Shown here piece after piece: positions 1 through 64,000 of a stretch of 64,000 bases of DNA; within the stretch, counting starts at the first letter, position 1, and the number at the start of each line of letters is the position of its first letter. Origin of the DNA: an uncultured Clostridia bacterium (GTDB lineage: Bacteria > Bacillota > Clostridia > TANB77 > CAG-508); assembly GCA_934122115.1 (NCBI GenBank), contig CAKOVU010000003.1, positions 64,442 through 128,441 on the forward strand, read 5' to 3'. Both the position numbers and the translations under genes were made by a program. Under the pieces are notes generated by a model. It searched no databases. It had not been told where the DNA came from and saw only the letters and a list, made by a program, of their open reading frames with translations.

Positions 1-20
1 CTCATCAAGTAAAGAAAAAT

Positions 21-953
21 TTGGATTGCTATGATATAGATATAATTCCAGGGAGAATTTTTGAAGGCAATATGGTAAAACTATTTATATTTTGCCAGAA
101 TTACGATTTGATTCATTTTATATGGAGAGGATACATATCTTTGATTGATAGAGAAGAGATGTATTCATATATAGAGTCGCTTGGAATGACGACAGAAGAA
201 TTTAAAGAGAAATTTATATATAATAAAAAAATAAGTTTTTCTGTTTGTGATGAGTTATATTTAGAGGGCGAAGAAAAATGGAGAACAGATAAAATTTTAG
301 AATATACCGATAAATATTTCGTAACTTCTAAAAGATTATATGATATCTACAGCAAACTAGATAAAAAACCAATGATGATAATACATGACGGGGTTGATTT
401 AGATAACTATAAGCCACAAAATTTAGAAAGATTTGATAATGTAACTAATATCAATGTGGGATGGGTTGGAAATAGCAAGTTTAAAGGATCTGACAATGAT
501 TGTGACATGAAAGGTGTAGAAGGAGTAATAAAACCGGCTATAAAAGAATTGCAGGATGAAGGATACAAAATAGAGCTAAAATTAGCAGATAGAAATATTA
601 AAATGATAGAACAAAAGGATATGCCTGATTTTTATAACTCTTTAGAACTATACATTTGCGCATCAAAGGCAGAAGGTACACCACTTACAGTGTTGGAAGC
701 GATGGCGATGGGAATACCAGTAATATCAACTAATGTAGGAATTGTAGAAGAAGCATTTGGAAATTGCCAAAAGAAATATATTTTGCAAGAAAGAAGTAAA
801 GAGTGTTTAAAAGAAAAAATAAAATATTTGATTTCAAATAATTCAGAATTTAAAGAATTATCACAAGAAAATTTAGAAGGCATAAAAAAATGGGATTGGA
901 AAATAATTTCAGAGCAGTACAAAGAATTATTTGATAACATACTAAAAATGTAA
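21..953 (+). CDS. Glycosyltransferase family 1 (GT-B), C-terminal part. The reading frame is open to the window edge, so the gene is probably 5'-truncated by the window; a TTG at 21 is the first possible start.
   Basis: C-terminal GT1 signature E-x7-E region 'EGTPLTVLEAMAMGIPVISTNVGIVEE'. No in-frame stop between position 3 and 21. Confidence 0.65.
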   Translation: MDCYDIDIIPGRIFEGNMVKLFIFCQNYDLIHFIWRGYISLIDREEMYSYIESLGMTTEEFKEKFIYNKKISFSVCDELYLEGEEKWRTDKILEYTDKYFVTSKRLYDIYSKLDKKPMMIIHDGVDLDNYKPQNLERFDNVTNINVGWVGNSKFKGSDNDCDMKGVEGVIKPAIKELQDEGYKIELKLADRNIKMIEQKDMPDFYNSLELYICASKAEGTPLTVLEAMAMGIPVISTNVGIVEEAFGNCQKKYILQERSKECLKEKIKYLISNNSEFKELSQENLEGIKKWDWKIISEQYKELFDNILKM

Positions 954-963
954 GAGGAGAAAA

Positions 964-2256
964 ATGAAAGACGATAAATATTTTTGGGATTACCAGTTGC
1001 AACCAGGTATGAAATTAAATAATAATTACTATAAAAATCTAGATGTTGAACCATTAGTAACAATTATAACTTCATTTTATAATGCTCAAGAATTCATGTG
1101 GCAAACAATAAATTGTGTATTTAACCAAACTTTTCCATATTGGGAATGGATAATCGTAGATGATGGAAGTACACAAGAAGAAGCACTAGATTACCTAAAG
1201 CAAGTTGAAAAAATGGATAATAGAATCAAAGTTTATCATAAAGAAAATGAAGGATTGGCTAAGGGAAGAGACTATGCTATAAAATATTCAAATACAAAGT
1301 ATATCCTACCTCTAGATGCAGATGATTTGATTGAACCAACTTATATAGAAACTTTATATTGGACAATGGAAACTAATAAAGAAGCATCATGGGCGTTTAC
1401 TAACTCTGTAGGATTTGGAAAATATATTTATTTGGTTGATCATAAATTTAACAGTGAAAAAATGAAGGCAGAGAATCAAATAACTGCTACAGCCCTAATA
1501 AGAAAAGATAAGATACTGAATTTAGGCGGTTATGGAGTGGCAAAAAGGTATGTAAATGAAGATTGGCACTTATGGCTTAGAATGCTTGCAGAAGGCGATT
1601 ATCCTGTTCAAGTTACGTATTACGGATTTTGGTATAGAAGAAGAATGCAAAGTTTACTTACAGAAGTAAATGATACCAAGAAAAAAGAAAATGAATTGAG
1701 GCTGAGAGATCTTAAAACTGAAGCAGATAAGATAACTAAAAGAGTTGAGCCTGTGATATATTCTGAAGAAAAAACAGAGGATTTACTGCAGTACAATGAA
1801 TTGAATTTTGATAAAACCTTTCCGAAGGAAAACAAAGAAACAATATTGTATATATTGCCACAAATTGGCTGTGATGCAAAATTATATAAACAAATAAAAG
1901 AAAAAAACAATAAATTTAACATAATAGTAATAACATTAAAAAAAACAGAATATTCGGAATATGTGTATAGGCAAAAGTATGAAAAATTTGCAACAGTATT
2001 TAATTTAACAACTTTTTTACCATCTAAATATTATTTAGGATTTATAGAATATATAATAAAAACAAGAAATATAAATGAAATTTATATGGCAAAAAACAAA
2101 TATAGTCAAATAATACAAGGAAAATTTAAAATAATGGATAATATTACATATAGGAATAGCAAATTTGTATATATACTTAAAATATTAGAATATAAATTAA
2201 ACCATACTATTATAGCAAGGGCTATTAGGAAAGCGATAAGACTATTAAAAAGCTAA
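964..2256 (+). CDS. Glycosyltransferase family 2 (GT-A).
   Basis: N-terminal GT2 motif 'VTIITSFYNAQEF...IIVDDGSTQEE' and a 'LDADD' DxD motif. RBS GAGGAG 5 nt upstream. Confidence 0.7.
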   Translation: MKDDKYFWDYQLQPGMKLNNNYYKNLDVEPLVTIITSFYNAQEFMWQTINCVFNQTFPYWEWIIVDDGSTQEEALDYLKQVEKMDNRIKVYHKENEGLAKGRDYAIKYSNTKYILPLDADDLIEPTYIETLYWTMETNKEASWAFTNSVGFGKYIYLVDHKFNSEKMKAENQITATALIRKDKILNLGGYGVAKRYVNEDWHLWLRMLAEGDYPVQVTYYGFWYRRRMQSLLTEVNDTKKKENELRLRDLKTEADKITKRVEPVIYSEEKTEDLLQYNELNFDKTFPKENKETILYILPQIGCDAKLYKQIKEKNNKFNIIVITLKKTEYSEYVYRQKYEKFATVFNLTTFLPSKYYLGFIEYIIKTRNINEIYMAKNKYSQIIQGKFKIMDNITYRNSKFVYILKILEYKLNHTIIARAIRKAIRLLKS

Positions 2257-2278
2257 TATGAAAGGAACGATTGTGTAG

Positions 2279-4477
2279 ATGAAAATTTGGTTTTTAACAG
2301 GTGAATTTGCACCAGATTTTGGAGGCGGAATTGGAACATATGTAGAAAATTGCGCTAAAATGTTTGCTAAAGCTGGAGATGATGTAACAGTAATAGTAAG
2401 AAGCATTAATGGAAATAAATCAGAGAAAGCAAAAGAAGGTTACAGAATTGAAAGATTTCAACAAGGAGAAGGAGAAAACTATCAATACTTAGGATATGAT
2501 AATGCATTGGCTTATCAATACTATGAAGTGATAATGAAGATGATTGATAAATATGGAAAACCTGATATTATAGAAATGCAGGAATATAATGCGTATGGAC
2601 AATATATTATACAAAGTAAATTAATGTTGAATGAAAAACTGAAAGACATTCCATTAGTTGTACATCTTCATACTCCAAGCTTTGAAACTTTAAAAATTAA
2701 TCAATTTAATACGTATGAATTACCATTTTATTGGATTGGTGAGATGGAAAAATTTTGCATTAAAGGTGCAGATGCATTAGTATGCCCAAGTCAATTCTTA
2801 GCAGATAAATTACAATATCTAGTAGATGAAAAAATAAAAGTAATAAATTTACCTTTTGACATAGACAAAGAAGAATTAGAAAAATATGAAAAAGAGGGAA
2901 TTCAAAAACCTGATAAGAAAACTATATTATATTTTGGAAGAACAGAGTACAGAAAAGGCGTTGTGCAAATGCTAAAAGGTGCTGAAAAATTATGGAAAAA
3001 AGGATTAGATTTTAAGGTTAAAATTATTGGTGGAGATACAATATTAGAATCAAAAGGTACATATGTTGGAGAGGATTTAAAGAAGAAATATGCTAAATAT
3101 ATAGAAAGTGGCAACCTAGAAATGATGAATTCGATACCACATTTAGATTTGATTCCTCATATTTTATCAGCTACAGCGGTAACAATTCCATCACTATACG
3201 AGAATTTTCCTAATACATGTATATACTCAATGTGGCTAGGAAAGCCTGTATTAGTTTCAAAAAGCGGTGGACAGGCAGAAATGGTAAAAGATTCCGGAAA
3301 GAATGGATTGATTTTTGACTGGGATAAAGATGGAGATTTTGAAGAAAAACTAAAACAATTATTAAATATGTCTGATGAAGATTTAAAGCAAATGGGAGAC
3401 AATGCAAAATCAAGAATTCATGAATTATGCAACATGGAAGACAACTTGAAGATTAGAAGAGAATTCTTTGAAGATGTAATAAAAAATAAAAATAAACCTA
3501 AAGAGAAGTTTCCGTTTGTTGAAGAAATGCCTAAAGATGAATATATAAAGCAATATGATGGTGAGAAAGATTTATTATCAGTGGTAATTCCATATTATAA
3601 TTTAGGAAAAACATTACCAGAAACAATAGAAAGTATTAAAGCTACTACTTATAAGAATTATGAAATAATAATAGTAAATGATGGAAGCACTGATGAGGAA
3701 AGTGTAAAAGTATTAGAACAATATAAAGATGATGAAAAGGTAAGAGTAGTAAATATAGAGAATAAAGGATTAGCTAATGCAAGAAATGTAGGTGCAAAAG
3801 AAGCAAAGGGAGAGTTTGTAGCATTTCTAGATGCGGATGATAAAATTGATCCAACATTTTATGAGAAAGCAATAAGGATATTACACCAATATAGTAATGT
3901 TTCATATGTTTATAGCTGGGTTCAATATTTTGAAGGAAGCACGGCGGTATGGCCAACTTTCAATGTTCATATACCATATTTATTATGTGCGAATATGCTC
4001 GCAGCTTTTGTAGTAATAAGAAAGAATGATTTTCTAAATTTTGGACAAAATAGAATAAAAATGGAATATGGAATGGAAGATTATGATGGCTGGGTAAGCT
4101 TAGCAGAACACGGATATTTGGGAGTATCTATTCCAGAAAAACTTAATTTATATAGAATAAGAAAAGATTCAATGTCAAGGCAATTTAATAAAAAAATGAG
4201 AGTGTACTTATACCAGATATCTAAAGAGGGACATGAAAAATTATTTGCAAAATATTCAAAAGACATATATATGCTATTACTTACAAATGGACAGTCTTAT
4301 TATTGGAATAATCCTACTACACCGGTATACATTCCTACAACTGGGGAAGTTCAACAACCAGATGAAAGAATATTAAAAATAGAAAGAATGCTTAATTCTT
4401 TACCAGGTAGAGCAGCAAGAAAAGTTTATAGAGGATTAAAGAAAATAAAGCATGGAGTACAGAATATTTTTAAATAA
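2279..4477 (+). CDS. Bifunctional glycosyltransferase: N-terminal GT4/GT1-like domain fused to a C-terminal GT2 domain.
   Basis: N-terminus 'MKIWFLTGEFAPDFGGGIGTYVEN' (GT4-like). C-terminal half 'LSVVIPYYNLGKTLPETIESIKATTYKNYEIIIVNDGSTDEE ... AFLDADD' (GT2). Confidence 0.7.
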   Translation: MKIWFLTGEFAPDFGGGIGTYVENCAKMFAKAGDDVTVIVRSINGNKSEKAKEGYRIERFQQGEGENYQYLGYDNALAYQYYEVIMKMIDKYGKPDIIEMQEYNAYGQYIIQSKLMLNEKLKDIPLVVHLHTPSFETLKINQFNTYELPFYWIGEMEKFCIKGADALVCPSQFLADKLQYLVDEKIKVINLPFDIDKEELEKYEKEGIQKPDKKTILYFGRTEYRKGVVQMLKGAEKLWKKGLDFKVKIIGGDTILESKGTYVGEDLKKKYAKYIESGNLEMMNSIPHLDLIPHILSATAVTIPSLYENFPNTCIYSMWLGKPVLVSKSGGQAEMVKDSGKNGLIFDWDKDGDFEEKLKQLLNMSDEDLKQMGDNAKSRIHELCNMEDNLKIRREFFEDVIKNKNKPKEKFPFVEEMPKDEYIKQYDGEKDLLSVVIPYYNLGKTLPETIESIKATTYKNYEIIIVNDGSTDEESVKVLEQYKDDEKVRVVNIENKGLANARNVGAKEAKGEFVAFLDADDKIDPTFYEKAIRILHQYSNVSYVYSWVQYFEGSTAVWPTFNVHIPYLLCANMLAAFVVIRKNDFLNFGQNRIKMEYGMEDYDGWVSLAEHGYLGVSIPEKLNLYRIRKDSMSRQFNKKMRVYLYQISKEGHEKLFAKYSKDIYMLLLTNGQSYYWNNPTTPVYIPTTGEVQQPDERILKIERMLNSLPGRAARKVYRGLKKIKHGVQNIFK

Positions 4478-4498
4478 GAATATGGAAAGGAAAGAACA

Positions 4499-5815
4499 AT
4501 GGAAAAAGATATAAAAGAAAAAATTATTAACATTTTTAAGCAACCGTTAATATATGTTTTATTGTTTTGCATATTTGTTCAAGTAAAAATTTATAATACA
4601 GTTCCAAATTATGTTATGACTTCTGATAGCTATACATATGCAGAGAAATATAATACAAGTATTTTACGAGGTCAAGTTAATGAATTAAGAACGCCTGTGT
4701 ATCCATATTTTATTAAAGCGATTGGAAAGATTTCAGGACAAGAAAATTTATACAATAGTGTGGCAATGGCACAAAAAATACTATTTATAATTACTCTAAT
4801 ATTATTTTATTTTTGCTTGAAAAAAATAACGAAAAGTAATATAATCACATCGGTATTAACAATAGTATTTGGAATTTGTCCATTTATAGTATTGTGGAAT
4901 ATAATGATTTTAACAGAAGCAATTTCAATATTTGAAAGCATATTGCTAAGTTTTGTAACAATATTATACTTGGAAAAACCTAAAAAAAGTACTGCAATAA
5001 TATTGGGTATTATAGTATTAGGTATGATTTTAACAAGACCATCATTTATTTATTTATTACCAATATATTTCTTATTCTGGATATTAAGATTAATATTTAA
5101 TAAAAAGGAAAAAGAAGTAATTTCAGGTCTTATAAGTCTTACTATTTGCTCAGTTGTATTATTAGGGTATTGTGGACTAATGAAGGCTCAGCATGGAGAA
5201 TTTTCAATAACTGCAGTTTCGTATATAAATAATACAATAACTGCAATAAACAGTAATTCATATAAACAATCTGGCAATGAAGATATGATTAAGATTGTGG
5301 ATGAAATAAAGGGTGATAGAAGCGATGGTGAAATCTGCTGGACTGCACTGAATAAATTAAAAGAGCAGTATTCTGTTGAAGAAATAAAGAATTTTGCTAA
5401 TACTTCACTTAAAAATGATAAAAATTATTTGAATTTTATAATATCAAAAACAATACAATTAGGCTCATCAAATATAGGTACAGCATCATATATACCAAAT
5501 GATGTGTTTATAAATGAAAAATATGCTAATCAGATATATACAGAAATAGGAAATATAATTTTTCCAATTAACTTTGCGATGGTATATATAATGGTAGGAA
5601 TAGCTGTAATTTATATTTTATATGATTTAATAAAAAATAAAAATATAAATTGGTATTTAGCATTTTTTACGGTATTGATTGCTGCTAATATATTTACATT
5701 AATAGTAGGGGCACCTTTTGAATCTCAAAGGCTTTTTGCTTCGTCAATTGTACAAGTTTTACTATTGATTGGATATGTTGTGGCTAAAGGAATATACAAT
5801 AAAAAAATAAATTAA
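4499..5815 (+). CDS. Polytopic membrane protein (about 10 predicted TM segments). Possibly a GT-C-fold glycosyltransferase of the ArnT/PMT type (GT39/83-like).
   Basis: Many hydrophobic segments. First extracytoplasmic loop contains a 'DSYTYAEKY' acidic/aromatic motif reminiscent of GT-C enzymes. Position inside a glycosyltransferase locus. Confidence 0.4.
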   Translation: MEKDIKEKIINIFKQPLIYVLLFCIFVQVKIYNTVPNYVMTSDSYTYAEKYNTSILRGQVNELRTPVYPYFIKAIGKISGQENLYNSVAMAQKILFIITLILFYFCLKKITKSNIITSVLTIVFGICPFIVLWNIMILTEAISIFESILLSFVTILYLEKPKKSTAIILGIIVLGMILTRPSFIYLLPIYFLFWILRLIFNKKEKEVISGLISLTICSVVLLGYCGLMKAQHGEFSITAVSYINNTITAINSNSYKQSGNEDMIKIVDEIKGDRSDGEICWTALNKLKEQYSVEEIKNFANTSLKNDKNYLNFIISKTIQLGSSNIGTASYIPNDVFINEKYANQIYTEIGNIIFPINFAMVYIMVGIAVIYILYDLIKNKNINWYLAFFTVLIAANIFTLIVGAPFESQRLFASSIVQVLLLIGYVVAKGIYNKKIN

Positions 5816-5829
5816 GAAAGGATAAAAAG

Positions 5830-7410
5830 ATGGAAAAGAAAAACGTAGTTATTATTGGTGCTGGTCCTGCGGGATTAACAATGGCTCATGAGTTACTAAA
5901 AGAAAATGGAAATGAGCAATATAATGTAACAGTGCTAGAAGAAACACAAGAAATTGGAGGAATTTCTAAAACAGTAAAATATAATGGAAACCGTATGGAT
6001 ATAGGAGGACATAGATTTTTCTCGAAAGATGAAAGAGTAATGAACTTCTGGCATGATTTAATGCCTGTACAAGGAAAAAACTCATTTGATGATGAAAAAC
6101 TAGGAAGAGTAAAACCTCTTGAAGAAGGTGGCCCAGACCCTGAAAAAGAAGACGATGTAATGCTTATAAGACAAAGGGTTTCTAGAATTTATTATTTAAA
6201 GAAATTCTTTGATTATCCAATTAGCATGAAAATGCAAACTTTCAAAAATATGGGCTTTGACCGCACAATGAAGGCTGGTTTTAGTTATTTAAAATCATTG
6301 ATATTTAAAAGAGAAGAAAAATCATTAGAGGATTTTTACATCAACAGATTTGGTAAAGTACTTTATAGCATGTTCTTTGAAAAATATACTGAAAAACTTT
6401 GGGGAAGACATCCAAGCGAAATATCTGCTGATTGGGGAGCTCAACGTGTAAAGGGAATATCTATTAAAGCAGTAATAAAAGATATGTTCCATAAAGCATT
6501 CGGAAAGAAAAATAGCGAGAATACTGAGACTTCTTTGATAGAACAATTTTGGTATCCAAAATATGGTCCAGGACATTTATGGGAGACTCTAGCAAATAAA
6601 GTTTCAAATGAAGGAGCTTCAATATTAAAAGGATATACTGTTAAAAAATTAAATTTCAAAGATGGAAGAATAGTTTCTGCTGAATGCGAAACACCTGAAG
6701 GAATTAAAACAATAGAGGGAGATATATTTGTTTCTTCTATGCCAATGAATGATTTAGTAGCAGGATTTACAGGAATAGATGTACCAACGGAAATAAGAGA
6801 TATAGCTAAAGGATTACCTTTCAGAGATTTCATAACAGTTGGATTATTAGTAGACAAACTAAACCTAGAAAACAAAACTGATATTAAAACTTTAGGAAAT
6901 ATAGTTCCAGATTGCTGGATTTATGTTCAAGAGCCAGAAGTTAAAATGTGTAGAATTCAAATATTCAATAACTGGTCACCATACTTGGTAAAAGATGCAG
7001 AAAACAAAGTATGGATTGGATTGGAATATACATGTAGTGAAGGTGATGAATACTGGAATATGTCTGATGAAGAATTTATAAACTTTGCAATAGATGAATT
7101 AGTTTCAATGAAAATAATTAGCAAAGATCAAGTTGAAGATTCTCATCGTGAAAGAATTAAGAAAGCATATCCTGCATATTTCGACACATACAAAGATATT
7201 GATAAATTAATAGACTACGTAAATAACATAGATAATTTATACTGTATAGGAAGAAACGGTCAACATAGATATAACAACATGGACCACTCTATGGTAACGG
7301 CTATAGAAGCAGCTAAGAATATACGTAATGGAATAGCAGACAAATCAAATATTTGGAATGTAAATACAGATAAAGAATATCATGAAGTAAAAAAAGCGGA
7401 ACAAAATTAA
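5830..7410 (+). CDS. FAD/NAD(P)-binding oxidoreductase (amine-oxidase or UDP-galactopyranose-mutase-like fold).
   Basis: N-terminal dinucleotide-binding motif 'VVIIGAGPAGLTMAHEL'. 526 aa. Embedded in a polysaccharide locus. Confidence 0.6.
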   Translation: MEKKNVVIIGAGPAGLTMAHELLKENGNEQYNVTVLEETQEIGGISKTVKYNGNRMDIGGHRFFSKDERVMNFWHDLMPVQGKNSFDDEKLGRVKPLEEGGPDPEKEDDVMLIRQRVSRIYYLKKFFDYPISMKMQTFKNMGFDRTMKAGFSYLKSLIFKREEKSLEDFYINRFGKVLYSMFFEKYTEKLWGRHPSEISADWGAQRVKGISIKAVIKDMFHKAFGKKNSENTETSLIEQFWYPKYGPGHLWETLANKVSNEGASILKGYTVKKLNFKDGRIVSAECETPEGIKTIEGDIFVSSMPMNDLVAGFTGIDVPTEIRDIAKGLPFRDFITVGLLVDKLNLENKTDIKTLGNIVPDCWIYVQEPEVKMCRIQIFNNWSPYLVKDAENKVWIGLEYTCSEGDEYWNMSDEEFINFAIDELVSMKIISKDQVEDSHRERIKKAYPAYFDTYKDIDKLIDYVNNIDNLYCIGRNGQHRYNNMDHSMVTAIEAAKNIRNGIADKSNIWNVNTDKEYHEVKKAEQN

Positions 7411-7420
7411 TTGAAAAAAT

Positions 7421-7457
7421 ATCTACCTAGAAAATATTTTTAGGTAGATATTTTTTT
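7421..7457 (+). terminator. Rho-independent terminator after the FAD oxidoreductase gene.
   Basis: Inverted repeat ATCTACCTA...TAGGTAGAT followed by a T7 run. Confidence 0.7.
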
Positions 7458-7561
7458 GCAAAATTAGTAAAAAATAGCAACAAAAAAATGACAAAATATG
7501 TTCCTTTTTTACAAGTTTCATGATACAATAAAGCGAGAATAAGACAAAAGGAGAGATACAT

Positions 7562-10393
7562 ATGAGAAGATATATAAAAGTAGTAGCAATAATGTTAATA
7601 TTACTATCTATGGCAGGGGCTACTAGCAATGCAAATGATAAAACAAGCAATATAAGTTTAGAAAAAGTAGTGGCAGAAAATAAAATAGTAGAAGATGGAA
7701 CCTATGTAATAAAATCTGCAATAAACAACAATTATGTATTGGATGTAGTTGGAGCCTCAAAAGTAAGTGGTGGCAATGTTCAACTATATAAAAATGCCTC
7801 GGCGGACCAACAACGTTTTATAGTAAAATACTTAGATAATGGGTACTATACTATTACAGCTAAGCATTCAAGCAAAGTTTTAGACGTGGCAAATGGAGGA
7901 AAAACAGCAGGTACAAATGTATGGCAATGTACACCAAATAATTCAGATGCACAAAAATGGTTGTTGAAAGATGCAGGAAATGGATATGTTTATCTAGTAT
8001 CAAAGTGCAATGGATTGTACCTTGATGTAGCAAATGGAGTAGCAGCAAATGGCACAAACGTACAAGTTTGCTATGGAAATAATTCAAATGCACAGAAATT
8101 TAAATTTGAAAAGGTACAAAGCAGTAATAATCCTACAAATAATACTCCGACAGGAACAAAAACAATAGAAGATGGAACATATGTAATAAAATCAGGAATA
8201 AATAATGGATATGTATTAGATGTGTTAAATGGTTCAAATGTAAGTGGAGCTAATGTTCAATTATATAAAAATTCATCTGTGAATCAACAACGTTTTGTAG
8301 TAAAATATTTAGATAATGGGTATTATACTATTACGGCTAAACACTCAAACAAGGTGCTAGATGTAGCAAATGGAGGAAAAACAGCAGGTACAAATGTATG
8401 GCAATGTACGCCAAACAATTCTGATGCGCAGAAATGGGTAATCAAGGATGCAGGAAATGGATATTACTATATAATATCAAAATGTAATGGATTGTATCTT
8501 GATGCTGCAAATGGAGTGGCAGCAAATGGTACAAATATACAAGTTTGCTATGGAAACAATTCAAATGCTCAAAAGTTTAAGTTTGAAAAATATTCAGAAT
8601 TTGTAGGAACAAAAACAATAGAAGATGGTACATATCAGATAGAGTCCGGAATTAATAGTGGATATGTACTAGATGTAGTAGGTGGTTCAAATGTAAGTGG
8701 AGCTAATGTTCAATTGTATTCAAAAAAATCTGTTACAAGACAACGTTTTACAGTTAAATATTTAGGAGATGGATTTTACACAATAACAGCTGCTCATTCT
8801 TCTAAAGTATTAGATGTAGCAAATGGAGGGAAAACAGCAGGTACAAATGTATGGCAATGTACACCAAATAATTCAGATGCGCAAAAATGGATAATAAAAG
8901 ATGCAGGAAATGGATATTATTATTTAATATCAAAATGTAATGGACTATATCTTGATGCGGCAAATGGAGTAGCAGCAAACGGTACAAACATTCAAGTTTG
9001 CTATGGAAATAATTCAAATGCTCAAAAATTTAAATTCGTAAAACCAATAAATATGCTAGAAAGTTTAGATGAAAGCAAATATCCAGGATACAAAGAAAGA
9101 ATATCTGCACTTATGAATGCACATCCAAATTGGAACTTTGAGTTTTTATATACAGGAATAAAATTCAGCGATGCAGTGGCTGGAGAATATCAAGTAAGAA
9201 AAAGAAATCTTGTTCCAACAGAGTATGGTGGAGAATGGATTTCTGGTACAACATTATATGATACAGGATGGTATGGAGCATCTGAAAAGGCTATAGCATA
9301 TTATATGGATCCGCGTAATTTCTTAAATGATACAGATGTATTCCAATTCCAAGATGTTAATGAATACTTAGAAGGAGCTTGCACATTAGAAGGCTTAAAA
9401 TCAAAGGTTGCTAATTCATTTTTAGCAGATTATGCAACAGATATTAATACAGCTTGCCTAAACCAAAATGTAAATCCATATTACATAATAGCTAGATTAT
9501 TCCAGGAGAATGGAACAAACCCTAAGAGTGGAACACATAAAATGGATGCAGGAAATGGTAAGTATTACTATAATCCATTTAATATAGGAGCTACAGGAGA
9601 TTCTTTAACAGAAGTGTATAACAATGCACTAGCTACAGCTAAGAGAAATGGTTGGGACACTATGGTAAAAGCTCTTGAAGGCGGAATTAAGATATGTAAA
9701 GAAAACTGGTTAGACAATTATCAAAATACACTTTATCAGAATAGATTTGATATAGATTCAACAAATGGAACTTCATTATATACTCACCAATACATGCAAA
9801 ATCTAATGGGTGCATATAGTGAAGCCAAAATACTAAGAAGCTCATATGCTAATACAGGAAAATTGGAATCTAATTTTACATTCCAAATACCTTTATATGA
9901 GGGAATGGATAAGGAACTTTCACCTATTCCTAAAAATAATCAAGAAAGTTATGCAATGAATGTAAAAACAACAGGCACGTCAATCCGTATAAGAGAAGAT
10001 GCTTCAACTGATTCAAAGATATTGAGAGAACTACCAAATGCTGGAACAGTGCTATTATCAGTAAAAAGAGGAATTAATTCTAACTGGCAACAAGTTATCA
10101 CATCAGATGGACTTATTGGATATGTATCTGGAACATATCTAGAACAAATTGATGATGTGAAAACATGCAACTATAAGGCAAAAGTAAAAACCAACGATGG
10201 AAATGGATGTAATGTAAGAATTGGACCAAGTACTAGATTAGATAAAGTAACAGCACTTTCAGATGGCGTTGAAGTAACGGTTATAGATAACTCTACTTAT
10301 AAAAATATAGATGGATATGATTGGAGCAGAGTAGTACTTTCTAGTGGAACACAGGTATTTATACCAAGCAGATACTTAGCAAAAATAAACTAA
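7562..10393 (+). CDS. Secreted cell-wall hydrolase. Signal peptide, three ricin-B-like beta-trefoil lectin modules, a glucosaminidase (GH73-like) catalytic region, then two C-terminal SH3b domains.
   Basis: Signal peptide 'MRRYIKVVAIMLILLSMAGATSNA'. Three ~150-aa repeats with QxW-like 'AQKW/AQKF/QQRF' sub-repeats. Central region 'YYIIARLFQENG...'. Two SH3_3-like segments at the C-terminus. Confidence 0.65.
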   Translation: MRRYIKVVAIMLILLSMAGATSNANDKTSNISLEKVVAENKIVEDGTYVIKSAINNNYVLDVVGASKVSGGNVQLYKNASADQQRFIVKYLDNGYYTITAKHSSKVLDVANGGKTAGTNVWQCTPNNSDAQKWLLKDAGNGYVYLVSKCNGLYLDVANGVAANGTNVQVCYGNNSNAQKFKFEKVQSSNNPTNNTPTGTKTIEDGTYVIKSGINNGYVLDVLNGSNVSGANVQLYKNSSVNQQRFVVKYLDNGYYTITAKHSNKVLDVANGGKTAGTNVWQCTPNNSDAQKWVIKDAGNGYYYIISKCNGLYLDAANGVAANGTNIQVCYGNNSNAQKFKFEKYSEFVGTKTIEDGTYQIESGINSGYVLDVVGGSNVSGANVQLYSKKSVTRQRFTVKYLGDGFYTITAAHSSKVLDVANGGKTAGTNVWQCTPNNSDAQKWIIKDAGNGYYYLISKCNGLYLDAANGVAANGTNIQVCYGNNSNAQKFKFVKPINMLESLDESKYPGYKERISALMNAHPNWNFEFLYTGIKFSDAVAGEYQVRKRNLVPTEYGGEWISGTTLYDTGWYGASEKAIAYYMDPRNFLNDTDVFQFQDVNEYLEGACTLEGLKSKVANSFLADYATDINTACLNQNVNPYYIIARLFQENGTNPKSGTHKMDAGNGKYYYNPFNIGATGDSLTEVYNNALATAKRNGWDTMVKALEGGIKICKENWLDNYQNTLYQNRFDIDSTNGTSLYTHQYMQNLMGAYSEAKILRSSYANTGKLESNFTFQIPLYEGMDKELSPIPKNNQESYAMNVKTTGTSIRIREDASTDSKILRELPNAGTVLLSVKRGINSNWQQVITSDGLIGYVSGTYLEQIDDVKTCNYKAKVKTNDGNGCNVRIGPSTRLDKVTALSDGVEVTVIDNSTYKNIDGYDWSRVVLSSGTQVFIPSRYLAKIN
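7680..9045 (+). repeat. Three tandem, nearly identical ~455 to 475 nt direct repeats inside the hydrolase gene. Each encodes one lectin module.
   Basis: Long identical stretches (GTAGCAAATGGAGGAAAAACAGCAGGTACAAATGTATGGCAATGTAC...) recur three times, starting near 7692, 8166 and 8618. Confidence 0.85.
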
Positions 10394-10415
10394 TCATATT
10401 TTAAGAGAGGTAAAA

Positions 10416-11291
10416 ATGAAAAAGATAAATATAAATAAAATGTTTATAATATCAATAATATGTGCAATGATATTACTTGTATTTTCAAGTAATACCATTG
10501 CAACAAGCATGGTAGAATTTGATGATGAAATGGCAGATGAACAAGCTAACGAAGAATTAAGGCAACAAGAACAAGAAGACCAAGAAAATGCTGGAAAATC
10601 TAGTAATAACTTTTTATCAGAATTATCTGTAGAAGGATATAAAATAAGCCCTGCTTTTGATAAGCAAACAATAAATTATAGTATAGATGGAGAAATAACA
10701 GCAAAGAAAGTTAATATACAAGCCAAAACAGATGATGACAGAGCAACAGTTACTGGAATAGGCGAAGTAGAATTACAAACAGGTGAAAATAATTTTAGGA
10801 TAAGTGTAAAAGCAGAAAATGGAACTGAAAGGGCATATTTTATTAAAATTATAAAGAAAATAGATGATGAAGAATTAAAACTTTCATCTTTAAAAATTAA
10901 GGCTGTTGATAAAAATGGAGAAAAGCAAGATGTAGATTTAAATATAGATTTTTCTTCAGATGTTTTTGCGTATAGTTGTGAAGTTTCTTACACTATTACA
11001 AAAATAGAAGTGGAAGCAGTAGCAAATAAAACAAATTCTAAAATAACAATTGAAGATAATCCTGAAGAATTAAAGGAAGGCCAAAATACAATAAAAATAA
11101 AACTAACAGATGATAATGAAAATGAAACTATTTATAAAGTACAAGTAAATAAACAATACAGCTTAATGGCTAATGGAGCAATTGATAATGAAACAGGCAG
11201 CAAGAACATAGTAATTGGAATTATAGCTATAGTACTTTTGATAATGGTTATATTACTATTTACAAAGAAAAGTAAGAAGAGAAAACATTAA
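10416..11291 (+). CDS. Surface protein with a signal peptide, an acidic linker, two cadherin-like beta-sandwich domains and a C-terminal transmembrane anchor.
   Basis: N-terminal hydrophobic signal. Two segments matching the cadherin-like pattern (L..L.V.G..L.P.F......Y...V). C-terminal 'IVIGIIAIVLLIMVILLFTKKSKKRKH'. Confidence 0.5.
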   Translation: MKKININKMFIISIICAMILLVFSSNTIATSMVEFDDEMADEQANEELRQQEQEDQENAGKSSNNFLSELSVEGYKISPAFDKQTINYSIDGEITAKKVNIQAKTDDDRATVTGIGEVELQTGENNFRISVKAENGTERAYFIKIIKKIDDEELKLSSLKIKAVDKNGEKQDVDLNIDFSSDVFAYSCEVSYTITKIEVEAVANKTNSKITIEDNPEELKEGQNTIKIKLTDDNENETIYKVQVNKQYSLMANGAIDNETGSKNIVIGIIAIVLLIMVILLFTKKSKKRKH

Positions 11292-11313
11292 AATTTAAAG
11301 TGAGGAATAATGT

Positions 11314-12420
11314 ATGTGGGGAGATATCGCTATTGCATTCTTATTAGCATTTATAACAGCATTTGTAATAACACCGTATACAATAAGATTAGCTAGAAAA
11401 GTAGGCGCTGTAGACGTACCTAGCGACAGAAGAGTAAATAAAAAGCCAATGCCAAGACTTGGAGGACTAGCAGTTATATCAGGCTTTTTAGTATCCATGA
11501 TATATTTAATTATATCTATGGCAATAGAAGGAAAAATTAATTTTCTAGGAGATAATTTATATATAAAATTGATAGGCGTATTGCTAGGAATGATTATTCT
11601 TGGAATCACATGTTATATAGATGATGTGAAAGGAATAAAACCATTAACCAAGTTAGCAGGACAAACCCTAGCTGCTATTGTTGTTGTTCAGAGTGGGGTT
11701 CTTATAGATAATTTTACAATACCTTTTAAAGAAAATAGTATTGTGTTAAATGAAGTATTTAGCTATATCATAACTATAGGATGGATAGTTGGAATTACAA
11801 ATGCGATAAATTTAATAGATGGACTTGATGGATTATCTTCAGGGATTACATTAATTTCGTGTATATCTCTATTAATAATTTTTGCATTAAATGAATCTCC
11901 TCTAATAGCTATAGTGTTAATTACAGCATTAGCAGGTTCGATAGTTGGATTTTTGCCATATAATTTCAATCCAGCAAAAACATTTATTGGAGATGTAGGT
12001 TCCAATTTTATGGGATTTGCACTTTCAATAATATCAATATTAGGTGTGGCTAAAACTTATACAGCTATAGTTTTAATAGCTCCTATAATAGTACTTGCTT
12101 TGCCTATATTTGACACTCTATGGGCAATAATTAGAAGAATAGTAAAAACAAAATCTATAAAAGGTGTATTTAAAGCAGATAAAGGTCATTTACATCATAG
12201 ACTTATGGCAAAAGGTTTTTCACAAAAACAATCGGTGCTAATTCTATATGGAATAACTGCGATACTAGGAATGACAGCAGTAATACTTTTGGATAGTGGA
12301 ATCTGGAAAGCAATATCATTTGCTTTACTTGTAGTTGCAATTATAGCAATAGGATATAAAGATATAAAACAACTAGGATTGTTTAATGATGAAGAAAACA
12401 ATCATGGCAAAGGAGAATAA
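11314..12420 (+). CDS. tagO: Undecaprenyl-phosphate sugar-1-phosphate transferase of the WecA/TagO/MraY (GT4) family. Candidate initiating enzyme of the glycopolymer pathway.
   Basis: Conserved 'NAINLIDGLDGL' motif, 10 to 11 TM segments, 368 aa. Confidence 0.8.
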   Translation: MWGDIAIAFLLAFITAFVITPYTIRLARKVGAVDVPSDRRVNKKPMPRLGGLAVISGFLVSMIYLIISMAIEGKINFLGDNLYIKLIGVLLGMIILGITCYIDDVKGIKPLTKLAGQTLAAIVVVQSGVLIDNFTIPFKENSIVLNEVFSYIITIGWIVGITNAINLIDGLDGLSSGITLISCISLLIIFALNESPLIAIVLITALAGSIVGFLPYNFNPAKTFIGDVGSNFMGFALSIISILGVAKTYTAIVLIAPIIVLALPIFDTLWAIIRRIVKTKSIKGVFKADKGHLHHRLMAKGFSQKQSVLILYGITAILGMTAVILLDSGIWKAISFALLVVAIIAIGYKDIKQLGLFNDEENNHGKGE

Positions 12421-12421
12421 T

Positions 12422-13366
12422 ATGAAGAAAATTACAATATTAGTACCTGCATATAATGAGGAAGAATCTTTACCTTTTTTATATGAACGAGTTTCTAAAA
12501 TTATGAATGAAATGGAAAACTATGAATTTGAGCTTCTTTTTGTTAATGATGGAAGCAAAGATAATACATTAAAAGAAATAAAAGAATTAAGAAGTAAAGA
12601 TAATAGAGTTAGCTATGTGGATTTTTCTAGAAATTTTGGAAAAGAAATAGGAATGATTGCAGGTTTAGACTATGCAACAGGCGATTGTGTAATAATAATG
12701 GATGCAGATTTACAAGATCCGCCAGAGTTAATTCCAGAAATGATAGCTCTATGGGAAGAAGGATACGATGATGTATATGCCCAAAGAAAATCTAGAAAAG
12801 GTGAAACTTGGTTAAAGAAATTTACATCTAAAATGTATTATAAAGTATTGCAAAGCTTAACAAAAGTACCAATCCAAAAAGATACAGGAGATTTTAGATT
12901 ATTAGATAGAAGATGCGTGAATGCATTAAAGAAGATGAGAGAAACAAGCAGATGTTCAAAGAGCATGTTTAGCTGGATTGGGTATAATAAAAAAGCTATT
13001 TATTATGATAGAGACCCACGAATAGCAGGAAAAACAAAATGGAATTATAAAAAATTAATAGATTTAGCAATAGATGGAATAACAGCTTTTACAACATCTC
13101 CACTTAGAATTTCTACATATCTTAGCATACCAACTTTTTTAGCTTTAGTAGTATATTTTATATATGTTATAATTAAATGCATAAGATTAAATGTTGCTAT
13201 TCAGGCATTCCAAGCTATTATATTATTAATATTATTCTTCTCAGGAGTACAAATAATATTGATAGGAATTATGGGAGAGTATTTAGGAAGAATATTCAAT
13301 GAATCTAAAAATAGGCCATTATATTTGGTAAACGAGTATAATGATAAAAGGGAAAATAATGATTAG
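12422..13366 (+). CDS. GT2 undecaprenyl-phosphate glycosyltransferase of the GtrB/CsbB/ArnC type (Und-P-sugar synthase).
   Basis: 'ITILVPAYNEEESLP', a 'DADLQDPPE' DxD motif and two C-terminal TM helices. The ATG at 12422 with AAGGAG 10 nt upstream is preferred over the ORF-track start at 12386. Confidence 0.75.
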   Translation: MKKITILVPAYNEEESLPFLYERVSKIMNEMENYEFELLFVNDGSKDNTLKEIKELRSKDNRVSYVDFSRNFGKEIGMIAGLDYATGDCVIIMDADLQDPPELIPEMIALWEEGYDDVYAQRKSRKGETWLKKFTSKMYYKVLQSLTKVPIQKDTGDFRLLDRRCVNALKKMRETSRCSKSMFSWIGYNKKAIYYDRDPRIAGKTKWNYKKLIDLAIDGITAFTTSPLRISTYLSIPTFLALVVYFIYVIIKCIRLNVAIQAFQAIILLILFFSGVQIILIGIMGEYLGRIFNESKNRPLYLVNEYNDKRENND

Positions 13367-13385
13367 AAAGGGTTATTTATAATAT

Positions 13386-14396
13386 ATGAGAGAACAAAAT
13401 ATTATTAATCCTGAAGTAGAAGATGGTATAGAAGAAAAGCTTGAAATAAGCTTAAGACCTCAGTTTTTAAGAGAATACATAGGACAGAATAAAGTTAAAG
13501 AGAATATGAAAGTGTATATAGAGGCTGCAAAGAAAAGAAAGGAGCCTCTAGATCACGTTTTATTATATGGACCACCAGGATTGGGAAAAACAACTTTAGC
13601 TAATATAATTGCAAATGAAATGCATTCAAACATAAAAGTTACATCTGGTCCAGCAATAACGAAGCCTGGAGATATGGCAGCATTACTTACAGGATTATCA
13701 GAGAATGATATTTTATTTATAGATGAGATACATAGAATAAATAGAAATATCGAAGAGATATTATATCCAGCATTGGAAGATTACAAGCTAGATATAATAA
13801 TAGGAAAAGGTCCAACAGCAAAGTCAATTAGAATAAATCTTCCTAAATTTACAATAGTTGGGGCTACTACAAAAGCTGGTTCTCTTACCACACCATTAAG
13901 AGATAGGTTTGGAATAGTGGAAAGACTAGAATTATACAGCTTGGAAGACTTAAAAACAATAATTAAAAGAACGGCTGGAATTTTGAATGTTGGAATAGAT
14001 GAAGAATCAATAGAAGAAATTGCAAGAAGGTCAAGAGGAACCCCTAGAATTGCTAATAGACTTGTAAAAAGAATTAGAGATTATGCTACTGTTGTAGGAG
14101 ATGGAAAAATAGATATTTCTATTGCAAAACTCGGATTAGACAAGCTTGAAATAGATAGCCTTGGACTGGACAAAATAGATAGAAAAATACTAGATGTAAT
14201 GATTAATAAATATGGAGGAAAACCAATCGGAATAGAAACATTAGCAACCACTGTAGGTGAAGATATTGATACGATTGAGGATGTTTATGAACCTTATTTG
14301 ATTCAAATAGGATTTATAGCAAGGACTCCAAGAGGCAGAGTACCATTACCAGATGCATATGACCATATTGGGGCAGAGCATCAAATTAGAATTTAG
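13386..14396 (+). CDS. ruvB: Holliday junction branch-migration ATPase RuvB.
   Basis: Walker A '[18 protein letters not shown]', RuvB-type sensor motifs, 336 aa. Confidence 0.9.
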
Positions 14397-14419
14397 ATAG
14401 TTAACAAAAGGGGAAAAGT

Positions 14420-16513
14420 ATGAAAATTAATTGGAATAAGAAAATTGTTATAGGATTATTAATAATATTATTGGTTTCTATATTTTTGGAAGGTGTTGTT
14501 TTTAATATTAATTCATTTAGACTTTTAGGTGGCGATTATCCATATAAAAAGATAGAAATATCTGATGATATTCTAGAAGGTTTAGAAAACTTAGGTGACA
14601 ATAGGTATAAAGTAACAAAGAATAATCCAATGATTCGAATAAAAGACGTAAACATTCAAACAGGCACTATAAAGCTAGATATATCAAGAGAGCATAAAAA
14701 CAATCAAATCGGAAAAAGAAAGACAGATATAACTATATATTATTCAGATGCAACTTCGAAATACCTTAGAAAAACACCAACAAAAACTATTAATGAACAA
14801 ATTGCTAGAAGCCAATTTGGAATATTGCATCTTTCTGGAAAAACTAATTCAATTGTGATACAAATAAAAGCAGAAAAAGATGAGATTATAAACTTAAAAG
14901 ATATAGAGTTTAATGTTAGTGTACCTTACAAATTCAATTTTGCAAGATTTTCAATGGTATTCTTAATAATAACAGCACTATATTTATTTTTTAATTTAAA
15001 AATATTTGATGAAGAATATGATGCAAGAAATAAATATCATTCAACAGTAGTCATCATTGTTCTATTGACTTATATAATCACAATGGTAAGTACAACTATC
15101 TTGGAAAGTGATAACAAGAATATAGTAACGGATCTTGATACAACAAGAACAATAGTGTATGAAAAGTATTACACAGATTCATTAATTAATGGCAGTTTAA
15201 GCTTACAAGTTGAAAAAGATGCTAGGCTTGACGAAATGGATAATGTATATGATGAAACTGCTAGAAGCATGGAAAATATAAATTATTTATATGATTATGC
15301 TTACTATGATGGGAATTATTATGTGTATTTTTCAATATTACCACAATTGCTAGTTAATATACCATTTAGACTTATAACTGGGCAGTACATAAATGTAGCA
15401 TATGAAGTTTTGTTATTTGCATTACTAGGCACAGTATTCACGTTGCTAGCAATTGAAAAGCTTATAAAGAAATTCTTTAAAAATGTTAATTTAAGAATAA
15501 TGACACTTTCAATGATAACAGCTTTGTTTTCAAGTGTTCTATTATATTTAACAGGAAGAACTTTGGTTTATGAAGTTGTTGCTTCATGTGGATATTGGCT
15601 AATAATGCAAGCAGTATATTTCTTAGCTTGTGCATTTGATAAAGAAAAAATAAACTATAAATGTTTAACCATAGGATGCATATCTGCTGCTTTAGCGGTA
15701 AATGCAAGACCAAATTTATTAATAGTTTCATTGCTATTCTTGCCGATATTTATAGAAAAGTTTGTAGAATTTATAAAGAAATTAAAGAATGATAATTCAA
15801 AAACAACTAAAAAAGAATTTGTTAAATATATATTGGCAATAGTTCTACCTTATGGAATTATAGGAATTAGTATGATGATACTAAATTACGTTAGATTTGG
15901 TAGTATAACAGAATTTGGTGCTGCATATCAATTAACGTCAAACGATATGATAAATTTAGGTTATAGATATTCTACTATTCCAATAGGAATATGGCATTAC
16001 CTATTTAATCCACCTGTAATAAATCTTACTTTTCCGTTTATTCATATGCAACCAGTAACTCCACTTTATTTAGGCTTTTATGGATGCGGATATGTAGGGG
16101 TAGGAACATTTTGGGCAACACCAATAACGTTATTGCTAATATTTATTCCGATCTTAAGAAAGCATATAAAGAATACAAATGTAAAATTATGGAGATTAAT
16201 AAGAAATTCATTAATTGTAGCATTAATAATGATAATTGTGATAACCTTATTAGCGGCAAGCTATGAAAGATATTCTTTAGATTATACTTGGATGGTAGTA
16301 TGGCCTGCAATTGCTATGATGCTACTAATATATGATTTAATTAAAGAAAATGAATTAGTTAGAAAAATGTTTGAAATAGTATGCACGATAGCTACAATTA
16401 TATGTATTTGTGTAGCAATGGCTATGGCCATAAAATCTGAATCAAGCTATGCTGAATATTTTTCGTCAGAGCAATATGATAATATATCTCAAAGTATGAT
16501 GTTTTGGGAATAA
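14420..16513 (+). CDS. Large polytopic membrane protein (697 aa). A putative GT-C-type glycosyltransferase partnering the GtrB-like enzyme.
   Basis: N-terminal TM segment, then a ~170-aa soluble segment, then more than 10 TM segments. No motif I can assign confidently. The call comes from gene context only. Confidence 0.3.
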   Translation: MKINWNKKIVIGLLIILLVSIFLEGVVFNINSFRLLGGDYPYKKIEISDDILEGLENLGDNRYKVTKNNPMIRIKDVNIQTGTIKLDISREHKNNQIGKRKTDITIYYSDATSKYLRKTPTKTINEQIARSQFGILHLSGKTNSIVIQIKAEKDEIINLKDIEFNVSVPYKFNFARFSMVFLIITALYLFFNLKIFDEEYDARNKYHSTVVIIVLLTYIITMVSTTILESDNKNIVTDLDTTRTIVYEKYYTDSLINGSLSLQVEKDARLDEMDNVYDETARSMENINYLYDYAYYDGNYYVYFSILPQLLVNIPFRLITGQYINVAYEVLLFALLGTVFTLLAIEKLIKKFFKNVNLRIMTLSMITALFSSVLLYLTGRTLVYEVVASCGYWLIMQAVYFLACAFDKEKINYKCLTIGCISAALAVNARPNLLIVSLLFLPIFIEKFVEFIKKLKNDNSKTTKKEFVKYILAIVLPYGIIGISMMILNYVRFGSITEFGAAYQLTSNDMINLGYRYSTIPIGIWHYLFNPPVINLTFPFIHMQPVTPLYLGFYGCGYVGVGTFWATPITLLLIFIPILRKHIKNTNVKLWRLIRNSLIVALIMIIVITLLAASYERYSLDYTWMVVWPAIAMMLLIYDLIKENELVRKMFEIVCTIATIICICVAMAMAIKSESSYAEYFSSEQYDNISQSMMFWE

Positions 16514-16528
16514 AGGAGAATATACTAA

Positions 16529-17569
16529 ATGAAATTGTTAATGCATACATGTTGCGCACCATGCAGTGTATTTTGCATAGAAAGTTTAAGAGCAGAAGGG
16601 ATTGAACCAACAGTATATTGGTTCAATCCAAATATACATCCATATTCAGAATATAAGAAACGTAGGGATTGTTTAAAAGATTATACAAAATTAATAAGTG
16701 TACAAGCCATATTTGATGATGAATATGGCTTAGATGCTTTCTGCCAAGAGGCTGTAAAAGATTTGAATACAAGATGTGTGAACTATTGTTATCCTGTAAG
16801 GTTAAGGAAAACATTTGAATATGCAAAAGAACATGGTTATGATGCAGTAACAACCACTTTATTATATAGCATATATCAGAAGCATGATTTTATAAAGAAA
16901 CTTATGGCGGATTTAAGCAAAGAATATGGAATAAAGTTTTTATATAGAGATTTTAGAGTTGGATTCTGGAAGGGACATGAGGAAGCAAAGAATTTACAAT
17001 TATATTTACAGCATTATTGTGGTTGCATTTTCAGCGAAGAAGAATCTGAGTTAAAACGCATAAATTCTATAACAAAGATGCCTGATGGTTTTGAATTTTT
17101 GCCAATAAAACGTTCAATTGTAATAAAAAAGGAAAAAAATAATAAAGAAAAATATTTAGAATTATTGTTAGAGGCTGATCCAAATGAAGACGCAATAAAA
17201 AAATATTTAGAAAAAGGAGACTTGTTTGTATTAGAATATGAAGAAATTCCAGCTTGTGTTGCGGTTGTGGTGCATATAAATAATGAAACAGTGGAACTAA
17301 AAAATCTAGCCACAAAAGAGGAATATAGAGGAAAAGGTTTTGCCAAGAAGATGATAAAGTATTTATCAGATAATTATAAGCAAAAATATAAAAAAATGAT
17401 AGTTGGAACTACAGAAAACAATATTCCATTCTATGTAAAACAAGGTTTTGATAGATATGAAAAAACAATGAAAAATTTCTTTACAGATAATTATGATGAA
17501 GAAATATGGGATGGAAATCTACATTGTATAGATATGTATTATTATTCGAAAGAATTAAAGATTAAGTAA
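16529..17569 (+). CDS. queH: Epoxyqueuosine reductase QueH (DUF208) fused to a C-terminal GNAT acetyltransferase domain.
   Basis: N-terminus 'MKLLMHTCCAPCS' and 'YCGCIFSEEE' are QueH signatures. The C-terminal ~150 aa contain an acetyl-CoA binding motif 'LATKEEYRGKGFAKKMIKYL'. Confidence 0.65.
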   Translation: MKLLMHTCCAPCSVFCIESLRAEGIEPTVYWFNPNIHPYSEYKKRRDCLKDYTKLISVQAIFDDEYGLDAFCQEAVKDLNTRCVNYCYPVRLRKTFEYAKEHGYDAVTTTLLYSIYQKHDFIKKLMADLSKEYGIKFLYRDFRVGFWKGHEEAKNLQLYLQHYCGCIFSEEESELKRINSITKMPDGFEFLPIKRSIVIKKEKNNKEKYLELLLEADPNEDAIKKYLEKGDLFVLEYEEIPACVAVVVHINNETVELKNLATKEEYRGKGFAKKMIKYLSDNYKQKYKKMIVGTTENNIPFYVKQGFDRYEKTMKNFFTDNYDEEIWDGNLHCIDMYYYSKELKIK

Positions 17570-17597
17570 ACAATATAAATGTTTAAAATATAAGCTT

Positions 17598-18623
17598 TTG
17601 GACAACATATTATGGGTGATTAATATGTTTAAGCCAAAGGCTTTATATTGTGAAAATAATATTGAAAATTATGTGCTTGGAAGAGAGTTATTAGAAAAAT
17701 ATGCTGATGTTCCAAGAGTGGTAATTGACAATCATAATAATATTGAAGAAATGAGAAAAAAGCAAAATAAGGATTTTACAGATATGAAGCAAAATCTGAT
17801 AATAGGAATTAGAAAAACACATAAATTTGTCCCAAATCATAAGACATCAGATTTTCTAGTTCCATATACATCTTCTGGTTGCACAGCAATGTGTATGTAT
17901 TGCTATCTTGTATGCAATTATAATAAGTGCGCGTATTTGAGACTGTTTGTAAATAGAGAAGAAATGTTAGATAAAATTATAAGAACTGCGCAAAATTCAG
18001 AGAAAGATTTAACTTTTGAAATTGGAAGTAATAGTGATTTAATTTTAGAAAATACGATTACAAATAATTTAGTCTGGACGATTGAAAATTTTGCAAATAC
18101 TTCAAAGGGACATTTAACTCTTCCTACTAAGTTTGATATGGTAGATGATATTTTGCCTTTAAAACATAATGGAAAAGTTACTATTAGAATGAGTGTAAAT
18201 CCAGAAGAAATTATTAATAAAGTTGAATTCGGTACATCGAGGCTAAAAAATAGAGTTCAAGCTATAAATAAATTAGCAGATGCTGGCTATCCTATCGGAA
18301 TATTGATAGCACCTGTAATATTGGTAGAAAATTGGAAAGAGCTATATTCAAATTTAATAAAATATTTGTATGAAAATTTAAATGAAAAAGCTAAGAAGCA
18401 GGCATTCTTCGAAATTATTTTTATGACGTACAGCTTTGTTCATAGGGCAATAAATACAGAAGCATTTCCAAATGCCATAGATTTATATAGCCCAGAATTA
18501 ATGAGAGGACGTGGCAAAGGAAAATATATGTATAAAGACTATATACGTGAAGAAGGAGAAGAATTTTTACGAGAAGAAATGAGTAAATATTTTCCGAATA
18601 ATCAAATAGAATATATAGTATAA
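17598..18623 (+). CDS. splB: Spore photoproduct lyase, a radical SAM enzyme.
   Basis: 'CTAMCMYCYL' CxxxCxxC cluster. Colinear similarity to Bacillus SplB to the very end ('...IEYIV' versus '...IEYFT'). Confidence 0.85.
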   Translation: MDNILWVINMFKPKALYCENNIENYVLGRELLEKYADVPRVVIDNHNNIEEMRKKQNKDFTDMKQNLIIGIRKTHKFVPNHKTSDFLVPYTSSGCTAMCMYCYLVCNYNKCAYLRLFVNREEMLDKIIRTAQNSEKDLTFEIGSNSDLILENTITNNLVWTIENFANTSKGHLTLPTKFDMVDDILPLKHNGKVTIRMSVNPEEIINKVEFGTSRLKNRVQAINKLADAGYPIGILIAPVILVENWKELYSNLIKYLYENLNEKAKKQAFFEIIFMTYSFVHRAINTEAFPNAIDLYSPELMRGRGKGKYMYKDYIREEGEEFLREEMSKYFPNNQIEYIV

Positions 18624-18640
18624 AAATATCTAGAATCATA

Positions 18641-18669
18641 TTGACAAAAGTAATACGCTGTAATACAAT
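18641..18669 (+). promoter_or_regulatory. Sigma-A-type promoter (TTGACA, 17 nt spacer, TACAAT) for the relBE operon, with direct repeats GTAATAC x2 in the spacer as a candidate autoregulatory operator.
   Basis: TTGACA at 18641-18646, TACAAT at 18664-18669. The spacer reads AAAGTAATACGCTGTAA. Confidence 0.6.
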
Positions 18670-18692
18670 AAAAAAGAAGGGAGTTGATATTT

Positions 18693-18911
18693 ATGACTAT
18701 TTCAGTAAGATTAAATGAAAAAGATACAGAATTGATAAAAGCTTATGCGAAAATAAATAATATATCATTATCGGATTTAATAAGAACTGCAGTATTAGAA
18801 AAAATAGAAGATGAGTATGATTTAGAATGCTATAATAAAGCAATAAGAGAATTTAAAGAAAATCCTAAAACTTATACTTTAGAAGAAATAAAGGAGGATT
18901 TAGGACTATAA
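18693..18911 (+). CDS. relB: RelB/DinJ-family antitoxin (ribbon-helix-helix).
   Basis: 72-aa protein 'MTISVRLNEKDTELIKAYAKINNISLSDLIRTAVLEKIEDEYD...'. Its stop overlaps the toxin start (ATGA). RBS GGGAG 9 nt upstream of the ATG at 18693. Confidence 0.6.
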   Translation: MTISVRLNEKDTELIKAYAKINNISLSDLIRTAVLEKIEDEYDLECYNKAIREFKENPKTYTLEEIKEDLGL

Positions 18912-19177
18912 TGAATTATAAAATTTTATTTACAGAAAAAGCAAAGAAGCAGCTGAAAAAGCTTGATAAGCATACAGCTGCTCTTATAATTGGGTGGTTA
19001 GAAAAAAATATTGAAGGATGTGAAAATCCAAGGATACATGGAAAAGGGCTTGTGGAGAATAAATCAGGACAATGGAGATATAGAATCGGAGATTATAGAG
19101 TAATATGTGAAATAGAAGACCAGAAAATTACGGTACTTGTTTTAGAAATTGGGCATAGACGAGAAATATATGATTAA
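18911..19177 (+). CDS. relE: RelE/ParE-family mRNA interferase toxin.
   Basis: 88 aa with 'KKQLKKLDK...RIGDYRVICEIEDQKITVLVLEIGHRREIY', a typical RelE/YoeB core. Confidence 0.75.
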   Translation: MNYKILFTEKAKKQLKKLDKHTAALIIGWLEKNIEGCENPRIHGKGLVENKSGQWRYRIGDYRVICEIEDQKITVLVLEIGHRREIYD

Positions 19178-19290
19178 ATATTTTGAATCATAATAAATAT
19201 TGAAATTAATTATCAATTAAGATATAATTGTGACATAAAATATGGAGTATTAAATTAAAGATTTTGAAAGGCAGTGCATAGGTAAAAAAT

Positions 19291-19769
19291 ATGGAAGAAT
19301 GGTTAAAATGGGCTATTGAAATTCAAAGTTTGGCTCAGGCTGGACTAGCATATACAAGCAATATTTATGACACAGAAAGATATGAAAGATTAAGAGAAAT
19401 ATCGGCTGAAATGATAGCTGCAAAAAGTGATATTAATTTTGAAAAAGTAAAGAATTATCTGTAAAATCAAATACTATAAAGGAAGTAAAAGAGGAGACTG
19501 GTTTAGAAGTAATAGCAAAAACAGTTATTGCTATTCAAGATAGAAATAAACATAATAATCCAATATATGCATATGGTGTATGTAAAATTTTTGTACTATG
19601 TGACATTATTAGCGGAAGGTTTGAGAAAAATATAGAAACAACAGAAACAAGGTATTTTTCATTAGAAGAAATACTGGACAATCTGGCGGAAGAGAAAACA
19701 AATAAAGAGCAAATTGAGATGTGCTTCAAGGCCTATAAAGATGAAAACTGGAAGGTACAATTTGATTAA
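19291..19769 (+). pseudogene. NUDIX hydrolase (Nudix_N-domain type, YjhB-like) disrupted by an internal deletion plus frameshift.
   Basis: Fragment 1 (19291-19464) encodes the Nudix_N helix 'MEEWLKWAIEIQSLAQAGLAYTSNIYDTERYERLREI..' and ends in TAA. Fragment 2 (19464-19769, other frame) encodes the Nudix box remnant 'KEVKEETGLEV' and the C-terminal fold. About 45 aa, including the GG..E.GE part, are missing. Confidence 0.55.
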
Positions 19770-19819
19770 AGAGTTCATAAGAAATATTATAATAATAAAA
19801 AAAGAAAGGACTGATAAAA

Positions 19820-20707
19820 ATGGAAAAATCAAAAGTTTATTTTACTAAGGAAATAACACCAGAAAGTGTTGTAAAAATGTATGAGATTCTTGGAGTAAAT
19901 TTACCAGGAAAGGTTGCTGTAAAATTACACTCAGGAGAGCAAGGCAATCAAAATTATATTAGACCTGAATTCGTAAAGGCGATTGTTGAAAAAGTAAATG
20001 GAACAGTTGTGGAATGTAATACTGCTTATGGTGGCGCTAGAAACACAACAGAAAAGCATGAAAAATTAATGGAAGAGCATGGATGGACAAAGTATTTTAA
20101 TGTGGATATAATGGATGCAGATGGAGATGATCTAGAGCTAGATATTCCAAATGGCAAGGTGATTAAGAAAAACTATGTTGGAAAGCATATGCAAAATTAT
20201 GATTCAATGTTAGTATTATCTCATTTTAAGGGACATCCAATGGGAGGATATGGAGGAGCATTAAAACAATTATCAATAGGATGTGGCTCATCAGCTGGTA
20301 AATCTTGGATTCATTCGGCAGGAGTAACAAAAGACCAAGAAAAATTATGGGACAATCTACCAGAACAAAATAAATTTTTGGAAGCAATGGCAGACGCTGC
20401 ATCATCAGTTCATAATATGTTTAAAGGAAGAATAGTATATATAAATGTTATGTGCAATATGTCTGTGGATTGCGATTGCTGTGCAGTTGCAGAGGACCCA
20501 TGTATGGAAGATATAGGAATATTAGCTAGCACAGACCCAATTGCTGTAGATCAAGCTTGCATAGATTTTGTTTATAATTCAAAAGATCCAGGAAGAGACC
20601 ATTTGGTAGAAAGAATAGAAAGACAAAATGGAGTTCATACAATAGAAGCAGCAAGTGAACTTGGATTTGGTTCAAGGGAGTATGAATTGATAAATGTAGA
20701 TAGGTAA
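19820..20707 (+). CDS. DUF362-family protein (putative Fe-S or Cys-cluster protein).
   Basis: 295 aa with a cysteine cluster 'CNMSVDCDCCAVAEDPC...ACIDF'. Good RBS. Confidence 0.45.
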   Translation: MEKSKVYFTKEITPESVVKMYEILGVNLPGKVAVKLHSGEQGNQNYIRPEFVKAIVEKVNGTVVECNTAYGGARNTTEKHEKLMEEHGWTKYFNVDIMDADGDDLELDIPNGKVIKKNYVGKHMQNYDSMLVLSHFKGHPMGGYGGALKQLSIGCGSSAGKSWIHSAGVTKDQEKLWDNLPEQNKFLEAMADAASSVHNMFKGRIVYINVMCNMSVDCDCCAVAEDPCMEDIGILASTDPIAVDQACIDFVYNSKDPGRDHLVERIERQNGVHTIEAASELGFGSREYELINVDR

Positions 20708-20833
20708 TTATAAACTAACCCCAATTGTTATTTTAACAGTTTAGGGAGATTTTTAAAATTTAAATAATACTCCAAGTGATATAAAATTTCCAGAGTAAAA
20801 GGAAAAAATATACTAACGTAAAAGGGGGATAAA

Positions 20834-21946
20834 ATGGAAGAAAAATCAAAGAAAAAGAAAAAAATACTAATGACGGCTCTTATTGCTGTTATTATAATTT
20901 TAGCTATAGTAGGAGGTATTTTAATAAAAACGAAGATGGATAATAATATTGATAATGGAAAATCAATAGGTAAATTTAATATTGGAAAAAATCAGCAGGT
21001 AGAAATAAAGAAAAATGAAGCAAAAACTGTAAACCTTGTGGATTATGAGAACGGACTAATAAAGATGAAAATTCCAGAGGGATGGAAGGTTGATACAATA
21101 GGTGACTACATTCATTATACTGTAATGGCATATAATCCAGAAGAACCAGAATATCAGTTTTTCTTTAATATGAAAACAGAAGGATATAATAAATCGCAAG
21201 ATGCAAAGGCATTTCAACAGAAATATTATCCAAATTCGATGTTCGCCAAAGCATCAGTAATAGAAGATAAAACGACAGAGGGATTTTACAAGATTTTTAA
21301 TGATTTAGGACCATTAAATAATACAGCAGAATTTACATTCCCAACGCTATCAAACTTTACAGTTATAGAAAAATTAGGAACTGCGGCAATTGGTGGAGAT
21401 ATATTAAGAGCTAGTTTTAAAGATGCAAATGGAAAAGATGGAGAAGGAATATTCACTGCTTATGTTTACGATGCTGGACCATACTATGTAAATGAAAATA
21501 TAGTTTCAGGGAAGAAAATTGATATATACTATTTGAATGTTTATGATACAATGTTTGTTTCTGCCCCAAAAGATAAATTAGTTGATTGGGAAGATGTTCT
21601 AACTCAAATAACGGCTTCATTCGAATTTACAGATACTTTTATAAGCCAATATAACATACAACAAGACGCTGTTATGAAAAACTTCCAAAGTGTAAGGGCA
21701 GTATGCAACCAAACATCGGATATGATAATGTCTTCATGGGAGTCTAGAAGTGCAGCTTATGACAGAATGAGTCAAAAACAGAGCGATGCGACTCTTGGAT
21801 ATGAAAGAGTATACGACACAGATACTGGAGAAATTTACAAAGCATACAATGGTTTTACAGACGACTACCAAGGAAATAGATATCAATCAATAACAGACGA
21901 TATGTATGCCAAACCAACTGATGGATATATAGAAAGAGTATATTAA
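20834..21946 (+). CDS. Hypothetical membrane-anchored protein (N-terminal TM helix, large extracytoplasmic domain).
   Basis: Lys-rich N-terminus plus 'ILMTALIAVIIILAIVGGILI'. RBS AAGGGGGA. Confidence 0.4.
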   Translation: MEEKSKKKKKILMTALIAVIIILAIVGGILIKTKMDNNIDNGKSIGKFNIGKNQQVEIKKNEAKTVNLVDYENGLIKMKIPEGWKVDTIGDYIHYTVMAYNPEEPEYQFFFNMKTEGYNKSQDAKAFQQKYYPNSMFAKASVIEDKTTEGFYKIFNDLGPLNNTAEFTFPTLSNFTVIEKLGTAAIGGDILRASFKDANGKDGEGIFTAYVYDAGPYYVNENIVSGKKIDIYYLNVYDTMFVSAPKDKLVDWEDVLTQITASFEFTDTFISQYNIQQDAVMKNFQSVRAVCNQTSDMIMSSWESRSAAYDRMSQKQSDATLGYERVYDTDTGEIYKAYNGFTDDYQGNRYQSITDDMYAKPTDGYIERVY

Positions 21947-22018
21947 AAATAAATTAACACATAATATGAATAAATAAACAAAAAATTATATAATGAAATT
22001 GAAACATTACCAGAAGAG

Positions 22019-22204
22019 TTGACGATTCAAGTGGTTAATTTTATTGAATTTTTAAAGTTATCATATGTAGATGGGGAGGCTCCTGAAAGTGTAACGATAA
22101 AAAGTAAAAAGGATTTAAAAGAAAAATTACAAAAAGGAATGAAGGATATAAAAGAGAACAAGGTATATTCTTTAGATGAAGTCTTTTATTTAAGCAAGGA
22201 TTGA
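22019..22204 (+). CDS. Small DUF2281-like protein. The start is uncertain. The conserved N-terminal LPEEL segment lies upstream of the first canonical start.
   Basis: '...LPEELTIQVVNFIEFLK...' resembles DUF2281. The open frame extends back to 21974 without an ATG or GTG. Confidence 0.3.
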   Translation: MTIQVVNFIEFLKLSYVDGEAPESVTIKSKKDLKEKLQKGMKDIKENKVYSLDEVFYLSKD

Positions 22205-22347
22205 AGGACCTGGAAAATATAGCAGGGAGTATGCCTATATTAGATGAAAAATTGACTGGAGAAAATACGTCAAACGAATGGTGCGAAAAAGTTACAGATG
22301 AGGAATATAACAAATTACCAGAATAGTAGAAAGGTAAGGTAGTATAT

Positions 22348-22893
22348 ATGAAGAAAGTAATAATTATACTAGCAGTTATAGTGATTGCAGTAATTGGAAC
22401 AATGTATTTAATTGACTCTATTAAAATGAAAAATGGTGAGAAAATGGTGTTTGGAACCTGGGGTAAAAAATATTCAGCCGTAGTAAAGACAAGCCAAAAT
22501 GAAAATGCAATAAAAGAAGAAAAATATTCTAAAACAATTGCCAATACTACAATAGAACTGAATATTCCAAGTGGCTGGAATTACAAAGAAATGCAGGTTA
22601 CAGAAAATGATAATTATGATTATGCTTTGAAACTTTACAAAAACGATGAAGAACAGTATGCAATGATATATTTTTACAAAGAAAAATTTGGAGTTTGTGG
22701 TACTGAAAGAATATCAAAAAATATAACTCTAAATAACGGAAATAAAGTTGTTGTTGGATATCATGCAGGTGATGAAGAATGGAAGGATATTATTATAGAA
22801 ACTGACAAAAACATAGTAGCAATTAATCCAAATCTACCAAAAAATGAGGCAGATGAAGCAATTGAAATTATAAAAACTGTAAACATAAAGTAA
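22348..22893 (+). CDS. Hypothetical membrane-anchored protein (N-terminal TM helix).
   Basis: 'MKKVIIILAVIVIAVIGTMYLI'. Shares an 'IP(E/S)GW' motif with the ORF at 20834. Confidence 0.4.
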   Translation: MKKVIIILAVIVIAVIGTMYLIDSIKMKNGEKMVFGTWGKKYSAVVKTSQNENAIKEEKYSKTIANTTIELNIPSGWNYKEMQVTENDNYDYALKLYKNDEEQYAMIYFYKEKFGVCGTERISKNITLNNGNKVVVGYHAGDEEWKDIIIETDKNIVAINPNLPKNEADEAIEIIKTVNIK

Positions 22894-22904
22894 ATAGTTT
22901 AAAA

Positions 22905-22936
22905 AAGCAGATAGTTGATAATTATCTGCTTTTATG
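22905..22936 (+). terminator. Rho-independent terminator.
   Basis: AGCAGATA...TATCTGCT followed by TTTTAT. Confidence 0.65.
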
Positions 22937-23069
22937 ATATAAGATATAAATAAATTTATAGAGGAAAATATGGAAAGAGTTGAAGTATATAATAGAACTA
23001 TATTGATAATTTAAATCTCTGTACAGACTTGTATGGAGATTCAAATTTTATAAAAGAAAGAGGAAAAAG

Positions 23070-23657
23070 ATGAAAGTAATATTAACGTCAAAAGGATTTG
23101 AAAATATTAAGGTGTTTAATAAAATTAAGAAGCAATTAAATATAGAGATAGATAAAGTCAGAATGCTTGTTATACCAATAGCTAGAAAAGGCAGATATAA
23201 TAAAGAAAAATATATGAAAGACTATATTGAGTTAGGTTTTAAAGAAGAGAATGTATATTTTTTTGATGATGAACATCCACAAGAATTTGAAGATTTGGAC
23301 ATAGATATTATATATGTATGTGGAGGAAACACATTTGAACTTAAACATTATTTGAAAAAGTCTGGATTTGAAAAAAATATATATAGCTATTTAAATAAAG
23401 ATGTTACATATATAGGTGCAAGTGCTGGTAGCCATATTGCAACTAAGAGTATAAAGCATGTTCTAGAGTTTGATGAAAATACAATTAATGAAAAAGATAT
23501 GTCAGGGCTTAATTTGTATGATGGAATATTAATATGTCATTATGACTCAAATAGGCGTGAGTATTATAATAAATTAATAGCCGAGAATGAAAAAGTGGAA
23601 ACTTTAACAGATGATGAAATTATGTATTTAAATGACAATGAATGGATAAAAGAATAG
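23070..23657 (+). CDS. Peptidase S51 family (dipeptidase E-like).
   Basis: 195 aa, 'YVCGGNTFEL' and 'YIGASAGSHIA' (catalytic Ser context). Confidence 0.55.
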   Translation: MKVILTSKGFENIKVFNKIKKQLNIEIDKVRMLVIPIARKGRYNKEKYMKDYIELGFKEENVYFFDDEHPQEFEDLDIDIIYVCGGNTFELKHYLKKSGFEKNIYSYLNKDVTYIGASAGSHIATKSIKHVLEFDENTINEKDMSGLNLYDGILICHYDSNRREYYNKLIAENEKVETLTDDEIMYLNDNEWIKE

Positions 23658-23668
23658 TAATGTTGGAA

Positions 23669-23697
23669 TTGAAAAGTTAACTACTTTGTGATATAAT
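23669..23697 (+). promoter_or_regulatory. polA promoter: TTGAAA, 17 nt spacer, extended -10 TGaTATAAT.
   Basis: TTGAAA at 23669-23674, TG at 23689-23690, TATAAT at 23692-23697. Confidence 0.55.
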
Positions 23698-23744
23698 TTC
23701 GATGATTCTAAAGAAACCGAAAGATTAAAATATGGAGGCAAAAT

Positions 23745-26483
23745 TTGAGTAGTAATAGATTATTAATAATAGATGGTAATAGTATAATGAATAGAGCTTT
23801 TTATGGAATAATGAGCTCTAAAATGTTGACAACGCCAGAAGGAATGTATACTAATGCAATATATGGTTTTTTAGCCATTTTATTTAAAGAATTAGAAGAT
23901 TTGAAACCAGAATATATTGCAGTAGCATTTGATTTGAAAGCTCCTACACATAGGCACAAAATGTTTGACGGATATAAAGCAACAAGACATGGAATGCCAG
24001 AAGAGCTTGCAGAGCAAATGCCTGTAATAAAAGAAATATTGAAGGATATGAATATAACTATCATAGAAAAAGAGGGGTTTGAAGCAGATGATATCTTAGG
24101 AACCATGTCAAAGAATGCTGAAGATGTAGGAATAAATACAACAATTCTTTCAGGGGATAGAGATACATTCCAACTTGCAAGTGATAGAATAACCATAAGA
24201 ATTCCAAGAACAAAAGCCGGTAAAACAGAAGAAGACGACTACGATAAAGCAAAAATAAAAGAAACATATGGAGTGGAACCTAAGCAGTTAATTCAAGTTA
24301 AAGGATTAATGGGAGATACTTCAGATAATATTCCAGGAATTCCAGGAGTTGGTGAAAAAACGGCACTAAAGTTAATACAAGAATATGGAAGTATAAACAA
24401 ATTGTATGAAGCTTTAGAATCGGGAAATTCAACTGTAAAAGGGGCACTAAAAGAGAAATTAACAAATAATAAAGAATTAGCATATATGTCTGAAACTTTA
24501 GGAAGAATATTGTTGGATGCTCCATTGGATGTAACGATTGAAGAACTTAAAGTGCAACCTTGGGACAATGAAAAAGTAACGAAAAAATTTAAAGAACTTC
24601 GTTTCAACAGATTTCTTGATAGGTTTAAATTAAATGAATTATCAAAGCCACAGAATAAGAATATTGATGAATTATTTAGTATTAAAACAATAGAAATGAA
24701 TCAAGAAAAAGACATAGCAGAAATAATAAAAAGTATAAAAGAGAAAAAAGAAATAACTTATCATTTAGAATTAGAGAAAATAAATGAAAACAGAATAATC
24801 GATAAAAAAATAAAATCTATATCAATATATAATAATGAATCAAATGAAGCAACATATATATATAACATAGAAGAAAAGAAGTTTATTGAAAAATTTAAAG
24901 AAATTTTTGAAGATGAAAATATTAAAAAAATAGGGTACGATTTAGGTATTGATTATGTGATTCTTAAAGAATTAGGAATAGAACCACAAAATATATTTTT
25001 TGATGCAAAAATAGCGGAATATGACTTAAACCCAACAAGCAAAGGAACTTTACAAGAAATATCAATTAAGTATTTGGATATAGACATTGATGAGTATTTA
25101 GAAGCAAAAACAGGTAAAAAAGATGAAGGTAATAAGCAAATAAATTTATTTGATACAGTAAAAGAAGAAGCGGAAGATAAAAATAAGTATGCAGAAACTA
25201 TAATAGTATATGTAATAGGAAAATTATTGGAAATAATGACAAAAAAGCTAGAAGAGACAGAATCATTGTCGTTGTTTACAGAGATTGAGATGCCATTAGT
25301 TCCGATATTGGGAAGCATGCAATATGAAGGAATGTACGTGGACAAAGAAGCTCTAAAAGATTTTGGAGAAGAATTAAAACAACAGATAAGTACATTGACA
25401 GATGAAATATATGAACTTGCAGGAGAAGAATTTAATATAAATTCACATCAACAGCTAGGAAATGTATTGTTTGAAAAATTAAATTTACCATCTAAAAAGA
25501 AAACTAAAAGTGGGTATTCTACAGATGTAGATGTATTAGAAAAAATAAGAAATGAACATCCTATAGTGGAGAAAGTATTGGAATATAGAACTTTAACTAA
25601 GCTAAATTCAACTTATGTAGAGGGATTATTACAATATATAAATCCAATAACTGAAAAAATACATTCATATTTTCACCAGACTATTACTGCTACAGGAAGA
25701 ATTAGCAGTACGGAACCAAACTTACAAAATATTCCTACTAGAGCAGAACTTGGCAAAAACATTAGAAAAGCATTTAAGCCTAAAGATGGAAATATATATA
25801 TAGATGCAGACTATTCTCAAATAGAATTAAGAGTATTGGCTCATATTTCGCAAGATGAAAATATGTTGGCTGCTTTTAAAAATGGAGAAGATATTCATAA
25901 ACAAGCAGCTTCAAAAGTACTAAATATTCCTATTGAAGAAGTAACAAAAGAGCAGAGGTCGTCTGCAAAAGCTGTAAACTTTGGTATAGTATATGGAATA
26001 AGTGATTTTGGATTAGCAAACCAATTAGGAGTTTCTAATAAACAAGCTAAAGAGTACATAACACAATATTTAGAAAAGTATAGTGGAATAAAACATTTCA
26101 TGGATGATATTGTGGAGAGTGCCAAAAATAAAGGGTATGTAGAGACTTTGTTCCATAGAAGAAGATATGTACCAGAGTTGAAATCAAATAATTATATGGT
26201 AAGGCAATTTGGAAGCAGAGTGGCAATGAATACACCAATACAGGGTACTGCTGCGGATATAATGAAATTAGCCATGAAAAATGTATATAAGGAATTAAAA
26301 AAGAGTAAACTAGACGCAAAACTAATATTACAAATACACGATGAATTGCTAATAGAAGTAAAAATGGAAGATAGGGAAAAAGCAAAGGATATACTAAAAA
26401 AATCAATGGTAGAAGCGGCAAAATTATCAATACCATTAGAAGTTGAAGTCTCTGAAGGAACGAACTGGTACGAAGTAAAATAA
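23745..26483 (+). CDS. polA: DNA polymerase I (5'-3' exonuclease, vestigial 3'-5' exonuclease, polymerase domains). TTG start.
   Basis: N-terminus 'LLIIDGNSIMNRAFYG'. Polymerase motifs 'RRSSAKAVNFGIVYGIS' and 'QIHDELLIEV'. Confidence 0.95.
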   Translation: MSSNRLLIIDGNSIMNRAFYGIMSSKMLTTPEGMYTNAIYGFLAILFKELEDLKPEYIAVAFDLKAPTHRHKMFDGYKATRHGMPEELAEQMPVIKEILKDMNITIIEKEGFEADDILGTMSKNAEDVGINTTILSGDRDTFQLASDRITIRIPRTKAGKTEEDDYDKAKIKETYGVEPKQLIQVKGLMGDTSDNIPGIPGVGEKTALKLIQEYGSINKLYEALESGNSTVKGALKEKLTNNKELAYMSETLGRILLDAPLDVTIEELKVQPWDNEKVTKKFKELRFNRFLDRFKLNELSKPQNKNIDELFSIKTIEMNQEKDIAEIIKSIKEKKEITYHLELEKINENRIIDKKIKSISIYNNESNEATYIYNIEEKKFIEKFKEIFEDENIKKIGYDLGIDYVILKELGIEPQNIFFDAKIAEYDLNPTSKGTLQEISIKYLDIDIDEYLEAKTGKKDEGNKQINLFDTVKEEAEDKNKYAETIIVYVIGKLLEIMTKKLEETESLSLFTEIEMPLVPILGSMQYEGMYVDKEALKDFGEELKQQISTLTDEIYELAGEEFNINSHQQLGNVLFEKLNLPSKKKTKSGYSTDVDVLEKIRNEHPIVEKVLEYRTLTKLNSTYVEGLLQYINPITEKIHSYFHQTITATGRISSTEPNLQNIPTRAELGKNIRKAFKPKDGNIYIDADYSQIELRVLAHISQDENMLAAFKNGEDIHKQAASKVLNIPIEEVTKEQRSSAKAVNFGIVYGISDFGLANQLGVSNKQAKEYITQYLEKYSGIKHFMDDIVESAKNKGYVETLFHRRRYVPELKSNNYMVRQFGSRVAMNTPIQGTAADIMKLAMKNVYKELKKSKLDAKLILQIHDELLIEVKMEDREKAKDILKKSMVEAAKLSIPLEVEVSEGTNWYEVK

Positions 26484-26507
26484 ATTTGTAAAACAGGAGA
26501 GGAAAGA

Positions 26508-27071
26508 TTGAATAAATATATACAAATAATGATTGTTGCAATCTTAATAGTTATCGTAGCAGTAATTATTAAGATAAGCGGTTTATATAATATAATCCTA
26601 AAACAGATATATCCTAAAAAATATAGCGAATATGTAGAAAAATATTCAGCTGAATATAATATAGATCCACTATTAATATATTCTGTAATTAAAGCAGAAA
26701 GTAATTTTAAAGAAACAGCAGTTTCTTCTAGTGGAGCGAAAGGACTTATGCAGCTGATGAATGCAACAGCAGAAGAAATTGCAAATAATATTGATACCCC
26801 ATTATTAGAAGATACCAGTTTGCTGGACGCTGAAAAAAATATAATGATAGGAGTTAAATATTATTCAGATTTATATCAAAAGTATAACGGAAATATGTTG
26901 TTAGCATTAGCTGCATATAATGCTGGAATAGGAAATGTAAATGAATGGATTGAAGAAGGTATAATAAAAGAAGATGGCAGTGATACAGAAAATATTCCAT
27001 TCAAGGAAACAAATATGTATGTAAGAAAAATAATAAATAATTATGTAATGTATCAGAAAATATATAGTTGA
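26508..27071 (+). CDS. Membrane-anchored lytic transglycosylase (SLT domain).
   Basis: 'AESNFKETAVSSSGAKGLMQLM' SLT motif. N-terminal TM segment. TTG start. Confidence 0.75.
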   Translation: MNKYIQIMIVAILIVIVAVIIKISGLYNIILKQIYPKKYSEYVEKYSAEYNIDPLLIYSVIKAESNFKETAVSSSGAKGLMQLMNATAEEIANNIDTPLLEDTSLLDAEKNIMIGVKYYSDLYQKYNGNMLLALAAYNAGIGNVNEWIEEGIIKEDGSDTENIPFKETNMYVRKIINNYVMYQKIYS

Positions 27072-27129
27072 TATAATGAAAATATTGATATATAATAATT
27101 AAAATTATTAAAGAGGAGGAATAACTGAT

Positions 27130-28134
27130 ATGTCAATTTTATTAACTGGAGGAGCAGGATATATAGGAAGCCATACTACTGTAGAATTATTAAATGCAGG
27201 GGAAGAATTAGTTATAATAGATAATTTTTATAATAGTAAGCCTAAAGCATTGGACGCAATAAAGAAAATTACAGGTAAAGATTTTAAATTTTATGAGATG
27301 GATTATTTAGATAGAGAAAAATTGGAGAAAGTGTTTGAAGAAAATAATATAACAGCAGTAATAAATTTTGCTGGTTATAAATGTGTTGGAGAGTCAGTGC
27401 AAAAACCAATAGAGTACTATACAAATAATGTATCTGGATGTTTAACTTTATTAGATACAATGAGAAAATTTAATGTAAAGAAGTTTATATTTAGTTCTTC
27501 AGCAACAGTATATGGAGATCCAGAAGTTATTCCTATAACAGAAGAATGCAAAACAGGAGGAACAACAAATCCATATGGAACTTCTAAATTATTTATAGAA
27601 AAAATATTAATGGATTTATATAAATCAGATAACTCATGGGATATATGTATACTAAGATACTTTAATCCAGTTGGTTCTCATGAAAGCGGACTAATAGGGG
27701 AAGAGCCTCAAGGAATACCAAACAATTTGATGCCATATGTAGCTAGAGTTGCATCAGGTCAACTAAAAGAATTATCTGTATTTGGAAATGATTATGATAC
27801 ACCTGATGGAACAGGAGTAAGAGATTATATACATGTTGTAGACTTAGCAAAAGGTCACCTTTGTGCATTAAATAAAATAGAAAAAGAAGGCAAAGGCTTG
27901 TATATATATAATTTAGGAACAGGCAAAGGATATAGTGTATTAGATATGGTTAAGGCTTTTGAAGCAACTACAGGCAAAAAAGTGCCATACAAAATCACAG
28001 AAAGAAGACCTGGAGATATAGCAACATGCTATGCAGATCCACAAAAGGCAAAAGAAGAATTAAACTGGACGGCAGAAAAAGATATAAACGATATGTGCAA
28101 AGATACATGGAATTTTATAGAAAAAAATAAATAG
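27130..28134 (+). CDS. galE: UDP-glucose 4-epimerase.
   Basis: 'ILLTGGAGYIGSHT', YxxxK, 334 aa. Confidence 0.9.
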   Translation: MSILLTGGAGYIGSHTTVELLNAGEELVIIDNFYNSKPKALDAIKKITGKDFKFYEMDYLDREKLEKVFEENNITAVINFAGYKCVGESVQKPIEYYTNNVSGCLTLLDTMRKFNVKKFIFSSSATVYGDPEVIPITEECKTGGTTNPYGTSKLFIEKILMDLYKSDNSWDICILRYFNPVGSHESGLIGEEPQGIPNNLMPYVARVASGQLKELSVFGNDYDTPDGTGVRDYIHVVDLAKGHLCALNKIEKEGKGLYIYNLGTGKGYSVLDMVKAFEATTGKKVPYKITERRPGDIATCYADPQKAKEELNWTAEKDINDMCKDTWNFIEKNK

Positions 28135-28184
28135 AGTATTTAAAGGGGAGAAATATATGCATAGTCAAATGGTTACATCTAGAC

Positions 28185-29030
28185 TTGGACGGAGAACTAA
28201 TAAGTTTTAAATTAGATGGACAGGAAAAGATACACCAAGGAGAAGATTGTTTAGACGAAAAAGGGAGAATATATTGGAAAAGGCATTTTCCAATATTATT
28301 TCCAATTGTAGGAAAATTAAAACGAAATCAAACTCTTATAAATGGACGAACATATGAAATGTCACAACATGGTTTTGCTAGAGATTTGGAATTTGAACCA
28401 ATTACTAAATTGGATAATTTTCATTCATACTTGTTAAAAAGCAATGCAAGTACATTAATAAAATATCCATATGATTTTTCATTATATGTAACATATAGAA
28501 CAGATGAAAATAAGCTTACAACAATATATAAAGTTATAAATGAAGGAGAGAACAACATGCCGTTTGGCATAGGCGGTCATCCAGCATTTATAATAGATAG
28601 AGATGATTTATTAAAAGAAGAATATTATTTAGAGTTTGAAGAAGAAGAAAACAAAATACATTTTCTTTACCTTGTAGACGGTTTAATAGGAACTGAATAT
28701 GCAAGAAATAGAATGATTGACAAAAAGAGACTACCAATAAATAAAGATAGCTTTAATGATGATGCTATAATTATGAAAGGTATAACTTCAAATAAGATAA
28801 GCTTGAAGAAAAAAACTGGAAATAAAACATTGCTTACAATGGATTTTACAGGATTTCCATATTTAGGTATATGGTCAAAACCTGGGGCACCTTTTATATG
28901 TATTGAGCCTTGGTATACTACTGCCGATACGGTAAAAAGCACAGGAAACTTTGCCGAAAAACCAGATACTATTATGCTAAGCCCTAAACAGGCTTTTGAG
29001 TGTAAATACACAGTGGAATTTTTTAATTAG
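28185..29030 (+). CDS. Aldose 1-epimerase family protein (LacX/GalM-like). The N-terminal start is uncertain.
   Basis: '...GELISFK...PILFPIVGKLK...SQHGFAR' mutarotase-like motifs. The SD-proximal ATG at 28157 is out of frame. Confidence 0.65.
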   Translation: MDGELISFKLDGQEKIHQGEDCLDEKGRIYWKRHFPILFPIVGKLKRNQTLINGRTYEMSQHGFARDLEFEPITKLDNFHSYLLKSNASTLIKYPYDFSLYVTYRTDENKLTTIYKVINEGENNMPFGIGGHPAFIIDRDDLLKEEYYLEFEEEENKIHFLYLVDGLIGTEYARNRMIDKKRLPINKDSFNDDAIIMKGITSNKISLKKKTGNKTLLTMDFTGFPYLGIWSKPGAPFICIEPWYTTADTVKSTGNFAEKPDTIMLSPKQAFECKYTVEFFN

Positions 29031-29041
29031 CCATAAAAGGA

Positions 29042-29242
29042 ATGATAAAAATGATTAAAACAATAATGATTATTATTGCGATGGTAATAATTGCAATTAG
29101 TGTTGTGATAATATATGATGCTAGAAGCATAGCACAAAAATTTTTCAGTGCAGATCAAACAAATAAAAATGTTAAAGTGTTAAAAATAGTTGGAGTTGTA
29201 GTACTGTGGATAACATTAGGTATTATATACCTAGTACATTAG
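29042..29242 (+). CDS. Small two-TM membrane protein (hypothetical).
   Basis: 66 aa, two hydrophobic helices. Occupies the space upstream of valS where a T-box leader would be expected. Confidence 0.3.
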   Translation: MIKMIKTIMIIIAMVIIAISVVIIYDARSIAQKFFSADQTNKNVKVLKIVGVVVLWITLGIIYLVH

Positions 29243-29272
29243 ATGGTCTGTAATCGACATAGGGAGGAAAAG

Positions 29273-31954
29273 ATGAGCAAAGACGAAATAGAGGGAAAAT
29301 ATAATCCAAAAGAATTCGAAGAAAAATTATATAATGAATGGGAAGAAAATGGATACTTCAGACCTAGTATGGATAAAGCAAAGCCAAGCTACTGCATAAT
29401 GATGCCACCACCAAATGTAACAGGCAAGCTACATATGGGACATGCTTTGGATGATACTATTCAAGATGTGCTTATTAGATTTAAAAGAATGCAAGGATAC
29501 AACACATTATGGCTTCCAGGCTCAGACCACGCATCTATTGCAACTGAAGCAAAAGTAGTAGAAAAATTGAAGAAACAAGGAATATCTAAAGAAGATTTAG
29601 GAAGAGAAAAATTTTTAGATGAAGCGTGGGATTGGACAAAAGAGTATGGAGGAGTAATACAGAATCAACAAAGAAAACTAGGATGTTCATGCGATTGGAG
29701 CAGAAAAAGGTTTACTCTAGATAAAGGATTGTCTGATGCAGTAGTAGAAGAGTTTATGAATTTGTATAATGATGGTCTTATATATAAGGGAGAAAAAATG
29801 ATAAATTGGTGCCCTAACTGTCATACTTCTATATCAGATGCAGAAGTTGACTATGTAGAAGAGGCTTCTCATTTATGGCATATAAGATACCAAATAAAAG
29901 GAACACAACAATATGTAATAGTAGCAACTACGAGACCTGAAACTATGCTAGGGGATACTGCTGTAGCTGTAAATCCTACAGATGATAGATATAAAGATAT
30001 AATAGGAAAAACATGTATTTTGCCAATTATGAATAAAGAAATCCCAATAATAGCAGATGAATTTGTAGATAAAGAATTTGGAACTGGTTGTGTTAAGATT
30101 ACACCTGCACATGATCCAAATGATTACAAAGCAGGACTAGCTCATAATTTGGAAATAGTAGAAGTATTTGATGATAGCTCTATTATGGGAGACTTAGTGC
30201 CTGAATATAAAGGAATGAAAACAACAGAAGCTCGTAAACATATTGTAGAAAAATTAGAAGAACTTGGAGCTTTAGTAAAAATAGAAGATTACGCACACAA
30301 TGTTGGAAAATGCTACAGATGTCATAACACAGTAGAACCAAGAATTTCTAATCAATGGTTTGTAAAAATGAAAGATTTAGCAGAACCTGCAATAAGAGCT
30401 GTTAAAGAAGGAGATATAAAATTTGTTCCTAAAAAATATGAAAAAACATATTTTAATTGGATGGAAAATATTCAGGATTGGTGTATTTCTAGACAATTAT
30501 GGTGGGGACATAGAGTACCAGTATACTATTGCAAAAACTGCGGAAAAGTGCATGTTGCAAAGGAAATGCCAGGACAATGCGAAAAATGTGGAGGAACAGA
30601 ATTATACCAAGATGAAGACACTTTGGATACATGGTTTAGTTCTGCATTATGGCCATTTTCTACATTGGGTTGGCCAAATAAAGAATCTGAAGACTTGAAA
30701 ACTTTTTATCCTACAAATGTATTAGTTACAGCATATGATATAATCTTTTTCTGGGTAGCTAGAATGATTTTCTCTGGATTGTATGCAATGAAGGAAAAAC
30801 CATTTTCTGATATACTAATGCATGGAATTGTAAGGGACTCACAAGGCAGAAAAATGTCAAAGAGTCTAGGAAATGGAATAGATCCTATTGAAATAATTGA
30901 CCAATATGGAGCAGATAGTTTAAGATTTTCTGTACTTTCTGGCACAACAATGGGAAATGATATTAGATACATGCCAGAGAAATTAGAGCAAGCATCTAAT
31001 TTTGCAAATAAAATATGGAATGCTGCTAAATTTATAATTAATAATAATTGTGAAGTATCTGAGTTAAAAGAATTTGAAGGCAAAGCAATAAATAAAGAAA
31101 CAGGAAAGTTTGTATCTGAATATTTTAAACTTGAAGACAAATGGATTATACAAAAATTAGATGAATTAATAGCAACTGTAACTAAGAATATAGAAGATTA
31201 TGATTTAGGAATAGCACTTGACAACATCTATAGCTTTATATGGAATGAGTTCTGTGATTGGTATATAGAAATGTCTAAAATAAGATTGTATGGCGACAAC
31301 AAAGAAGAAAAAGTACAAGTATGTTTTGTATTGAATTATGTATTTGCAACATCTCTAAAATTACTACATCCATTTATGCCGTTCATCACATCTGAACTTT
31401 ATACAAAAGTAATGGAATATGGTAAAGATAAGGATATTATGGTAACTGAATGGCCTGAAACTATTTCAAGAATAGATTACAACAAAGAAAAAGATTCAAT
31501 AGAAAAGTTTAAGGATTTAATAACTAAAATAAGAAATATCAGAAACGAGAAGCACATACATCCAACCAAAAAAGCAAATTTGATTTTTGTAACAACCAAA
31601 TACAAAGAAGACTTAGAAGAAGAAAAAGATATGCTCTTGAAATTAGGATTTGGTAGCGAAATGCTAATAAAAGCAAATAGAGAGGGAATACCGGAGAATT
31701 CAATAAGTATTTTACAAGATGATTTGGAACTATACATGCCAGCTGAAGGTTTAATAGATATGGAAGAGGAGAAAAATAGATTGGAATCTGAAATAAAGAG
31801 ATTAGAATCTGAGGTTGCCAGAGGAGAAAAAATGCTTTCAAACCCAGGATTTATTAATAAAGCTCCACAAGCTAAAATAGAACAAGAAAAAGAAAAATTA
31901 GCAAATTATAAAAAAATGCTTGAGGATACAAAAACAAGATTAGCTCAAATATAA
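29273..31954 (+). CDS. valS: Valine--tRNA ligase.
   Basis: 'PPPNVTGKLHMGHAL' HIGH motif, 'KMSKS', C-terminal coiled coil. The ATG at 29273 has a GGGAGG RBS. Confidence 0.95.
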   Translation: MSKDEIEGKYNPKEFEEKLYNEWEENGYFRPSMDKAKPSYCIMMPPPNVTGKLHMGHALDDTIQDVLIRFKRMQGYNTLWLPGSDHASIATEAKVVEKLKKQGISKEDLGREKFLDEAWDWTKEYGGVIQNQQRKLGCSCDWSRKRFTLDKGLSDAVVEEFMNLYNDGLIYKGEKMINWCPNCHTSISDAEVDYVEEASHLWHIRYQIKGTQQYVIVATTRPETMLGDTAVAVNPTDDRYKDIIGKTCILPIMNKEIPIIADEFVDKEFGTGCVKITPAHDPNDYKAGLAHNLEIVEVFDDSSIMGDLVPEYKGMKTTEARKHIVEKLEELGALVKIEDYAHNVGKCYRCHNTVEPRISNQWFVKMKDLAEPAIRAVKEGDIKFVPKKYEKTYFNWMENIQDWCISRQLWWGHRVPVYYCKNCGKVHVAKEMPGQCEKCGGTELYQDEDTLDTWFSSALWPFSTLGWPNKESEDLKTFYPTNVLVTAYDIIFFWVARMIFSGLYAMKEKPFSDILMHGIVRDSQGRKMSKSLGNGIDPIEIIDQYGADSLRFSVLSGTTMGNDIRYMPEKLEQASNFANKIWNAAKFIINNNCEVSELKEFEGKAINKETGKFVSEYFKLEDKWIIQKLDELIATVTKNIEDYDLGIALDNIYSFIWNEFCDWYIEMSKIRLYGDNKEEKVQVCFVLNYVFATSLKLLHPFMPFITSELYTKVMEYGKDKDIMVTEWPETISRIDYNKEKDSIEKFKDLITKIRNIRNEKHIHPTKKANLIFVTTKYKEDLEEEKDMLLKLGFGSEMLIKANREGIPENSISILQDDLELYMPAEGLIDMEEEKNRLESEIKRLESEVARGEKMLSNPGFINKAPQAKIEQEKEKLANYKKMLEDTKTRLAQI

Positions 31955-31997
31955 ATAAAAAATTAGTGAAAGAATCTCCTCTTTCACTAATTTTTTA
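31955..31997. terminator. Bidirectional rho-independent terminator between convergent valS and tsaC.
   Basis: TTAGTGAAAG / CTTTCACTAA stem flanked by A and T runs. Confidence 0.8.
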
Positions 31998-33077
31998 TAT
32001 CACATTATAATTGCATGCTCGTAATAATCTATTCATTATTGCTAAACCTAAACCATCAGTAGCAACTCCTTCGATTATTATTAAATCCGAATTATAGGTA
32101 TCAGCTTTTCTTAAATCTGAAAAGATATTTTTAGAAATAGAATTCAAATTTGAACCTAAATTTATAATATGAATATTCTCGTCTAAATTTTTCCTTAAAA
32201 ATTCAAAATTCTGCTCTGAACACATGATTGTGGGAACTTTACCATTAGATATACATTTTTGCGCAACGTGTATAATTTTTTCTTGTATTTTATTAATAGA
32301 CGAATCATAAACAAGCACACATTCTGTTTTGGGAGCGTAATGCTTATACTTCATACCCGGAGATAAAACCTTTTTATTAGGCTCTAGTTTTCCAAGTATA
32401 TGTTTATCTATAATAACATTTCCGGCAACTTGTTTTATTTCTTCTGCAGTGATTTTGCCAGGTCTTAAAATGTGAGGTACATTGTCTATTACCCTAACTA
32501 CTGTAGATTCTAAACCGATGTTGCACTCGCCACCATCTATAATATAATCAACTTTAGAAGCAAGTTCATCAAAAATATCGTTAATATTAGTTCCACTCGG
32601 TCTTCCAGAAATATTAGCACTTGGAGCTGCAATAGGAACACCTGAGTATTTAATTAGGTTTCTAGCAATCTCATTGCTAGGCATTCGCACACCAACTGTT
32701 TCTAATCCACCTGAAACGATTGATGGAACAAATGGTGTTTTATTTAGAATAATTGTGAAAGGACCAGGCCAGAATGCATTCATTAGGCTGAATTCTAGGT
32801 CTGTTATATTTTGTGCTATTTTGCCTAACATTCCAATATCACATATGTGAAGTATCAATGGATTATCTGAAGCTCTGCCCTTAGCAATGTATATTCTTTT
32901 TACAGCCTCTGGGTCTAATCCATTTGCTCCCAAACCATAAACAGTTTCAGTTGGGAAGAGAACAAGCCCACCATCATATATTATTTTTCCTGCTTTTTCT
33001 AATTTAGTATAATCATTTAAACTATGTATATTTTTTAAATCTAAATAATTATCACATATTTTATCTTTTTCTTTCAT
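31995..33077 (-). CDS. tsaC: L-threonylcarbamoyladenylate synthase (Sua5/YwlC type with C-terminal Sua5 domain).
   Basis: 'FPTETVYGLGANGLDPEAVKRIYIAKGRASDNPLILHI'. Confidence 0.85.
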   Translation of the reverse strand: MKEKDKICDNYLDLKNIHSLNDYTKLEKAGKIIYDGGLVLFPTETVYGLGANGLDPEAVKRIYIAKGRASDNPLILHICDIGMLGKIAQNITDLEFSLMNAFWPGPFTIILNKTPFVPSIVSGGLETVGVRMPSNEIARNLIKYSGVPIAAPSANISGRPSGTNINDIFDELASKVDYIIDGGECNIGLESTVVRVIDNVPHILRPGKITAEEIKQVAGNVIIDKHILGKLEPNKKVLSPGMKYKHYAPKTECVLVYDSSINKIQEKIIHVAQKCISNGKVPTIMCSEQNFEFLRKNLDENIHIINLGSNLNSISKNIFSDLRKADTYNSDLIIIEGVATDGLGLAIMNRLLRACNYNVI

Positions 33078-33213
33078 GAGAACCCCTTAAATTTCTATAT
33101 TCAAAACATTCTGTATTATACTACAAAACAGCAAAATTTGCAAATTAACTTGAATATTAGATGAAAATAATATAATATATCTGTAGCAAGATAATATAAA
33201 ATAGGAGAAAAAT

Positions 33214-34059
33214 ATGTACACGATAATTGATGGAAAAAAACTAGCACAAAAAATAAGGCTAGAACTAAAAACAGAAGCAGAAAAATTTAAAACCAAACCA
33301 AAATTAGCAGTAATATTGGTGGGAAATGACCAAGCATCCAAAATATATGTTAGAAATAAGAGCAAAGCGTGTGAAGAAGTAGGAATAGAATATGAAGAAC
33401 ATGTTTTGGAAGAAACAACTAAAATGGGAGACTTATTAGGGTTGATTGAAAAATTAAATAGTGACGATAGTATAAATGGAATATTATTGCAAGCACCACT
33501 TCCAAAACATCTTGAAATAAATAGAGCATTCGAAAAAATATCACCTATAAAAGATGTTGATGGATTTAACCCAATAAATGTTGGAAAATTATTAATAGGA
33601 GAAGATACATTTATATCTTGTACTCCTTATGGAATTATAAAAATGCTAGAAGAATATAATATTCCTATACAAGGAAAAAATGCGGTAGTTGTAGGCAGAA
33701 GCAATATAGTAGGAAAACCACTGGTACAGTGCTTATTAAATAAAAATGCAACTGTTACTATATGCCATTCTAAAACTGAAAATTTAATCAATTACACAAG
33801 AAATGCGGATATATTAATTAGTGCTGTAGGAAAAGCAAATTTAATAACAGCTGATATGGTTAAAGAAGGTGCCACAGTAATTGATGTTGGAATGAATAGA
33901 AACAATAATGGAAAATTATGTGGAGATGTAGATTTTGAGAATGTTAAAGAAATAGCAAGATATATAACTCCAGTTCCAGGGGGAGTAGGACCTATGACAA
34001 TTACTATGCTAATGAATAATGTGATAAAAGCTTATAAGATGCAAAATAATATAAGTTAA
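33214..34059 (+). CDS. folD: Bifunctional methylenetetrahydrofolate dehydrogenase/cyclohydrolase.
   Basis: 'IIDGKKLAQKIR...LAVILVGNDQASKIYVRNK', 'GRSNIVGKP', 'TPVPGGVGPMT'. Confidence 0.9.
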   Translation: MYTIIDGKKLAQKIRLELKTEAEKFKTKPKLAVILVGNDQASKIYVRNKSKACEEVGIEYEEHVLEETTKMGDLLGLIEKLNSDDSINGILLQAPLPKHLEINRAFEKISPIKDVDGFNPINVGKLLIGEDTFISCTPYGIIKMLEEYNIPIQGKNAVVVGRSNIVGKPLVQCLLNKNATVTICHSKTENLINYTRNADILISAVGKANLITADMVKEGATVIDVGMNRNNNGKLCGDVDFENVKEIARYITPVPGGVGPMTITMLMNNVIKAYKMQNNIS

Positions 34060-34077
34060 TAAGAGAAAAGAGGTAAT

Positions 34078-34723
34078 TTGAATACGCGTTTATTAACATA
34101 CAATGAAGAAAACTATCCACAGAAGCTAAAGAATATATATGATTCTCCAATGTGCTTGTTTTATAAGGGTAATATAAGTTTGCTAAATAGAAAAATTATA
34201 GCAGTAGTAGGTTGCAGAGATTGCAGCAATTATGGTGCAAAAGTAGCATTTGAAATAGCGTATGGACTTTCTAAGAATAGCATAATAGTTATTAGTGGAG
34301 GAGCCAGAGGAATTGATTCATATGCACATAAAGGAGCCTTAGCAGCCAATAAGCCAACAATAGAAGTATTAGGGAATAGCTTAGAATATATATATCCTCC
34401 AGAAAATAAGGAGTTGGAAGAAAAAATATTAAAGTCAGATGGATTAATAATTAGTGAATACATCAATCGGAACTAAGCCAGACAAATTAACATTTCCAGA
34501 GAGAAATAGAATTATAAGTGGATTGTCAGATGGTGTTATAGTGGTAGAAGCCAAAAAGGGAAGTGGGAGTTTAATAACAGTTGACCATGCTTTGGAACAA
34601 GGCAAGAATGTGTATGCAATTCCAGGCAATATAACGAGCAAGTATTCTGAAGGAACAAACGAACTTATAAGGCAAGGTGCAAAATTACTAACTAGTATAA
34701 AAGATGTACTAGAAGAAATATAA
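34078..34723 (+). pseudogene. dprA: DNA processing protein DprA (Rossmann-like core) split by a frameshift near 34455-34465.
   Basis: ORF 34078-34476 ends '...LIISEYINRN*'. ORF 34454-34723 (other frame) continues '..IGTKPDKLTFPERNRIISGLSDGVIVVEAKKGSGSLIT...'. The second ORF matches the DprA consensus following the '...SEY' that ends the first. Confidence 0.6.
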
Positions 34724-34798
34724 AAAAGTTTACTTTTATTTAAATATGTAATATAATATTTAGGAGTATATAGAAGAAAAAGTAGGAGGACTATTTTA

Positions 34799-37399
34799 AT
34801 GAGAAACTCGAAAAAAGAAAAACAATCTAAAAAGAAAGATGTAAAAAAGAAGGGTAAAAGCGTTAATAATAAAGAAGCAAATAAAGAATTAAAAAATACA
34901 AAGAAAAAAGGATTTTGGAAAAGACATCCAAAGTTTAAAATTTTTGTGAGAGTATTAATCATATTAATAGTACTAGCTGTAATTGTTGGTGGTGGAATAA
35001 TTGCAGGTTTAATATTCGGTGATAAATGGAAAATAAATAAAGAAGATCTAATATTAAGTAATATAAATACAACAATATATGATAAAGATGGAAATGAAAT
35101 AGCTAGTGTATCAGGTGACGAAAAAAGAAGGATAGTTCACATAAATGATATTCCACAAATAGTTCAAGATGCGTTTATTTCAATAGAAGATGAAACTTTT
35201 TACGAAAATAATGGTGTAAACTGGAAGAGAACAATAGGTGCAACTGTTTCATGGATTATTAATAGAGGTAATTCTACCAGAGGTGGAGGAAGCACAATAA
35301 CACAACAATTAGTAAAGAACTTAATGCAGGATGATGATAACCAAGGTGCAGCAGGTGCAGAAAGAAAGATAAGAGAAATTTCAAGAGCATATCAAGTAAG
35401 CAAAATATTATCTAAACAGCAAATATTAGAATTATATTTGAATATAATATTTATGGGTGGAGATGTTTATGGAGTACAGCTTGGCTCACAATATTATTTT
35501 AATAAACCAGTTCAAGAATTAGATTTAGCAGAAGCAGCATTTTTAGCTGGAATAAACCATTCTCCTAATAGTTATAATCCATATGGAGAAACAGATAATT
35601 CAGAAAAAATAAAAAAGAGAACAAAAACAGTTCTAGTAAAAATGAAAGAATTGGGTAAAATAAACGAAGAAGAATATAATACAGCAGTAGCTAAAGTAGA
35701 TAATGGATTAACATTTGAAAAAGGTTCAACTACATCAAATTCAACTATGACATACCTTGCAAAAGCAGCATTAAATCAAGTTGTTAGACAATTTGCAGAA
35801 GAAAAAGATGTTACAATAAAATATGCCGAAACTAAAATTTATGGTGGCGGATACAAAATATACACAACACAAGATTCAAATATACAATCAATAATGGATG
35901 AAGTATACCATGATGAAGATTATATAGTATATGGTAGCGAACAACATGCACAATCTGCAATGGTAGTAATAGATCATAAAACAGGTCAGGTAGTTGGATG
36001 TATGGGAGGACTTGGAAGTGATTCGGATTCTAATGGATTAAATAGAGCAACACAATCTACAAGACAACCAGGTTCATCTATTAAACCGATAGCATCAATA
36101 GCTCCATCTCTAGAATCAGGAATTATAACTGCTTCTACAATATATGATGAATCTAGAACACGCTTTGGAGATTATACGCCAACAAACTCAGGGCTTGGAT
36201 TGATAACTGTAAGAAAAGCAATAGAAGTTTCTGCAAATACTACTGAAGTAAAGATTATGTCTGAATTGGGACCAAAAAATTCTATAGAATTTATGAGAAA
36301 ATTGGGAATAACTTCTTTATTAACAGCTTCAGATAATCCAGAACATAATGACGAAAACCTAGCATTAGTTCTAGGAGGAGTAACAAATGGAATTTCACCA
36401 TTAGAAATGGCTGGTGCATATGCAACAATAGCAAATAATGGTGTATATATAACACCAATATTCTATACAAGAGTTGAAGATTCAGCAGGAATAGTTGAAT
36501 TAGAAGCAAAACAAGAAAAGAGAAGAGTAATATCAGAAGCTAATGCGTATATATTACAAAGTATTTTAACAGGTCCAGTAATAGGTTCTGGAGGAACTGC
36601 AAGTGGATGTAGAATTTCTGGAATGGATGTAGGAGCAAAAACGGGAACAACAACTAAAAACTTAGATAGATGGCTTTGCGGTTTCACACCATATTATACA
36701 GGTGCTACATGGTACGGATTTGATAATAATGAAAAAATAAATACAAGATATAATCCATCTTCTAGAATATGGGCAGCAGTTATGAAAAAGGTTCATTCTG
36801 GACTAGAAGGAGCTCGCTTTGAAAGACCAAGTAATGTGGTTACGGCAATTGTATGTAAAGATTCTGGAAAAGTAGCAACTGATGCATGTACAAACACATA
36901 TACAGAATATTTTGCACAAGGCACAGTTCCAAAGAAATGTGATGGACATAAGGTTCTAACTATATGTACTGATACTGGTAAAATAGCAAATGAATATTGT
37001 CCAAATAAAGAAGAGAAAACATATACTGCAAGACCAGAAAAAGAAGATACAACATTATGGAAGACAGAAGATAGTGATAAATATGATATTCCTACTGAAG
37101 TATGTACAGAACACAAAAAATCAACAGTAAAAATGATAAATGTAGTAGGACTTACTAAAGACGAGGCATTAAATAAATTAAAAGCTTTAGGATTGAAAAT
37201 AACAGTAGAAACTAAAGAATCAGATAAGAAAGAAGGAACTGTATTATCGCAAGGAAAGGCAGAAGGAACAGAACTTACAGAAGGCGCAACTGTTACAATT
37301 ACTGTTAGCAAGAAAAAAGAACAAACTAATCCAATGAAGCCAGATGATAAAAAAAATACAATAGGAAATAATGAAAAAACAAATACAGTCCAAGAATAA
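34799..37399 (+). CDS. Class A penicillin-binding protein (transglycosylase + transpeptidase) with a C-terminal PASTA domain.
   Basis: GT51 motif 'QDAFISIEDETFYENNGVNWKR', 'RQPGSSIKP' SxxK. PASTA-like 'VVGLTKDEALNKLKALGLKITV'. Confidence 0.9.
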   Translation: MRNSKKEKQSKKKDVKKKGKSVNNKEANKELKNTKKKGFWKRHPKFKIFVRVLIILIVLAVIVGGGIIAGLIFGDKWKINKEDLILSNINTTIYDKDGNEIASVSGDEKRRIVHINDIPQIVQDAFISIEDETFYENNGVNWKRTIGATVSWIINRGNSTRGGGSTITQQLVKNLMQDDDNQGAAGAERKIREISRAYQVSKILSKQQILELYLNIIFMGGDVYGVQLGSQYYFNKPVQELDLAEAAFLAGINHSPNSYNPYGETDNSEKIKKRTKTVLVKMKELGKINEEEYNTAVAKVDNGLTFEKGSTTSNSTMTYLAKAALNQVVRQFAEEKDVTIKYAETKIYGGGYKIYTTQDSNIQSIMDEVYHDEDYIVYGSEQHAQSAMVVIDHKTGQVVGCMGGLGSDSDSNGLNRATQSTRQPGSSIKPIASIAPSLESGIITASTIYDESRTRFGDYTPTNSGLGLITVRKAIEVSANTTEVKIMSELGPKNSIEFMRKLGITSLLTASDNPEHNDENLALVLGGVTNGISPLEMAGAYATIANNGVYITPIFYTRVEDSAGIVELEAKQEKRRVISEANAYILQSILTGPVIGSGGTASGCRISGMDVGAKTGTTTKNLDRWLCGFTPYYTGATWYGFDNNEKINTRYNPSSRIWAAVMKKVHSGLEGARFERPSNVVTAIVCKDSGKVATDACTNTYTEYFAQGTVPKKCDGHKVLTICTDTGKIANEYCPNKEEKTYTARPEKEDTTLWKTEDSDKYDIPTEVCTEHKKSTVKMINVVGLTKDEALNKLKALGLKITVETKESDKKEGTVLSQGKAEGTELTEGATVTITVSKKKEQTNPMKPDDKKNTIGNNEKTNTVQE

Positions 37400-37423
37400 T
37401 TTAAAGATAGAAAGGTTAAAAAA

Positions 37424-38827
37424 ATGGATTTAATTTTATATAACACACTTACAAAGAATAAAGAAAAATTTAACCCTCTAGAAAAAAACGTAGTAAAACT
37501 ATATAGCTGTGGTCCCACAGTATATAGTTTTGCTCATATTGGGAATTTTAGAACTTACATATTCATGGATACATTAAGAAGAACTTTAAAATATAACGGT
37601 TATAATTTGAAACATGTTATGAATATAACAGATGTAGGACATCTTGAATCTGATGCTGATGAAGGCGAAGATAAGATGGAGAAGGCTGCAAAAAAAGAAA
37701 ACAAAGATCCATATGAAATAGCTCAATTTTATATGAATGCATTTTTGAATGATGTGGAAAAATTAAATATAGATAAGCCTGAGATAATTACAAGAGCAAC
37801 AGACAACATAGAAGAAATGATTGAATATGTAAAAGACATTTTGAAAAATGGCTATGCTTATGAAACTAGCAAAGGAATTTATTTTGATATATCTAAATTA
37901 GATAAATATCCAGTTTTATCTAATAGAAAAATAGATGAACAAATAGCTGGTGCAAGGGTTGAAGTGGATCCGGAGAAAAGAAATCCATATGATTTTGCTA
38001 TTTGGATAAAAGCACCTGAAAACCATATTATGAAATGGCAGAGCCCATGGGGGCTTTCATACCCAGGTTGGCATCTAGAATGTTCAGCTATGAGCAGAAG
38101 ATTTTTAGGCGAAGAATTTGATATCCACACAGGCGGAGTGGACCATATTCCAACCCATCACGAGAATGAAATTGCACAAGCAAAAGGTGCTACAGGGAAA
38201 ATACCTGCAAAAACATGGATGCACTGTGAATTCCTATTAGTAGATGGTGGAAAAATGTCAAAGAGTTTAGGAAATGTTTACACTATATCACAATTGGAAG
38301 AAAAAGGAATTACTCCTTTAGCTTATAAATTGTTTTGTTTTACTGCACATTATAGAACAAAATTGAATTTTACATTTGAAGGTGTAAATTCAGCACAAAA
38401 AGCCTTAGAAAGACTTTATGACGGTTATTTAAAACATAAAAACGGCAACGAAGACATAGATGAAGATACTATAGAAAAATATAGGCAAACATTTTTAAGT
38501 TATATAAATGATGATTTAAATATGCCAGCTGCAATGAGTGTAGTATGGGAAGTTGCGAGAAACAGTAAAAAATCAAATAAATATGCAAATTTGTTGTTAG
38601 AATTTGATAAAGTATTAGGATTAGACTTAGCAAATGCAGAAGAACATATTTCAAAAATAGAAGAAGAAGAAATTCCAGAAGAAATTAAGCAATTAATAGA
38701 AGAAAGAAAACAAGCAAGAGATAATAAAGATTGGGCAAAATCAGACAAAATTAGAGATATTATTATTCAAAAAGGGTATAGCATAAAGGATACTAAAGAA
38801 GGAATAATAGTAAAGAAAAATAGTTAA
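37424..38827 (+). CDS. cysS: Cysteine--tRNA ligase.
   Basis: 'YSCGPTVYSFAHIGNFRTYIFMDTLRR', 'KMSKSLGN'. Confidence 0.95.
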   Translation: MDLILYNTLTKNKEKFNPLEKNVVKLYSCGPTVYSFAHIGNFRTYIFMDTLRRTLKYNGYNLKHVMNITDVGHLESDADEGEDKMEKAAKKENKDPYEIAQFYMNAFLNDVEKLNIDKPEIITRATDNIEEMIEYVKDILKNGYAYETSKGIYFDISKLDKYPVLSNRKIDEQIAGARVEVDPEKRNPYDFAIWIKAPENHIMKWQSPWGLSYPGWHLECSAMSRRFLGEEFDIHTGGVDHIPTHHENEIAQAKGATGKIPAKTWMHCEFLLVDGGKMSKSLGNVYTISQLEEKGITPLAYKLFCFTAHYRTKLNFTFEGVNSAQKALERLYDGYLKHKNGNEDIDEDTIEKYRQTFLSYINDDLNMPAAMSVVWEVARNSKKSNKYANLLLEFDKVLGLDLANAEEHISKIEEEEIPEEIKQLIEERKQARDNKDWAKSDKIRDIIIQKGYSIKDTKEGIIVKKNS

Positions 38828-38842
38828 TATGGGAGAATAAAA

Positions 38843-39886
38843 ATGAAAAATAAAACAGTGGAGAATAGGAATACAAAAGATAAAAAAGACTCTTTTTTAA
38901 AAAATGTTGTAACAAGCATAAAAGATTTTGATAAATATATAAATTTTGTAGGTGAGGGATTTAAAAAATCTTTTATATATTTAGTAAAATTAATAGCTAT
39001 ATTTAGTTTGATTGTAGGAATTATATCTGTTTATGATTATTCTAAAAAATTAAATATAATTGAAAAAGCCATTGATGAGAAAATATCTACTATGAGATAT
39101 GAAAACAATATTATGAGCATAAACAACAATGAAAAAACAGAGATTGATACAATTGAGGATTTAGTAGGTCGCATAATAATTGATACAAGTGATTTGACAG
39201 ATGAGCAAATAGAAAATTATAAGGAAGAATTAAAAAGCCAAAAGAAATCAATTTTATTATTGAAGGACAAGATGATATTAAAATATCAAACAAAGCAAGA
39301 ACTTAGCGAACAAAAATATTCAGACCTATTTAAAGATGAGGCAGTTTCAATAAATAAAGATTCATTGGTAAAATACTATAAAGATAATTTAGCAAATATA
39401 TATGTGTATGTTGGATTAAGTTCGTTTTCAGCAATGTTTATAACATATATATTAAGTAGCTTAGAATATTGTTTATTGCTTACAATTATTGCATATATAG
39501 TAGCATTGCTAATAAAAATAAAAATGAAATTTGCAGCGGCGTTTGCAGTAGCAGCACATGCAATAACATTACCAACAATATTGAATATGCTTTATATAAT
39601 AGTAAATGCATTTACAGGATTCACTATTAAATATTTTAGAATTATGTATATGGCAGTATCTTGCATATATACAATAGCAGCGATATTTATGATAAAATCA
39701 GACTTTATAAAACAACAGATGGATCTACAAGCAATTAAAAGCGAACAAGAAAAAGTTAGAGAAGAATTAAAAGAAAAAGAACATGAAAGAAAAGAGAAAG
39801 AAGAAAAAGAGAGGGCAAAAAAAGAACCTAAAGATAAAAAAGAAAAACATCCAGAGACACCAGATGTTGAAGGAAATAATGCGTAA
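38843..39886 (+). CDS. Hypothetical membrane protein with a Lys/Glu-rich C-terminal tail.
   Basis: Four to five TM helices. Tail 'KEKEHERKEKEEKERAKKEPKDKKEK'. Confidence 0.4.
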   Translation: MKNKTVENRNTKDKKDSFLKNVVTSIKDFDKYINFVGEGFKKSFIYLVKLIAIFSLIVGIISVYDYSKKLNIIEKAIDEKISTMRYENNIMSINNNEKTEIDTIEDLVGRIIIDTSDLTDEQIENYKEELKSQKKSILLLKDKMILKYQTKQELSEQKYSDLFKDEAVSINKDSLVKYYKDNLANIYVYVGLSSFSAMFITYILSSLEYCLLLTIIAYIVALLIKIKMKFAAAFAVAAHAITLPTILNMLYIIVNAFTGFTIKYFRIMYMAVSCIYTIAAIFMIKSDFIKQQMDLQAIKSEQEKVREELKEKEHERKEKEEKERAKKEPKDKKEKHPETPDVEGNNA

Positions 39887-39904
39887 ATTCGAAAGGATAA
39901 ATAT

Positions 39905-41722
39905 ATGAGAAAAGATGACGATAACAAAAAAAAGAAAAATAAAATCTTGAAAATAATACTATATTGTATAATAGCTGCTTTAATAGTAGGAATTGTAGCA
40001 ATAGGAGTAGTATACTCTTTAAAAAATAAAAAAGATGACACAGAGATTAAAGAGGGTGAAATTGCTTACACAGAATTAATAAAACAAATGGATGATGGCA
40101 ATGTTGAACAAATAAAAATGACAGTAGGAAGCACATCTATTAAAGTAAAGTTAAAAGATGAAGAAGAAAGTAAAAAAGCAATAATACCTAGCACACAAGC
40201 ATTTATGGAATTGATTCATCAAAAAATGCAAGAAGGAAAAGAAATAGAACTTATTCAAGAAAACCAAAGCGCAATACTTTCAATTAGTGAAAAAGTTTTT
40301 TCACTATTACCAACAATTATGATAGTAATCCTATTTGTGCTATTAATACAAATGCAGGGACTAGGCAGCAAAGGAAAAGTGTATGATGCAGAAGAGGAAA
40401 AAATAAAAACAACTTTTGATGATGTTGCTGGTATAGATGAAGAAAAAGAAGAAATGCTTGAAATTGTTAACTTCTTAAAAAATCCAGAAGAATTTTACAA
40501 AATGGGAGCTAAAATTCCAAGAGGAGTATTACTTTGTGGAGAACCTGGTACAGGTAAAACATTAATAGCAAAGGCTATAGCGGGACAAGCTGGAGTTCCA
40601 TTTATTCCAATGAGTGGCTCAGAATTTATAGAAATGTTTGCAGGTCTAGGAGCTTCAAGAGTAAGAAAATTATTCGAAAAAGCAGAAAAATTATCACCAT
40701 GTATTATTTTTATAGATGAAATAGACGCTATAGGAGCTAGAAGAACAGATGCTTCTGGAGCAGAAACAGAAAATAACCAAACATTAAACCAATTATTAGT
40801 TGAAATGGATGGATTTAATTCTGATAATACAGTAATAGTTTTAGCAGCAACAAATAGACCTGAAATGCTTGATAAAGCGCTTTTAAGACCAGGAAGATTT
40901 GATAGACAAATAACTATTGCTTTACCTGATTTAAATGGTAGAGAAGCAATTTTGAAGATTCATAGCAAGGACAAAAAACTAGCTGATGATGTGGATTTAA
41001 AATCTATAGCAGGCAATACTGCAGGATTTACTGGAGCAGAGCTATCAAATATACTTAATGAAGCAGCAATAATAGCAACAATCAATAAACATGAATATAT
41101 AACAAACGAAGATATTGATAATGCAGTAAAAAAGGTGACTGTGGGAATTGAAAAACATAGTAGAATAATGTCTGATAAAGATAAATATTTAACTGCATAC
41201 CATGAAGCAGGACATGCAGTAGTAAGCAAATTCTTGGATACACAAAAAAATATAAAGGAAATATCAATCATACCAAGAGGCGTTGCTGGTGGATACACAA
41301 TGTATAAGACAAATGAAGATAAATATTATGTTTCTAAAACAGAAATGAAAGAGAAACTAATAGCATTATTAGGAGGAAGAGCAGCTGAGAAGTTAGTTTT
41401 AAGTGATATATCTACAGGAGCAAGCAATGACCTAGAAGTAGCTACTGATATAGCTAAGAAAATGATAACAATCTATGGAATGAGTGATAATATTGGTCCT
41501 ATAAGCATTAACTTAGAAAAAGACCCATATCAAATGCAATTATTCGGGGATAGAATAGAAGATGAAATAGGAACAGAAATTAAAATGCTAATAGACGAGG
41601 CTTATGTTAAAGCACAAAATATATTATTAGAGCATAGAGAAAAATTAGACCAATTATCAACAATATTAATGGAAAAAGAAGTAGTATCAGAGCAAGAAAT
41701 TGAAAAAATATTTGAAGATTAA
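39905..41722 (+). CDS. ftsH: ATP-dependent zinc metalloprotease FtsH.
   Basis: 'LLCGEPGTGKTLIAKAIAGQAGVPF', 'HEAGHAV'. Confidence 0.95.
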   Translation: MRKDDDNKKKKNKILKIILYCIIAALIVGIVAIGVVYSLKNKKDDTEIKEGEIAYTELIKQMDDGNVEQIKMTVGSTSIKVKLKDEEESKKAIIPSTQAFMELIHQKMQEGKEIELIQENQSAILSISEKVFSLLPTIMIVILFVLLIQMQGLGSKGKVYDAEEEKIKTTFDDVAGIDEEKEEMLEIVNFLKNPEEFYKMGAKIPRGVLLCGEPGTGKTLIAKAIAGQAGVPFIPMSGSEFIEMFAGLGASRVRKLFEKAEKLSPCIIFIDEIDAIGARRTDASGAETENNQTLNQLLVEMDGFNSDNTVIVLAATNRPEMLDKALLRPGRFDRQITIALPDLNGREAILKIHSKDKKLADDVDLKSIAGNTAGFTGAELSNILNEAAIIATINKHEYITNEDIDNAVKKVTVGIEKHSRIMSDKDKYLTAYHEAGHAVVSKFLDTQKNIKEISIIPRGVAGGYTMYKTNEDKYYVSKTEMKEKLIALLGGRAAEKLVLSDISTGASNDLEVATDIAKKMITIYGMSDNIGPISINLEKDPYQMQLFGDRIEDEIGTEIKMLIDEAYVKAQNILLEHREKLDQLSTILMEKEVVSEQEIEKIFED

Positions 41723-41725
41723 CAA

Positions 41726-41768
41726 TAAAAAACTTATAAACAGTATTAAATGTTTATAAGTTTTTTTA
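41726..41768. terminator. Bidirectional terminator between convergent ftsH and the gerXC gene.
   Basis: AACTTATAAACA...TGTTTATAAGTT followed by T7. Confidence 0.8.
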
Positions 41769-41771
41769 TAT

Positions 41772-43025
41772 CTATAGACTTAAAAAGCTATATCCAGATC
41801 TTATTTTAGAGGATACATTTACTTCAAAAAAGCTATCTTTATATTTATTGAGCCAATCGTAATTATCCCATTCTTGTTTAGTTAAAAAATATTTAATAGC
41901 TTGTTTTCCAAATCCATCAATATCTGAATTAAATTCTTTAGAAGTTTTATATAAATAAGAAGAAATTAATTCTTTAAAATATACATTTATTTTTTCTTCT
42001 AGTTTTTCAGTAGTTTCACTTTTTAAATAATCCTTACCAGGTGTAATAGCTAGCATTCGAACAGATAAATTAACATCAATCTTAATAAAAGGTGTCTCAT
42101 TTACTAATTTAACAGTTCGTTTGGGATTATTCTTTAATTGAATGCTTACATTTATATTTTCAGAATTGCCTTCTGGATCTTCTATTTGTACATTACATGA
42201 ATTTAACTTGCCAGATATTATCATATGACAAATGTTTTCTAAACCATCTAGTTCACCAACTAATTTTCCCCATCTAAAAACAGCAACACCCATGGTCTCC
42301 ACGTGATTGTCAGCGGTAATAGGCGTTTCACCTGCAACATATGAGCTATCTTTATTAATCTGATTTGAAGAAGCATCATATGAATGTGAAGAAGAAATAT
42401 TTACATTCCCTAAAGTTGCTACTGGCTGACTACATGTATCTAAAAGCGAATTTAAAAAATCAATTAATGGTACAGAAGTTGTATAACCAGTGTATTTACT
42501 AGAATTAGGAGCTATTTGATAGTATCTAGCAGAAAATGTTTCTAGTACTGGACTGGACATTTTTAAATAATTGCTTGCAGTGCATTTTGTTATAGTAACA
42601 TTTGCATGAGGACTTACTTGCACATTATCACATAATTCATATATATATAAAGATAAATCTGTTACAGCCAACTCCTCAGAAATAATAATAGCTTTACAAT
42701 GTGATAAATCAATAGCCCTACTAATATAACTATTTAAAAGATTTATTCCACTTTCTATACTTGAACATTCAACAGAAGCTAAAGTAGAAGCTGTAGATTG
42801 AGAAGATGATGAAGAAGCCTCAGAAGAGGAATTATTAGGATTGGCAAGTTGTATAGTAACTTTAAGATTATTATTTGAGCCCACGTCAAGAGCTAGAGCA
42901 ACTACATAAGCTAATTTATCAATACTTTCTGATGAGAATGAACCAGAAATACCAGACCCAATTAAAATTATTATAATTGTAATAATAACAAATATTTTAA
43001 TAGCAATACCATATAATTTTTGCAT
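41772..43025 (-). CDS. Spore germination protein, Ger(x)C family.
   Basis: N-terminal signal/anchor. C-terminal GerAC-domain pattern '...GKQAIKYFLTKQEWDNYDWLNKYKDSFFEVNVSSKIRSGY'. Confidence 0.75.
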   Translation of the reverse strand: MQKLYGIAIKIFVIITIIIILIGSGISGSFSSESIDKLAYVVALALDVGSNNNLKVTIQLANPNNSSSEASSSSSQSTASTLASVECSSIESGINLLNSYISRAIDLSHCKAIIISEELAVTDLSLYIYELCDNVQVSPHANVTITKCTASNYLKMSSPVLETFSARYYQIAPNSSKYTGYTTSVPLIDFLNSLLDTCSQPVATLGNVNISSSHSYDASSNQINKDSSYVAGETPITADNHVETMGVAVFRWGKLVGELDGLENICHMIISGKLNSCNVQIEDPEGNSENINVSIQLKNNPKRTVKLVNETPFIKIDVNLSVRMLAITPGKDYLKSETTEKLEEKINVYFKELISSYLYKTSKEFNSDIDGFGKQAIKYFLTKQEWDNYDWLNKYKDSFFEVNVSSKIRSGYSFLSL

Positions 43026-43028
43026 AAT

Positions 43029-44141
43029 TTAATCCTCCTTTTTATCAGGTAAATGACTTCTCTTAAATTTAATATTTGCTAGTATCAAAATAATAGGAAA
43101 GATTATCAGCATTAAAGGAATTGATACAAATTTATATAAATATTCTTCTAAACGTCTAGCTTGTAACATATTTTGAGGAATCATAGAAATTCCAAATAAT
43201 AAAATACATATTACAATAATTAATAGTTTAGCGTTCTTAATCTTAGTCAGCTTCTGTGAAAATCTCGTTATAAATAGAACCACTAAATTTAAGAAAGTCA
43301 TGTTAGCAATGATACAAACAAATATAAATAAAGATTCTGGATGCTGTATGAAGGTGCCGAAGTCATTATTAGTTATAACAGTATATATACATGAAATATC
43401 TTTTATGGATGTACTAAAACTTAGAGAAAATAATAAACATGCTACAGACAAGAATAGTAGAATGCTAATTATAACAGAAGATATAATGGCTACTGTTTTA
43501 AAATTTTTCTTTTCTGCTAACACAGGCATAATAAAGTATAAGAATGTTAAAGAGTTAAAAGCAAATATATTTGATAAACCACCTATAAAAGTTTCAAAGG
43601 CTCCATATCCCAATATAGGAAAAATCCTTTGCCACACTATATTGGGAAAAGCAGAAGTAAAGGTAATAATTAAGGAGCCAATCATTAATAAAACGATGAA
43701 AACATTAGATTTAAAGATAGCCTTTTCTCCTAATAAATTTGAAACACATGTTGTTATAATAAAGAATATTAACAAATAAATTACATTTGTTTCATAATAG
43801 TAAATATTGTGTATCATCTCAGAAAAATCACGTATTATTAAACTAGCAAACGAAGCTAAGTAGAAAATAATCATTACAGATACTATTATTTTTAAAGTAC
43901 GACCGCCTAAAAATTCAGAAATATCTACTATGTCTGAATTAGAAAAATTTTTAAAAAGCTTAGCTAATAAACACGAGAAAAAGATGGCGATTAAGCTTAA
44001 TATAAGAATATTTATTAAGCATGATGAGCCACAAGATAAAAGAAAATATTCTGGTAAGTTTAAAATCAATTTATTTACAGTGCAAGCAATAATTATGCAT
44101 ACAGCCTCCATTGTAGTTATTTTTGTAATTGTGTTACTCAT
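43029..44141 (-). CDS. Spore germination protein, GerAB family (APC-type integral membrane subunit).
   Basis: 370 aa, about 10 TM segments. Located between the A and C subunits. Confidence 0.7.
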   Translation of the reverse strand: MSNTITKITTMEAVCIIIACTVNKLILNLPEYFLLSCGSSCLINILILSLIAIFFSCLLAKLFKNFSNSDIVDISEFLGGRTLKIIVSVMIIFYLASFASLIIRDFSEMIHNIYYYETNVIYLLIFFIITTCVSNLLGEKAIFKSNVFIVLLMIGSLIITFTSAFPNIVWQRIFPILGYGAFETFIGGLSNIFAFNSLTFLYFIMPVLAEKKNFKTVAIISSVIISILLFLSVACLLFSLSFSTSIKDISCIYTVITNNDFGTFIQHPESLFIFVCIIANMTFLNLVVLFITRFSQKLTKIKNAKLLIIVICILLFGISMIPQNMLQARRLEEYLYKFVSIPLMLIIFPIILILANIKFKRSHLPDKKED

Positions 44142-44162
44142 ATATTAACCTCTTTCTAAAAA

Positions 44163-45932
44163 TTATGATTTATATTTCCAAGACATACTTATATCATCTT
44201 GTTCTTTAGGACGTTTGCTCTTCAAAAATGAGGCACGATTTTCTCTTTTCCAAGCAGCTTTTAAAATTAATCCTCTTCCAAAGTTAGTGTTGTTCATTAT
44301 ATTTGGTTCTATATAGGAAACGCCAAATGATTTTAAACTGCATAAAAACATTAGATGAATAACCATTGCGCTTGCTATACCGAGAAAGCCGGTTATAGCA
44401 CCAAGAATTATATATATAAATCTTGTAATTCTAGCATGAAAGCCCAAGGAAATATCTGGAATGGAAAAAGAGCATATTCCTGTTAAAGATACTATTATTA
44501 TTAAAATTGGACTAACAATGCTTGCGTCAACAGCGGCCTGTCCTAATACCAGTGCGCCTACGATTCCCAGAGTCGGACCTATAGGATTAGGAACTCTTAC
44601 ACTTGCTTCACGAATAAGCTCAAAAGAAAACTCCATTACCAAGATTTCAAAAATAATAGGAAACGGTACGGATTCTCTTGAAGCTATGATTGCAAACAAA
44701 AGTTCTGTAGGAATTAACTCTTGATGAAAATTAACAATTGCCATATATAATCCAGGAAGAAGTACTGCAACAAATAAAGCTACAAAACGTAAAATTCTTA
44801 TAAAATTAGAATATTGATGCTTTATATTATAATCTTCCGGAGAGTTTATGAAATCCATTAAAATTCCAGGAGCAATTAACACATAGGGGCTACCATTTAC
44901 GATTATAACAACTCTACCTTCAAAAATCATATTAGAAGCTCTATCAGGCCTTTCGGTAGATAAAAGTTGTGGAAGAGAAGACCTACCATCATCTTGAATT
45001 AATTGTTCTAATTGACCAGATGAGATGATGTAATCTATATTAAGATTGTTTACTCTATATTTAACTTCCGCAACTAAATCAGAATTTGCAATATTTTTTA
45101 AATAGCATATTGCACAAGGAGTTTTACTTATCTTACCAAGTTCTACAGATTCTATTACTAAATTCTCATTATTAATATATCTTCTTAATAATGATGTGTT
45201 AGTACGTAAATTCTCAGTAAAACCAACCTGAGAACCACGAATAATTATTTCATTATTAGGGGAAGACAAGCCTCTTTTTTCAAAACCTTTTACTTCAATA
45301 TCAAAAGCCACATCTATACTGTCAATAAATAAAGCACAATTTCCAGAATTGATACCTGAAATTAATTCATTAAAATCATTAGTTTTATTTAAAGTGTTTT
45401 GTGGCAATAAACAATCAGATATATATTCCACAATATCAAATTTTTTTACTTTTCGTACTGTTATGTTATTGGTTACAACTTCAGAGATTATTCTATTTTG
45501 ATTACCATCATATGAATTGGCAGTGTTTTTTAACATCAATGGTTTTAGAATAAAATTGTTCATAACATCCTGGTTTATCATACCATCTATATAAACAAGG
45601 AAAGCTTTATATTGCTTATTTCGCGCAGTTAAAATAAACTCTCTAATTTGTATATCTGAATTAATCATACTGTTGTAGCATGTTTTGATGTATTCAAGAT
45701 TGAGACTTAGTACAGGAAATACTTGCTTAGGTTTATCATTATTTATTGTTTGATTATTTAATGTTAAAGCATCTGAGTTTGGATTTTCTTTGTTTATAAT
45801 TGGGTTAGTAGTAGTATCTAATGAAAAATCGTAATCATTATCTTGTGATTCGCTAAATAAATCTTTAAATAAACTTTTTATATAATTAAACATATCTTTT
45901 TCCTCTTTTATAGTTTTGCTTATTATTTCCAA
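44163..45932 (-). CDS. Spore germination protein, GerAA family (A subunit). An alternative start at 45893 (MFNYIK...) has the better RBS.
   Basis: Large soluble N-terminal domain followed by a C-terminal TM region. Adjacent B and C subunits form a gerA-type tricistronic operon. Confidence 0.8.
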   Translation of the reverse strand: MEIISKTIKEEKDMFNYIKSLFKDLFSESQDNDYDFSLDTTTNPIINKENPNSDALTLNNQTINNDKPKQVFPVLSLNLEYIKTCYNSMINSDIQIREFILTARNKQYKAFLVYIDGMINQDVMNNFILKPLMLKNTANSYDGNQNRIISEVVTNNITVRKVKKFDIVEYISDCLLPQNTLNKTNDFNELISGINSGNCALFIDSIDVAFDIEVKGFEKRGLSSPNNEIIIRGSQVGFTENLRTNTSLLRRYINNENLVIESVELGKISKTPCAICYLKNIANSDLVAEVKYRVNNLNIDYIISSGQLEQLIQDDGRSSLPQLLSTERPDRASNMIFEGRVVIIVNGSPYVLIAPGILMDFINSPEDYNIKHQYSNFIRILRFVALFVAVLLPGLYMAIVNFHQELIPTELLFAIIASRESVPFPIIFEILVMEFSFELIREASVRVPNPIGPTLGIVGALVLGQAAVDASIVSPILIIIVSLTGICSFSIPDISLGFHARITRFIYIILGAITGFLGIASAMVIHLMFLCSLKSFGVSYIEPNIMNNTNFGRGLILKAAWKRENRASFLKSKRPKEQDDISMSWKYKS

Positions 45933-46057
45933 AATAAATTTGAAATATACATTTTTAATTATTTATGAATAATTATTTGAAATCCATAATATAAATTAGT
46001 AAAGTTTAGTGTACAAACATTTTTTAACTTTATATATAATAGGAGGGAAAAAGGAAA

Positions 46058-47536
46058 ATGGAAGATAATCACTTATATCAAGATATAGCTAAAAGAACAG
46101 ATGGTGATATCTATGTTGGAGTTGTAGGCCCTGTTAGAACAGGTAAATCTACTTTTATAAAGAGATTTATGGACTTATTAGTGATTCCTAATATAGATAA
46201 TGAATACAAGAAGGAAAGAGCAAGGGATGAACTACCACAAAGTGCAGGTGGCAGAACTATTATGACTACAGAGCCAAAATTTATTCCTAATGAAGCGGTT
46301 GGGATAACTGTGGGTGATAATATTAAATTGAATGTAAGATTGGTTGATTGTGTTGGATATCTGGTTAATAATGCGATAGGATATCTGGAAGATGAAATGC
46401 CAAGAATGGTAAAAACTCCATGGTCTGATGAAGAGATGCCATTTGAGCAAGCTGCGGAGATAGGAACTAAGAAGGTTATTCAGGAGCATTCTACAATAGG
46501 AATTTTAGTTACTACAGATGGTAGTGTTACTGATATACCAAGAGAGGATTATATAGAAGCGGAAGAAAGAGTTGTAAGGGAATTACAGGAACTTAATAAG
46601 CCTTTTATAATTGTATTAAATTCAGCAGAACCTTACTCTGATTATACACAATCGTTAGCAGCAAAACTTCAAGAAAAGTATTCCACACAGGTAATTCCTA
46701 CAGATTGTGAGAACTTGACAAATGAGAATATAGATGAAATTTTTGGTAAGGTATTATATGAGTTCCCAGTAGAACAAATGAATATTAATTTTCCAAGATG
46801 GGTGGATGGCTTACCAGATGACCATTGGTTAAAGGAAGAAATATGTGATGAGATAAAAAATGCGTTTAAGGATGTAACTATCTTAAAACAGGTAGATGGA
46901 GGAATTAGTAAATTACAAAATACAGAAGTTATTCAAACTACAGTTATAAATGATATACAGCTTGGAACTGGAAGTATAAATATAACAATTAATTTGATGG
47001 ATAATTTATTCTATAAGGTTTTAACAGAGATTTCTGGAGTAGAGATTTCTAATGAGGGAGAATTATTTTCTACAATGATTTCTTTTGCCAATGTGAAGAA
47101 ATCATATGATAAAGTTGCATATGCTTTACAAGAAGTTAAAACTAAGGGATATGGAATTGTTAGCCCAAGTATAGATGAGCTTATTTTAGATGAACCGGAG
47201 ATGGTAAAACAAGGTTCAAGATATGGGGTAAAACTAAAAGCAAGAGCTCCTTCAATACATATGATAAGAGCAGATATAGAAACAGAGGTTTCTCCAATAG
47301 TAGGAAGTGAAAAGCAATCACAAGAATTAGTAGAATACCTTCTTTCGGAATTTGAAAGTGATCCTAAGAAAATATGGGAATCAAATATATTTGGTAAGAG
47401 CTTACATGAGCTTGTAAATGAAGGACTGCAAAATAAGCTTTCTCGTATGCCGGAAGATGCACAAGGTAAATTGCAAGAAACATTGGAAAGAATTGTTAAT
47501 GAGGGAAGTGGAGGATTGATTTGTATAATTCTGTAA
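46058..47536 (+). CDS. spoIVA: Stage IV sporulation protein A (coat morphogenetic ATPase).
   Basis: 'IYVGVVGPVRTGKSTFIKRFMDLLVIPNI' Walker A. 492 aa. Confidence 0.9.
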   Translation: MEDNHLYQDIAKRTDGDIYVGVVGPVRTGKSTFIKRFMDLLVIPNIDNEYKKERARDELPQSAGGRTIMTTEPKFIPNEAVGITVGDNIKLNVRLVDCVGYLVNNAIGYLEDEMPRMVKTPWSDEEMPFEQAAEIGTKKVIQEHSTIGILVTTDGSVTDIPREDYIEAEERVVRELQELNKPFIIVLNSAEPYSDYTQSLAAKLQEKYSTQVIPTDCENLTNENIDEIFGKVLYEFPVEQMNINFPRWVDGLPDDHWLKEEICDEIKNAFKDVTILKQVDGGISKLQNTEVIQTTVINDIQLGTGSINITINLMDNLFYKVLTEISGVEISNEGELFSTMISFANVKKSYDKVAYALQEVKTKGYGIVSPSIDELILDEPEMVKQGSRYGVKLKARAPSIHMIRADIETEVSPIVGSEKQSQELVEYLLSEFESDPKKIWESNIFGKSLHELVNEGLQNKLSRMPEDAQGKLQETLERIVNEGSGGLICIIL

Positions 47537-47593
47537 CGTAATTGTAATATTTTTGTGATAAAACAATGATGAAACGCAAAATATAAGACCTAG

Positions 47594-47650
47594 CGATATC
47601 AAAGATATCGTCACTGTCCCTTATAGAAATTCTATAAGGGACTACTTTTA
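47594..47650 (+). terminator. Two consecutive hairpins after spoIVA, the second followed by a T-rich tract.
   Basis: CGATATC-AAA-GATATCG, then GTCCCTTATAGA-AAT-TCTATAAGGGAC, then TACTTTTAT. Confidence 0.55.
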
Positions 47651-47755
47651 TGTAAACGGATAGCTTGATAAGGAAATATGAATATGATAATATATACACA
47701 TATTAAGTTAAAATTAATATTATACAGTAATAAATACATTAGGAGGCAGATAGCA

Positions 47756-49003
47756 ATGCAGAATAAATTAGAACAAGCAATAAACATATTAGAGAAAAAT
47801 AATCAACTACAAGTAGCTAAATTAATAAAAGTATTGAATAAAGAAAAACAAGAAAAATTAGTAAATCAAGTATTATCAATAGATTTTGAACAGTTAAATA
47901 ACTTATATCATAAAGCAACTCAGAAACCGGAAATTCTAGAGAAAAAAATAGAATACATCAAATATGTAGATAAAAACAAATTATCAGAAGAAGAGTTGAA
48001 TTTATACAAGTCAGAGGGAGAAAAAATAATAAAAAATAATCAATATGCTGTAGTTACTATGGCAGGTGGGCAAGGAACTAGATTAGGTCATAAAGGACCA
48101 AAGGGCAGCTTTTTACTTAATGTAAAGCCACATCCTAAATATCTTTTTCAAATACTAGCAGAAGGCCTAATAAAAGCAAATCAAAAGTATAATGTTATTT
48201 TACCTTGGTACATAATGACAAGTACGGAAAACAACGATGAAACCATAAAATTCTTTGAAGATAATAATTATTTTGGTTATGATAAAAATTATATAAAATT
48301 CTTTGAACAGGGAAATTTACCATTAATATTAGAAAATGGCAAATTGGTAATAGATAAAGATTATTCTATAAAATTAGCCTCTGATGGTAATGGAAGCATA
48401 TACAAGGCAATGAGAAAAAATGGAATATTAGACGATATGAGAAAAAGAGGTATAAAGTGGATTTTTATAGGTGCAGTAGATAATGCATTACTAAATATGG
48501 TGGATCCAGTTTTGGTAGGTTTAACCATAGTGCAAGGAAATGAAACAGCTTCTAAATCAATAGCAAAAAAAGATCCAACAGAAAAAGTAGGTGCGTTTTG
48601 TAAAGCAAACGGAGTTCCTGCTGTAATAGAATATAGTGAATTACCTAAAGAAATGGCCCAGCTGAGAGATGAAAATGGAGAATTACTATATGGTGAGGCA
48701 CATATAATGTGCAATTTATTTACACTAGATGCAATAGAAAAAGTTTCAATGCAAGATTTAGAGTATCATGTAGCAAATAAGAAAACAGGATACATGGATG
48801 AAAACAATAATTTTATTGAAGTAACTGAGCCTAATGCATATAAATTTGAAGCATTTATATTTGATGCATTTAATTACTTTGATAGTATTTCTGTTCTAAG
48901 AGGAAAGAGGGAAGAGGACTTTGCTCCAGTAAAAAATAAAGAGGGGAATGATAGCCCTGAAACGGCTATAAAATTGTATAATGATTATCACATGAATGAT
49001 TAA
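47756..49003 (+). CDS. UDP-sugar pyrophosphorylase of the UDPGP (eukaryotic UAP1/AGX-like) family.
   Basis: 'AVVTMAGGQGTRLGHKGPKGSF'. The ATG at 47756 is preceded by AGGAGG. The ORF-track start at 47678 is probably an upstream extension. Confidence 0.7.
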   Translation: MQNKLEQAINILEKNNQLQVAKLIKVLNKEKQEKLVNQVLSIDFEQLNNLYHKATQKPEILEKKIEYIKYVDKNKLSEEELNLYKSEGEKIIKNNQYAVVTMAGGQGTRLGHKGPKGSFLLNVKPHPKYLFQILAEGLIKANQKYNVILPWYIMTSTENNDETIKFFEDNNYFGYDKNYIKFFEQGNLPLILENGKLVIDKDYSIKLASDGNGSIYKAMRKNGILDDMRKRGIKWIFIGAVDNALLNMVDPVLVGLTIVQGNETASKSIAKKDPTEKVGAFCKANGVPAVIEYSELPKEMAQLRDENGELLYGEAHIMCNLFTLDAIEKVSMQDLEYHVANKKTGYMDENNNFIEVTEPNAYKFEAFIFDAFNYFDSISVLRGKREEDFAPVKNKEGNDSPETAIKLYNDYHMND

Positions 49004-49018
49004 TGGAGGTAGATAATT

Positions 49019-50278
49019 ATGAAAAATATAACTGCATTAATAATGGCAGGGAAAAATGATTCACAGATGGTATCTAAGAAAACACAATTTGCTCAAAGTA
49101 TTTATGGAAAAGAAGTTATAAAAAGAGTAGTTGAATCTACAAGAAAAGCAGGAATTGAAGATATTGCAGTAATCGTTGGAAAAGATACAAAACAAGAAAT
49201 TGAACAAATTTTACAAAATAGTGTAAAATACATATATCAAGATGAAGTTTTGGGAACTGGTTATGCAATATTAAAAAGTGTGGATTACTTAAAAGCTAAA
49301 GAAGGAAATGTAATAATATTAAATGGAAACATACCATTGATAAAATCAGAAACAATAAAAAAATTGGCAAAAAAAGCAGAAAAAGAAGAAAATGCAGGAA
49401 CTATTTTGTCGGCTATTTCTAATAATCCAATTGGATATGGAAGAGTAATTAGAGATGTCAATAATATTAAGAAAATTGTAGAAGAATCTGATTTAGATGA
49501 AAAACAAAAGAGTATATTTGAAGTAAATGCTGGTGTTTATGTTTATAATATAAAAGAATTATTAAATGTAATAGATAGATTACAAAAAAATAAAATAGGA
49601 TTGTATTATATTACAGATATAATTGAAATGATGGCAGTACAAGGATTGAAAATAGGAGCTTTATTATTAGAAGATAATACGGAAGTTCTACCAGCAAATA
49701 ATAAAATTCAGTTGGAAATATTAAATAAAATATTACGTATTAGAATAAATACAATGCATATGCAAAATGGAGTTACAATAGAAGATATAAATAGTACATA
49801 TATTTATGATGATGTAAAAATAGGTATGGATACAATTATTAGGCCTAATACTACAATAAAATCTGGAGTTAAAATAGGTGAGGATTGTGATATAGGACCA
49901 AATGCTTACATAAGAGAAAATTGCGTGCTAGCAAATAAAGTAAAAGTTGGAAGCTTTGTAGAAATAAAGAAAGCGGTAATTGATGAAGGCTCTAAAGTTC
50001 CACATTTATCATATATGGGAGACTGCGAGATAGGCAAGAAAGTAAACATAGGCTGTGGAACAATAACATGTAATTATGATGGAGTAAATAAGAATAAAAC
50101 AAAAATTGGAAATGATTGCTTTATAGGTTCAAATGTAAACCTTGTTGCACCTGTAAAAATTGGAGATAATGTATTAGTAGCAGCGGGTTCAACAATAACA
50201 GATGATGTTCCAGCAGATGCATTAGCTATAGCTAGACAAAGACAAATAGTAAAAGAAGAATGGAATAAAAGAAATTAG
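49019..50278 (+). CDS. GlmU-like paralog: divergent nucleotidyltransferase domain plus conserved left-handed beta-helix acetyltransferase domain.
   Basis: C-terminal half almost colinear with GlmU ('RINTMHMQNGVTIED...HLSYMGDCEIG...NLVAPVKIG...AAGSTIT'). The N-terminal P-loop reads 'MAGKNDSQMVSKK' instead of 'AAGxGTRMKS'. Confidence 0.7.
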   Translation: MKNITALIMAGKNDSQMVSKKTQFAQSIYGKEVIKRVVESTRKAGIEDIAVIVGKDTKQEIEQILQNSVKYIYQDEVLGTGYAILKSVDYLKAKEGNVIILNGNIPLIKSETIKKLAKKAEKEENAGTILSAISNNPIGYGRVIRDVNNIKKIVEESDLDEKQKSIFEVNAGVYVYNIKELLNVIDRLQKNKIGLYYITDIIEMMAVQGLKIGALLLEDNTEVLPANNKIQLEILNKILRIRINTMHMQNGVTIEDINSTYIYDDVKIGMDTIIRPNTTIKSGVKIGEDCDIGPNAYIRENCVLANKVKVGSFVEIKKAVIDEGSKVPHLSYMGDCEIGKKVNIGCGTITCNYDGVNKNKTKIGNDCFIGSNVNLVAPVKIGDNVLVAAGSTITDDVPADALAIARQRQIVKEEWNKRN

Positions 50279-50305
50279 AAGACTCTAAATGAGCCTTCTG
50301 TTTTT

Positions 50306-50683
50306 TTATAAAGAGTTATTACCAGGGATAAAATAATCAACTACACCATATATTAAAGCGCCTATTATTGCAGCTACCCATGAAATAGCATAACCAGCAA
50401 CAAAATATTGCGTTACATATAATACGACTGCGGCTAAAACAAATCCTACAAATCCTTTACCGAATGTGCTAGCATGTAATCCTGTAAATTTAGTAATTAA
50501 AAAATCAATTACAGTTAAAACAATAGCAGCGATTATTAAAGACCAAATATTATTTATTGAAAAACCAGGAGTAAAGAAAGCTGTGATAGCTAAAATTACG
50601 GCTGATGTAAGCAATCTCCATAATATTTGACCAAATGTACTGGTATTATCTGTAGTACTTTGGATTTCAACGTTACTACTCAT
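50306..50683 (-). CDS. DUF360 / phage-holin_4-like small membrane protein.
   Basis: 125 aa, four TM segments. Confidence 0.5.
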   Translation of the reverse strand: MSSNVEIQSTTDNTSTFGQILWRLLTSAVILAITAFFTPGFSINNIWSLIIAAIVLTVIDFLITKFTGLHASTFGKGFVGFVLAAVVLYVTQYFVAGYAISWVAAIIGALIYGVVDYFIPGNNSL

Positions 50684-50849
50684 ATGGAACCTCCTATTAA
50701 AAATTAGAGAAAGTACATAAACTTTTTAATATCTATAAAAGTATTATTTACACTTTTTTTATTATTATACATGTATTATAAAATAATGAATAATTAAACG
50801 AAAAAAACTAAAAATAAAAGAAAAATAGAGGTAAAGGAAAGATAGTTTT

Positions 50850-51542
50850 ATGCTAATTATATTTTTTCGTTCAATTATATTATATATAGTAGTTTTAATA
50901 GTAATGAGATTAATGGGAAAGAGAGAAATAGGACAACTTCAACCATTTGAGCTTGCAATATCTATAATGATATCAGAGCTTGCTTCAATTCCTATGACTG
51001 AAGTGGGGATACCAATATCAAATGGTATTGTTCCAATTTTAGGATTATTATTGATGCATTTAGTCATATCTTTCGCAAATATGAAAAGCATAAAAATAAG
51101 AGAGCTAATGTGTGGCAAACCTAGTATATTAATATATCAAGGTAGAATAGATGAAAAAGTGTTAAAAAAAGAAAGGTTTACCTTAAATGAGCTAGAGGAA
51201 AAATTAAGAAGCAATAATATAATGGATATTGGAGATGTAGAATACGCAATTCTAGAAACAAGCGGTGATATATCTGTAATTCAAAAACCAAATAAAAGAA
51301 CAGTAACACCGGAAGACTTAAACATCATGCCGGATTATGAAGGATTATCATACGATTTGGTTATTGATGGAAAGGTATTGGAAGATAATCTTCAAAAAAT
51401 TGGAAAAAGCTATGAATGGCTAAAAGCACAAACAAATAAATTTCAAATGATGCCAGAGGAAGCACTAATAGTAACAATAAATGCAAAGGGAAAAATGTTT
51501 TGTCAGAAGCGAGAAGATTTGAAGAAGAAAGGAAAGAAATAG
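50850..51542 (+). CDS. DUF421 (YetF-like) membrane protein.
   Basis: 'MGKREIGQLQPFELAISIMISELAS' characteristic N-terminus. Confidence 0.7.
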   Translation: MLIIFFRSIILYIVVLIVMRLMGKREIGQLQPFELAISIMISELASIPMTEVGIPISNGIVPILGLLLMHLVISFANMKSIKIRELMCGKPSILIYQGRIDEKVLKKERFTLNELEEKLRSNNIMDIGDVEYAILETSGDISVIQKPNKRTVTPEDLNIMPDYEGLSYDLVIDGKVLEDNLQKIGKSYEWLKAQTNKFQMMPEEALIVTINAKGKMFCQKREDLKKKGKK

Positions 51543-51544
51543 GT

Positions 51545-51943
51545 ATGCAAAAAGAAATGATTATAGTTGTAATTATAATAATTGTAGTGTTGGCTGTGAA
51601 TATAACAACAGATAAATATACAAACAACTGTGTTTCTGCAATAAACCTGAAGCTTGAAGAAATTTGCGATATGGCAAGTGCTAGTTTAGAAGAGGAAAGA
51701 GAAAATAACCAAATGATAGAAAAGATGGATGCATTAAGAGAAGAATGGAGCAATTTTAGCAAAAAATTAGCTTTTTATATTGAACATGATGAAATAGAAA
51801 AAGTTGATACATCCATTGTTGAGATAAATGAATATATAAAACTAGGATTATATGATGAAGCTATTCCTGAAATAAGAAAATGCAGTTTTATATTAGAACA
51901 TATAAAAAACAAGGGAAAATTGCAAGTAATAAACTTATTTTAG
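51545..51943 (+). CDS. Small membrane-anchored protein, possibly DUF4363 (commonly paired with DUF421).
   Basis: N-terminal TM helix 'MIIVVIIIIVVLAV'. Starts 3 nt after the DUF421 stop. The ORF-track start at 51500 overlaps the upstream gene and is less likely. Confidence 0.35.
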   Translation: MQKEMIIVVIIIIVVLAVNITTDKYTNNCVSAINLKLEEICDMASASLEEERENNQMIEKMDALREEWSNFSKKLAFYIEHDEIEKVDTSIVEINEYIKLGLYDEAIPEIRKCSFILEHIKNKGKLQVINLF

Positions 51944-52442
51944 CGTAAATTCTAGTTTCTTTAATTTTTGAGTTATAATAATCTTTGGCAGATTTCAATG
52001 CACTGTATTTATCAACCAATGTGATTATAAAAGTTTCCATATGTTTTGGAAAGGCAAAAAAGGTAACTGGCCACATATGTTTTACTATAATGTCTTTTTC
52101 TTTTTCATTTAAGTCAAATAGCTTTGAAGAATTTTCTAAAGCTATTTTAGGATGAATAAAAGCATGATAAGAGCTTAAATTCAACTCTTTTCTTGAATTA
52201 CGCCAATCATACAAAAATAAGTCATGCAAAAGCCCAGCCCTTGCAGCCGAAACGTAATCAAGTTTTAATTTTTTACAGATTTTATATGATATATAAGAAA
52301 CTTCTAAGCAATGTTGCAAACAGTTTGAGTTGTAATGTTGCCTGAAATTAGCCATTTTTTTAACAGTTGGATTTTTAAAAATATCCAAAATTATATTTAT
52401 GTACTCTATATTATCTTGAGTGTTTATAGTATATTTAATCAT
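51888..52442 (-). CDS. HD-domain phosphohydrolase.
   Basis: 'LLHDLFLYDW' HD motif with preceding His residues. 184 aa. Confidence 0.55.
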   Translation of the reverse strand: MIKYTINTQDNIEYINIILDIFKNPTVKKMANFRQHYNSNCLQHCLEVSYISYKICKKLKLDYVSAARAGLLHDLFLYDWRNSRKELNLSSYHAFIHPKIALENSSKLFDLNEKEKDIIVKHMWPVTFFAFPKHMETFIITLVDKYSALKSAKDYYNSKIKETRIYAKISLLLAIFPCFLYVLI

Positions 52443-52550
52443 TTTTACCTCTTAAGTTATTAATATGTTTCACAATTACATTATAACACACCTAATTTGA
52501 AATATAAATATAATTTGACAAACTAAATTATATAATGTAAAATATTATTT

Positions 52551-52888
52551 GGTAAGTTAAGTGATCGCGTATAGCACGGCCGAAAGGCGGCGTACGAGGA
52601 AAGTCCGGGCTCCATAGAGCAATGATGCTGGATAACGTCCAGTGAGGGAAACCTTAAGGAAAGTGCAACAGAAAATAACCGCCTATGTGGTAAGGATGAA
52701 AAGGCGAGGTAAGAGCTCACCGCCTTTGTGGAGACACAAAGGGTCAGTGTAAACCCCATCTGGAGCAACACCGAGACAAGAAGGCTAAGACTGCTCGTCA
52801 TCTTCTTAATTTGGTGGCTTGAGACATATAGCAATATATGTACTAGATAAATGATCACTCACGACAGAACCCGGCTTATAGGCTTACC
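52551..52888 (+). ncRNA. rnpB: RNase P RNA, class B (Firmicute type).
   Basis: 'GAGGAAAGTCCGGGCTCCATAG' near the 5' end and '...GACAGAACCCGGCTTATAGGCTTACC' at the 3' end, pairing with 5' GGTAAG. A GC-rich island with no plausible protein-coding ORF. Confidence 0.85.
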
Positions 52889-53780
52889 ATTTATAATTTA
52901 ATATTTGTTTCATATCACTTGGTAATTCTGAAGTAATTACCATTTTTTTATTTGTAAGTGGGTTAAAAAATTCTATTTTATAAGCATGCAAAGCTTGCCT
53001 AGCTATAAAAGGTGAAGTATTTCCATACAAACTATCGCCAATAATAGGATGACCAAGATAACTAGTATGAACACGAATTTGATGGGTTCTACCTGTTATT
53101 AAATTTATATCCAAAACTGATAAACTGGTAGGAGAGCTTAATTCTTGTATTACTTTATAATTCGTGATGGCAGAATCACCTAAAGGGTTAACACATCTTT
53201 CAATAATACTATTTTCTTTTCTAGCAATAGGAAAATCTATAATACCTTCTTTAAAATCAAAAATGCCCTCACAAATTGCAATATATTTTTTCTTTAAAAT
53301 TTTGTGTTGCATTTGTTGTGATAATATATTATGAATATATTCATTTTTAGCGAAAATAACAATTCCTGATGTATCTCTATCCAATCTATTTACAGGGCGA
53401 ATTTTTTTATGTAATTTAATATTATCAAAATAAAATCTTACTCCATTTGAAAGACTATCCGCATAGTGCTGCATAGAAGGATGAACTGGTATTCCTGCAG
53501 GTTTATCTAATATTAAAAGCCCTTCATCTTCATATAGAATATTTAATTCCATTTCAGATGGTAAAATATTAGAATTATCTTCTACAAAGTCTATTAATAT
53601 AGTTATTTTATCATTTGGATTTAAAAATCTATCTAAATAAGTAGGCTCTCCATTAAGTAAAATTTTTTGTTCCTTTTTTAATTTTAATATAAGTCTAGCA
53701 GATAAATGAAATCTCTCTTTTAGAACTTGTCTTAAATATATGTAGTTATCTTCATTGATTTTTGTGTATTCTAATATCAT
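52884..53780 (-). CDS. RluA-family 23S rRNA pseudouridine synthase (RluD/YlyB-like).
   Basis: 'HRLDRDTSGIVIFAKN' catalytic Asp motif. An S4-like N-terminus. Confidence 0.85.
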   Translation of the reverse strand: MILEYTKINEDNYIYLRQVLKERFHLSARLILKLKKEQKILLNGEPTYLDRFLNPNDKITILIDFVEDNSNILPSEMELNILYEDEGLLILDKPAGIPVHPSMQHYADSLSNGVRFYFDNIKLHKKIRPVNRLDRDTSGIVIFAKNEYIHNILSQQMQHKILKKKYIAICEGIFDFKEGIIDFPIARKENSIIERCVNPLGDSAITNYKVIQELSSPTSLSVLDINLITGRTHQIRVHTSYLGHPIIGDSLYGNTSPFIARQALHAYKIEFFNPLTNKKMVITSELPSDMKQILNYKW

Positions 53781-53842
53781 AAATGCTCCTATTACAAAAT
53801 AATAAAGGTATTATATCACAAATAATATATAAAAAATAGACC

Positions 53843-53871
53843 TTGTACTTTTCCGAATTTGCATATATAAT
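53843..53871 (+). promoter_or_regulatory. Putative sigma-A promoter of the pta-ackA operon (TTGTAC, 17 nt spacer, TATAAT).
   Basis: Sequence motifs at 53843-53848 and 53866-53871. Confidence 0.45.
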
Positions 53872-53903
53872 AAAGGAGTAAAATTAATTAGGAGGACATT
53901 AAT

Positions 53904-54908
53904 ATGACTTTTATAGATGCAATGAAAGAAAAGGCTAGAAAAGATATAAAAAATATTGTATTGCCAGAAGCAGACGATGTAAGAGTTTTAAAGGCCACAG
54001 AAATGGTTTTAAATGAAGGTTTTGCTAATATAATATTAATAGGTGATACAGATGAAATTAAAAATCTGGCTAAAGAGAATAATATAAATATCGATGGAGT
54101 TCAAATAATAAATCCATTGACATCAACTAAACTTAGAAAATATTCTGATGATTTATATGAATTAAGAAAAGCAAAAGGAATGACTATTGAGCAGGCACAA
54201 GAACTTTTAAAAACAAATAGCAGATATTTTGCTACAATGATGGTAAAATCTGGAGATGCAGATGGATTTGTTTCAGGAGCAAATCACCCTACATCTGATA
54301 CACTAAGACCAGCATTACAAATTTTAAAAACTGCACCAAATACCAAGTTGGTATCTGCATTTTTTGTAATGGTAGTTCCAGAATGTGATTATGGAGAAAA
54401 TGGAATTTTTGTTTTTGCGGATTGTGGGCTCAATGAATATCCTGATGCAGAAGCATTATCAGAAATAGCAATATCATCAGCAGAAAGCTTTAAAGAATTA
54501 GTAGGAAAAGAACCTAAAGTAGCAATGCTTTCATATTCTACAATGGGAAGTGCACATTCACCATTAACAGAGAAGGTTGTAGAAGCTACGAAATTATTAA
54601 AAAGCAAGAAGCCGGATTTGATATGTGACGGAGAAATACAATTAGATGCAGCTATAATTCCAGAGATAGCGGAAAGAAAAGCACCAAATAGCCCATTAAA
54701 GGGGGAATCTAATATTTTAATATTCCCAGATTTAGATGCTGGAAATATTGGATACAAATTAACTCAAAGATTTGGAAAAGCAGAAGCATATGGGCCTCTA
54801 TGCCAAGGAATTTCTAAAGCTGTAAACGATTTATCTAGAGGTTGTTCAAGCTCTGATATAGCTGGTGTAGTAGCTATAACTGCAGTTCAAGCTCAAAATA
54901 TAAAATAA
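53904..54908 (+). CDS. pta: Phosphate acetyltransferase.
   Basis: 334 aa, near-colinear with clostridial Pta ('IVLPEADDVRVLKA...', 'SRGCSSSDIAGVVAITAVQAQ'). Confidence 0.9.
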   Translation: MTFIDAMKEKARKDIKNIVLPEADDVRVLKATEMVLNEGFANIILIGDTDEIKNLAKENNINIDGVQIINPLTSTKLRKYSDDLYELRKAKGMTIEQAQELLKTNSRYFATMMVKSGDADGFVSGANHPTSDTLRPALQILKTAPNTKLVSAFFVMVVPECDYGENGIFVFADCGLNEYPDAEALSEIAISSAESFKELVGKEPKVAMLSYSTMGSAHSPLTEKVVEATKLLKSKKPDLICDGEIQLDAAIIPEIAERKAPNSPLKGESNILIFPDLDAGNIGYKLTQRFGKAEAYGPLCQGISKAVNDLSRGCSSSDIAGVVAITAVQAQNIK

Positions 54909-54922
54909 AATAGGAGGTAAGT

Positions 54923-56116
54923 ATGAAAATACTAGTACTGAATTGTGGAAGTTCATCTTTAAAATATCAGTTAATTAATATGGAAGATGAAACAGTAATA
55001 GCTAAAGGCTATTTTGAAAGAATTGGTCATTATGATTCTTTTGTTACTCATAAAGTAAATGGTGAAAAATACAGATATGATGTAATTGCTAGAGACCATG
55101 GGGAAGCAATAAAATTCGTATTAAAACAATTTACTGATCCGAAATATCCTGTAATTTCTAGCTTAGACGAAATAACTGCGATAGGTCATAGAGTAGTACA
55201 TGGAGGAGAAAAATTTAAAGAATCAGTTATTGTAAATGAAGATGTGAAAAAGGGAATAGAGGATGCCATCGTATTTGCTCCACTACACAATCCTGCTCAT
55301 TTGCAAGGAATAAAAGCTTGTGAATTAAATTTACCAGGGAAAGTAAATGTAGCAGTTTTTGACACAGCATTTCATCAAACAATGCCAAAAGAGCATTATT
55401 TATATCCAATACCATATGAATATTATGAAAAATATGGTATCAGAAAATATGGAGCTCACGGCACATCTCATAAATATATAGCAAATAGAATAGCAGAATT
55501 ATTGGGGAAGCCAATTGAAGATTTAAAAATTATTAGTTGTCATATTGGTCAAGGTGCAAGCATTTGTGCTATACAAAACGGAAAAAGCGTAGATACTTCC
55601 ATGGGGCTAACGCCATTAGGAGGTGTAGCAATGGGAAGCAGGTCTGGAGATTTGGATCCATCGGTTGTTACATTCTTGATGGAGAAAGAAAATTTAAATC
55701 CAGCTCAAATGGAACATATTTTAAATAAAAAATCTGGTTTATATGCATTATCAGGAATTTCTTCTGATAACAGAGATGTTGAAAGAGCCATTGCACAAGG
55801 TGATCAAAGAGCAATTGATTCTTTAAAAGAATACGATTATATTATTGCTCAATATATAGGAAAATATGCTGTTACAATGAACGGGGTGGATGTTATAACA
55901 TTTACAGCAGGAGTTGGAGAAAAAGGACCTGTTACAAGATCTGATGTATGTAAATACTTAGGATTTATGGGTGTGGAGTTAGATGAAGAAATAAATAATA
56001 CAACAAAAGATACGGAGAAAGATATTTCTAAAGAAAGTTCTAAGGTAAAAGTTTGGGTTGTTCCTACTAACGAAGAGTTAATGATAGCAAGGGAAACAGC
56101 AAATTTAATAAAATAA
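54923..56116 (+). CDS. ackA: Acetate kinase (copy 1).
   Basis: 'MKILVLNCGSSSLKYQL', 397 aa. Confidence 0.95.
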   Translation: MKILVLNCGSSSLKYQLINMEDETVIAKGYFERIGHYDSFVTHKVNGEKYRYDVIARDHGEAIKFVLKQFTDPKYPVISSLDEITAIGHRVVHGGEKFKESVIVNEDVKKGIEDAIVFAPLHNPAHLQGIKACELNLPGKVNVAVFDTAFHQTMPKEHYLYPIPYEYYEKYGIRKYGAHGTSHKYIANRIAELLGKPIEDLKIISCHIGQGASICAIQNGKSVDTSMGLTPLGGVAMGSRSGDLDPSVVTFLMEKENLNPAQMEHILNKKSGLYALSGISSDNRDVERAIAQGDQRAIDSLKEYDYIIAQYIGKYAVTMNGVDVITFTAGVGEKGPVTRSDVCKYLGFMGVELDEEINNTTKDTEKDISKESSKVKVWVVPTNEELMIARETANLIK

Positions 56117-56137
56117 AATTAATAAGGAGAAAAAATA

Positions 56138-57328
56138 ATGAAAATACTAGTTTTAAATTGTGGAAGTTCATCACTAAAATATCAATTAATCAATATGGAT
56201 AATGAAAGAGTTATTGCTAAAGGAAATTTTGAGAGAATAGGAGAGAAAAAATCATTTCTAACACATAAAATTGATGGAAAGAAATTTGTATATAATGAAG
56301 TTGCAATGAATCATGAAGATGCATTGAATTTGATTATGAAAGAATTATTAAATCCAGATCATAAAGCAATTGACAGCCTAAAGGAAATAAATGCTATAGG
56401 GCATAGAATTGTTGGTGGAGGAGAAATTTTTGATAAATCTGTATTAATCGACGAAGAAGCTTTAAAGGGAATTCAAGATTGTGCAAAATTGGCTCCATTA
56501 CATAACCCAGCAGCAATACTAGGAATAAAAGCTTGCCAAAAAGCTATGCCTGGAGTACCGATGGTAGCAGCTTTTGATACTGCATTCCATCAAACAATGC
56601 CAAAGGAAAATTATTTATATCCAATACCTTATGAATATTATGAAAAATATGGAATTAGAAAATATGGAGCTCATGGTACATCACACAAATATGTTGCACA
56701 AAGAGCAGCAAAACTTATGAATAAAAATATAGAAGATTTAAAAATAGTTACTTGCCATTTAGGACAAGGAGCTAGTATATGTGCAGTACAAGGAGGAAAA
56801 AGCGTAGATACTTCAATGGGGTTAACACCATTAGGAGGAATTGCAATGGTTACACGTTCTGGTGACTTAGATCCATCAGTTGTTACAGCTATTATGAAAA
56901 AAGAAAATTTAACCCCTGATGAAATGGAAAGCATTTTAAATAAAAAGTCAGGTCTAACTGCTATGTGCAAATTAGTTCCAGATTTTAGAGAAATAGAAAA
57001 TGCTTCAAATGAAGGAAATCCAGATGCGGTAGTTGCTATAAATAAATTTGTTTCTACTATAGCTCAATATGTAGCAAGATATGCAGCTGTTATGGAAGGA
57101 ATAGATGCAATTGTATTTACTGGGGGAATCGGAGAAAACCAATTCAGAATAAGAAATAAGATTTGCAAGAAATTGAAATTTATGGGTGTGGATTTTGATG
57201 AAGAAAAAAACAATGAATTTAGAGATGAAGGAGAAATCTCGAAGCCAGATTCTAAGGTAAAAGTATTTGTAATACCAACTGATGAGGAAATGGTTATTGC
57301 AAGAGATACATTAAATTTAATTTCTTAA
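56138..57328 (+). CDS. Acetate kinase paralog (copy 2, tandem).
   Basis: 'MKILVLNCGSSSLKYQLINMDNERVIAKGNFERIG'. About 60 to 65 % identical to copy 1 over the full length. Confidence 0.9.
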   Translation: MKILVLNCGSSSLKYQLINMDNERVIAKGNFERIGEKKSFLTHKIDGKKFVYNEVAMNHEDALNLIMKELLNPDHKAIDSLKEINAIGHRIVGGGEIFDKSVLIDEEALKGIQDCAKLAPLHNPAAILGIKACQKAMPGVPMVAAFDTAFHQTMPKENYLYPIPYEYYEKYGIRKYGAHGTSHKYVAQRAAKLMNKNIEDLKIVTCHLGQGASICAVQGGKSVDTSMGLTPLGGIAMVTRSGDLDPSVVTAIMKKENLTPDEMESILNKKSGLTAMCKLVPDFREIENASNEGNPDAVVAINKFVSTIAQYVARYAAVMEGIDAIVFTGGIGENQFRIRNKICKKLKFMGVDFDEEKNNEFRDEGEISKPDSKVKVFVIPTDEEMVIARDTLNLIS

Positions 57329-57341
57329 TTATAAATAAAAA

Positions 57342-57393
57342 GTATTCTTTATATTGTTACTCCTTATGAGCTACAATTAAAGGATACTTTTTT
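57342..57393 (+). terminator. Possible terminator after ackA2 (10-bp stem with a long loop, then T6).
   Basis: GTATTCTTTA ... TAAAGGATAC followed by TTTTTT. Confidence 0.35.
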
Positions 57394-58402
57394 AATAGTT
57401 GGCAAGAGGATTATCTTCAACTGCATGTCTAATTTGATCGTTATTTACGTGTGTGTATATTTCTGTTGTAGATATACTTTCATGTCCTAAAAGCTCTTGT
57501 AAAGCTCTAATATCAACATTGCCATATTGGTACATTAAGGTTGCTGCCGTATGCCTTAGTTTGTGAACAGAATATTTATTAGTATCAAGACCAGCCTTAG
57601 TTAATTCATTTTTTACTATATATTGTACTGTTCTATTGCTGATTCTTTCTAATCTTTCGCTTAAGAATAAAGCTTTTTCTGAGCCAGATCGAATTCCTTG
57701 TTTAGACCTTATGGATAAATATTGATTAATAGCCTCCATACAAGCTTTGTTCAAATATATAGTTCTTTCTTTGTTTCCTTTACCAATTACATTCATCTTA
57801 CATTCTGAAAATTCAATATCATTTATATTTATCCCTACTAATTCTGATAAACGCATACCACAATTTAAAAATAGTGTTATTATTGCAAAATCTCGTTCTT
57901 TATTTCTATCATTATCATCCTGAATGGTAGCATTTAATAATTTTTTACTCTCGTCAAGGGATAAATATCGTGGTATTCTTTTTCCAATTTTAGGAGTTTC
58001 TAAGTTTAAAGCAGGGTTAGTATCTATTAAGCCTTTTTTCTGGCAAAGATAATTAAAAAATACTCTAATGGAAGAGGCTTTGCGTGCTCTTGTAGCAGGT
58101 TTGCTTTGAAATGTATTAGCTAAATAAAATAGATATGAATGTATGTCATCTAAAGTAATTTTGCTTATTGTTTCTATTGTCATATCTTTAATTGGTATGG
58201 CTGCTAAATCTTCTTCATCTGTCATATGATAATGCTTTTTTATATATTTAAGAAATCTGTTAATGTCATAGTTGTATTCCTTTACAGTATTTGGCGATTT
58301 GTTTAATATTGTTGCAGTATATTCTAAAAAAGAATTAAGAAATTCTGGATTTTCATCTGTATTTATCATTAATAAGCATCCTTTCAAAAGTAATATAAAC
58401 AT
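57392..58402 (-). CDS. Tyrosine site-specific recombinase (phage-integrase family, XerC/D-like).
   Basis: R...HxxR...Y catalytic residues ('GMRLSEL', 'HKLRHTAAT', 'LLGHESISTTEIYTHV'). N-terminal SAM-like core-binding domain. Confidence 0.85.
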   Translation of the reverse strand: MFILLLKGCLLMINTDENPEFLNSFLEYTATILNKSPNTVKEYNYDINRFLKYIKKHYHMTDEEDLAAIPIKDMTIETISKITLDDIHSYLFYLANTFQSKPATRARKASSIRVFFNYLCQKKGLIDTNPALNLETPKIGKRIPRYLSLDESKKLLNATIQDDNDRNKERDFAIITLFLNCGMRLSELVGININDIEFSECKMNVIGKGNKERTIYLNKACMEAINQYLSIRSKQGIRSGSEKALFLSERLERISNRTVQYIVKNELTKAGLDTNKYSVHKLRHTAATLMYQYGNVDIRALQELLGHESISTTEIYTHVNNDQIRHAVEDNPLANY

Positions 58403-58496
58403 ATTATATAATTGGGATATTTTAAAGTCAACAAACTAATGAAATTTATATTATTAAAATTTATAATATGTGACATAATAAGAAAAAATTAAATCA

Positions 58497-61100
58497 ATGG
58501 AGGAAAAAATGAAAATAGAAAAAAAACTAAAGAACTATAGTCAAATGTCAAGCATAGAAATTTTTAAAGATTTAAAGACTTCAATTGATGGAATTAGTTT
58601 TACGGAAATAGAAGAAAAACAAGAAGAATATGGTAAAAATGTAATTGATATAAAAAATAATAATACAACATTAAGCAGACTAAAGGAAGTTTTTATAAAT
58701 CCATTTAATATTGTGCTTATAATAGTTGCTATTATTACTTTTTTTACAGATGTAGTATTTGCAACAAGCAAGGATTATATAACATTTTCACTAATTATAG
58801 GCACTGTTTTTATTTCTGCTATGATTTCTTTCTTCCAGCAAACTAGCTCAGATAAAGCAGTACAGAAATTAAAGAAAATGATTTCTAATAAAGTAGATGT
58901 AATTAGAGACGGACTGCAAAGTTCTGTAGATGTTGAAGAAATTGTTCTAGGTGATATCGTAAAATTATCGTCAGGAGATATGATTCCTGGAGATGTAATT
59001 TTTTTAGAAGCGAAAGACCTTTTTATAGATCAAGCTTCGTTAACAGGAGAATCTAATCCAGTAGAAAAATTTTCAGTATGCAAAGATAAGGAAGCATCTT
59101 TAACAGATATTTCTAATATAGGATTTTCAGGAACGAATATTGTAAGTGGAAGTGCAATGGCTGTGGTAGTAGCAACTGGCACGAACACATATTTTGGAAG
59201 CATGGCAAAATCTTTGTATAGTGTGAATGAGAAAAATAGCTTTGAAAAAGGCGTTGATAGTGTAAGTAAACTATTAATAAAATTTATGGTTGTAATGGTT
59301 CCTATTATATTAATTATAAATCTTACTACTAAAGGAGATTGGTGGGATTCATTGATATTTGCAATAACGATTGCAGTAGGATTAACACCAGAAATGTTGC
59401 CAGTTATAATGACCTCCGCTCTAGCAAATGGAGCAATGCAAATGTCTAAGAAAAAGACGATAGTAAAAAGGCTAAGTGCAATTCAAACTTTTGGTGAAAT
59501 GAATATTTTATGTACAGATAAAACTGGAACGTTAACAGAAGATAATGTAATACTTGAGAAATATATGGATATTGAAGGAAATGAGAGCAAACGAGTTTTA
59601 AAGCATGCTTTTTTAAACAGCTATTTTCAGACAGGATTAAAAAATCTAATTGATGTGGCTATAATCTCTAGAGCTGAGAAAGAAAGTATGAATGTATTTA
59701 AGGAAATGTATATAAGAGAAGACGAGATTCCATTTGACTTTTCAAGGAGAAGAATGAGTGTAGTTTTGAAGGATCAAAATGGTAAAAGACAGTTAATTAC
59801 AAAAGGTGCATTTGATGAAATAATGGCAATCTGCTCTTATATAGATATAAACGGAGAAGCAGTTAAATTCACAGAAGAGTTTAGAAAAAAAGTGTATATG
59901 TTGTACGAAAAAAATAACAAAGAAGGATTACGAATTGTTGCAGTTGCTCAAAAAAACCATATACACGAAGTAGAAGTATTTAATACAAGTGATGAAAGTG
60001 ACATGGTTTTAATTGGACTAGTAGGATTTTTAGATCCACCTAAGGAGAGTGCAAGAGAAGCTATAACAGCTTTAAATAAGCATGGAGTTGATACCGTTGT
60101 TTTAACAGGAGATAGTGAAGGCGTAGCCGTAAATGTATGCAAGAAAGTAGGAATATCAACAGAAAATTGTTTGACAGGTAAAGAAGTAGAAGAGTTAAAT
60201 GATGAACAATTGAAAAAGAGAGTAATAAACTGCCATTTATATTCAAAACTTTCTCCTATACAAAAACAAAGAATAGTAAGAATCTATCAAGAAATGGGAA
60301 ATACTGTTGGCTACATGGGAGATGGTATTAATGATAGCCTTTCACTTAAACAAGCAGATGTAGGAATATCTGTAGATACAGCAGTGGATATCGCAAAAGA
60401 AACTGCAGACATTATTTTACTAGAAAAAGATTTAAAAGTACTTGAAGAAGGCGTTATTATTGGTAGAAAAACATTTACTAACATTTTAAAATATTTAAAG
60501 ATGGCAACAAGTGGAAATTTTGGCAATATGCTATCAGTTATAATTGCAAGTATATTTTTGCCATTTTTACCAATGCTTCCTATTCATATATTAATACAAA
60601 ATTTATTAAATGATTTTGCTCAAATAGGTATGCCTTTTGACAATGTAGATGAAGAATACTTAATGACACCTCAAAAGTGGAATACCGAAAATATAAAGAA
60701 ATTCATGTTTATTTTCGGAAGTGTTAGTACTATTTTAGATATACTGTGCTTTGTAATTTTATGGTTTGTGATGAAATTTAATACAATGGAAAAAGCAATA
60801 TTATTTCAAACAGGTTGGTTTGCATTTGGAATAATTTCTCAAACATTAATAATCCATATGATGCGTACCACAAAAATTCCGTTTATTACAAGTAAACCGT
60901 CAAAACAATTAGTAATTTCTACAATCTCAATAGTAATATTAACACTAATAATTTGTTTTACTAATATAGGATTTATGTTTGATTTAGCAGAGCTACCTAT
61001 AAATTTTGGAATAATCATATTGTTACTAGTAATTGTTTATGCTATTGTTATACAAGTTTATAAGAAAATATATCTAAAAAAAAATGATGAATGGCTATAA
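58497..61100 (+). CDS. mgtA: Mg2+-importing P-type ATPase (MgtA-like).
   Basis: 'ICTDKTGTLTE' phosphorylation motif, 'GDGINDSLSLKQADVGISV', 867 aa with 10 TM segments. Confidence 0.85.
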   Translation: MEEKMKIEKKLKNYSQMSSIEIFKDLKTSIDGISFTEIEEKQEEYGKNVIDIKNNNTTLSRLKEVFINPFNIVLIIVAIITFFTDVVFATSKDYITFSLIIGTVFISAMISFFQQTSSDKAVQKLKKMISNKVDVIRDGLQSSVDVEEIVLGDIVKLSSGDMIPGDVIFLEAKDLFIDQASLTGESNPVEKFSVCKDKEASLTDISNIGFSGTNIVSGSAMAVVVATGTNTYFGSMAKSLYSVNEKNSFEKGVDSVSKLLIKFMVVMVPIILIINLTTKGDWWDSLIFAITIAVGLTPEMLPVIMTSALANGAMQMSKKKTIVKRLSAIQTFGEMNILCTDKTGTLTEDNVILEKYMDIEGNESKRVLKHAFLNSYFQTGLKNLIDVAIISRAEKESMNVFKEMYIREDEIPFDFSRRRMSVVLKDQNGKRQLITKGAFDEIMAICSYIDINGEAVKFTEEFRKKVYMLYEKNNKEGLRIVAVAQKNHIHEVEVFNTSDESDMVLIGLVGFLDPPKESAREAITALNKHGVDTVVLTGDSEGVAVNVCKKVGISTENCLTGKEVEELNDEQLKKRVINCHLYSKLSPIQKQRIVRIYQEMGNTVGYMGDGINDSLSLKQADVGISVDTAVDIAKETADIILLEKDLKVLEEGVIIGRKTFTNILKYLKMATSGNFGNMLSVIIASIFLPFLPMLPIHILIQNLLNDFAQIGMPFDNVDEEYLMTPQKWNTENIKKFMFIFGSVSTILDILCFVILWFVMKFNTMEKAILFQTGWFAFGIISQTLIIHMMRTTKIPFITSKPSKQLVISTISIVILTLIICFTNIGFMFDLAELPINFGIIILLLVIVYAIVIQVYKKIYLKKNDEWL

Positions 61101-61165
61101 AAAATTTAAATAATATTGGCAAAAAATATATATTGTAGTAAAATAGACCAGAAAGGAGCAAAGAA

Positions 61166-62308
61166 ATGAAGAGATTATTTACGTCAGAAAGTGTTACAGA
61201 AGGACATCCAGACAAATTATGTGACTATATATCAGATAGTATTCTGGATAGTTACTTAGAAAAAGATAAAAATGCGAGAGTTGCGTGCGAAACCGTTGCA
61301 GGCAAAGGAGAAATTTATATAACAGGAGAAATTACATCATCAGCTAATATTGATATTGAGCAAGTGGCAAGAAATACTATAAAAGAGGTAGGATATGCTG
61401 ATAGTGAATATGATATAGATTATAGAACTTGCAAAATATATATCAATTTATCTAAGCAATCACCTGATATAGCTCAAGGAGTTGATAAATCATTAGAAGA
61501 TAAAGAGGGAGAAGAGGTTGATTCAGAAGGAGCAGGAGACCAAGGATTAATGTTTGGCTATGCGTGTGATGAAACTGAAGAGTTAATGCCACTTCCAATT
61601 TACCTTGCGCATAAACTTTCTAAAAGATTAACAGAAGTAAGGAAAGAGAAGATAATAGATTTTTTAAGACCAGATGGCAAAACTCAAGTAACAGTTGAAT
61701 ATGATGGAGACAAGCCAGTAAGAGTTGATACAATTGTTGTATCTGCCCAACATTTACCAGATATTGATATGGAAACTTTAAAGAAAGATATAATTGAAGA
61801 GGTTATTAAAGCCACAGTTCCTGCAGAACTATTAGATGAAAATACCAAATACTTTATTAATCCAACAGGAAGATTTGTAATAGGAGGACCTTTAGGAGAT
61901 AGTGGACTTACAGGCAGAAAAATAATAGTAGATACTTATGGTGGAGCCGCAAGACACGGGGGAGGAGCCTTTTCAGGAAAAGACCCTACAAAAGTTGATC
62001 GTTCAGCTTCATATATGGCCAGACACATTGCTAAAAATATTGTTTCGAATGGATATGCAAAAAGATGTGAAATACAAATTGCATACAGTATTGGGGTTGC
62101 TAAGCCAGTATCTATATATGTAAATACATATGGAACAAATACAATTCCAGAGGAAGAAATAGTAGAAAAAATTAATAATACATTTGATTTAACACCACGA
62201 GGAATAATAAATTATTTTGATTTACAAAGACCAATATATAGAAAAACCACTAACTATGGCCATTTTGGAAAGAAAGATTTACCTTGGGAGAAAGAAATAA
62301 AATTTTAA
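61166..62308 (+). CDS. metK: S-adenosylmethionine synthase.
   Basis: '[16 protein letters not shown]', '[16 protein letters not shown]'. Confidence 0.95.
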
Positions 62309-62430
62309 TCTTAACTTAAGGAAATAGCATTAAAAAATAATATTCCTTTGAAAGAGTTATACAACAAGTAATTATTATAGGTTTTAGATAATATATTATA
62401 GCAAGATATCAAACAATAAAGGAGAAAAGT

Positions 62431-62994
62431 ATGGGGATTATAGAGATTATACTATTAGGAATAGGCTTAGCAATGGATGCTTTTGCAGTTTCTGTTTGTA
62501 AAGGGCTTGCTATTAAAAAATTAAACTGGAAAAATACAATAATTATTGCCTCATACTTTGGTATATTTCAAGCTGCAATGCCTGTAATTGGTTATTTATT
62601 AGGCAGTTCATTTGCAAATTTAATAACAAGATTTGATCATTGGATTGCCTTTATACTGCTATTAATTATTGGTGTAAATATGATGAGAGATTCATTTGCT
62701 GATAATTCTCAAGAAAAAAATGATAAAATTGATTTTAAAACGATGACTATTTTAGCCTTGGCAACAAGTATTGATGCATTGGCAGTAGGAATAACTTTTG
62801 CTTTTTTAGAAGTGAACTTATTATTAGCAGTACTTATAATTGGAATAATCACATTTATTACTTCAATAGTAGGAGTAAAAATGGGAAATAAGTTTAGCTG
62901 CAGATATCAACGTATAGCAGGGATATCAGGAGGCATAATATTAATATTATTAGGGATAAGAATATTAATAGAACATGGTGCTATAATATTGTAG
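62431..62994 (+). CDS. mntP: Manganese efflux pump MntP.
   Basis: 'LGIGLAMDAFAVSVCKGL', two DUF204 repeats. Confidence 0.85.
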   Translation: MGIIEIILLGIGLAMDAFAVSVCKGLAIKKLNWKNTIIIASYFGIFQAAMPVIGYLLGSSFANLITRFDHWIAFILLLIIGVNMMRDSFADNSQEKNDKIDFKTMTILALATSIDALAVGITFAFLEVNLLLAVLIIGIITFITSIVGVKMGNKFSCRYQRIAGISGGIILILLGIRILIEHGAIIL

Positions 62995-63026
62995 TTTAAT
63001 ATGAAAATAAAAGGAGATATATAAAA

Positions 63027-64000
63027 TTGATTAGACTATTTTTTATAAAAAATAAATTGAAAAATAAAAATTTAATAAATAATAGTGATGAAAAAATATT
63101 AGAAAAATACAAAAAAACTGCGCAAAAGGAAAAACGAGAAATAGTCGAAGAATTTAAAACTGATATTGAAAAAGGATTGTCAAATAAAGAGGCAGTGCAA
63201 AGATTAGAAGAAGATGGAGAGAATATTGTTGTAAAAGATGACAAGCATTCATGGTTTTATTTTTTCACGAACTCGTTTAAAGACAAATTTATTTTAATCC
63301 TGGTTGTTTTAGCAATTATAAATAAATTTGTTGGAGACGACACAATCGGTACAGTTATTATATTAGCTATTGGATTTGTAAGCGCATTGATAAAATTTGC
63401 TCAGAATTATTCAACATATAAATTTAATAGAAAATTAAAAAGTGAGATGTTTTCAACAGCAACGGTTGTAAGAAACGGAAAAGAACAAACAATAAGAACA
63501 GAAAAAGTTGTAAAAGGTGATATTATTCATTTAAATGCGGGTTCTATTATTCCAGCTGATGTAATGATTATAGAAAATAAAGATTTGTTTTTAAATCAAT
63601 CTGTTTTTACGGGCGAAAGTGCACCAATTGAAAAAACAAATAAATTTAATGATTCAAATGAAATATTTTCACTGTCAAATATATGCTTAATGGGGACAAG
63701 TGTAATAAGTGGAAAAGCAACAGCATTAGTAATTAACACAGGATTTTCTACATATTTGGGAAGTATGGGAAAACAAATCGACAATAAAAGAGAAACAACA
63801 AATTTTGAAAAAGGCATGAACGAAATCACAAAGCTGTTAATTAAATACATGCTTGTAGTTTCTATAGCGGTATTTGTTATTTATGCATTCATACGAAAAG
63901 ACTTATTAGAAGCAATACTATTCGCATTATCAGTTGCTGTTGGTATTACTCCAACAATGCTACCTATGATAGTAAATGTAAATTTAACTAAAGGGACAAA
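63027..64000 (+). CDS. Second MgtA-like P-type ATPase, 5' part. TTG start. Continues beyond the window end.
   Basis: RBS AAGGAG 10 nt upstream of TTG. N-terminal architecture parallels the mgtA at 58497 ('...TGESAPIEK...GTSVISGKATALV'). Confidence 0.75.
   Translation, partial: MIRLFFIKNKLKNKNLINNSDEKILEKYKKTAQKEKREIVEEFKTDIEKGLSNKEAVQRLEEDGENIVVKDDKHSWFYFFTNSFKDKFILILVVLAIINKFVGDDTIGTVIILAIGFVSALIKFAQNYSTYKFNRKLKSEMFSTATVVRNGKEQTIRTEKVVKGDIIHLNAGSIIPADVMIIENKDLFLNQSVFTGESAPIEKTNKFNDSNEIFSLSNICLMGTSVISGKATALVINTGFSTYLGSMGKQIDNKRETTNFEKGMNEITKLLIKYMLVVSIAVFVIYAFIRKDLLEAILFALSVAVGITPTMLPMIVNVNLTKGT

Follow-up and report, generated by a model that had tools for sequence, protein, structure and literature searches.

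The glycan genes that open the 64-kb window (the whole stretch of DNA analysed, 64,000 nucleotides) belong to an ABC-transporter-type surface-sugar-polymer cluster of an uncultured human-gut Clostridium, otherwise ordinary, whose exporter seemed to be absent because the window starts downstream of the ABC pair. Upstream DNA was read from a metagenome scaffold, L002, that is 100% identical to window positions 1-12256, bringing the DNA examined to 73 kb (the window plus 9 kb upstream), and ORFs were assigned to families with Pfam and NCBIfam models. The cluster measures ~25 kb with all genes on one strand and reaches ~8.4 kb beyond window base 1, the window opening mid-cluster. A first-pass annotation of the window had placed a glycan locus at 1-16513; most of its gene content is real, but the locus begins before base 1 and is interrupted by ruvB. 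The features are as follows, in window coordinates unless L002 is given.

L002, upstream part: O-antigen-ligase-like protein (PF13425, E 1.6e-43), in the same operon-like array as wzm/wzt
L002 7178-7918: TagH/Wzt-like ATPase, ABC_tran, 246 aa (TagH model 238 bits, Wzt model 196 bits)
L002 7947-8720: Wzm-like ABC-2 permease, ABC2_membrane (Wzm model E 2e-22)
1-953 (ORF 21-953), + strand: 3' part of a GT4 gene (Pfam Glycos_transf_1), cut by the window edge
964-2256, + strand: GT2, 430 aa (PF00535, E 5.8e-26)
2279-4477, + strand: two-module GT4+GT2 glycosyltransferase, 732 aa (Pfam domains)
4499-5815, + strand: polytopic GT-C fold membrane glycosyltransferase, 438 aa (matches PMT_2 with 33.9 bits, cut-off 26.1)
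5786-5829, + strand: deletion scar, the junction AAAGG followed by the 3' remnant of a GtrA domain and the old intergenic spacer
5830-7410, + strand: UDP-galactopyranose-mutase-like (UGM-like) flavoenzyme, 526 aa, FAD/NAD-binding (NCBIfam PRK07208, 804 bits)
7562-10393, + strand: secreted lectin/hydrolase protein (Pfam and NCBIfam)
10416-11291, + strand: cadherin-like beta-sandwich protein (PF12733, E 1.2e-17)
11314-12420, + strand: WecA/TagO-type polyprenyl-phosphate HexNAc-1-phosphate transferase, the initiator (PF00953, E 1.7e-39)
12386-13366, + strand: predicted GtrB/PgfS/ArnC-like GT2 polyprenyl-phosphate sugar synthase (full-length PgfS and ArnC model matches)
13386-14396, + strand: ruvB, Holliday-junction helicase, not a glycan gene (RuvB_N E 4.9e-81, AAA_lid_4, RuvB_C)
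14420-16513, + strand: polytopic GT-C fold membrane glycosyltransferase, 697 aa (similarity at fold level only)

The Wzm/Wzt-type pair ends 318 nt before window base 1, spanning 0.3-1.9 kb upstream, and supplies the cluster with an ABC-2 permease and its cognate ATPase, both outside the window; L010, the sister species, shares this arrangement, as does L011. Five more glycosyltransferases and the O-antigen-ligase-like protein are encoded farther upstream on L002. Within the 64-kb window no Wzx, MurJ, TagGH or GtrA was found anywhere, in agreement with the first-pass annotation, which had recognized no exporter there, and neither Wzx nor MurJ was found in the 73 kb as a whole. The further claim of a locus devoid of an exporter does not hold, since the pair lies just upstream on an identical scaffold; a canonical exporter in precisely that place was what the annotation itself had named as decisive against its reading, and the locus is therefore ABC-transporter-dependent.

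Three soluble Leloir glycosyltransferase genes with four catalytic domains were found in 1-16513, where five cytoplasmic genes had been counted. The full GT4 gene (337 aa, L002 8977-9990) starts 61 nt before the window, and the GT2 at 964-2256 is prolonged at its C-terminus by a long extension with a basic amphipathic tail at its end. The GT4-GT2 fusion reported earlier was seen in the 732-aa protein (Glyco_transf_4/Glycos_transf_1 at residues 16-378, Glycos_transf_2 at 434-561). Multi-module glycosyltransferases are the typical polymerases in ABC-dependent pathways (PMC11127046), and by analogy this protein is a candidate chain polymerase. The initiator, with 11 hydrophobic segments, belongs by PF00953 to the WecA/MraY family, as had been proposed, and scores 123 bits with the WecA model TIGR02380 against an equivalog cut-off of 326; it is therefore taken as a family member, not a proven WecA orthologue. 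The Und-P-sugar synthase assignment was likewise borne out: the top NCBIfam models for 12386-13366 are PgfS (325 bits, E 4e-97) and ArnC (180 bits, E 4e-53), and with two C-terminal hydrophobic (TM) helices visible in its sequence the protein has the features of a membrane-anchored GT2 of GtrB/CsbB/ArnC type.

Both polytopic proteins have a GT-C fold, as the annotation had suspected. The 438-aa enzyme is a GT-C transferase with an invariant acidic residue (D43) in its first extracytoplasmic loop. In the sister species it is fused to GtrA, and in relatives GtrA is fused or lies directly 3'; in L010, L011, L012, L094 and L096 this family comes first, GtrA follows, either fused or as its own gene, and the UGM-like gene comes next. 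Window 5700-5790 aligns to L010 11220-11310, and window 5791-5835 to L010 11769-11813 (82% identity), the difference being a deletion of ~458 nt (~153 codons) that corresponds to the GtrA domain. GtrA was recovered neither by tblastn, run with three GtrA queries on the window plus its upstream DNA, nor by Pfam searches of the small polytopic ORFs, so the annotation was right about the lack of a small GtrA flippase, and no GtrA-family (PF04138) or other dedicated flippase was found in the window and upstream DNA. Judged from these alignments, the absence is real, a clean lineage-specific deletion of a domain that relatives keep; a missing GtrA as a novelty of the pathway was accordingly rejected. 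The 438-aa gene remains under purifying selection despite the deletion. With the domain deleted, flipping of Und-P-sugar would fall to a protein that acts in trans and whose gene lies beyond the 73 kb, and known systems commonly have their flippase gene at another site, as with CflA of L. lactis and GtcA of Listeria (PMC8035078).

The 526-aa protein, an FAD oxidoreductase in the earlier annotation, is indeed an FAD/NAD-binding enzyme and can be refined to UGM-like. Its nearest solved relatives are all UGMs (E 5.5e-16, near-full-length alignment), equivalents of GGH, R182, R327, Y419, R447, Y453 and N457 are aligned, and in the alignment to 4dsg and 3uka the active-site positions are conserved except for N163, replaced by Thr. 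The enzyme combines the flavin fold with the conserved active-site residues (the His of GGH, two Arg, a pair of Tyr and an Asn), which we take from the AfUGM literature to serve in flavin, diphosphate and sugar binding. The curated UGM family models do not match, Pfam GLF (PF03275) giving nothing at E<=0.001 and TIGR00031 scoring 39 bits (cut-off 304) over no more than the first 74 residues, and the enzyme is therefore classed as UGM-like, not as a family member. PRK07208 carries no functional name ('hypothetical protein'), and homologues are labelled 'NAD(P)/FAD-dependent oxidoreductase' or 'protoporphyrinogen oxidase'. In 30 of 80 species loci a UGM-like gene stands next to the GT-C gene of the 697-aa family, or is parted from it by a GtrA gene alone, and GT-C neighbours of the UGM-like gene were seen in every further context looked at. 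When the UGM-like gene was taken as the starting point, all three cases sampled had a polytopic neighbour of GT-C or DUF2142 type. Across species the UGM-like proteins are 70-75% identical, their GT-C partners only ~30%. From the genetic linkage of the flavoenzyme to extracytoplasmic GT-C transferases and to GtrA, together with its likeness to UGM, we infer that the transferred sugar is most likely a furanose such as Galf.

The gene at 13386-14396 is ruvB by its RuvB_N match and encodes no glycosyltransferase. Because ruvB sits between the GtrB-like and 697-aa genes, the stretch is not an uninterrupted glycan locus; RuvB lies beside UGM-like/GT-C genes in 24 of 80 species, and its position inside the cluster is due to conserved synteny. 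In the 697-aa protein, TM1 and TM2 enclose a CBM-like beta-sandwich ectodomain (~residues 40-165), followed by an outer loop in which D278, R282 and D292 are invariant. Neither it nor 10 family representatives matched any Pfam or NCBIfam model, including the Pfam GT-C families (YfhO, PMT, PMT_2 and others), so that it falls outside the existing GT-C family models (PMT_2 / GT39-GT83-like), and the family profile had no match among PDB sequences. A GtrB-like GT2 is found directly 3' of the 697-aa-family gene in 8 of 80 species loci and, like the UGM-like gene, is a partner to be expected for a GT-C. In other species, most RuvB/UGM-like/GT-C loci lack a GtrB-like gene in the surrounding 10 kb; the GtrB-like and 697-aa genes could owe their co-location to inherited synteny and not to a functional link.

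Taken together, the probable reading of the cluster, which we hold with reasonable confidence, is that its polymer leaves the cell through an ABC transporter and then receives from a Gtr-type system an extracellular decoration, probably a furanose, each step of the pathway following from family assignments. Undecaprenyl phosphate would be primed by the WecA/TagO-like enzyme, and the chain built in the cytoplasm by about eight Leloir glycosyltransferases, five upstream and three in the window, including GT4-GT2. The Und-PP-linked polymer would then be exported by the Wzm/Wzt (TagG/TagH-like) transporter and attached either by the upstream O-antigen-ligase-like protein or by an LCP enzyme encoded elsewhere. 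Finally, the GtrB/PgfS-like synthase would make an Und-P-sugar, from which the 438-aa and 697-aa GT-C enzymes would transfer the sugar to the polymer outside the membrane.

A bolder proposal, which we put forward only tentatively, would unite the UGM-like flavoenzyme with GtrA and a GT-C enzyme, be it of the 438-aa PMT_2 type, the unmodelled 697-aa type or DUF2142, in a widespread, undescribed Clostridia module that adds hexofuranose outside the cell. The donor would be a polyprenyl-phosphate-furanose, e.g. Galf, the mutase possibly acting on the lipid-linked sugar, and the module would parallel, for a hexofuranose, the three-component systems for pentofuranose and the mycobacterial DPA pathway; the 697-aa protein would be the founder of a new GT-C family that carries its own CBM. 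The neighbouring ricin-lectin hydrolases would be anchored by the resulting glycan. The protein at 7562-10393 combines three ricin-type beta-trefoils with a GH73-like (SagB-like) glucosaminidase region and two SH3_3 domains, and comparable lectin proteins adjoin the corresponding module in L010, L094 and L096, a recurrence that suggests a lectin-glycan pair for wall anchoring. Together with the cadherin-like protein, which has a signal/anchor sequence and a C-terminal TM helix, this gene had been described as adjoining the locus; both genes are present and are part of the cluster itself rather than its neighbours.

The acceptor of either GT-C enzyme could also be protein or teichoic acid, not this polymer. 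We consider it unlikely that the GtrB/PgfS-like synthase, together with one GT-C enzyme or both, constitutes an independent system for O-glycosylation of extracytoplasmic proteins or lipoteichoic acid, modelled on GtrB/PgtC2 and the Pgf system of streptococci or CsbB/YfhO of Bacillus. Such a system is consistent with PgfS being the top match of the synthase, with the glycosylation of Ser/Thr-rich regions of membrane proteins by streptococcal GtrB and a GT-C (PMC12041528), and with the occurrence of the 697-aa family in many species among housekeeping genes (RuvB, QueH, NusA), not in a glycan locus. However, the 438-aa GT-C is embedded among polymer glycosyltransferase genes in the window, L010, L011 and L012, and the CBM-like ectodomain in the 697-aa protein suggests a carbohydrate acceptor.

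Attachment of the glycan to protein rather than peptidoglycan, in a surface-protein (S-layer-type) O-glycosylation locus, we regard as quite improbable. The O-antigen-ligase-like protein would then be an O-oligosaccharyltransferase, as proposed for WsaB of Geobacillus stearothermophilus, and slg clusters do join Wzm/Wzt with a Wzy_C-type O-oligosaccharyltransferase (PMC2943079). Its place in one array with wzm/wzt favours this, as does the lack of any LytR_cpsA_psr match, and hence of an LCP-family ligase attaching polymer to peptidoglycan, among the ORFs of the window and the 9 kb upstream. PF13425, however, takes in polymerases and ligases too, and the protein could be a ligase, an O-oligosaccharyltransferase or a polymerase; LCP genes are often unlinked, and that of this organism may be encoded elsewhere in the genome. 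Moreover, no S-layer protein gene was recognized in the window, and such a locus would alter the final acceptor alone, leaving the export route unchanged. The annotation's own suggestion that the 438-aa or 697-aa polytopic protein exports the polymer agrees with the lack of an exporter gene in 1-64000 and is scarcely credible given the canonical pair upstream and the GT-C fold of both proteins, which have a conserved outer-loop Asp and no transporter fold.

That a glycan locus without an exporter proves ordinary spares effort on a false lead. The link of a UGM-like flavoenzyme to GT-C enzymes and GtrA points to a possible lipid-linked furanose donor so far undescribed, of relevance to gut-microbe glycobiology; Galf is immunogenic, and humans lack it. 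The 697-aa GT-C family, with thousands of members and no Pfam or NCBIfam model, is uncatalogued, the clean loss of the GtrA domain is a natural experiment on whether GtrA is dispensable or replaceable in trans, and the lectin hydrolases beside the module may form a wall-anchoring pair with the glycan.

Among known systems, the closest in plan are the group A carbohydrate (GAC) cluster gacA-L of Streptococcus pyogenes, with GacO, glycosyltransferases, the ABC transporter GacDE and then GacI/J/K/L (PMC8035078), and the Citrobacter youngae O1/O2 cluster, with WecA, a multi-module glycosyltransferase, Wzm/Wzt and then a three-component pentofuranose system (Kelly et al. 2024, PMC11127046). The present cluster shares with both a WecA/TagO-type initiator, several Leloir glycosyltransferases including a multi-module one, a Wzm/Wzt-type pair, and a lipid-phosphate-sugar synthase and GT-C in one cluster for extracytoplasmic decoration. 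It differs in lacking a flippase gene (the Wzx-type GacK in GAC, a MATE protein in C. youngae), in its short Wzt without a C-terminal CBM, in its two GT-C enzymes, in a UGM-like flavoenzyme that replaces the PRPP-based donor synthase, and in the O-antigen-ligase-like gene and the ruvB inside the array. The slg clusters of Geobacillus stearothermophilus and Paenibacillus alvei likewise bring together Wzm/Wzt, an O-antigen-ligase-type protein and glycosyltransferases in a tight Firmicute cluster, but here the initiator is WecA-type instead of WbaP-type, no rml or S-layer genes were seen, and the ligase-like protein matches PF13425, not Wzy_C.

The flavoenzyme resembles UGM, especially the long eukaryotic type of A. 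fumigatus and T. cruzi, in its N-terminal FAD Rossmann motif, near-full-length alignment and conserved GGH, Arg and Tyr residues, and departs from it as a PRK07208 member without a Pfam GLF match and with an E of only ~1e-16. As in Gtr O-antigen glucosylation (GtrA/GtrB/Gtr*), CsbB/GtcA/YfhO and CsdA-F/CflA, there is a GtrB-like GT2 with two C-terminal TM helices and a GT-C with an Asp in its first outer loop, and relatives have a PF04138 GtrA beside or fused to the GT-C. Unlike in Gtr systems, GtrA has been deleted in this lineage, the 697-aa GT-C stands outside the Pfam GT-C families, and a UGM-like flavoenzyme, to our knowledge part of no described Gtr system, consistently accompanies the GT-C genes. 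The mycobacterial arabinan pathway, which uses decaprenyl-P-arabinofuranose, comprises DprE1/DprE2, the GtrA-like Rv3789 and the GT-C enzymes AftA-D/Emb. Our flavoenzyme is UGM-like (amine-oxidase/GR2 fold) instead of DprE1-like, and a GtrB-type GT2 serves as lipid-sugar synthase, with no UbiA-type phosphoribosyltransferase and no DprE2; the likeness lies in a flavoenzyme and a GtrA-like protein encoded beside a GT-C, through which a furanose would here, too, be transferred from a polyprenyl-phosphate donor.

Exact look-up of the 430-aa GT2 protein in public assemblies retrieved L002 (ENA ERZ28615101, scaffold_196), a homologous locus that is 100% identical to window 1-12256 and whose base 9038 corresponds to window base 1. 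Its genes upstream of the window are tightly packed and lie on the same strand throughout, in the order rpiA; GT4, GT2, GT2; a PF13425 protein; GT4, GT2; an ABC ATPase; an ABC-2 permease; a 71-aa ORF; and GT4. This last gene is the intact 337-aa form of the first gene of the window, where it is truncated.

L002, upstream of the window: PF13425 O-antigen-ligase-like membrane protein, 485 aa
L002 7178-7918: ABC ATPase, 246 aa
L002 7947-8720: ABC-2 permease, 257 aa

The ATPase is matched best by models of the teichoic-acid exporter TagH (238 and 212 bits) and by a galactan Wzt model (196 bits), the top match of the permease is a Wzm model, and both the sister species L010 and the more distant L011 carry the pair as well. 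Since this canonical polymer exporter ends 318 nt upstream of window base 1, the locus is a conventional ABC-transporter-dependent pathway. The first-pass annotation recognized no exporter in the window and stated that one immediately upstream would make the pathway conventional; the ABC pair found in just that place, on a 100% identical scaffold, contradicts an exporter-less reading.

The 71-aa ORF that separates wzm from the GT4 gene was weighed as a replacement flippase and rejected, as it encodes a soluble coiled-coil and not a GacJ-like membrane protein. It is conserved at 71-80 aa with the C-terminal motif LDSILYSRSYKF...KKIIKK, and each copy immediately precedes a GT gene.

L002 8752-8967 (70-285 nt upstream of window base 1): coiled-coil ORF
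L010 5208-5423: coiled-coil ORF, sister species
L011 3564-3806: coiled-coil ORF
L012 17096-17311 and 8589-8810: coiled-coil ORF, two copies

Similar basic amphipathic tails terminate the 430-aa and 732-aa glycosyltransferases of the window, and the ORF may serve in chain-length control or membrane association.

The window has a G+C content of ~29% and carries almost all of its genes on the + strand. All ORFs in 1-16600 were scanned against Pfam and NCBIfam, with the following inventory.

21-953: GT4, C-terminal part, cut at the window edge
964-2256: GT2, 430 aa
2279-4477: two-module GT4+GT2 protein, 732 aa
4499-5815: polytopic PMT_2 protein, 438 aa (GT-C438)
5830-7410: FAD/NAD-binding enzyme, PRK07208 (NCBIfam, 804 bits)
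7562-10393: secreted protein; ricin-type beta-trefoil (three copies), SagB-like glucosaminidase region, SH3_3 (two copies)
10416-11291: cadherin-like protein bearing a TM helix at its C terminus
11314-12420: WecA/MraY-family phosphotransferase
12386-13366: GT2 with full-length PgfS and ArnC matches and two C-terminal hydrophobic helices
13386-14396: RuvB
14420-16513: polytopic protein, 697 aa, without Pfam or NCBIfam match (GT-C697)
16529-17569: QueH-GNAT fusion

Most genes of the first-pass annotation were recovered in these scans, which count three soluble glycosyltransferase genes, not five, and assign one ORF within the supposed locus to the recombination helicase RuvB. Its guess about the two large membrane proteins is supported: the 438-aa and 697-aa proteins are GT-C glycosyltransferases, not transporters. 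Housekeeping genes (PolA, GalE-like epimerase, ValRS, PBP1a, FtsH, GerABC, SpoIVA, Pta/Ack and others) make up the remainder of the 64-kb window, and no Wzx, MurJ, LCP or GtrA gene lies there. Promoter and terminator scans of 1-19900 gave results at chance level and do not delimit operons. Further features of the window are an 88-aa ParE-family toxin gene (18911-19177) immediately 3' of a spore photoproduct lyase gene, presumably one partner of a type II toxin-antitoxin system; a 132-aa ORF (34078-34476) that may be a truncated dprA, its DprA/DNA_processg_A match spanning only the first ~136 of 212 profile positions; and tandem acetate/butyrate-kinase-family paralogues (54923-57328), both full-length (397 and 396 aa), after a phosphotransacetylase/butyryltransferase gene.

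The 697-aa family seemed rare in a word-index homologue search (22 matches), but an exhaustive profile search returned 6,907 representatives. Searching PDB sequences with the A1 profile gave zero matches, a look-up of cluster members yielded no names, and a Pfam scan of ten representatives, including fusion forms of 1,064-1,450 aa, revealed no informative fusion partner. The members P0192, P0236 and P0193, in this size range, bear N-terminal extensions of 390-785 aa without a Pfam match; that of L053 shows weak GtrA likeness (E 6e-7).

Homologues of GT-C438 occur in two forms, one of ~440 aa and one of ~600 aa that has a GtrA domain (PF04138) at its C terminus. The UGM-like gene of the sister species (L010, 70% identity) directly follows a fused GT-C-GtrA gene, and in four other loci (L011, L012, L094 and L096) a stand-alone GtrA gene of 148-154 aa lies between the GT-C and UGM-like genes. 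A scan with the 697-aa profile, limited to a single genome for each species, gave 534 relatives, of which 80 loci were kept. The nearest comes from 'uncultured Clostridium sp. UMGS1650' (94% amino-acid identity), and this match gives the affiliation of the organism behind the window. A UGM-like gene is present on the same strand in 34 of these and directly adjacent (gap <400 nt) in 25 of the 34; a further five of the 34 (L017-L020 and L047) show a gap of 457-542 nt, as long as a GtrA gene, with GtrA detected there in four of them (L017-L020). Sampling from the mutase side likewise gave a polytopic GT-C-type neighbor in 3/3 cases: a DUF2142 protein, a PMT_2+GtrA protein, and a 674-aa protein without Pfam match between RuvB and QueH. 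On these neighborhood counts, taken from both sides, the association of UGM-like enzyme, GtrA and GT-C is robust. Across species the mutase-like enzyme retains 70-75% identity, whereas its GT-C partners retain only ~30%.

The ruvB gene adjoins the UGM-like/GT-C pair in 24 of the 80 loci, and its place within the array is inherited synteny (RuvB, UGM-like, GT-C, QueH). Many Clostridia conserve this array, in which the UGM-like gene is variably present; in the window that gene lies outside it, 6 kb upstream and next to the other GT-C. No ruvA adjoins ruvB in window 13386-17569, L006, L008 or L097. The QueH (epoxyqueuosine reductase) of the window (16529-17569, 346 aa) has a C-terminal GNAT acetyltransferase domain, while its relatives are QueH alone (182-196 aa), and the sister-species locus L006 has between GT-C and QueH an additional 439-aa polytopic protein without Pfam match (10100-11419) that the window lacks. 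In L014 (64% identity) the gene order is WecA, GtrB-like, RuvB, UGM-like, GT-C697; in eight other loci of the 80, all without a UGM-like gene, a GtrB-like GT2 lies immediately 3' of the GT-C. Cell-wall enzymes that combine ricin lectins with SH3 or peptidase M14 domains recurrently adjoin the GT-C/GtrA/UGM-like module (L010, L094 and L096), and the lectin modules of the 943-aa hydrolase of the window (7682-9043) are three recent internal DNA repeats (~82% nt identity, ~900 nt).

GtrA is absent from the window and the 9 kb upstream, where tblastn with three GtrA sequences found no match. Window 5700-5790 aligns to L010 11220-11310, where the GT-C domain encoded by the sister gene ends. Window 5791-5835 is 82% identical to L010 11769-11813, a stretch that runs from the last GtrA-domain codons through the spacer into the beginning of the mutase gene, so that ~458 nt are absent between two AAAGG sites. 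Because all outgroups have GtrA at the corresponding position, the loss is a deletion in the lineage of the window; it is common to conspecific scaffolds (97% nt identity). The dN/dS of GT-C438 is ~0.14, versus 0.02-0.05 in neighbor genes, and decay after GtrA loss was rejected on this value. As purifying selection persists, the enzyme is probably still in use, and flipping must then be supplied in trans. Precedent exists: in both L. lactis and Listeria an unlinked single GtrA-type flippase (CflA and GtcA, respectively) serves several GT-A/GT-C pairs (PMC8035078). A 125-aa ORF with four TM segments (50306-50683, - strand) was rejected as a replacement flippase, as it belongs to PF04020 (holin superfamily IV/YvlD-like), not GtrA.

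The closest solved relatives of the 526-aa flavoenzyme (5830-7410) are all UDP-galactopyranose mutases, and the long eukaryotic UGMs of T. cruzi (4dsg) and A. fumigatus (3uka/3ute) align to it near full length (E ~5e-16). The alignment retains the GGH motif, F66, F158, Y162, W167, R182, R327, Y419, R447, Y453 and N457 of AfUGM, with N163 replaced by Thr; we take these residues to have the roles that the AfUGM literature assigns to them. Since the enzyme has no Pfam GLF match and does not pass TIGR00031, it is called UGM-like rather than UGM. A DprE1-like role was also considered and ranks below that of a mutase, given that the solved relatives are all UGMs and the active site is conserved. The family is very abundant, with source names only of 'NAD(P)/FAD-dependent oxidoreductase' or 'protoporphyrinogen oxidase'. 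In the part of the literature that was searched, we found nothing relevant on PRK07208, a lipid-linked Galf donor or a UGM-GT-C link. Nor does it describe the conserved UGM-like/GtrA/GT-C module, the GtrA-domain deletion, or the 697-aa GT-C family, which is large, lacks a model and has a CBM-like ectodomain.

By analogy with characterized systems, the WecA-like enzyme would prime the pathway, the chain would be built in the cytoplasm with the GT4-GT2 fusion as a plausible polymerase, and Wzm/Wzt would export the polymer. The GT-C enzymes would then decorate it extracellularly with Und-P-sugar from the GtrB-like synthase as donor, the side-chain sugar likely being a furanose supplied via the UGM-like enzyme. 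Most RuvB/UGM-like/GT-C loci have no GtrB-like gene nearby, which makes the furanose step the weakest of the scheme. PRPP is the donor for polyprenyl-phosphoribose in known pentofuranose systems, and PRPP synthetase genes lie with GT2 genes downstream of the UGM-like gene in L094 (11131-12081) and L096 (7707-8657), so that some lineages could use a pentofuranose. Candidate nucleotide-sugar supply genes outside the cluster (window 27130-29030 and 47678-50278) encode a GalE-like epimerase together with an aldose 1-epimerase, a 441-aa eukaryote-type pyrophosphorylase of the UDPGP family and a 419-aa NTP-transferase/hexapeptide protein.

The PF13425 protein could instead be an O-oligosaccharyltransferase, the acceptor then being a protein; such a role has been proposed for WsaB of the S-layer glycan clusters, in which Wzm/Wzt is likewise used (PMC2943079). 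The GtrB/PgfS-like enzyme and the GT-Cs could also work independently of the polymer, on proteins or teichoic acids as glycosyl acceptors, for which streptococcal GtrB/PgtC2 and the Pgf system are precedents (PMC12041528).

As an ABC-transporter-dependent pathway with post-export side-chain addition, the gene set matches published examples. The group A carbohydrate is made by GacO, rhamnosyltransferases, the GacDE ABC transporter and LCP ligases, and then GacI/J/K/L (PMC8035078), while Citrobacter youngae O1/O2 employs WecA, a multi-module polymerase GT and Wzm/Wzt, and then a three-component pentofuranose system whose GT-C bears a CBM (PMC11127046).

Follow-up and report, generated by a model that had tools for sequence, protein, structure and literature searches.

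A gene in the stretch of DNA analysed here (64,000 nucleotides from an uncultured Clostridia bacterium, hereafter called the window) encodes the epoxyqueuosine reductase QueH and a GNAT acetyltransferase in one protein. QueH is an iron-sulfur enzyme acting on position 34 of tRNA-Asp, -Asn, -His and -Tyr, where it reduces epoxyqueuosine to queuosine. In its canonical form it stands alone, with about 180-200 aa, as was correctly stated in a previous reading of the window made from its letters only (the sequence-only reading). The locus raises the question if both halves really belong to one protein and, if so, what an acetyltransferase does behind a queuosine enzyme. A functional coupling of the two had been suggested.

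Reading frame and domains of the fusion protein

The queH-GNAT gene is one uninterrupted open reading frame of 346 aa (16529..17569, + strand) with an ATG start and without internal stop. A Shine-Dalgarno sequence, AGGAG, was read from the sequence 10 nt before this ATG (16514..16518, + strand). The ATG lies 15 nt past the stop codon (16511-16513) of the membrane-protein gene upstream. Since AGGAG directly abuts this stop, both genes form an operon-like pair, which is possibly translationally coupled. No terminator-like site was found between ruvB and the gene downstream of queH.

The identical 346-aa product was called in 103 blocks of the collection, representing independent metagenome assemblies, and the gene order was constant. 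Furthermore, in more than 120 clusters with 70-97% identity both domains and a total of about 346-350 aa are retained. The sequence-only reading had named a missed frameshift or stop, with two genes in place of one, as a possible flaw; such a merging of adjacent genes by sequencing or assembly error has practically no probability, since the same reading frame occurs in the independent blocks, length and architecture are the same in hundreds of homologs and the junction is free of any stop or frame change, while no evidence favouring an artefact was found. An internal start for a separate GNAT, at M184, was also considered and rejected. This residue is not conserved (consensus Leu) and is not preceded by a Shine-Dalgarno sequence.

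Residues 1-172 (16529..17044, + strand) form the QueH domain, as indicated by Pfam, PDB 7lc5, AF2 and dN/dS. The model PF02677 covers residues 3-172 with its full profile, 1-175 of 175 (E=5.5e-54, 183.3 bits at a cutoff of 23.5). Among the PDB sequences, residues 3-175 match QueH of T. maritima (7lc5, E=1.9e-22), and 7lc5, 9dco and 9d86 all match the same residues with E values of about 1e-21 to 1e-22. The motifs HTCCAPCS and YCGC, on which the identification of QueH had been based, are present at residues 6-13 and 163-166, respectively. The CCAPC motif (C8, C9, C12; 16550..16564, + strand) is part of the conserved cysteine set of QueH, which consists of C8, C9, C12, C83, C87, C164 and C166. 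All seven are invariant in an alignment of 94 fused homologs with 70-97% identity. The YCGC motif (17015..17026, + strand) marks the end of the QueH catalytic core and lies inside the interval of the homology break described below.

Compared with T. maritima QueH, the cysteine positions of CCAPC, C-x3-C and YCGC are all aligned in the query, their counterparts being C9/C10/D13, C87/C90 and C169/C171. Two differences were found within this set. Cys12 of the query takes the place of Asp13, and the middle cysteine pair is spaced as C-x3-C in the query, but as C-x2-C in T. maritima. In addition, the query is longer by about 175 C-terminal residues, formed by the linker and the GNAT. The pLDDT of the AF2 model was mostly above 90 across the QueH domain, and pairwise dN/dS (NG86) of this half was 0.08-0.21. 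By homology, the N-terminal module presumably reduces epoxyqueuosine to queuosine.

The two domains are separated by a linker of about 23 residues (173-195; 17045..17113, + strand), which is fast-evolving and predicted to be flexible. Its dN/dS of 0.18-0.70 (NG86) is above that of both domains, and pLDDT is below 50 for residues 165-184 in the linker region.

The remaining residues 196-346 (17114..17566, + strand) were assigned to the YvbK-type GNAT N-acetyltransferases on the basis of Pfam, PDB and dN/dS. The Pfam models Acetyltransf_7 (44.8, cutoff 27), Acetyltransf_10 (38.1, cutoff 23.6) and Acetyltransf_1 (36.3, cutoff 20.7) match residues 220-313, all above their cutoffs. Residues 202-343 match the GNATs 6ao7, 1yvk and 1y9k among the PDB sequences (E=1e-20 to 7e-13). 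With a GNAT query of 167 residues, E values of 2.5e-21 (6ao7), 3.5e-16 (1yvk) and 2.1e-13 (1y9k) were obtained. These alignments reach query residues 158-164, and the C-terminal subfamily motif NFFxDNYxExIW..C.DM is included in the alignments to the solved YvbK types. The concern that the C-terminal half might not have a GNAT fold is ruled out by the Pfam GNAT models together with the end-to-end match to three solved GNATs. With B. subtilis YvbK (1yvk), 6ao7 and the B. cereus 'IAA acetyltransferase' (1y9k) the query shares the pattern R/Q-x-x-G-x-G/A. These three are stand-alone proteins of about 155-165 aa, whereas the GNAT of the query is the C-terminal half behind QueH. No established acceptor or functional account for YvbK-type GNATs was found in the literature.

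The acetyl-CoA motif claimed for this half is intact, with YRGKGFAKKMIKYL at residues 266-279. It contains motif A, R267-G-K-G270-F-A272 (17327..17344, + strand), in which R267 and G270 are invariant in the 94 homologs. The same holds for Y302 in IPFYVKQGF; Y302, G306 and F307 are invariant or nearly so. The residues of motif A and Y302 are kept down to about 48% identity. Because the acetyl-CoA site is intact, the GNAT half is probably an active acetyl-CoA-dependent N-acetyltransferase. Its dN/dS (NG86) was 0.12-0.22, so that both halves of the protein are under purifying selection. These values, although rough due to saturated dS for distant pairs, are incompatible with a GNAT in decay.

In the AF2 model, strands and helices of the GNAT core (residues 190-290) follow each other as expected, and its pLDDT values are 72-89; the C-terminal 50 residues were poorly modelled. 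For the full-length protein a pTM of 0.50 with two confident domains was obtained. No confident fixed interface between the domains was predicted by AF2 from the shallow input alignment (70-97% identity), so that the missing interface is weak evidence. The predicted structure and the flexible linker support two independent domains. The presence of QueH and GNAT in one protein, as originally proposed, was borne out by Pfam and PDB matches to both halves. Judged by sequence similarity, both halves clearly belong to known families, QueH and the YvbK-type GNATs, respectively. No specific NCBIfam model was above threshold for either of them.

Distribution and history of the fusion

The fusion is widespread in MAGs of low-GC gut Clostridia. 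In a database of 5.8 billion proteins the best 120 clusters were all 343-365 aa long and contained both domains. Members of the fusion, from Clostridia and Christensenellales MAGs, are labelled in NCBI as "epoxyqueuosine reductase QueH" only; the IMG annotation names both the QueH and the GNAT half. The architecture is already contained in public databases and partly recognised by automatic annotation. No description and no paper joining QueH, GNAT and queuosine was found in the literature, where an earlier mention may exist.

A survey of queH homologs for the C-terminal extension, as proposed with the sequence-only reading, was carried out with the 80 loci nearest to the query among the GTDB species representatives. 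The intact QueH-GNAT fusion was detected in 14 of the 80, belonging to gut Clostridia MAGs and one MAG labelled Bacilli, at 48% identity. In three further loci (L017, L026 and L030) queH stands alone, and behind it lies, out of frame, what is left of the GNAT, its last 35-50 residues. Another C-terminal extension is carried by queH in four loci (L063, L062, L067 and L080) and a short tail of about 50 aa in four others. In three of the 80 the queH reading frame is cut by the end of the contig. Plain stand-alone QueH of 181-206 aa, with no such GNAT within 6 kb, was found in about 52 of the 80 loci. The QueH domains most similar to the query (L013-L016, 74-79% identity) are plain stand-alone proteins without a GNAT within 6 kb. 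A conserved pair of separate queH and GNAT genes in unfused relatives was searched for with phmmer and tblastn within ±6 kb of the 80 loci, and only the deletion relics were found.

When the GNAT half alone was used as query in an exhaustive search of representatives at 50% identity, 572 clusters were obtained at E<=1e-10. Among these, a QueH partner was present in only one full-length representative (P0153) and in fragments. Most of these 572 stand alone, with about 150 aa and an identity of at most about 50%, and some are joined to other partners. No queuosine genes were found beside stand-alone GNAT homologs, for which one contig had informative flanks.

In a tree of the GNAT domain all QueH-fused GNATs of the query type (type 1) form one clade, which consists of two allele groups and stands apart from every stand-alone relative. 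This clade points to a single origin of the fusion. A few GNAT proteins with other partners (NUDIX-GNAT and others) nest within it, each represented by a single contig; their cassettes are 67-75% identical to the query GNAT. Apart from these few single-contig oddities, the type-1 GNAT lineage essentially exists only in fused form. Such a fused-only lineage also fits a QueH-dependent function and in this respect counts against autonomy of the GNAT.

The neighbour-joining tree of the QueH domain gave a different picture, with fused, relic and unfused forms interleaved. For 91 pairs of fused genes the identities of QueH and GNAT were poorly correlated (r=0.34). The pair L018/L006 shares 63% identity in QueH and 92% in GNAT; for L003/L010 the values are 88 and 64%. 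In near-identical genomes the GNAT "alleles" diverge, and a recombination breakpoint lies at the junction of the domains. Compared with L087, the nucleotide identity of the query is 92-100% over a stretch exceeding 4 kb that ends at about position 16966, drops to 67-81% from there to the stop codon and is followed by unalignable sequence. Sliding-window identity places the recombination breakpoint within 16967..17086 (+ strand). For the same pair dS rises from 0.16 in QueH to 1.62 in the GNAT. A comparable boundary was found between the fused L007 and the unfused L040, which share 90% identity in the upstream genes and in QueH; homology stops at the domain junction. In the simplest history, a single fusion was followed by reassortment, the crossover falling into the conserved 3' part of the QueH sequence, and by repeated deletion.

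A second fusion (type 2) was found at the same site in sister lineages. In L063 the gene at 5998-7053 encodes P0299, named "GNAT family N-acetyltransferase" in NCBI, with a QueH about 62% identical to that of the query and another GNAT at the C-terminus. It resembles the query in architecture, in the ruvB-linked locus and in its origin from the gut Clostridia MAG group. In contrast to the query, its GNAT is non-orthologous, with 22% identity to the query GNAT and without the YvbK C-terminal motif. Type 2 is also widespread, with at least 75 clusters containing both domains. Many of its versions have only 270-320 aa with QueH alone still recognisable, the extensions being truncated or degenerate. 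The occurrence of both types at one site indicates that QueH of this clade acquired a C-terminal GNAT at least twice. Two captures exceed the naive expectation for random partners, an observation that counts against autonomy of the halves.

Genes surrounding queH

The upstream anchor of the conserved block is ruvB (13386..14396, + strand), identified by the Pfam models RuvB_N, AAA_lid_4 and RuvB_C. Most of the 80 related loci have it upstream of queH. In the window a variable insert lies between both genes (14420..16513, + strand), encoding the multi-pass membrane protein of 697 aa, for which no match was found in Pfam or NCBIfam. It occurs in few of the related loci only, with 27-34% identity. 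Some loci have a membrane-protein or glycosyltransferase gene inserted at this place.

Immediately downstream of queH-GNAT a radical SAM gene of the SPL family was found (17598..18623, + strand; Pfam SPL E=3.7e-67). Its product carries the motif CxxxCxxC and aligns in full length to a solved SPL (PDB 4fhg, E=2.3e-46). The score of 238 bits is below the NCBIfam equivalog cutoff of 400 (TIGR04070), and the protein is therefore filed only as an SPL-family radical SAM protein. An identity with the queuine lyase QueL was considered, but dropped as an argument in view of the full-length match to the solved SPL and the adjacency, which is not conserved. In all 80 species loci an SPL-like gene downstream of queH is absent.

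Further 3' in the window a DUF6290/ParE toxin-antitoxin pair and a truncated NUDIX gene follow. Elsewhere, an IS transposase, RhuM, a PDDEXK nuclease, Maf, a HAD hydrolase or UDG was found downstream of queH. The content of this region differs in every species, nothing is conserved and mobile elements are abundant. A regex search for Tgt/QueA motifs gave no hit in the 64-kb window, and none was present among the annotated neighbours. Queuosine genes were found neither in the window nor adjoining the fused genes in other species.

Autonomy and coupling of the two halves

The protein is probably bifunctional, with two autonomous activities and the GNAT as an optional accessory. N-terminal QueH and the C-terminal GNAT of the YvbK family would be arranged on the flexible linker like beads on a string. 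The YvbK-type GNAT may have been captured once, where the conserved ruvB...queH block ends on its 3' side and the gene content turns over. Afterwards, the GNAT half would have become a cassette, functional where present and reassorted by recombination at the domain junction. In several relatives it would have been deleted, with QueH retained. The GNAT half is dispensable for the retention of QueH. Its repeated deletion without loss of QueH and the exchange of cassettes suggest that it is optional and not required for the QueH reaction. The fusion would guarantee co-expression of the GNAT with QueH, beyond which nothing is demonstrable here. We infer both enzymatic activities as well as the independence of the two reactions.

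The sequence-only reading is partly supported, in that its structural part is correct; the coupled modification, or the regulation of queuosine maturation by acylation, which it suggested, is no more than possible. An obligatory coupling does not agree with the stand-alone form of the closest QueH proteins, the relics, the recombination at the junction and the AF2 model without interface. Some link to queuosine is still suggested by the second GNAT at the same site, the essentially fused-only type-1 lineage and the purifying selection. A coupling of this kind, in which QueH would hold the GNAT close to its tRNA substrate or to metabolites of the queuosine pathway, is possible, but doubtful. 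The GNAT could acetylate queuosine or epoxyqueuosine in tRNA, an aminoacyl-tRNA, or salvaged preQ1 or queuine, and thereby form a new derivative or control the flux. Two non-orthologous GNATs at the same C-terminal position of QueH in the same locus, a type-1 lineage hardly found apart from QueH and the selected GNAT with intact acetyl-CoA motif are consistent with it. These points are opposed by the deletion or absence of the GNAT in the closest relatives that retain QueH, by the hypervariable linker and the lack of a confident interface, by the many truncated or degenerate type-2 extensions and by the cassettes with 67-75% identity on non-QueH partners, known from a single contig each. Gene contexts linked to queuosine are also lacking. 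Moreover, a member of the YvbK family occurs in B. subtilis, whose queuosine enzyme is QueG instead of QueH, and to our knowledge no acetylated derivative of queuosine has been described. GluQRS/YadB makes glutamyl-queuosine, and TmcA makes ac4C34 using a GNAT domain. Both may serve as conceptual precedent only, in that position 34 or queuosine can take a further acyl-type modification.

A regulatory role of the GNAT is improbable. It would acetylate a lysine of QueH in cis or sense acetyl-CoA, and completion of queuosine would be tied to metabolism. GNAT lysine acetyltransferases regulating enzymes are common in bacteria, the covalent tether would provide a high local concentration and the acetyl-CoA motif is intact. 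Specific evidence in favour was not found, no interface was predicted, and unfused relatives function without a GNAT. In addition, the nearest solved relatives are small YvbK-type GNATs, which are not known as protein lysine acetyltransferases.

It is very improbable that the GNAT half is a non-functional remnant heading for loss, which arose by neutral read-through into a neighbouring gene: relics and truncated extensions do occur in several lineages, but dN/dS of the intact fusions is 0.12-0.22, and neither the motif A residues nor the catalytic-type Tyr vary among the 94 homologs or in sequences with as little as about 48% identity.

A bifunctional protein with two autonomous halves is the reading followed here, and no evidence for new chemistry exists so far. 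It seems rather unlikely that an action of acetylation on the queuosine system of this clade of gut Clostridia was the reason why QueH recruited GNATs at least twice. If true, an acetylated derivative of queuosine or epoxyqueuosine would be expected in tRNA, or acetylated salvaged preQ1 or queuine, and in gut anaerobes a wobble-base modification would be tied to the acetyl-CoA status. The tRNA modification queuosine is linked to a micronutrient and exchanged between gut microbiota and host. The tether of QueH and GNAT, abundant in uncultured gut Clostridia, is a cheap lead for a missing accessory step or regulator. The annotation under the single name "QueH" mis-describes these two-domain proteins. 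Even with unrelated activities of both halves, the fusion is a clear natural case of domain-level cassette exchange. At this locus, a cassette of one origin has recombined exactly at the junction, has repeatedly been deleted and has been replaced by a second GNAT.

Relics and variants of the QueH-GNAT fusion

In three related loci (L017:6530-6619, L026:6557-6697 and L030:6560-6708, each in its own coordinates), out-of-frame remnants of the type-1 GNAT, the lineage fused in queH::GNAT of the window, were identified immediately 3' of a stand-alone queH. These remnants correspond to the last 35-50 residues of the domain and are deletion relics of earlier QueH-GNAT fusions. The relic-bearing loci are scattered over different parts of the QueH tree. 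More signs of rearrangement near the queH locus are an extra partial type-1 GNAT copy (L018:4240-4521, 94-aa ORF, 69% identity), located about 1.3 kb downstream of the fused gene, and a partial second queH fragment (L049:11244-11462) about 4.7 kb downstream of queH.

A second QueH-GNAT fusion of 352 aa, type 2, was found at L063:5998-7053 and also in L062, L067 and L080. Its GNAT is non-orthologous to that of the window, and it occupies the same ruvB-linked locus. This fusion, named 'GNAT family N-acetyltransferase' by NCBI, is common across metagenomes. In many of its relatives (270-320 aa) the extensions are truncated or degenerate.

Furthermore, GNAT cassettes with 67-75% identity to the GNAT of the window were detected behind N-terminal partners other than QueH. 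The partner is a NUDIX domain at L090:2576-3529 and a fragmentary VCA0040-like membrane protein at L091:1158-1913. Each fusion is represented by one short contig and could reflect either a genuine secondary rearrangement or an assembly chimera.

QueH in loci labelled Saccharibacteria

Four loci from MAGs labelled Candidatus Saccharibacteria (L024, L041, L050 and L055, at about 6001-6700) encode a QueH with 60-67% identity to the Clostridia protein of the window. A C-terminal tail of about 50 aa is conserved in all four (GREI.R.L.R.GVSPTNA.VRKV). Many other loci with this label contain a plain Clostridia-like QueH. Hence, either mislabelled bins or gene transfer would account for Clostridia-like QueH under Saccharibacteria labels.

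Genes upstream of queH::GNAT

Between ruvB and queH, the window contains an inserted gene for a 697-aa multi-pass membrane protein (14420-16513, + strand), for which no match was found in Pfam or NCBIfam. Homologs at the same site are limited to a few related species (27-34% identity); other related species have a glycosyltransferase or no gene in this interval. Upstream of ruvB, the window encodes a protein of 943 aa (7562-10393, + strand) that combines repeated Ricin-B lectin domains with one of the SH3_3 type; it is followed by a protein with a Cadherin-like domain and two glycosyltransferases. These genes look like a cell-surface or glycan-related cluster.

Genes downstream of queH::GNAT

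An SPL-family radical SAM gene (17598-18623, + strand) adjoins queH::GNAT on the downstream side. Its product aligns over the full length to the solved spore photoproduct lyase, with Gly at the position of Cys140, and its score of 238 bits is well under the NCBIfam equivalog cutoff of 400 bits. The gene may encode an SPL of the clostridial type or a different SPL-like enzyme, for which the queuine lyase QueL would be one conceivable candidate.

The 57-aa NUDIX hydrolase ORF at 19291-19464 (+ strand) comprises the Nudix_N part only. At this site, an intact gene of 204 aa is present in L083-L085, which are near-identical strains; the NUDIX gene of the window strain is therefore truncated. The distance that separates it from the following gene is also reduced, by about 136 nt.

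Two genes downstream of queH::GNAT, a DUF6290-family antitoxin and a ParE-family toxin are encoded as a pair (18684-19177, + strand). In the near-identical strain L084, an IS element (rve transposase) lies a few kb beyond the toxin-antitoxin position. The DUF6290/ParE pair is consistent with a variable, mobile-element-prone region.

Follow-up and report, generated by a model that had tools for sequence, protein, structure and literature searches.

GlmU is treated as universally essential in bacteria and as an antibacterial target. The locus described here raises the question of which protein would complete UDP-GlcNAc synthesis where the uridylyltransferase half of a GlmU has decayed and a eukaryotic-type UDP-sugar pyrophosphorylase is encoded directly upstream of it. 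An earlier note on the window (the whole stretch of DNA analysed, 64,000 nucleotides from an uncultured Clostridia bacterium) had proposed a division of labour, with acetylation by the GlmU-like protein and uridylylation by the UAP-like one, and had tentatively placed both in a sporulation-phase route, with the genuine housekeeping glmU presumably elsewhere in the genome. The division of labour gains support from comparative data, since each protein has one credible site, only a 15-nt spacer separates the genes, their adjacency is kept among relatives and, in some of these, another acetyltransferase stands beside the UAP or is fused to it; the remaining parts of the proposal fared less well. 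From gene structure, residue states, synteny and co-distribution, we consider it likely that the operon is the housekeeping UDP-GlcNAc route, with its last two steps split over two proteins and the GlmU uridylyltransferase displaced by a NagU-type enzyme. GlcN-1-P coming from GlmM would be N-acetylated by the beta-helix domain of a GlmU ortholog, and the NagU/UAP1-type enzyme, from the gene just before it, would then use UTP to uridylylate the resulting GlcNAc-1-P. The N-terminal domain of GlmU would in turn be a pseudo-enzyme whose fold persists although the residues that bind phosphate and metal (Gly-Thr of the fingerprint, Arg, Lys and Asp) are gone.

The operon and its surroundings

Both open reading frames were found where the earlier note had placed them, in a two-gene operon (47756-50278) with the UAP-like gene first and the GlmU-like gene second. 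The features of the region are the following:

41772-45932, minus strand: gerA operon, upstream of the pair
46058-47536, upstream of the pair: spoIVA (TIGR02836, 760 bits)
47616..47642, plus strand: intrinsic terminator, 12-bp stem and T-run, 3' of spoIVA
47665..47693, plus strand: candidate sigma-70-like promoter, TTGATA-17-TAATAT with TG extension; a consensus match only, in an AT-rich region where such matches are common
47741..47746, plus strand: Shine-Dalgarno AGGAGG, 9 nt 5' of the ATG at 47756
47756..49003, plus strand: UAP-like gene, 415 aa, predicted NagU/UAP1-type GlcNAc-1-P uridylyltransferase (PF01704, E=2e-46)
48059..48106, plus strand: nucleotide-binding signature MAGGQGTRLGHKGPKG, with Arg109 equivalent to NagU Arg106 and AGX1 Arg115
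48830..48937, plus strand: PNAYKFEAFIFD (UAP1 Phe-x-Phe motif) and FAPVKN, from the AGX1 alignment; kept in all clade UAPs
49004..49018, plus strand: intergenic spacer of 15 nt with GGAGG and no terminator, read from the sequence
49019..50278, plus strand: GlmU-like gene, 419 aa, GlmU ortholog in which the uridylyltransferase site is dismantled and that of the GlcN-1-P acetyltransferase remains intact
49019..49702, plus strand: N-terminal domain of nucleotidyltransferase fold (residues 1-228), considered catalytically dead, predicted folded, under purifying selection
49040..49096, plus strand: degenerate fingerprint IMAGKNDSQMVSKKTQFAQ, Arg to Gln16 and Lys to Gln23
49328..49330, plus strand: Asn104 (G-N at 103-104) for the Mg2+-ligand Asp (E. 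coli Asp105)
49601..49603, plus strand: Leu195 for the Glu of G-E-Y-Y (GEYY to GLYY), by alignment
49766..50278, plus strand: left-handed beta-helix acetyltransferase domain and C-terminal arm, active-site residues all present
50277..50299, no strand assigned: hairpin flanked on either side by T-runs, bidirectional terminator of both the operon and the holin_4_2-like gene converging on it

The terminator at 47616..47642 shields the pair from spoIVA transcription, and the short spacer with GGAGG and no terminator indicates that the UAP-like and GlmU-like genes form one operon. A longer reading frame of the first gene, from 47678, was rejected: it would start within the promoter-like sequence, and on identical contigs the 415-aa version is the one that gene callers chose. 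When positions 47643-47755 were read by eye for sigma-E or sigma-K promoters, only partial matches appeared, which are meaningless at 29% G+C. Downstream of the pair lie holin_4_2 (minus strand), DUF421 and DUF4363. Elsewhere, a large glycosyltransferase cluster occupies the start of the window, more than 34 kb from the pair, and a GalE-like epimerase is also encoded within the window.

Active sites of the UAP-like and GlmU-like proteins

In Staphylococcus aureus, the monofunctional UAP1-like NagU supplies UDP-GlcNAc beside a full-length, uridylyltransferase-defective GlmU, and converts GlcNAc-1-P and not Glc-1-P (Fong et al., bioRxiv 10.64898/2026.06.23.733835, June 2026). According to the same work, NagU homologues occur 'sporadically in Clostridia', often with a truncated or missing GlmU (bioRxiv 10.64898/2026.06.23.733835). 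The UAP-like protein of the window clears the preprint's threshold for such homologues (>30% identity, >90% coverage), being 37% identical to S. aureus NagU (database protein P0391) over 96% of the NagU length (residues 5-385 of 395, E=1e-80). It matches PF01704 with 158.9 bits (cut-off 22), and among solved structures it is closest to UAP1/AGX1 (E ~1e-74), with UDP-glucose pyrophosphorylases at 1e-15 and USP at 1e-5, which agrees with the UAP1/AGX-type motif recognised at first sight in the gene. The catalytic motifs checked are all intact, Arg109 and FAPVKN being conserved across all clade UAPs, and the predicted uridylyltransferase site is thus an intact one. The Lys of FAPVKN is the catalytic one, equivalent to AGX1 Lys407, with residue roles as in the AGX1 structures. 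In the alignment with AGX1, two positions of the sugar pocket are changed (Asn327 to His and His331 to Asn). NagU Glu26, at the DacA interface, aligns with Lys31, beside Glu30, where the N-terminal helix is poorly conserved, and no dacA gene was seen near the UAP/GlmU locus.

The second protein exceeds the curated cut-offs of two NCBIfam equivalog models for GlmU (TIGR01173, 427.8 bits, cut-off 366.85; NF010934, 458.6, cut-off 450). As initially described, it is colinear with GlmU and keeps the acetyltransferase, save for a deletion of ~35 aa in the beta-helix, and the TIGR01173 match therefore comes in two stretches. This deletion is common to the UAP-less relatives with canonical motifs and is therefore unrelated to the decay of the uridylyltransferase. 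All ten acetyltransferase positions checked (equivalents of Arg333, Lys351, His363, Tyr366, Asn377, Asn386, Lys392, Ser405, Ala423 and Arg440, among them His329, Tyr332 and Asn352 of this protein) carry the expected residue, each of them in 119 of 119 members of the clade. The top fold matches to the predicted structure are all GlmU, and GMPPA/GMPPB are also among the matches. Judged by its residues, the protein keeps only one credible active site, that of the acetyltransferase. A relative with 65% identity bears only the NCBI name 'NTP transferase domain-containing protein'.

The pyrophosphorylase fingerprint of GlmU is L-x2-G-x-G-T-x-M-x4-P-K (PMC10087520). The GlmU-like loop, MAGKNDSQMVSKKTQFAQ, where the enzymes of S. 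pneumoniae and S. aureus read LAAGKGTRMKSxxxKVLH, departs from it: it runs I-M-A-G-K-N-D-S-Q-M-V-S-K-K-T-Q, with other residues for the second Gly, for the Thr and for the P-K. The change of G-T-R to D-S-Q puts an acidic residue at the fingerprint Gly position that contacts the phosphate, and Gln stands in place of both the catalytic Arg (Arg18 in E. coli, Arg15 in S. aureus) and the Lys (Lys25 in E. coli). The alignment with GlmU that the earlier note had called for hence confirms the replaced loop and adds further losses in the metal-ligand Asp, in GEYY and in GVNDR, which reads LPANNK. Asn104 is found in 119/119 representatives of the degenerate clade, and Asp in all UAP-less relatives and ordinary GlmUs examined. 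The Mg2+ ligands of GlmU are Asp105 and Asn227 (E. coli numbering), and the equivalent of the latter is retained. Since 118-119 of the 119 database representatives of the clade share the derived states, the degeneracy does not come from chance or sequencing error. Most members retain the Arg (108/119) and the Lys (96/119), and some residual uridylyltransferase activity is conceivable in those that do.

The UAP could then be boosting flux beside a weakly active GlmU-like protein, with redundancy instead of displacement. Such is the situation in S. aureus, whose GlmU carries a single Asn169 to Ser change with a 6-fold lower kcat/Km and is redundant with NagU (bioRxiv 10.64898/2026.06.23.733835). 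The retention by most clade members of the Arg, the Lys, the Asn169 equivalent and the uracil and sugar contacts fits this reading, as does purifying selection on the N-domain, but we regard it as unlikely when the window protein has neither Arg, Lys nor Mg-ligand Asp, with an acidic residue at the phosphate-contacting Gly, and when R15A alone gave the uridylyltransferase-dead control of the S. aureus study (bioRxiv 10.64898/2026.06.23.733835). Moreover, the Asp to Asn change is fixed throughout the clade, and some relatives have no N-domain at all.

If the domain is a pseudo-enzyme, it is one whose core is predicted to be folded (pLDDT 72-93 over residues ~30-220), in a model that is only moderate as a whole (pLDDT 73.6; global TM ~0.5, from the domain orientation in a monomer model). 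In the closest pairs, an N-domain omega of ~0.1 corresponds to purifying selection, a rough estimate given that dS is saturated (~1) for almost all pairs. The ratio of divergence between N- and C-domain was preferred instead: the N-domain outpaces the C-domain in divergence by a factor of 2.2 in UAP-carrying pairs and of 1.3 in UAP-less pairs, and between both groups identity is 48% in the N-domain and 76% in the C-domain. The uracil and sugar contacts (Gln76, Gly81-Thr82, Glu154, Asn169, Thr199) are all kept in the window protein, and in 107-119 of 119 relatives. Given the purifying selection, the 'dead' domain may be a 'repurposed' one. With uracil/GlcNAc contacts maintained, only phosphate and metal residues lost and selection acting on the domain, we tentatively suggest that it might serve as a UDP-GlcNAc/GlcNAc-1-P feedback sensor throttling the attached acetyltransferase, as GMPPA does with GMPPB, or as a dock for the NagU-type enzyme that channels GlcNAc-1-P. 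In that case, the clade would record a stepwise dismantling, from canonical enzyme to pseudo-domain, minimal acetyltransferase and new fusion.

The glmU slot in related Clostridia

All 11 loci with an adjacent UAP (the window, L005-L008, L086, L087 and L171-L174) have a degenerate GlmU, and 16 UAP-less loci of the same lineage and in the same slot have a short GlmU with canonical AAGKGTRMKS...K, GD, GEYY and GVNDR motifs. We do not use this co-distribution as statistics: the degenerate UAP-carrying loci form one clade (in a neighbour-joining tree without bootstrap support) and represent effectively one evolutionary event. One locus, L091, has the degenerate loop yet no adjacent UAP; its extra gene was considered as a hidden uridylyltransferase and discarded, the 487-aa product looking by sequence membrane-anchored, unrelated and without resemblance to UAP. 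The GlmU lineage is a narrow one, with other GlmUs at most 45% identical.

In the UAP-less relatives, the shared slot lies upstream of holin_4_2 (minus strand)/DUF421/DUF4363, often beside spoIVA. In L086, L087 and L171, the UAP sits exactly between glmU and a divergent spoIVA, two genes arranged as in UAP-less L009, L013, L088 and L089. The pair remains adjacent in L172 and L173 though the surrounding genes differ, with stop and start overlapping or abutting. In the same slot, L166-L168 combine the UAP with a separate 221-aa acetyltransferase of ST0452 type (archaeal-type, for GlcN-1-P), and L085 encodes a 643-aa fusion (P0371) of UAP with an acetyltransferase of this type. A simple fusion of UAP with the C-terminal half of GlmU was discarded for P0371, as its beta-helix is of the ST0452/archaeal type and only ~25-30% identical to that of GlmU.

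Because the GlmU-like gene occupies the slot of the canonical short GlmU of UAP-less relatives and groups with them, it is orthologous to the clade's own glmU, against the suggestion of a paralog with the genuine glmU elsewhere. No second glmU was found within the 64-kb window or in the +/-4-10-kb flanks of any relative; the genome-collection scan used query-specific peptide patterns, from which the absence of a second copy cannot be read. The earlier note had itself seen a difficulty for its proposal if this were the only glmU of the genome and the divergent loop were typical of the clade: the former is probably true, and the loop is typical of the UAP-carrying sub-clade only. The ancestor of this sub-clade of gut Clostridia would have had an ordinary short glmU in the slot, a NagU-type gene would have been inserted directly upstream, and the redundant uridylyltransferase site would then have decayed. 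In some descendants, the GlmU gene would have been swapped for a minimal archaeal-type acetyltransferase, either separate from the UAP or fused to it. Canonical GlmU, UAP with pseudo-GlmU, UAP with archaeal-type acetyltransferase and the fusion make up a natural series in a single slot, in which the in-situ displacement of half an essential enzyme becomes directly testable.

The same synteny makes quite improbable the sporulation-specific accessory pair of the earlier note, in which a GlmU paralog and the UAP would provide UDP-HexNAc for the glycans of spore coat, cortex or exosporium and housekeeping glmU would lie elsewhere. In the window the pair does adjoin spoIVA and the gerA operon, and spoIVA is adjacent, though divergent, in L086, L087 and L171, but between spoIVA and the pair there are a strong terminator and a sigma-70-like promoter, the GlmU-like gene is a positional ortholog of canonical glmU and no extra copy, and in most relatives spoIVA is either divergent or absent by the pair (absent in L006-L008, L172-L174, L085 and L166-L170). 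Moreover, spoIVA stands equally beside canonical glmU in the four UAP-less relatives mentioned above; the adjacency therefore predates the UAP and is uninformative on it. The terminator speaks against co-transcription with spoIVA, and no conserved linkage to spoIVA specific to the pair was found.

Eukaryotic AGX/UAP enzymes accept GalNAc-1-P. A pair making another nucleotide sugar for a surface glycan and not the peptidoglycan precursor, such as UDP-GalNAc from GalN-1-P, could invoke this property together with the less efficient acetylation of GalN-1-P by E. coli GlmU (PMC10087520), the two sugar-pocket changes relative to AGX1 and the glycosyltransferase cluster and GalE-like epimerase of the window, but is very improbable with that cluster so distant, acetyltransferase substrate residues that do not differ from those in the canonical GlmUs of the UAP-less relatives, the GlmU-like gene in the housekeeping glmU slot and UDP-GlcNAc as the product of S. 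aureus NagU.

Comparison with known systems

The proposed split housekeeping route to UDP-GlcNAc can be set beside several known systems. The GlmU-like protein shares with canonical GlmU (E. coli, S. pneumoniae; TIGR01173) the same two domains, a trimer-type beta-helix and the acetyltransferase residues, but has lost the pyrophosphorylase fingerprint and a metal ligand, and its beta-helix is ~35 aa shorter. Its partner has in common with eukaryotic UAP1/AGX1 the GGQGTRLG, PKG, DGNG, VDN, EYSE, F-x-F-D and KN motifs, although it lacks the C-terminal domain of ~90 aa (415 versus ~505 aa), and it is predicted to act after a GlcN-1-P acetyltransferase, whereas the order of steps differs in the eukaryotic GNA1/AGM1 route. 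The ST0452, or archaeal-type, acetyltransferase domain (TIGR03992; PDB 2GGO, 5Z09) that partners the UAP in L166-L168 and in the L085 fusion is absent from the window; its archaeal counterparts are joined to an active nucleotidyltransferase domain of their own. As an analogy only, GMPPA/GMPPB also keep an inactive nucleotidyltransferase-fold module beside an active enzyme, with another sugar nucleotide and in another lineage, and it is speculative to assign the GlmU pseudo-domain a role as sensor.

The closest parallel is that of S. aureus, where the universal essentiality of GlmU was overturned and wider variation was hinted at (bioRxiv 10.64898/2026.06.23.733835). The survey in that preprint drew on cultured reference genomes and judged GlmU by its length and residue 169 (bioRxiv 10.64898/2026.06.23.733835), by which the GlmU of the window would look normal and be missed. 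In this line, annotation as 'GlmU' in MAGs of gut Clostridia can promise more function than is present, and these organisms would, as the locus suggests, escape inhibitors directed at the uridylyltransferase site of GlmU. As in S. aureus, a UAP1-type enzyme, whose catalytic Arg aligns with that of NagU, accompanies a full-length GlmU with a defective uridylyltransferase domain. In contrast, the window protein keeps Asn169 and has lost the fingerprint, the Arg, the Lys and the Mg-ligand Asp, a single operon in the glmU slot holds both genes, and the arrangement would have arisen independently, in a narrow clade of uncultured gut Clostridia. The principle is thus known from S. aureus, and the locus is a more extreme form of it, accompanied by evolutionary intermediates.

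The UAP/GlmU* locus

The window comes from a spore-forming uncultured gut Clostridium (29% G+C), whose proteins were found identically encoded in 17 human-gut metagenome contigs. The two genes under study, one for a UAP1-type uridylyltransferase (UAP) and one for a GlmU-like protein (hereafter GlmU*), lie downstream of spoIVA and the gerA operon:

46058-47536, spoIVA
47616-47642, terminator with a 12-bp stem, 3′ of spoIVA
47665-47693, sigma-70-like promoter candidate, after the terminator
47756-49003, gene 1 (UAP), real ORF of 415 aa, with AGGAGG 9 nt 5′ of its ATG
49019-50278, gene 2 (GlmU*), real ORF of 419 aa, after a 15-nt spacer including GGAGG
50277-50299, hairpin with T-runs on either side, ending the pair
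50306-51943, genes for holin_4_2-like (minus strand), DUF421 (YetF-like) and DUF4363 proteins, found by this site clade-wide

Given the terminator and promoter candidate after spoIVA and the hairpin at the end of the pair, both genes form a separate transcription unit.

The product of gene 1 matches PF01704 (E=2e-46), and its nearest solved structures by sequence are UAP1/AGX1 (E about 1e-74), with far weaker matches to UDP-glucose (1e-15) and UDP-sugar (1e-5) pyrophosphorylases. It retains the GGQGTRLG, PKG, DGNG, VDN, EYSE, F-x-F-D and C-terminal K-N motifs but, unlike eukaryotic UAP1/AGX1, lacks the eukaryotic C-terminal domain. Moreover, it shares 37% identity with the authentic NagU of S. 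aureus (P0391; 96% of NagU covered, E=1e-80), and its Arg109 aligns with the catalytic Arg106 of that enzyme.

The product of gene 2 scores above curated GlmU equivalog cut-offs and is colinear with solved GlmUs, and its residues indicate a uridylyltransferase site that has been taken apart. The canonical LAAGKGTRMKSxxPKVLH reads IMAGKNDSQMVSKKTQFAQ, with both the catalytic Arg and the Lys of P-K replaced by Gln; the metal-ligand G-D is G-N, GEYY is GLYY and GVNDR is LPANNK. A 2022 review describes the fingerprint L-x2-G-x-G-T-x-M-x4-P-K as "strictly conserved" (PMC10087520). The residues contacting uracil and sugar are kept (Gln, Gly-Thr, Glu, the Asn169 equivalent and Thr-Asp), as are 10 of the 10 acetyltransferase residues checked. 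In a structure model built from 27 sequences, the N-domain core is predicted to be folded (pLDDT 72-93), confidence drops low exactly at the degenerate loop, and the top fold matches are GlmU in every case. Automated names in this clade can be expected to be inconsistent and may wrongly suggest bifunctionality, since a member 65% identical to GlmU* (P0028) is called just 'NTP transferase domain-containing protein' at NCBI and the window protein only just clears two GlmU equivalog cut-offs.

Elsewhere in the window, a large surface-glycan cluster (21-13366) holds several GT1/GT2/GT4 glycosyltransferases, one of them a 732-aa GT4-GT1-GT2 fusion, together with a PMT_2 protein, an amine-oxidase-like flavoprotein, a WecA/MraY-type GT4 and a 943-aa protein with six ricin-B lectin repeats and SH3_3 (7562-10393). 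An epoxyqueuosine reductase QueH carries a fused C-terminal GNAT acetyltransferase domain (16529-17569), and pta precedes two tandem acetate kinase genes (53904-57328; kinases at 54923-56116 and 56138-57328, which an identical contig has annotated as PF00871 in both cases). Coding-strand ORFs 14420-16513 (697 aa) and 20834-21946 (370 aa) gave no Pfam match at 1e-5. A class A RNase P RNA occupies 52549-52894 on the plus strand (279 bits), so that a 111-aa minus-strand ORF (52523-52858) was rejected as spurious.

Relatives with and without the UAP gene

The lineage of ~419-aa GlmUs is narrow, comprising only uncultured Clostridia MAGs (53-99% identity) recovered from the guts of humans, sheep, rabbits and chickens; outside it we find ordinary GlmUs, about 455-470 aa long and no more than 45% identical. 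By UAP adjacency and signature, it splits into two clean groups. The signature is degenerate in 11/11 loci with an adjacent UAP gene (window, L005-L008, L086, L087, L171-L174), whereas the 16 with no UAP in their flanks (L009-L018, L042, L062, L088-L090, L092) show AAGKGTRMKS...K, GD, GEYY and GVNDR. Both groups have holin_4_2 (minus strand), DUF421 and DUF4363 downstream, a trio present in most related loci. Moreover, UAP sits exactly between divergent spoIVA and glmU in L086, L087 and L171, and L009, L013, L088 and L089 show the same arrangement minus UAP. By these common neighbours and matching arrangements, gene 2 is the positional ortholog of canonical glmU in this clade and no extra paralog, against the earlier note, which had presumed a housekeeping glmU elsewhere. 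The same note's possible sporulation-phase route to a UDP-HexNAc is likewise unsupported: the spoIVA adjacency is older than UAP, occurs with canonical glmU and is missing in most relatives, and a terminator separates spoIVA from the pair.

The degenerate forms make up a single clade in a neighbour-joining tree and therefore point to one evolutionary event. Among 119 database representatives of it the derived states are fixed, the fingerprint Gly being Asp in 118, the metal Asp being Asn in all 119 and the Glu of GEYY being Leu in 118. Decay is further along in the window's own sub-lineage, which has also lost Arg (Gln in 6 of the 119) and Lys (Gln in 19). The N-domain diverges 2.2x as fast as the C-domain among UAP+ pairs vs 1.3x among UAP-less pairs, and a comparison of UAP+ with UAP-less GlmUs gives 48% identity for the N-domain and 76% for the C-domain. 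The closest pairs still have an omega of about 0.1, at saturated dS.

Two UAP-less loci are peculiar. L091 (5517-6779) has a degenerate P-loop (GKSESM) and NGQIY for GEYY, keeps the metal-ligand GD, and shows a 487-aa membrane-anchored protein between the GlmU-like and holin-like genes. In L013 (3812-11260), gerA genes are broken into several ORFs and the GlmU has a canonical P-loop in an unusually diverged N-domain (KMIPYGK for NPTGYGR), oddities that may reflect misassembly or the onset of decay.

Other states of the slot and the proposed pathway

The chromosomal site of the clade's glmU, here the slot, also occurs in other states:

L166:5001-6946 and L168:2391-4457, UAP and a 221-aa ST0452/archaeal-type GlcN-1-P acetyltransferase
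L085:8001-9932 (P0371, 643 aa), UAP fused to a beta-helix acetyltransferase
L170:5001-6356, UAP homologue alone, 451 aa; no beta-helix acetyltransferase found within 5 kb

In L166-L168, UAP is followed by the stand-alone beta-helix protein. A GlmU-derived beta-helix was ruled out for L166-L168 and L085, as the domain is of ST0452/archaeal-GlmU type (TIGR03992, E=4e-40; PDB 2GGO, E=8e-20) and has about 25% identity with that of GlmU. The L085 fusion thus looks like a bifunctional GlmU analogue built of non-GlmU parts. In a neighbour-joining tree, without bootstrap support, the UAPs of L166-L168, L085 and L170 nest within those partnering degenerate GlmU, which suggests that the window-type state came first. 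UAP and GlmU* of L172 and L173 stay side by side in unrelated surroundings, with stop and start overlapping or abutting.

That the glmU slot repeatedly holds UAP partnered with, or fused to, a GlcN-1-P acetyltransferase makes a strong circumstantial case for a two-protein unit performing the job of GlmU. Together with the residue states, it supports the division of labour proposed in the earlier note, with acetylation by the GlmU-like protein and uridylylation by UAP. In such a pathway, GlmM would supply GlcN-1-P, which the beta-helix domain of GlmU* would acetylate with acetyl-CoA to GlcNAc-1-P; the NagU-type enzyme would then add UMP from UTP to give UDP-GlcNAc and PPi. We infer these activities from the observed residues and gene arrangement, and the genome probably has no second glmU. 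The pseudo-domain of GlmU* remains under purifying selection, which prompts the more speculative hypothesis that it might act as a sensor or scaffold.

Comparison with S. aureus NagU

According to a preprint of 24 June 2026 (10.64898/2026.06.23.733835), the UAP1-like NagU makes most cellular UDP-GlcNAc in S. aureus, whose GlmU is weakened by Asn169->Ser, with R15A as the uridylyltransferase-dead control. NagU homologues are reported there in Staphylococcaceae, PVC bacteria and 'sporadically in Clostridia', often alongside truncated or missing GlmU. The principle of a UAP1-like enzyme beside a defective GlmU is therefore already known from S. aureus. Compared with S. aureus GlmU, that of the window is full-length and keeps Asn169, but the fingerprint, Arg, Lys and metal ligand are gone, and the preprint's screen, based on length and position 169, would rate it normal. 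Unlike the S. aureus system, the window pair shares a single operon that occupies the ancestral slot of glmU, and its clade holds apparent intermediates, an archaeal-type acetyltransferase partner and a fusion, of which we found no mention in the sections of the preprint consulted.
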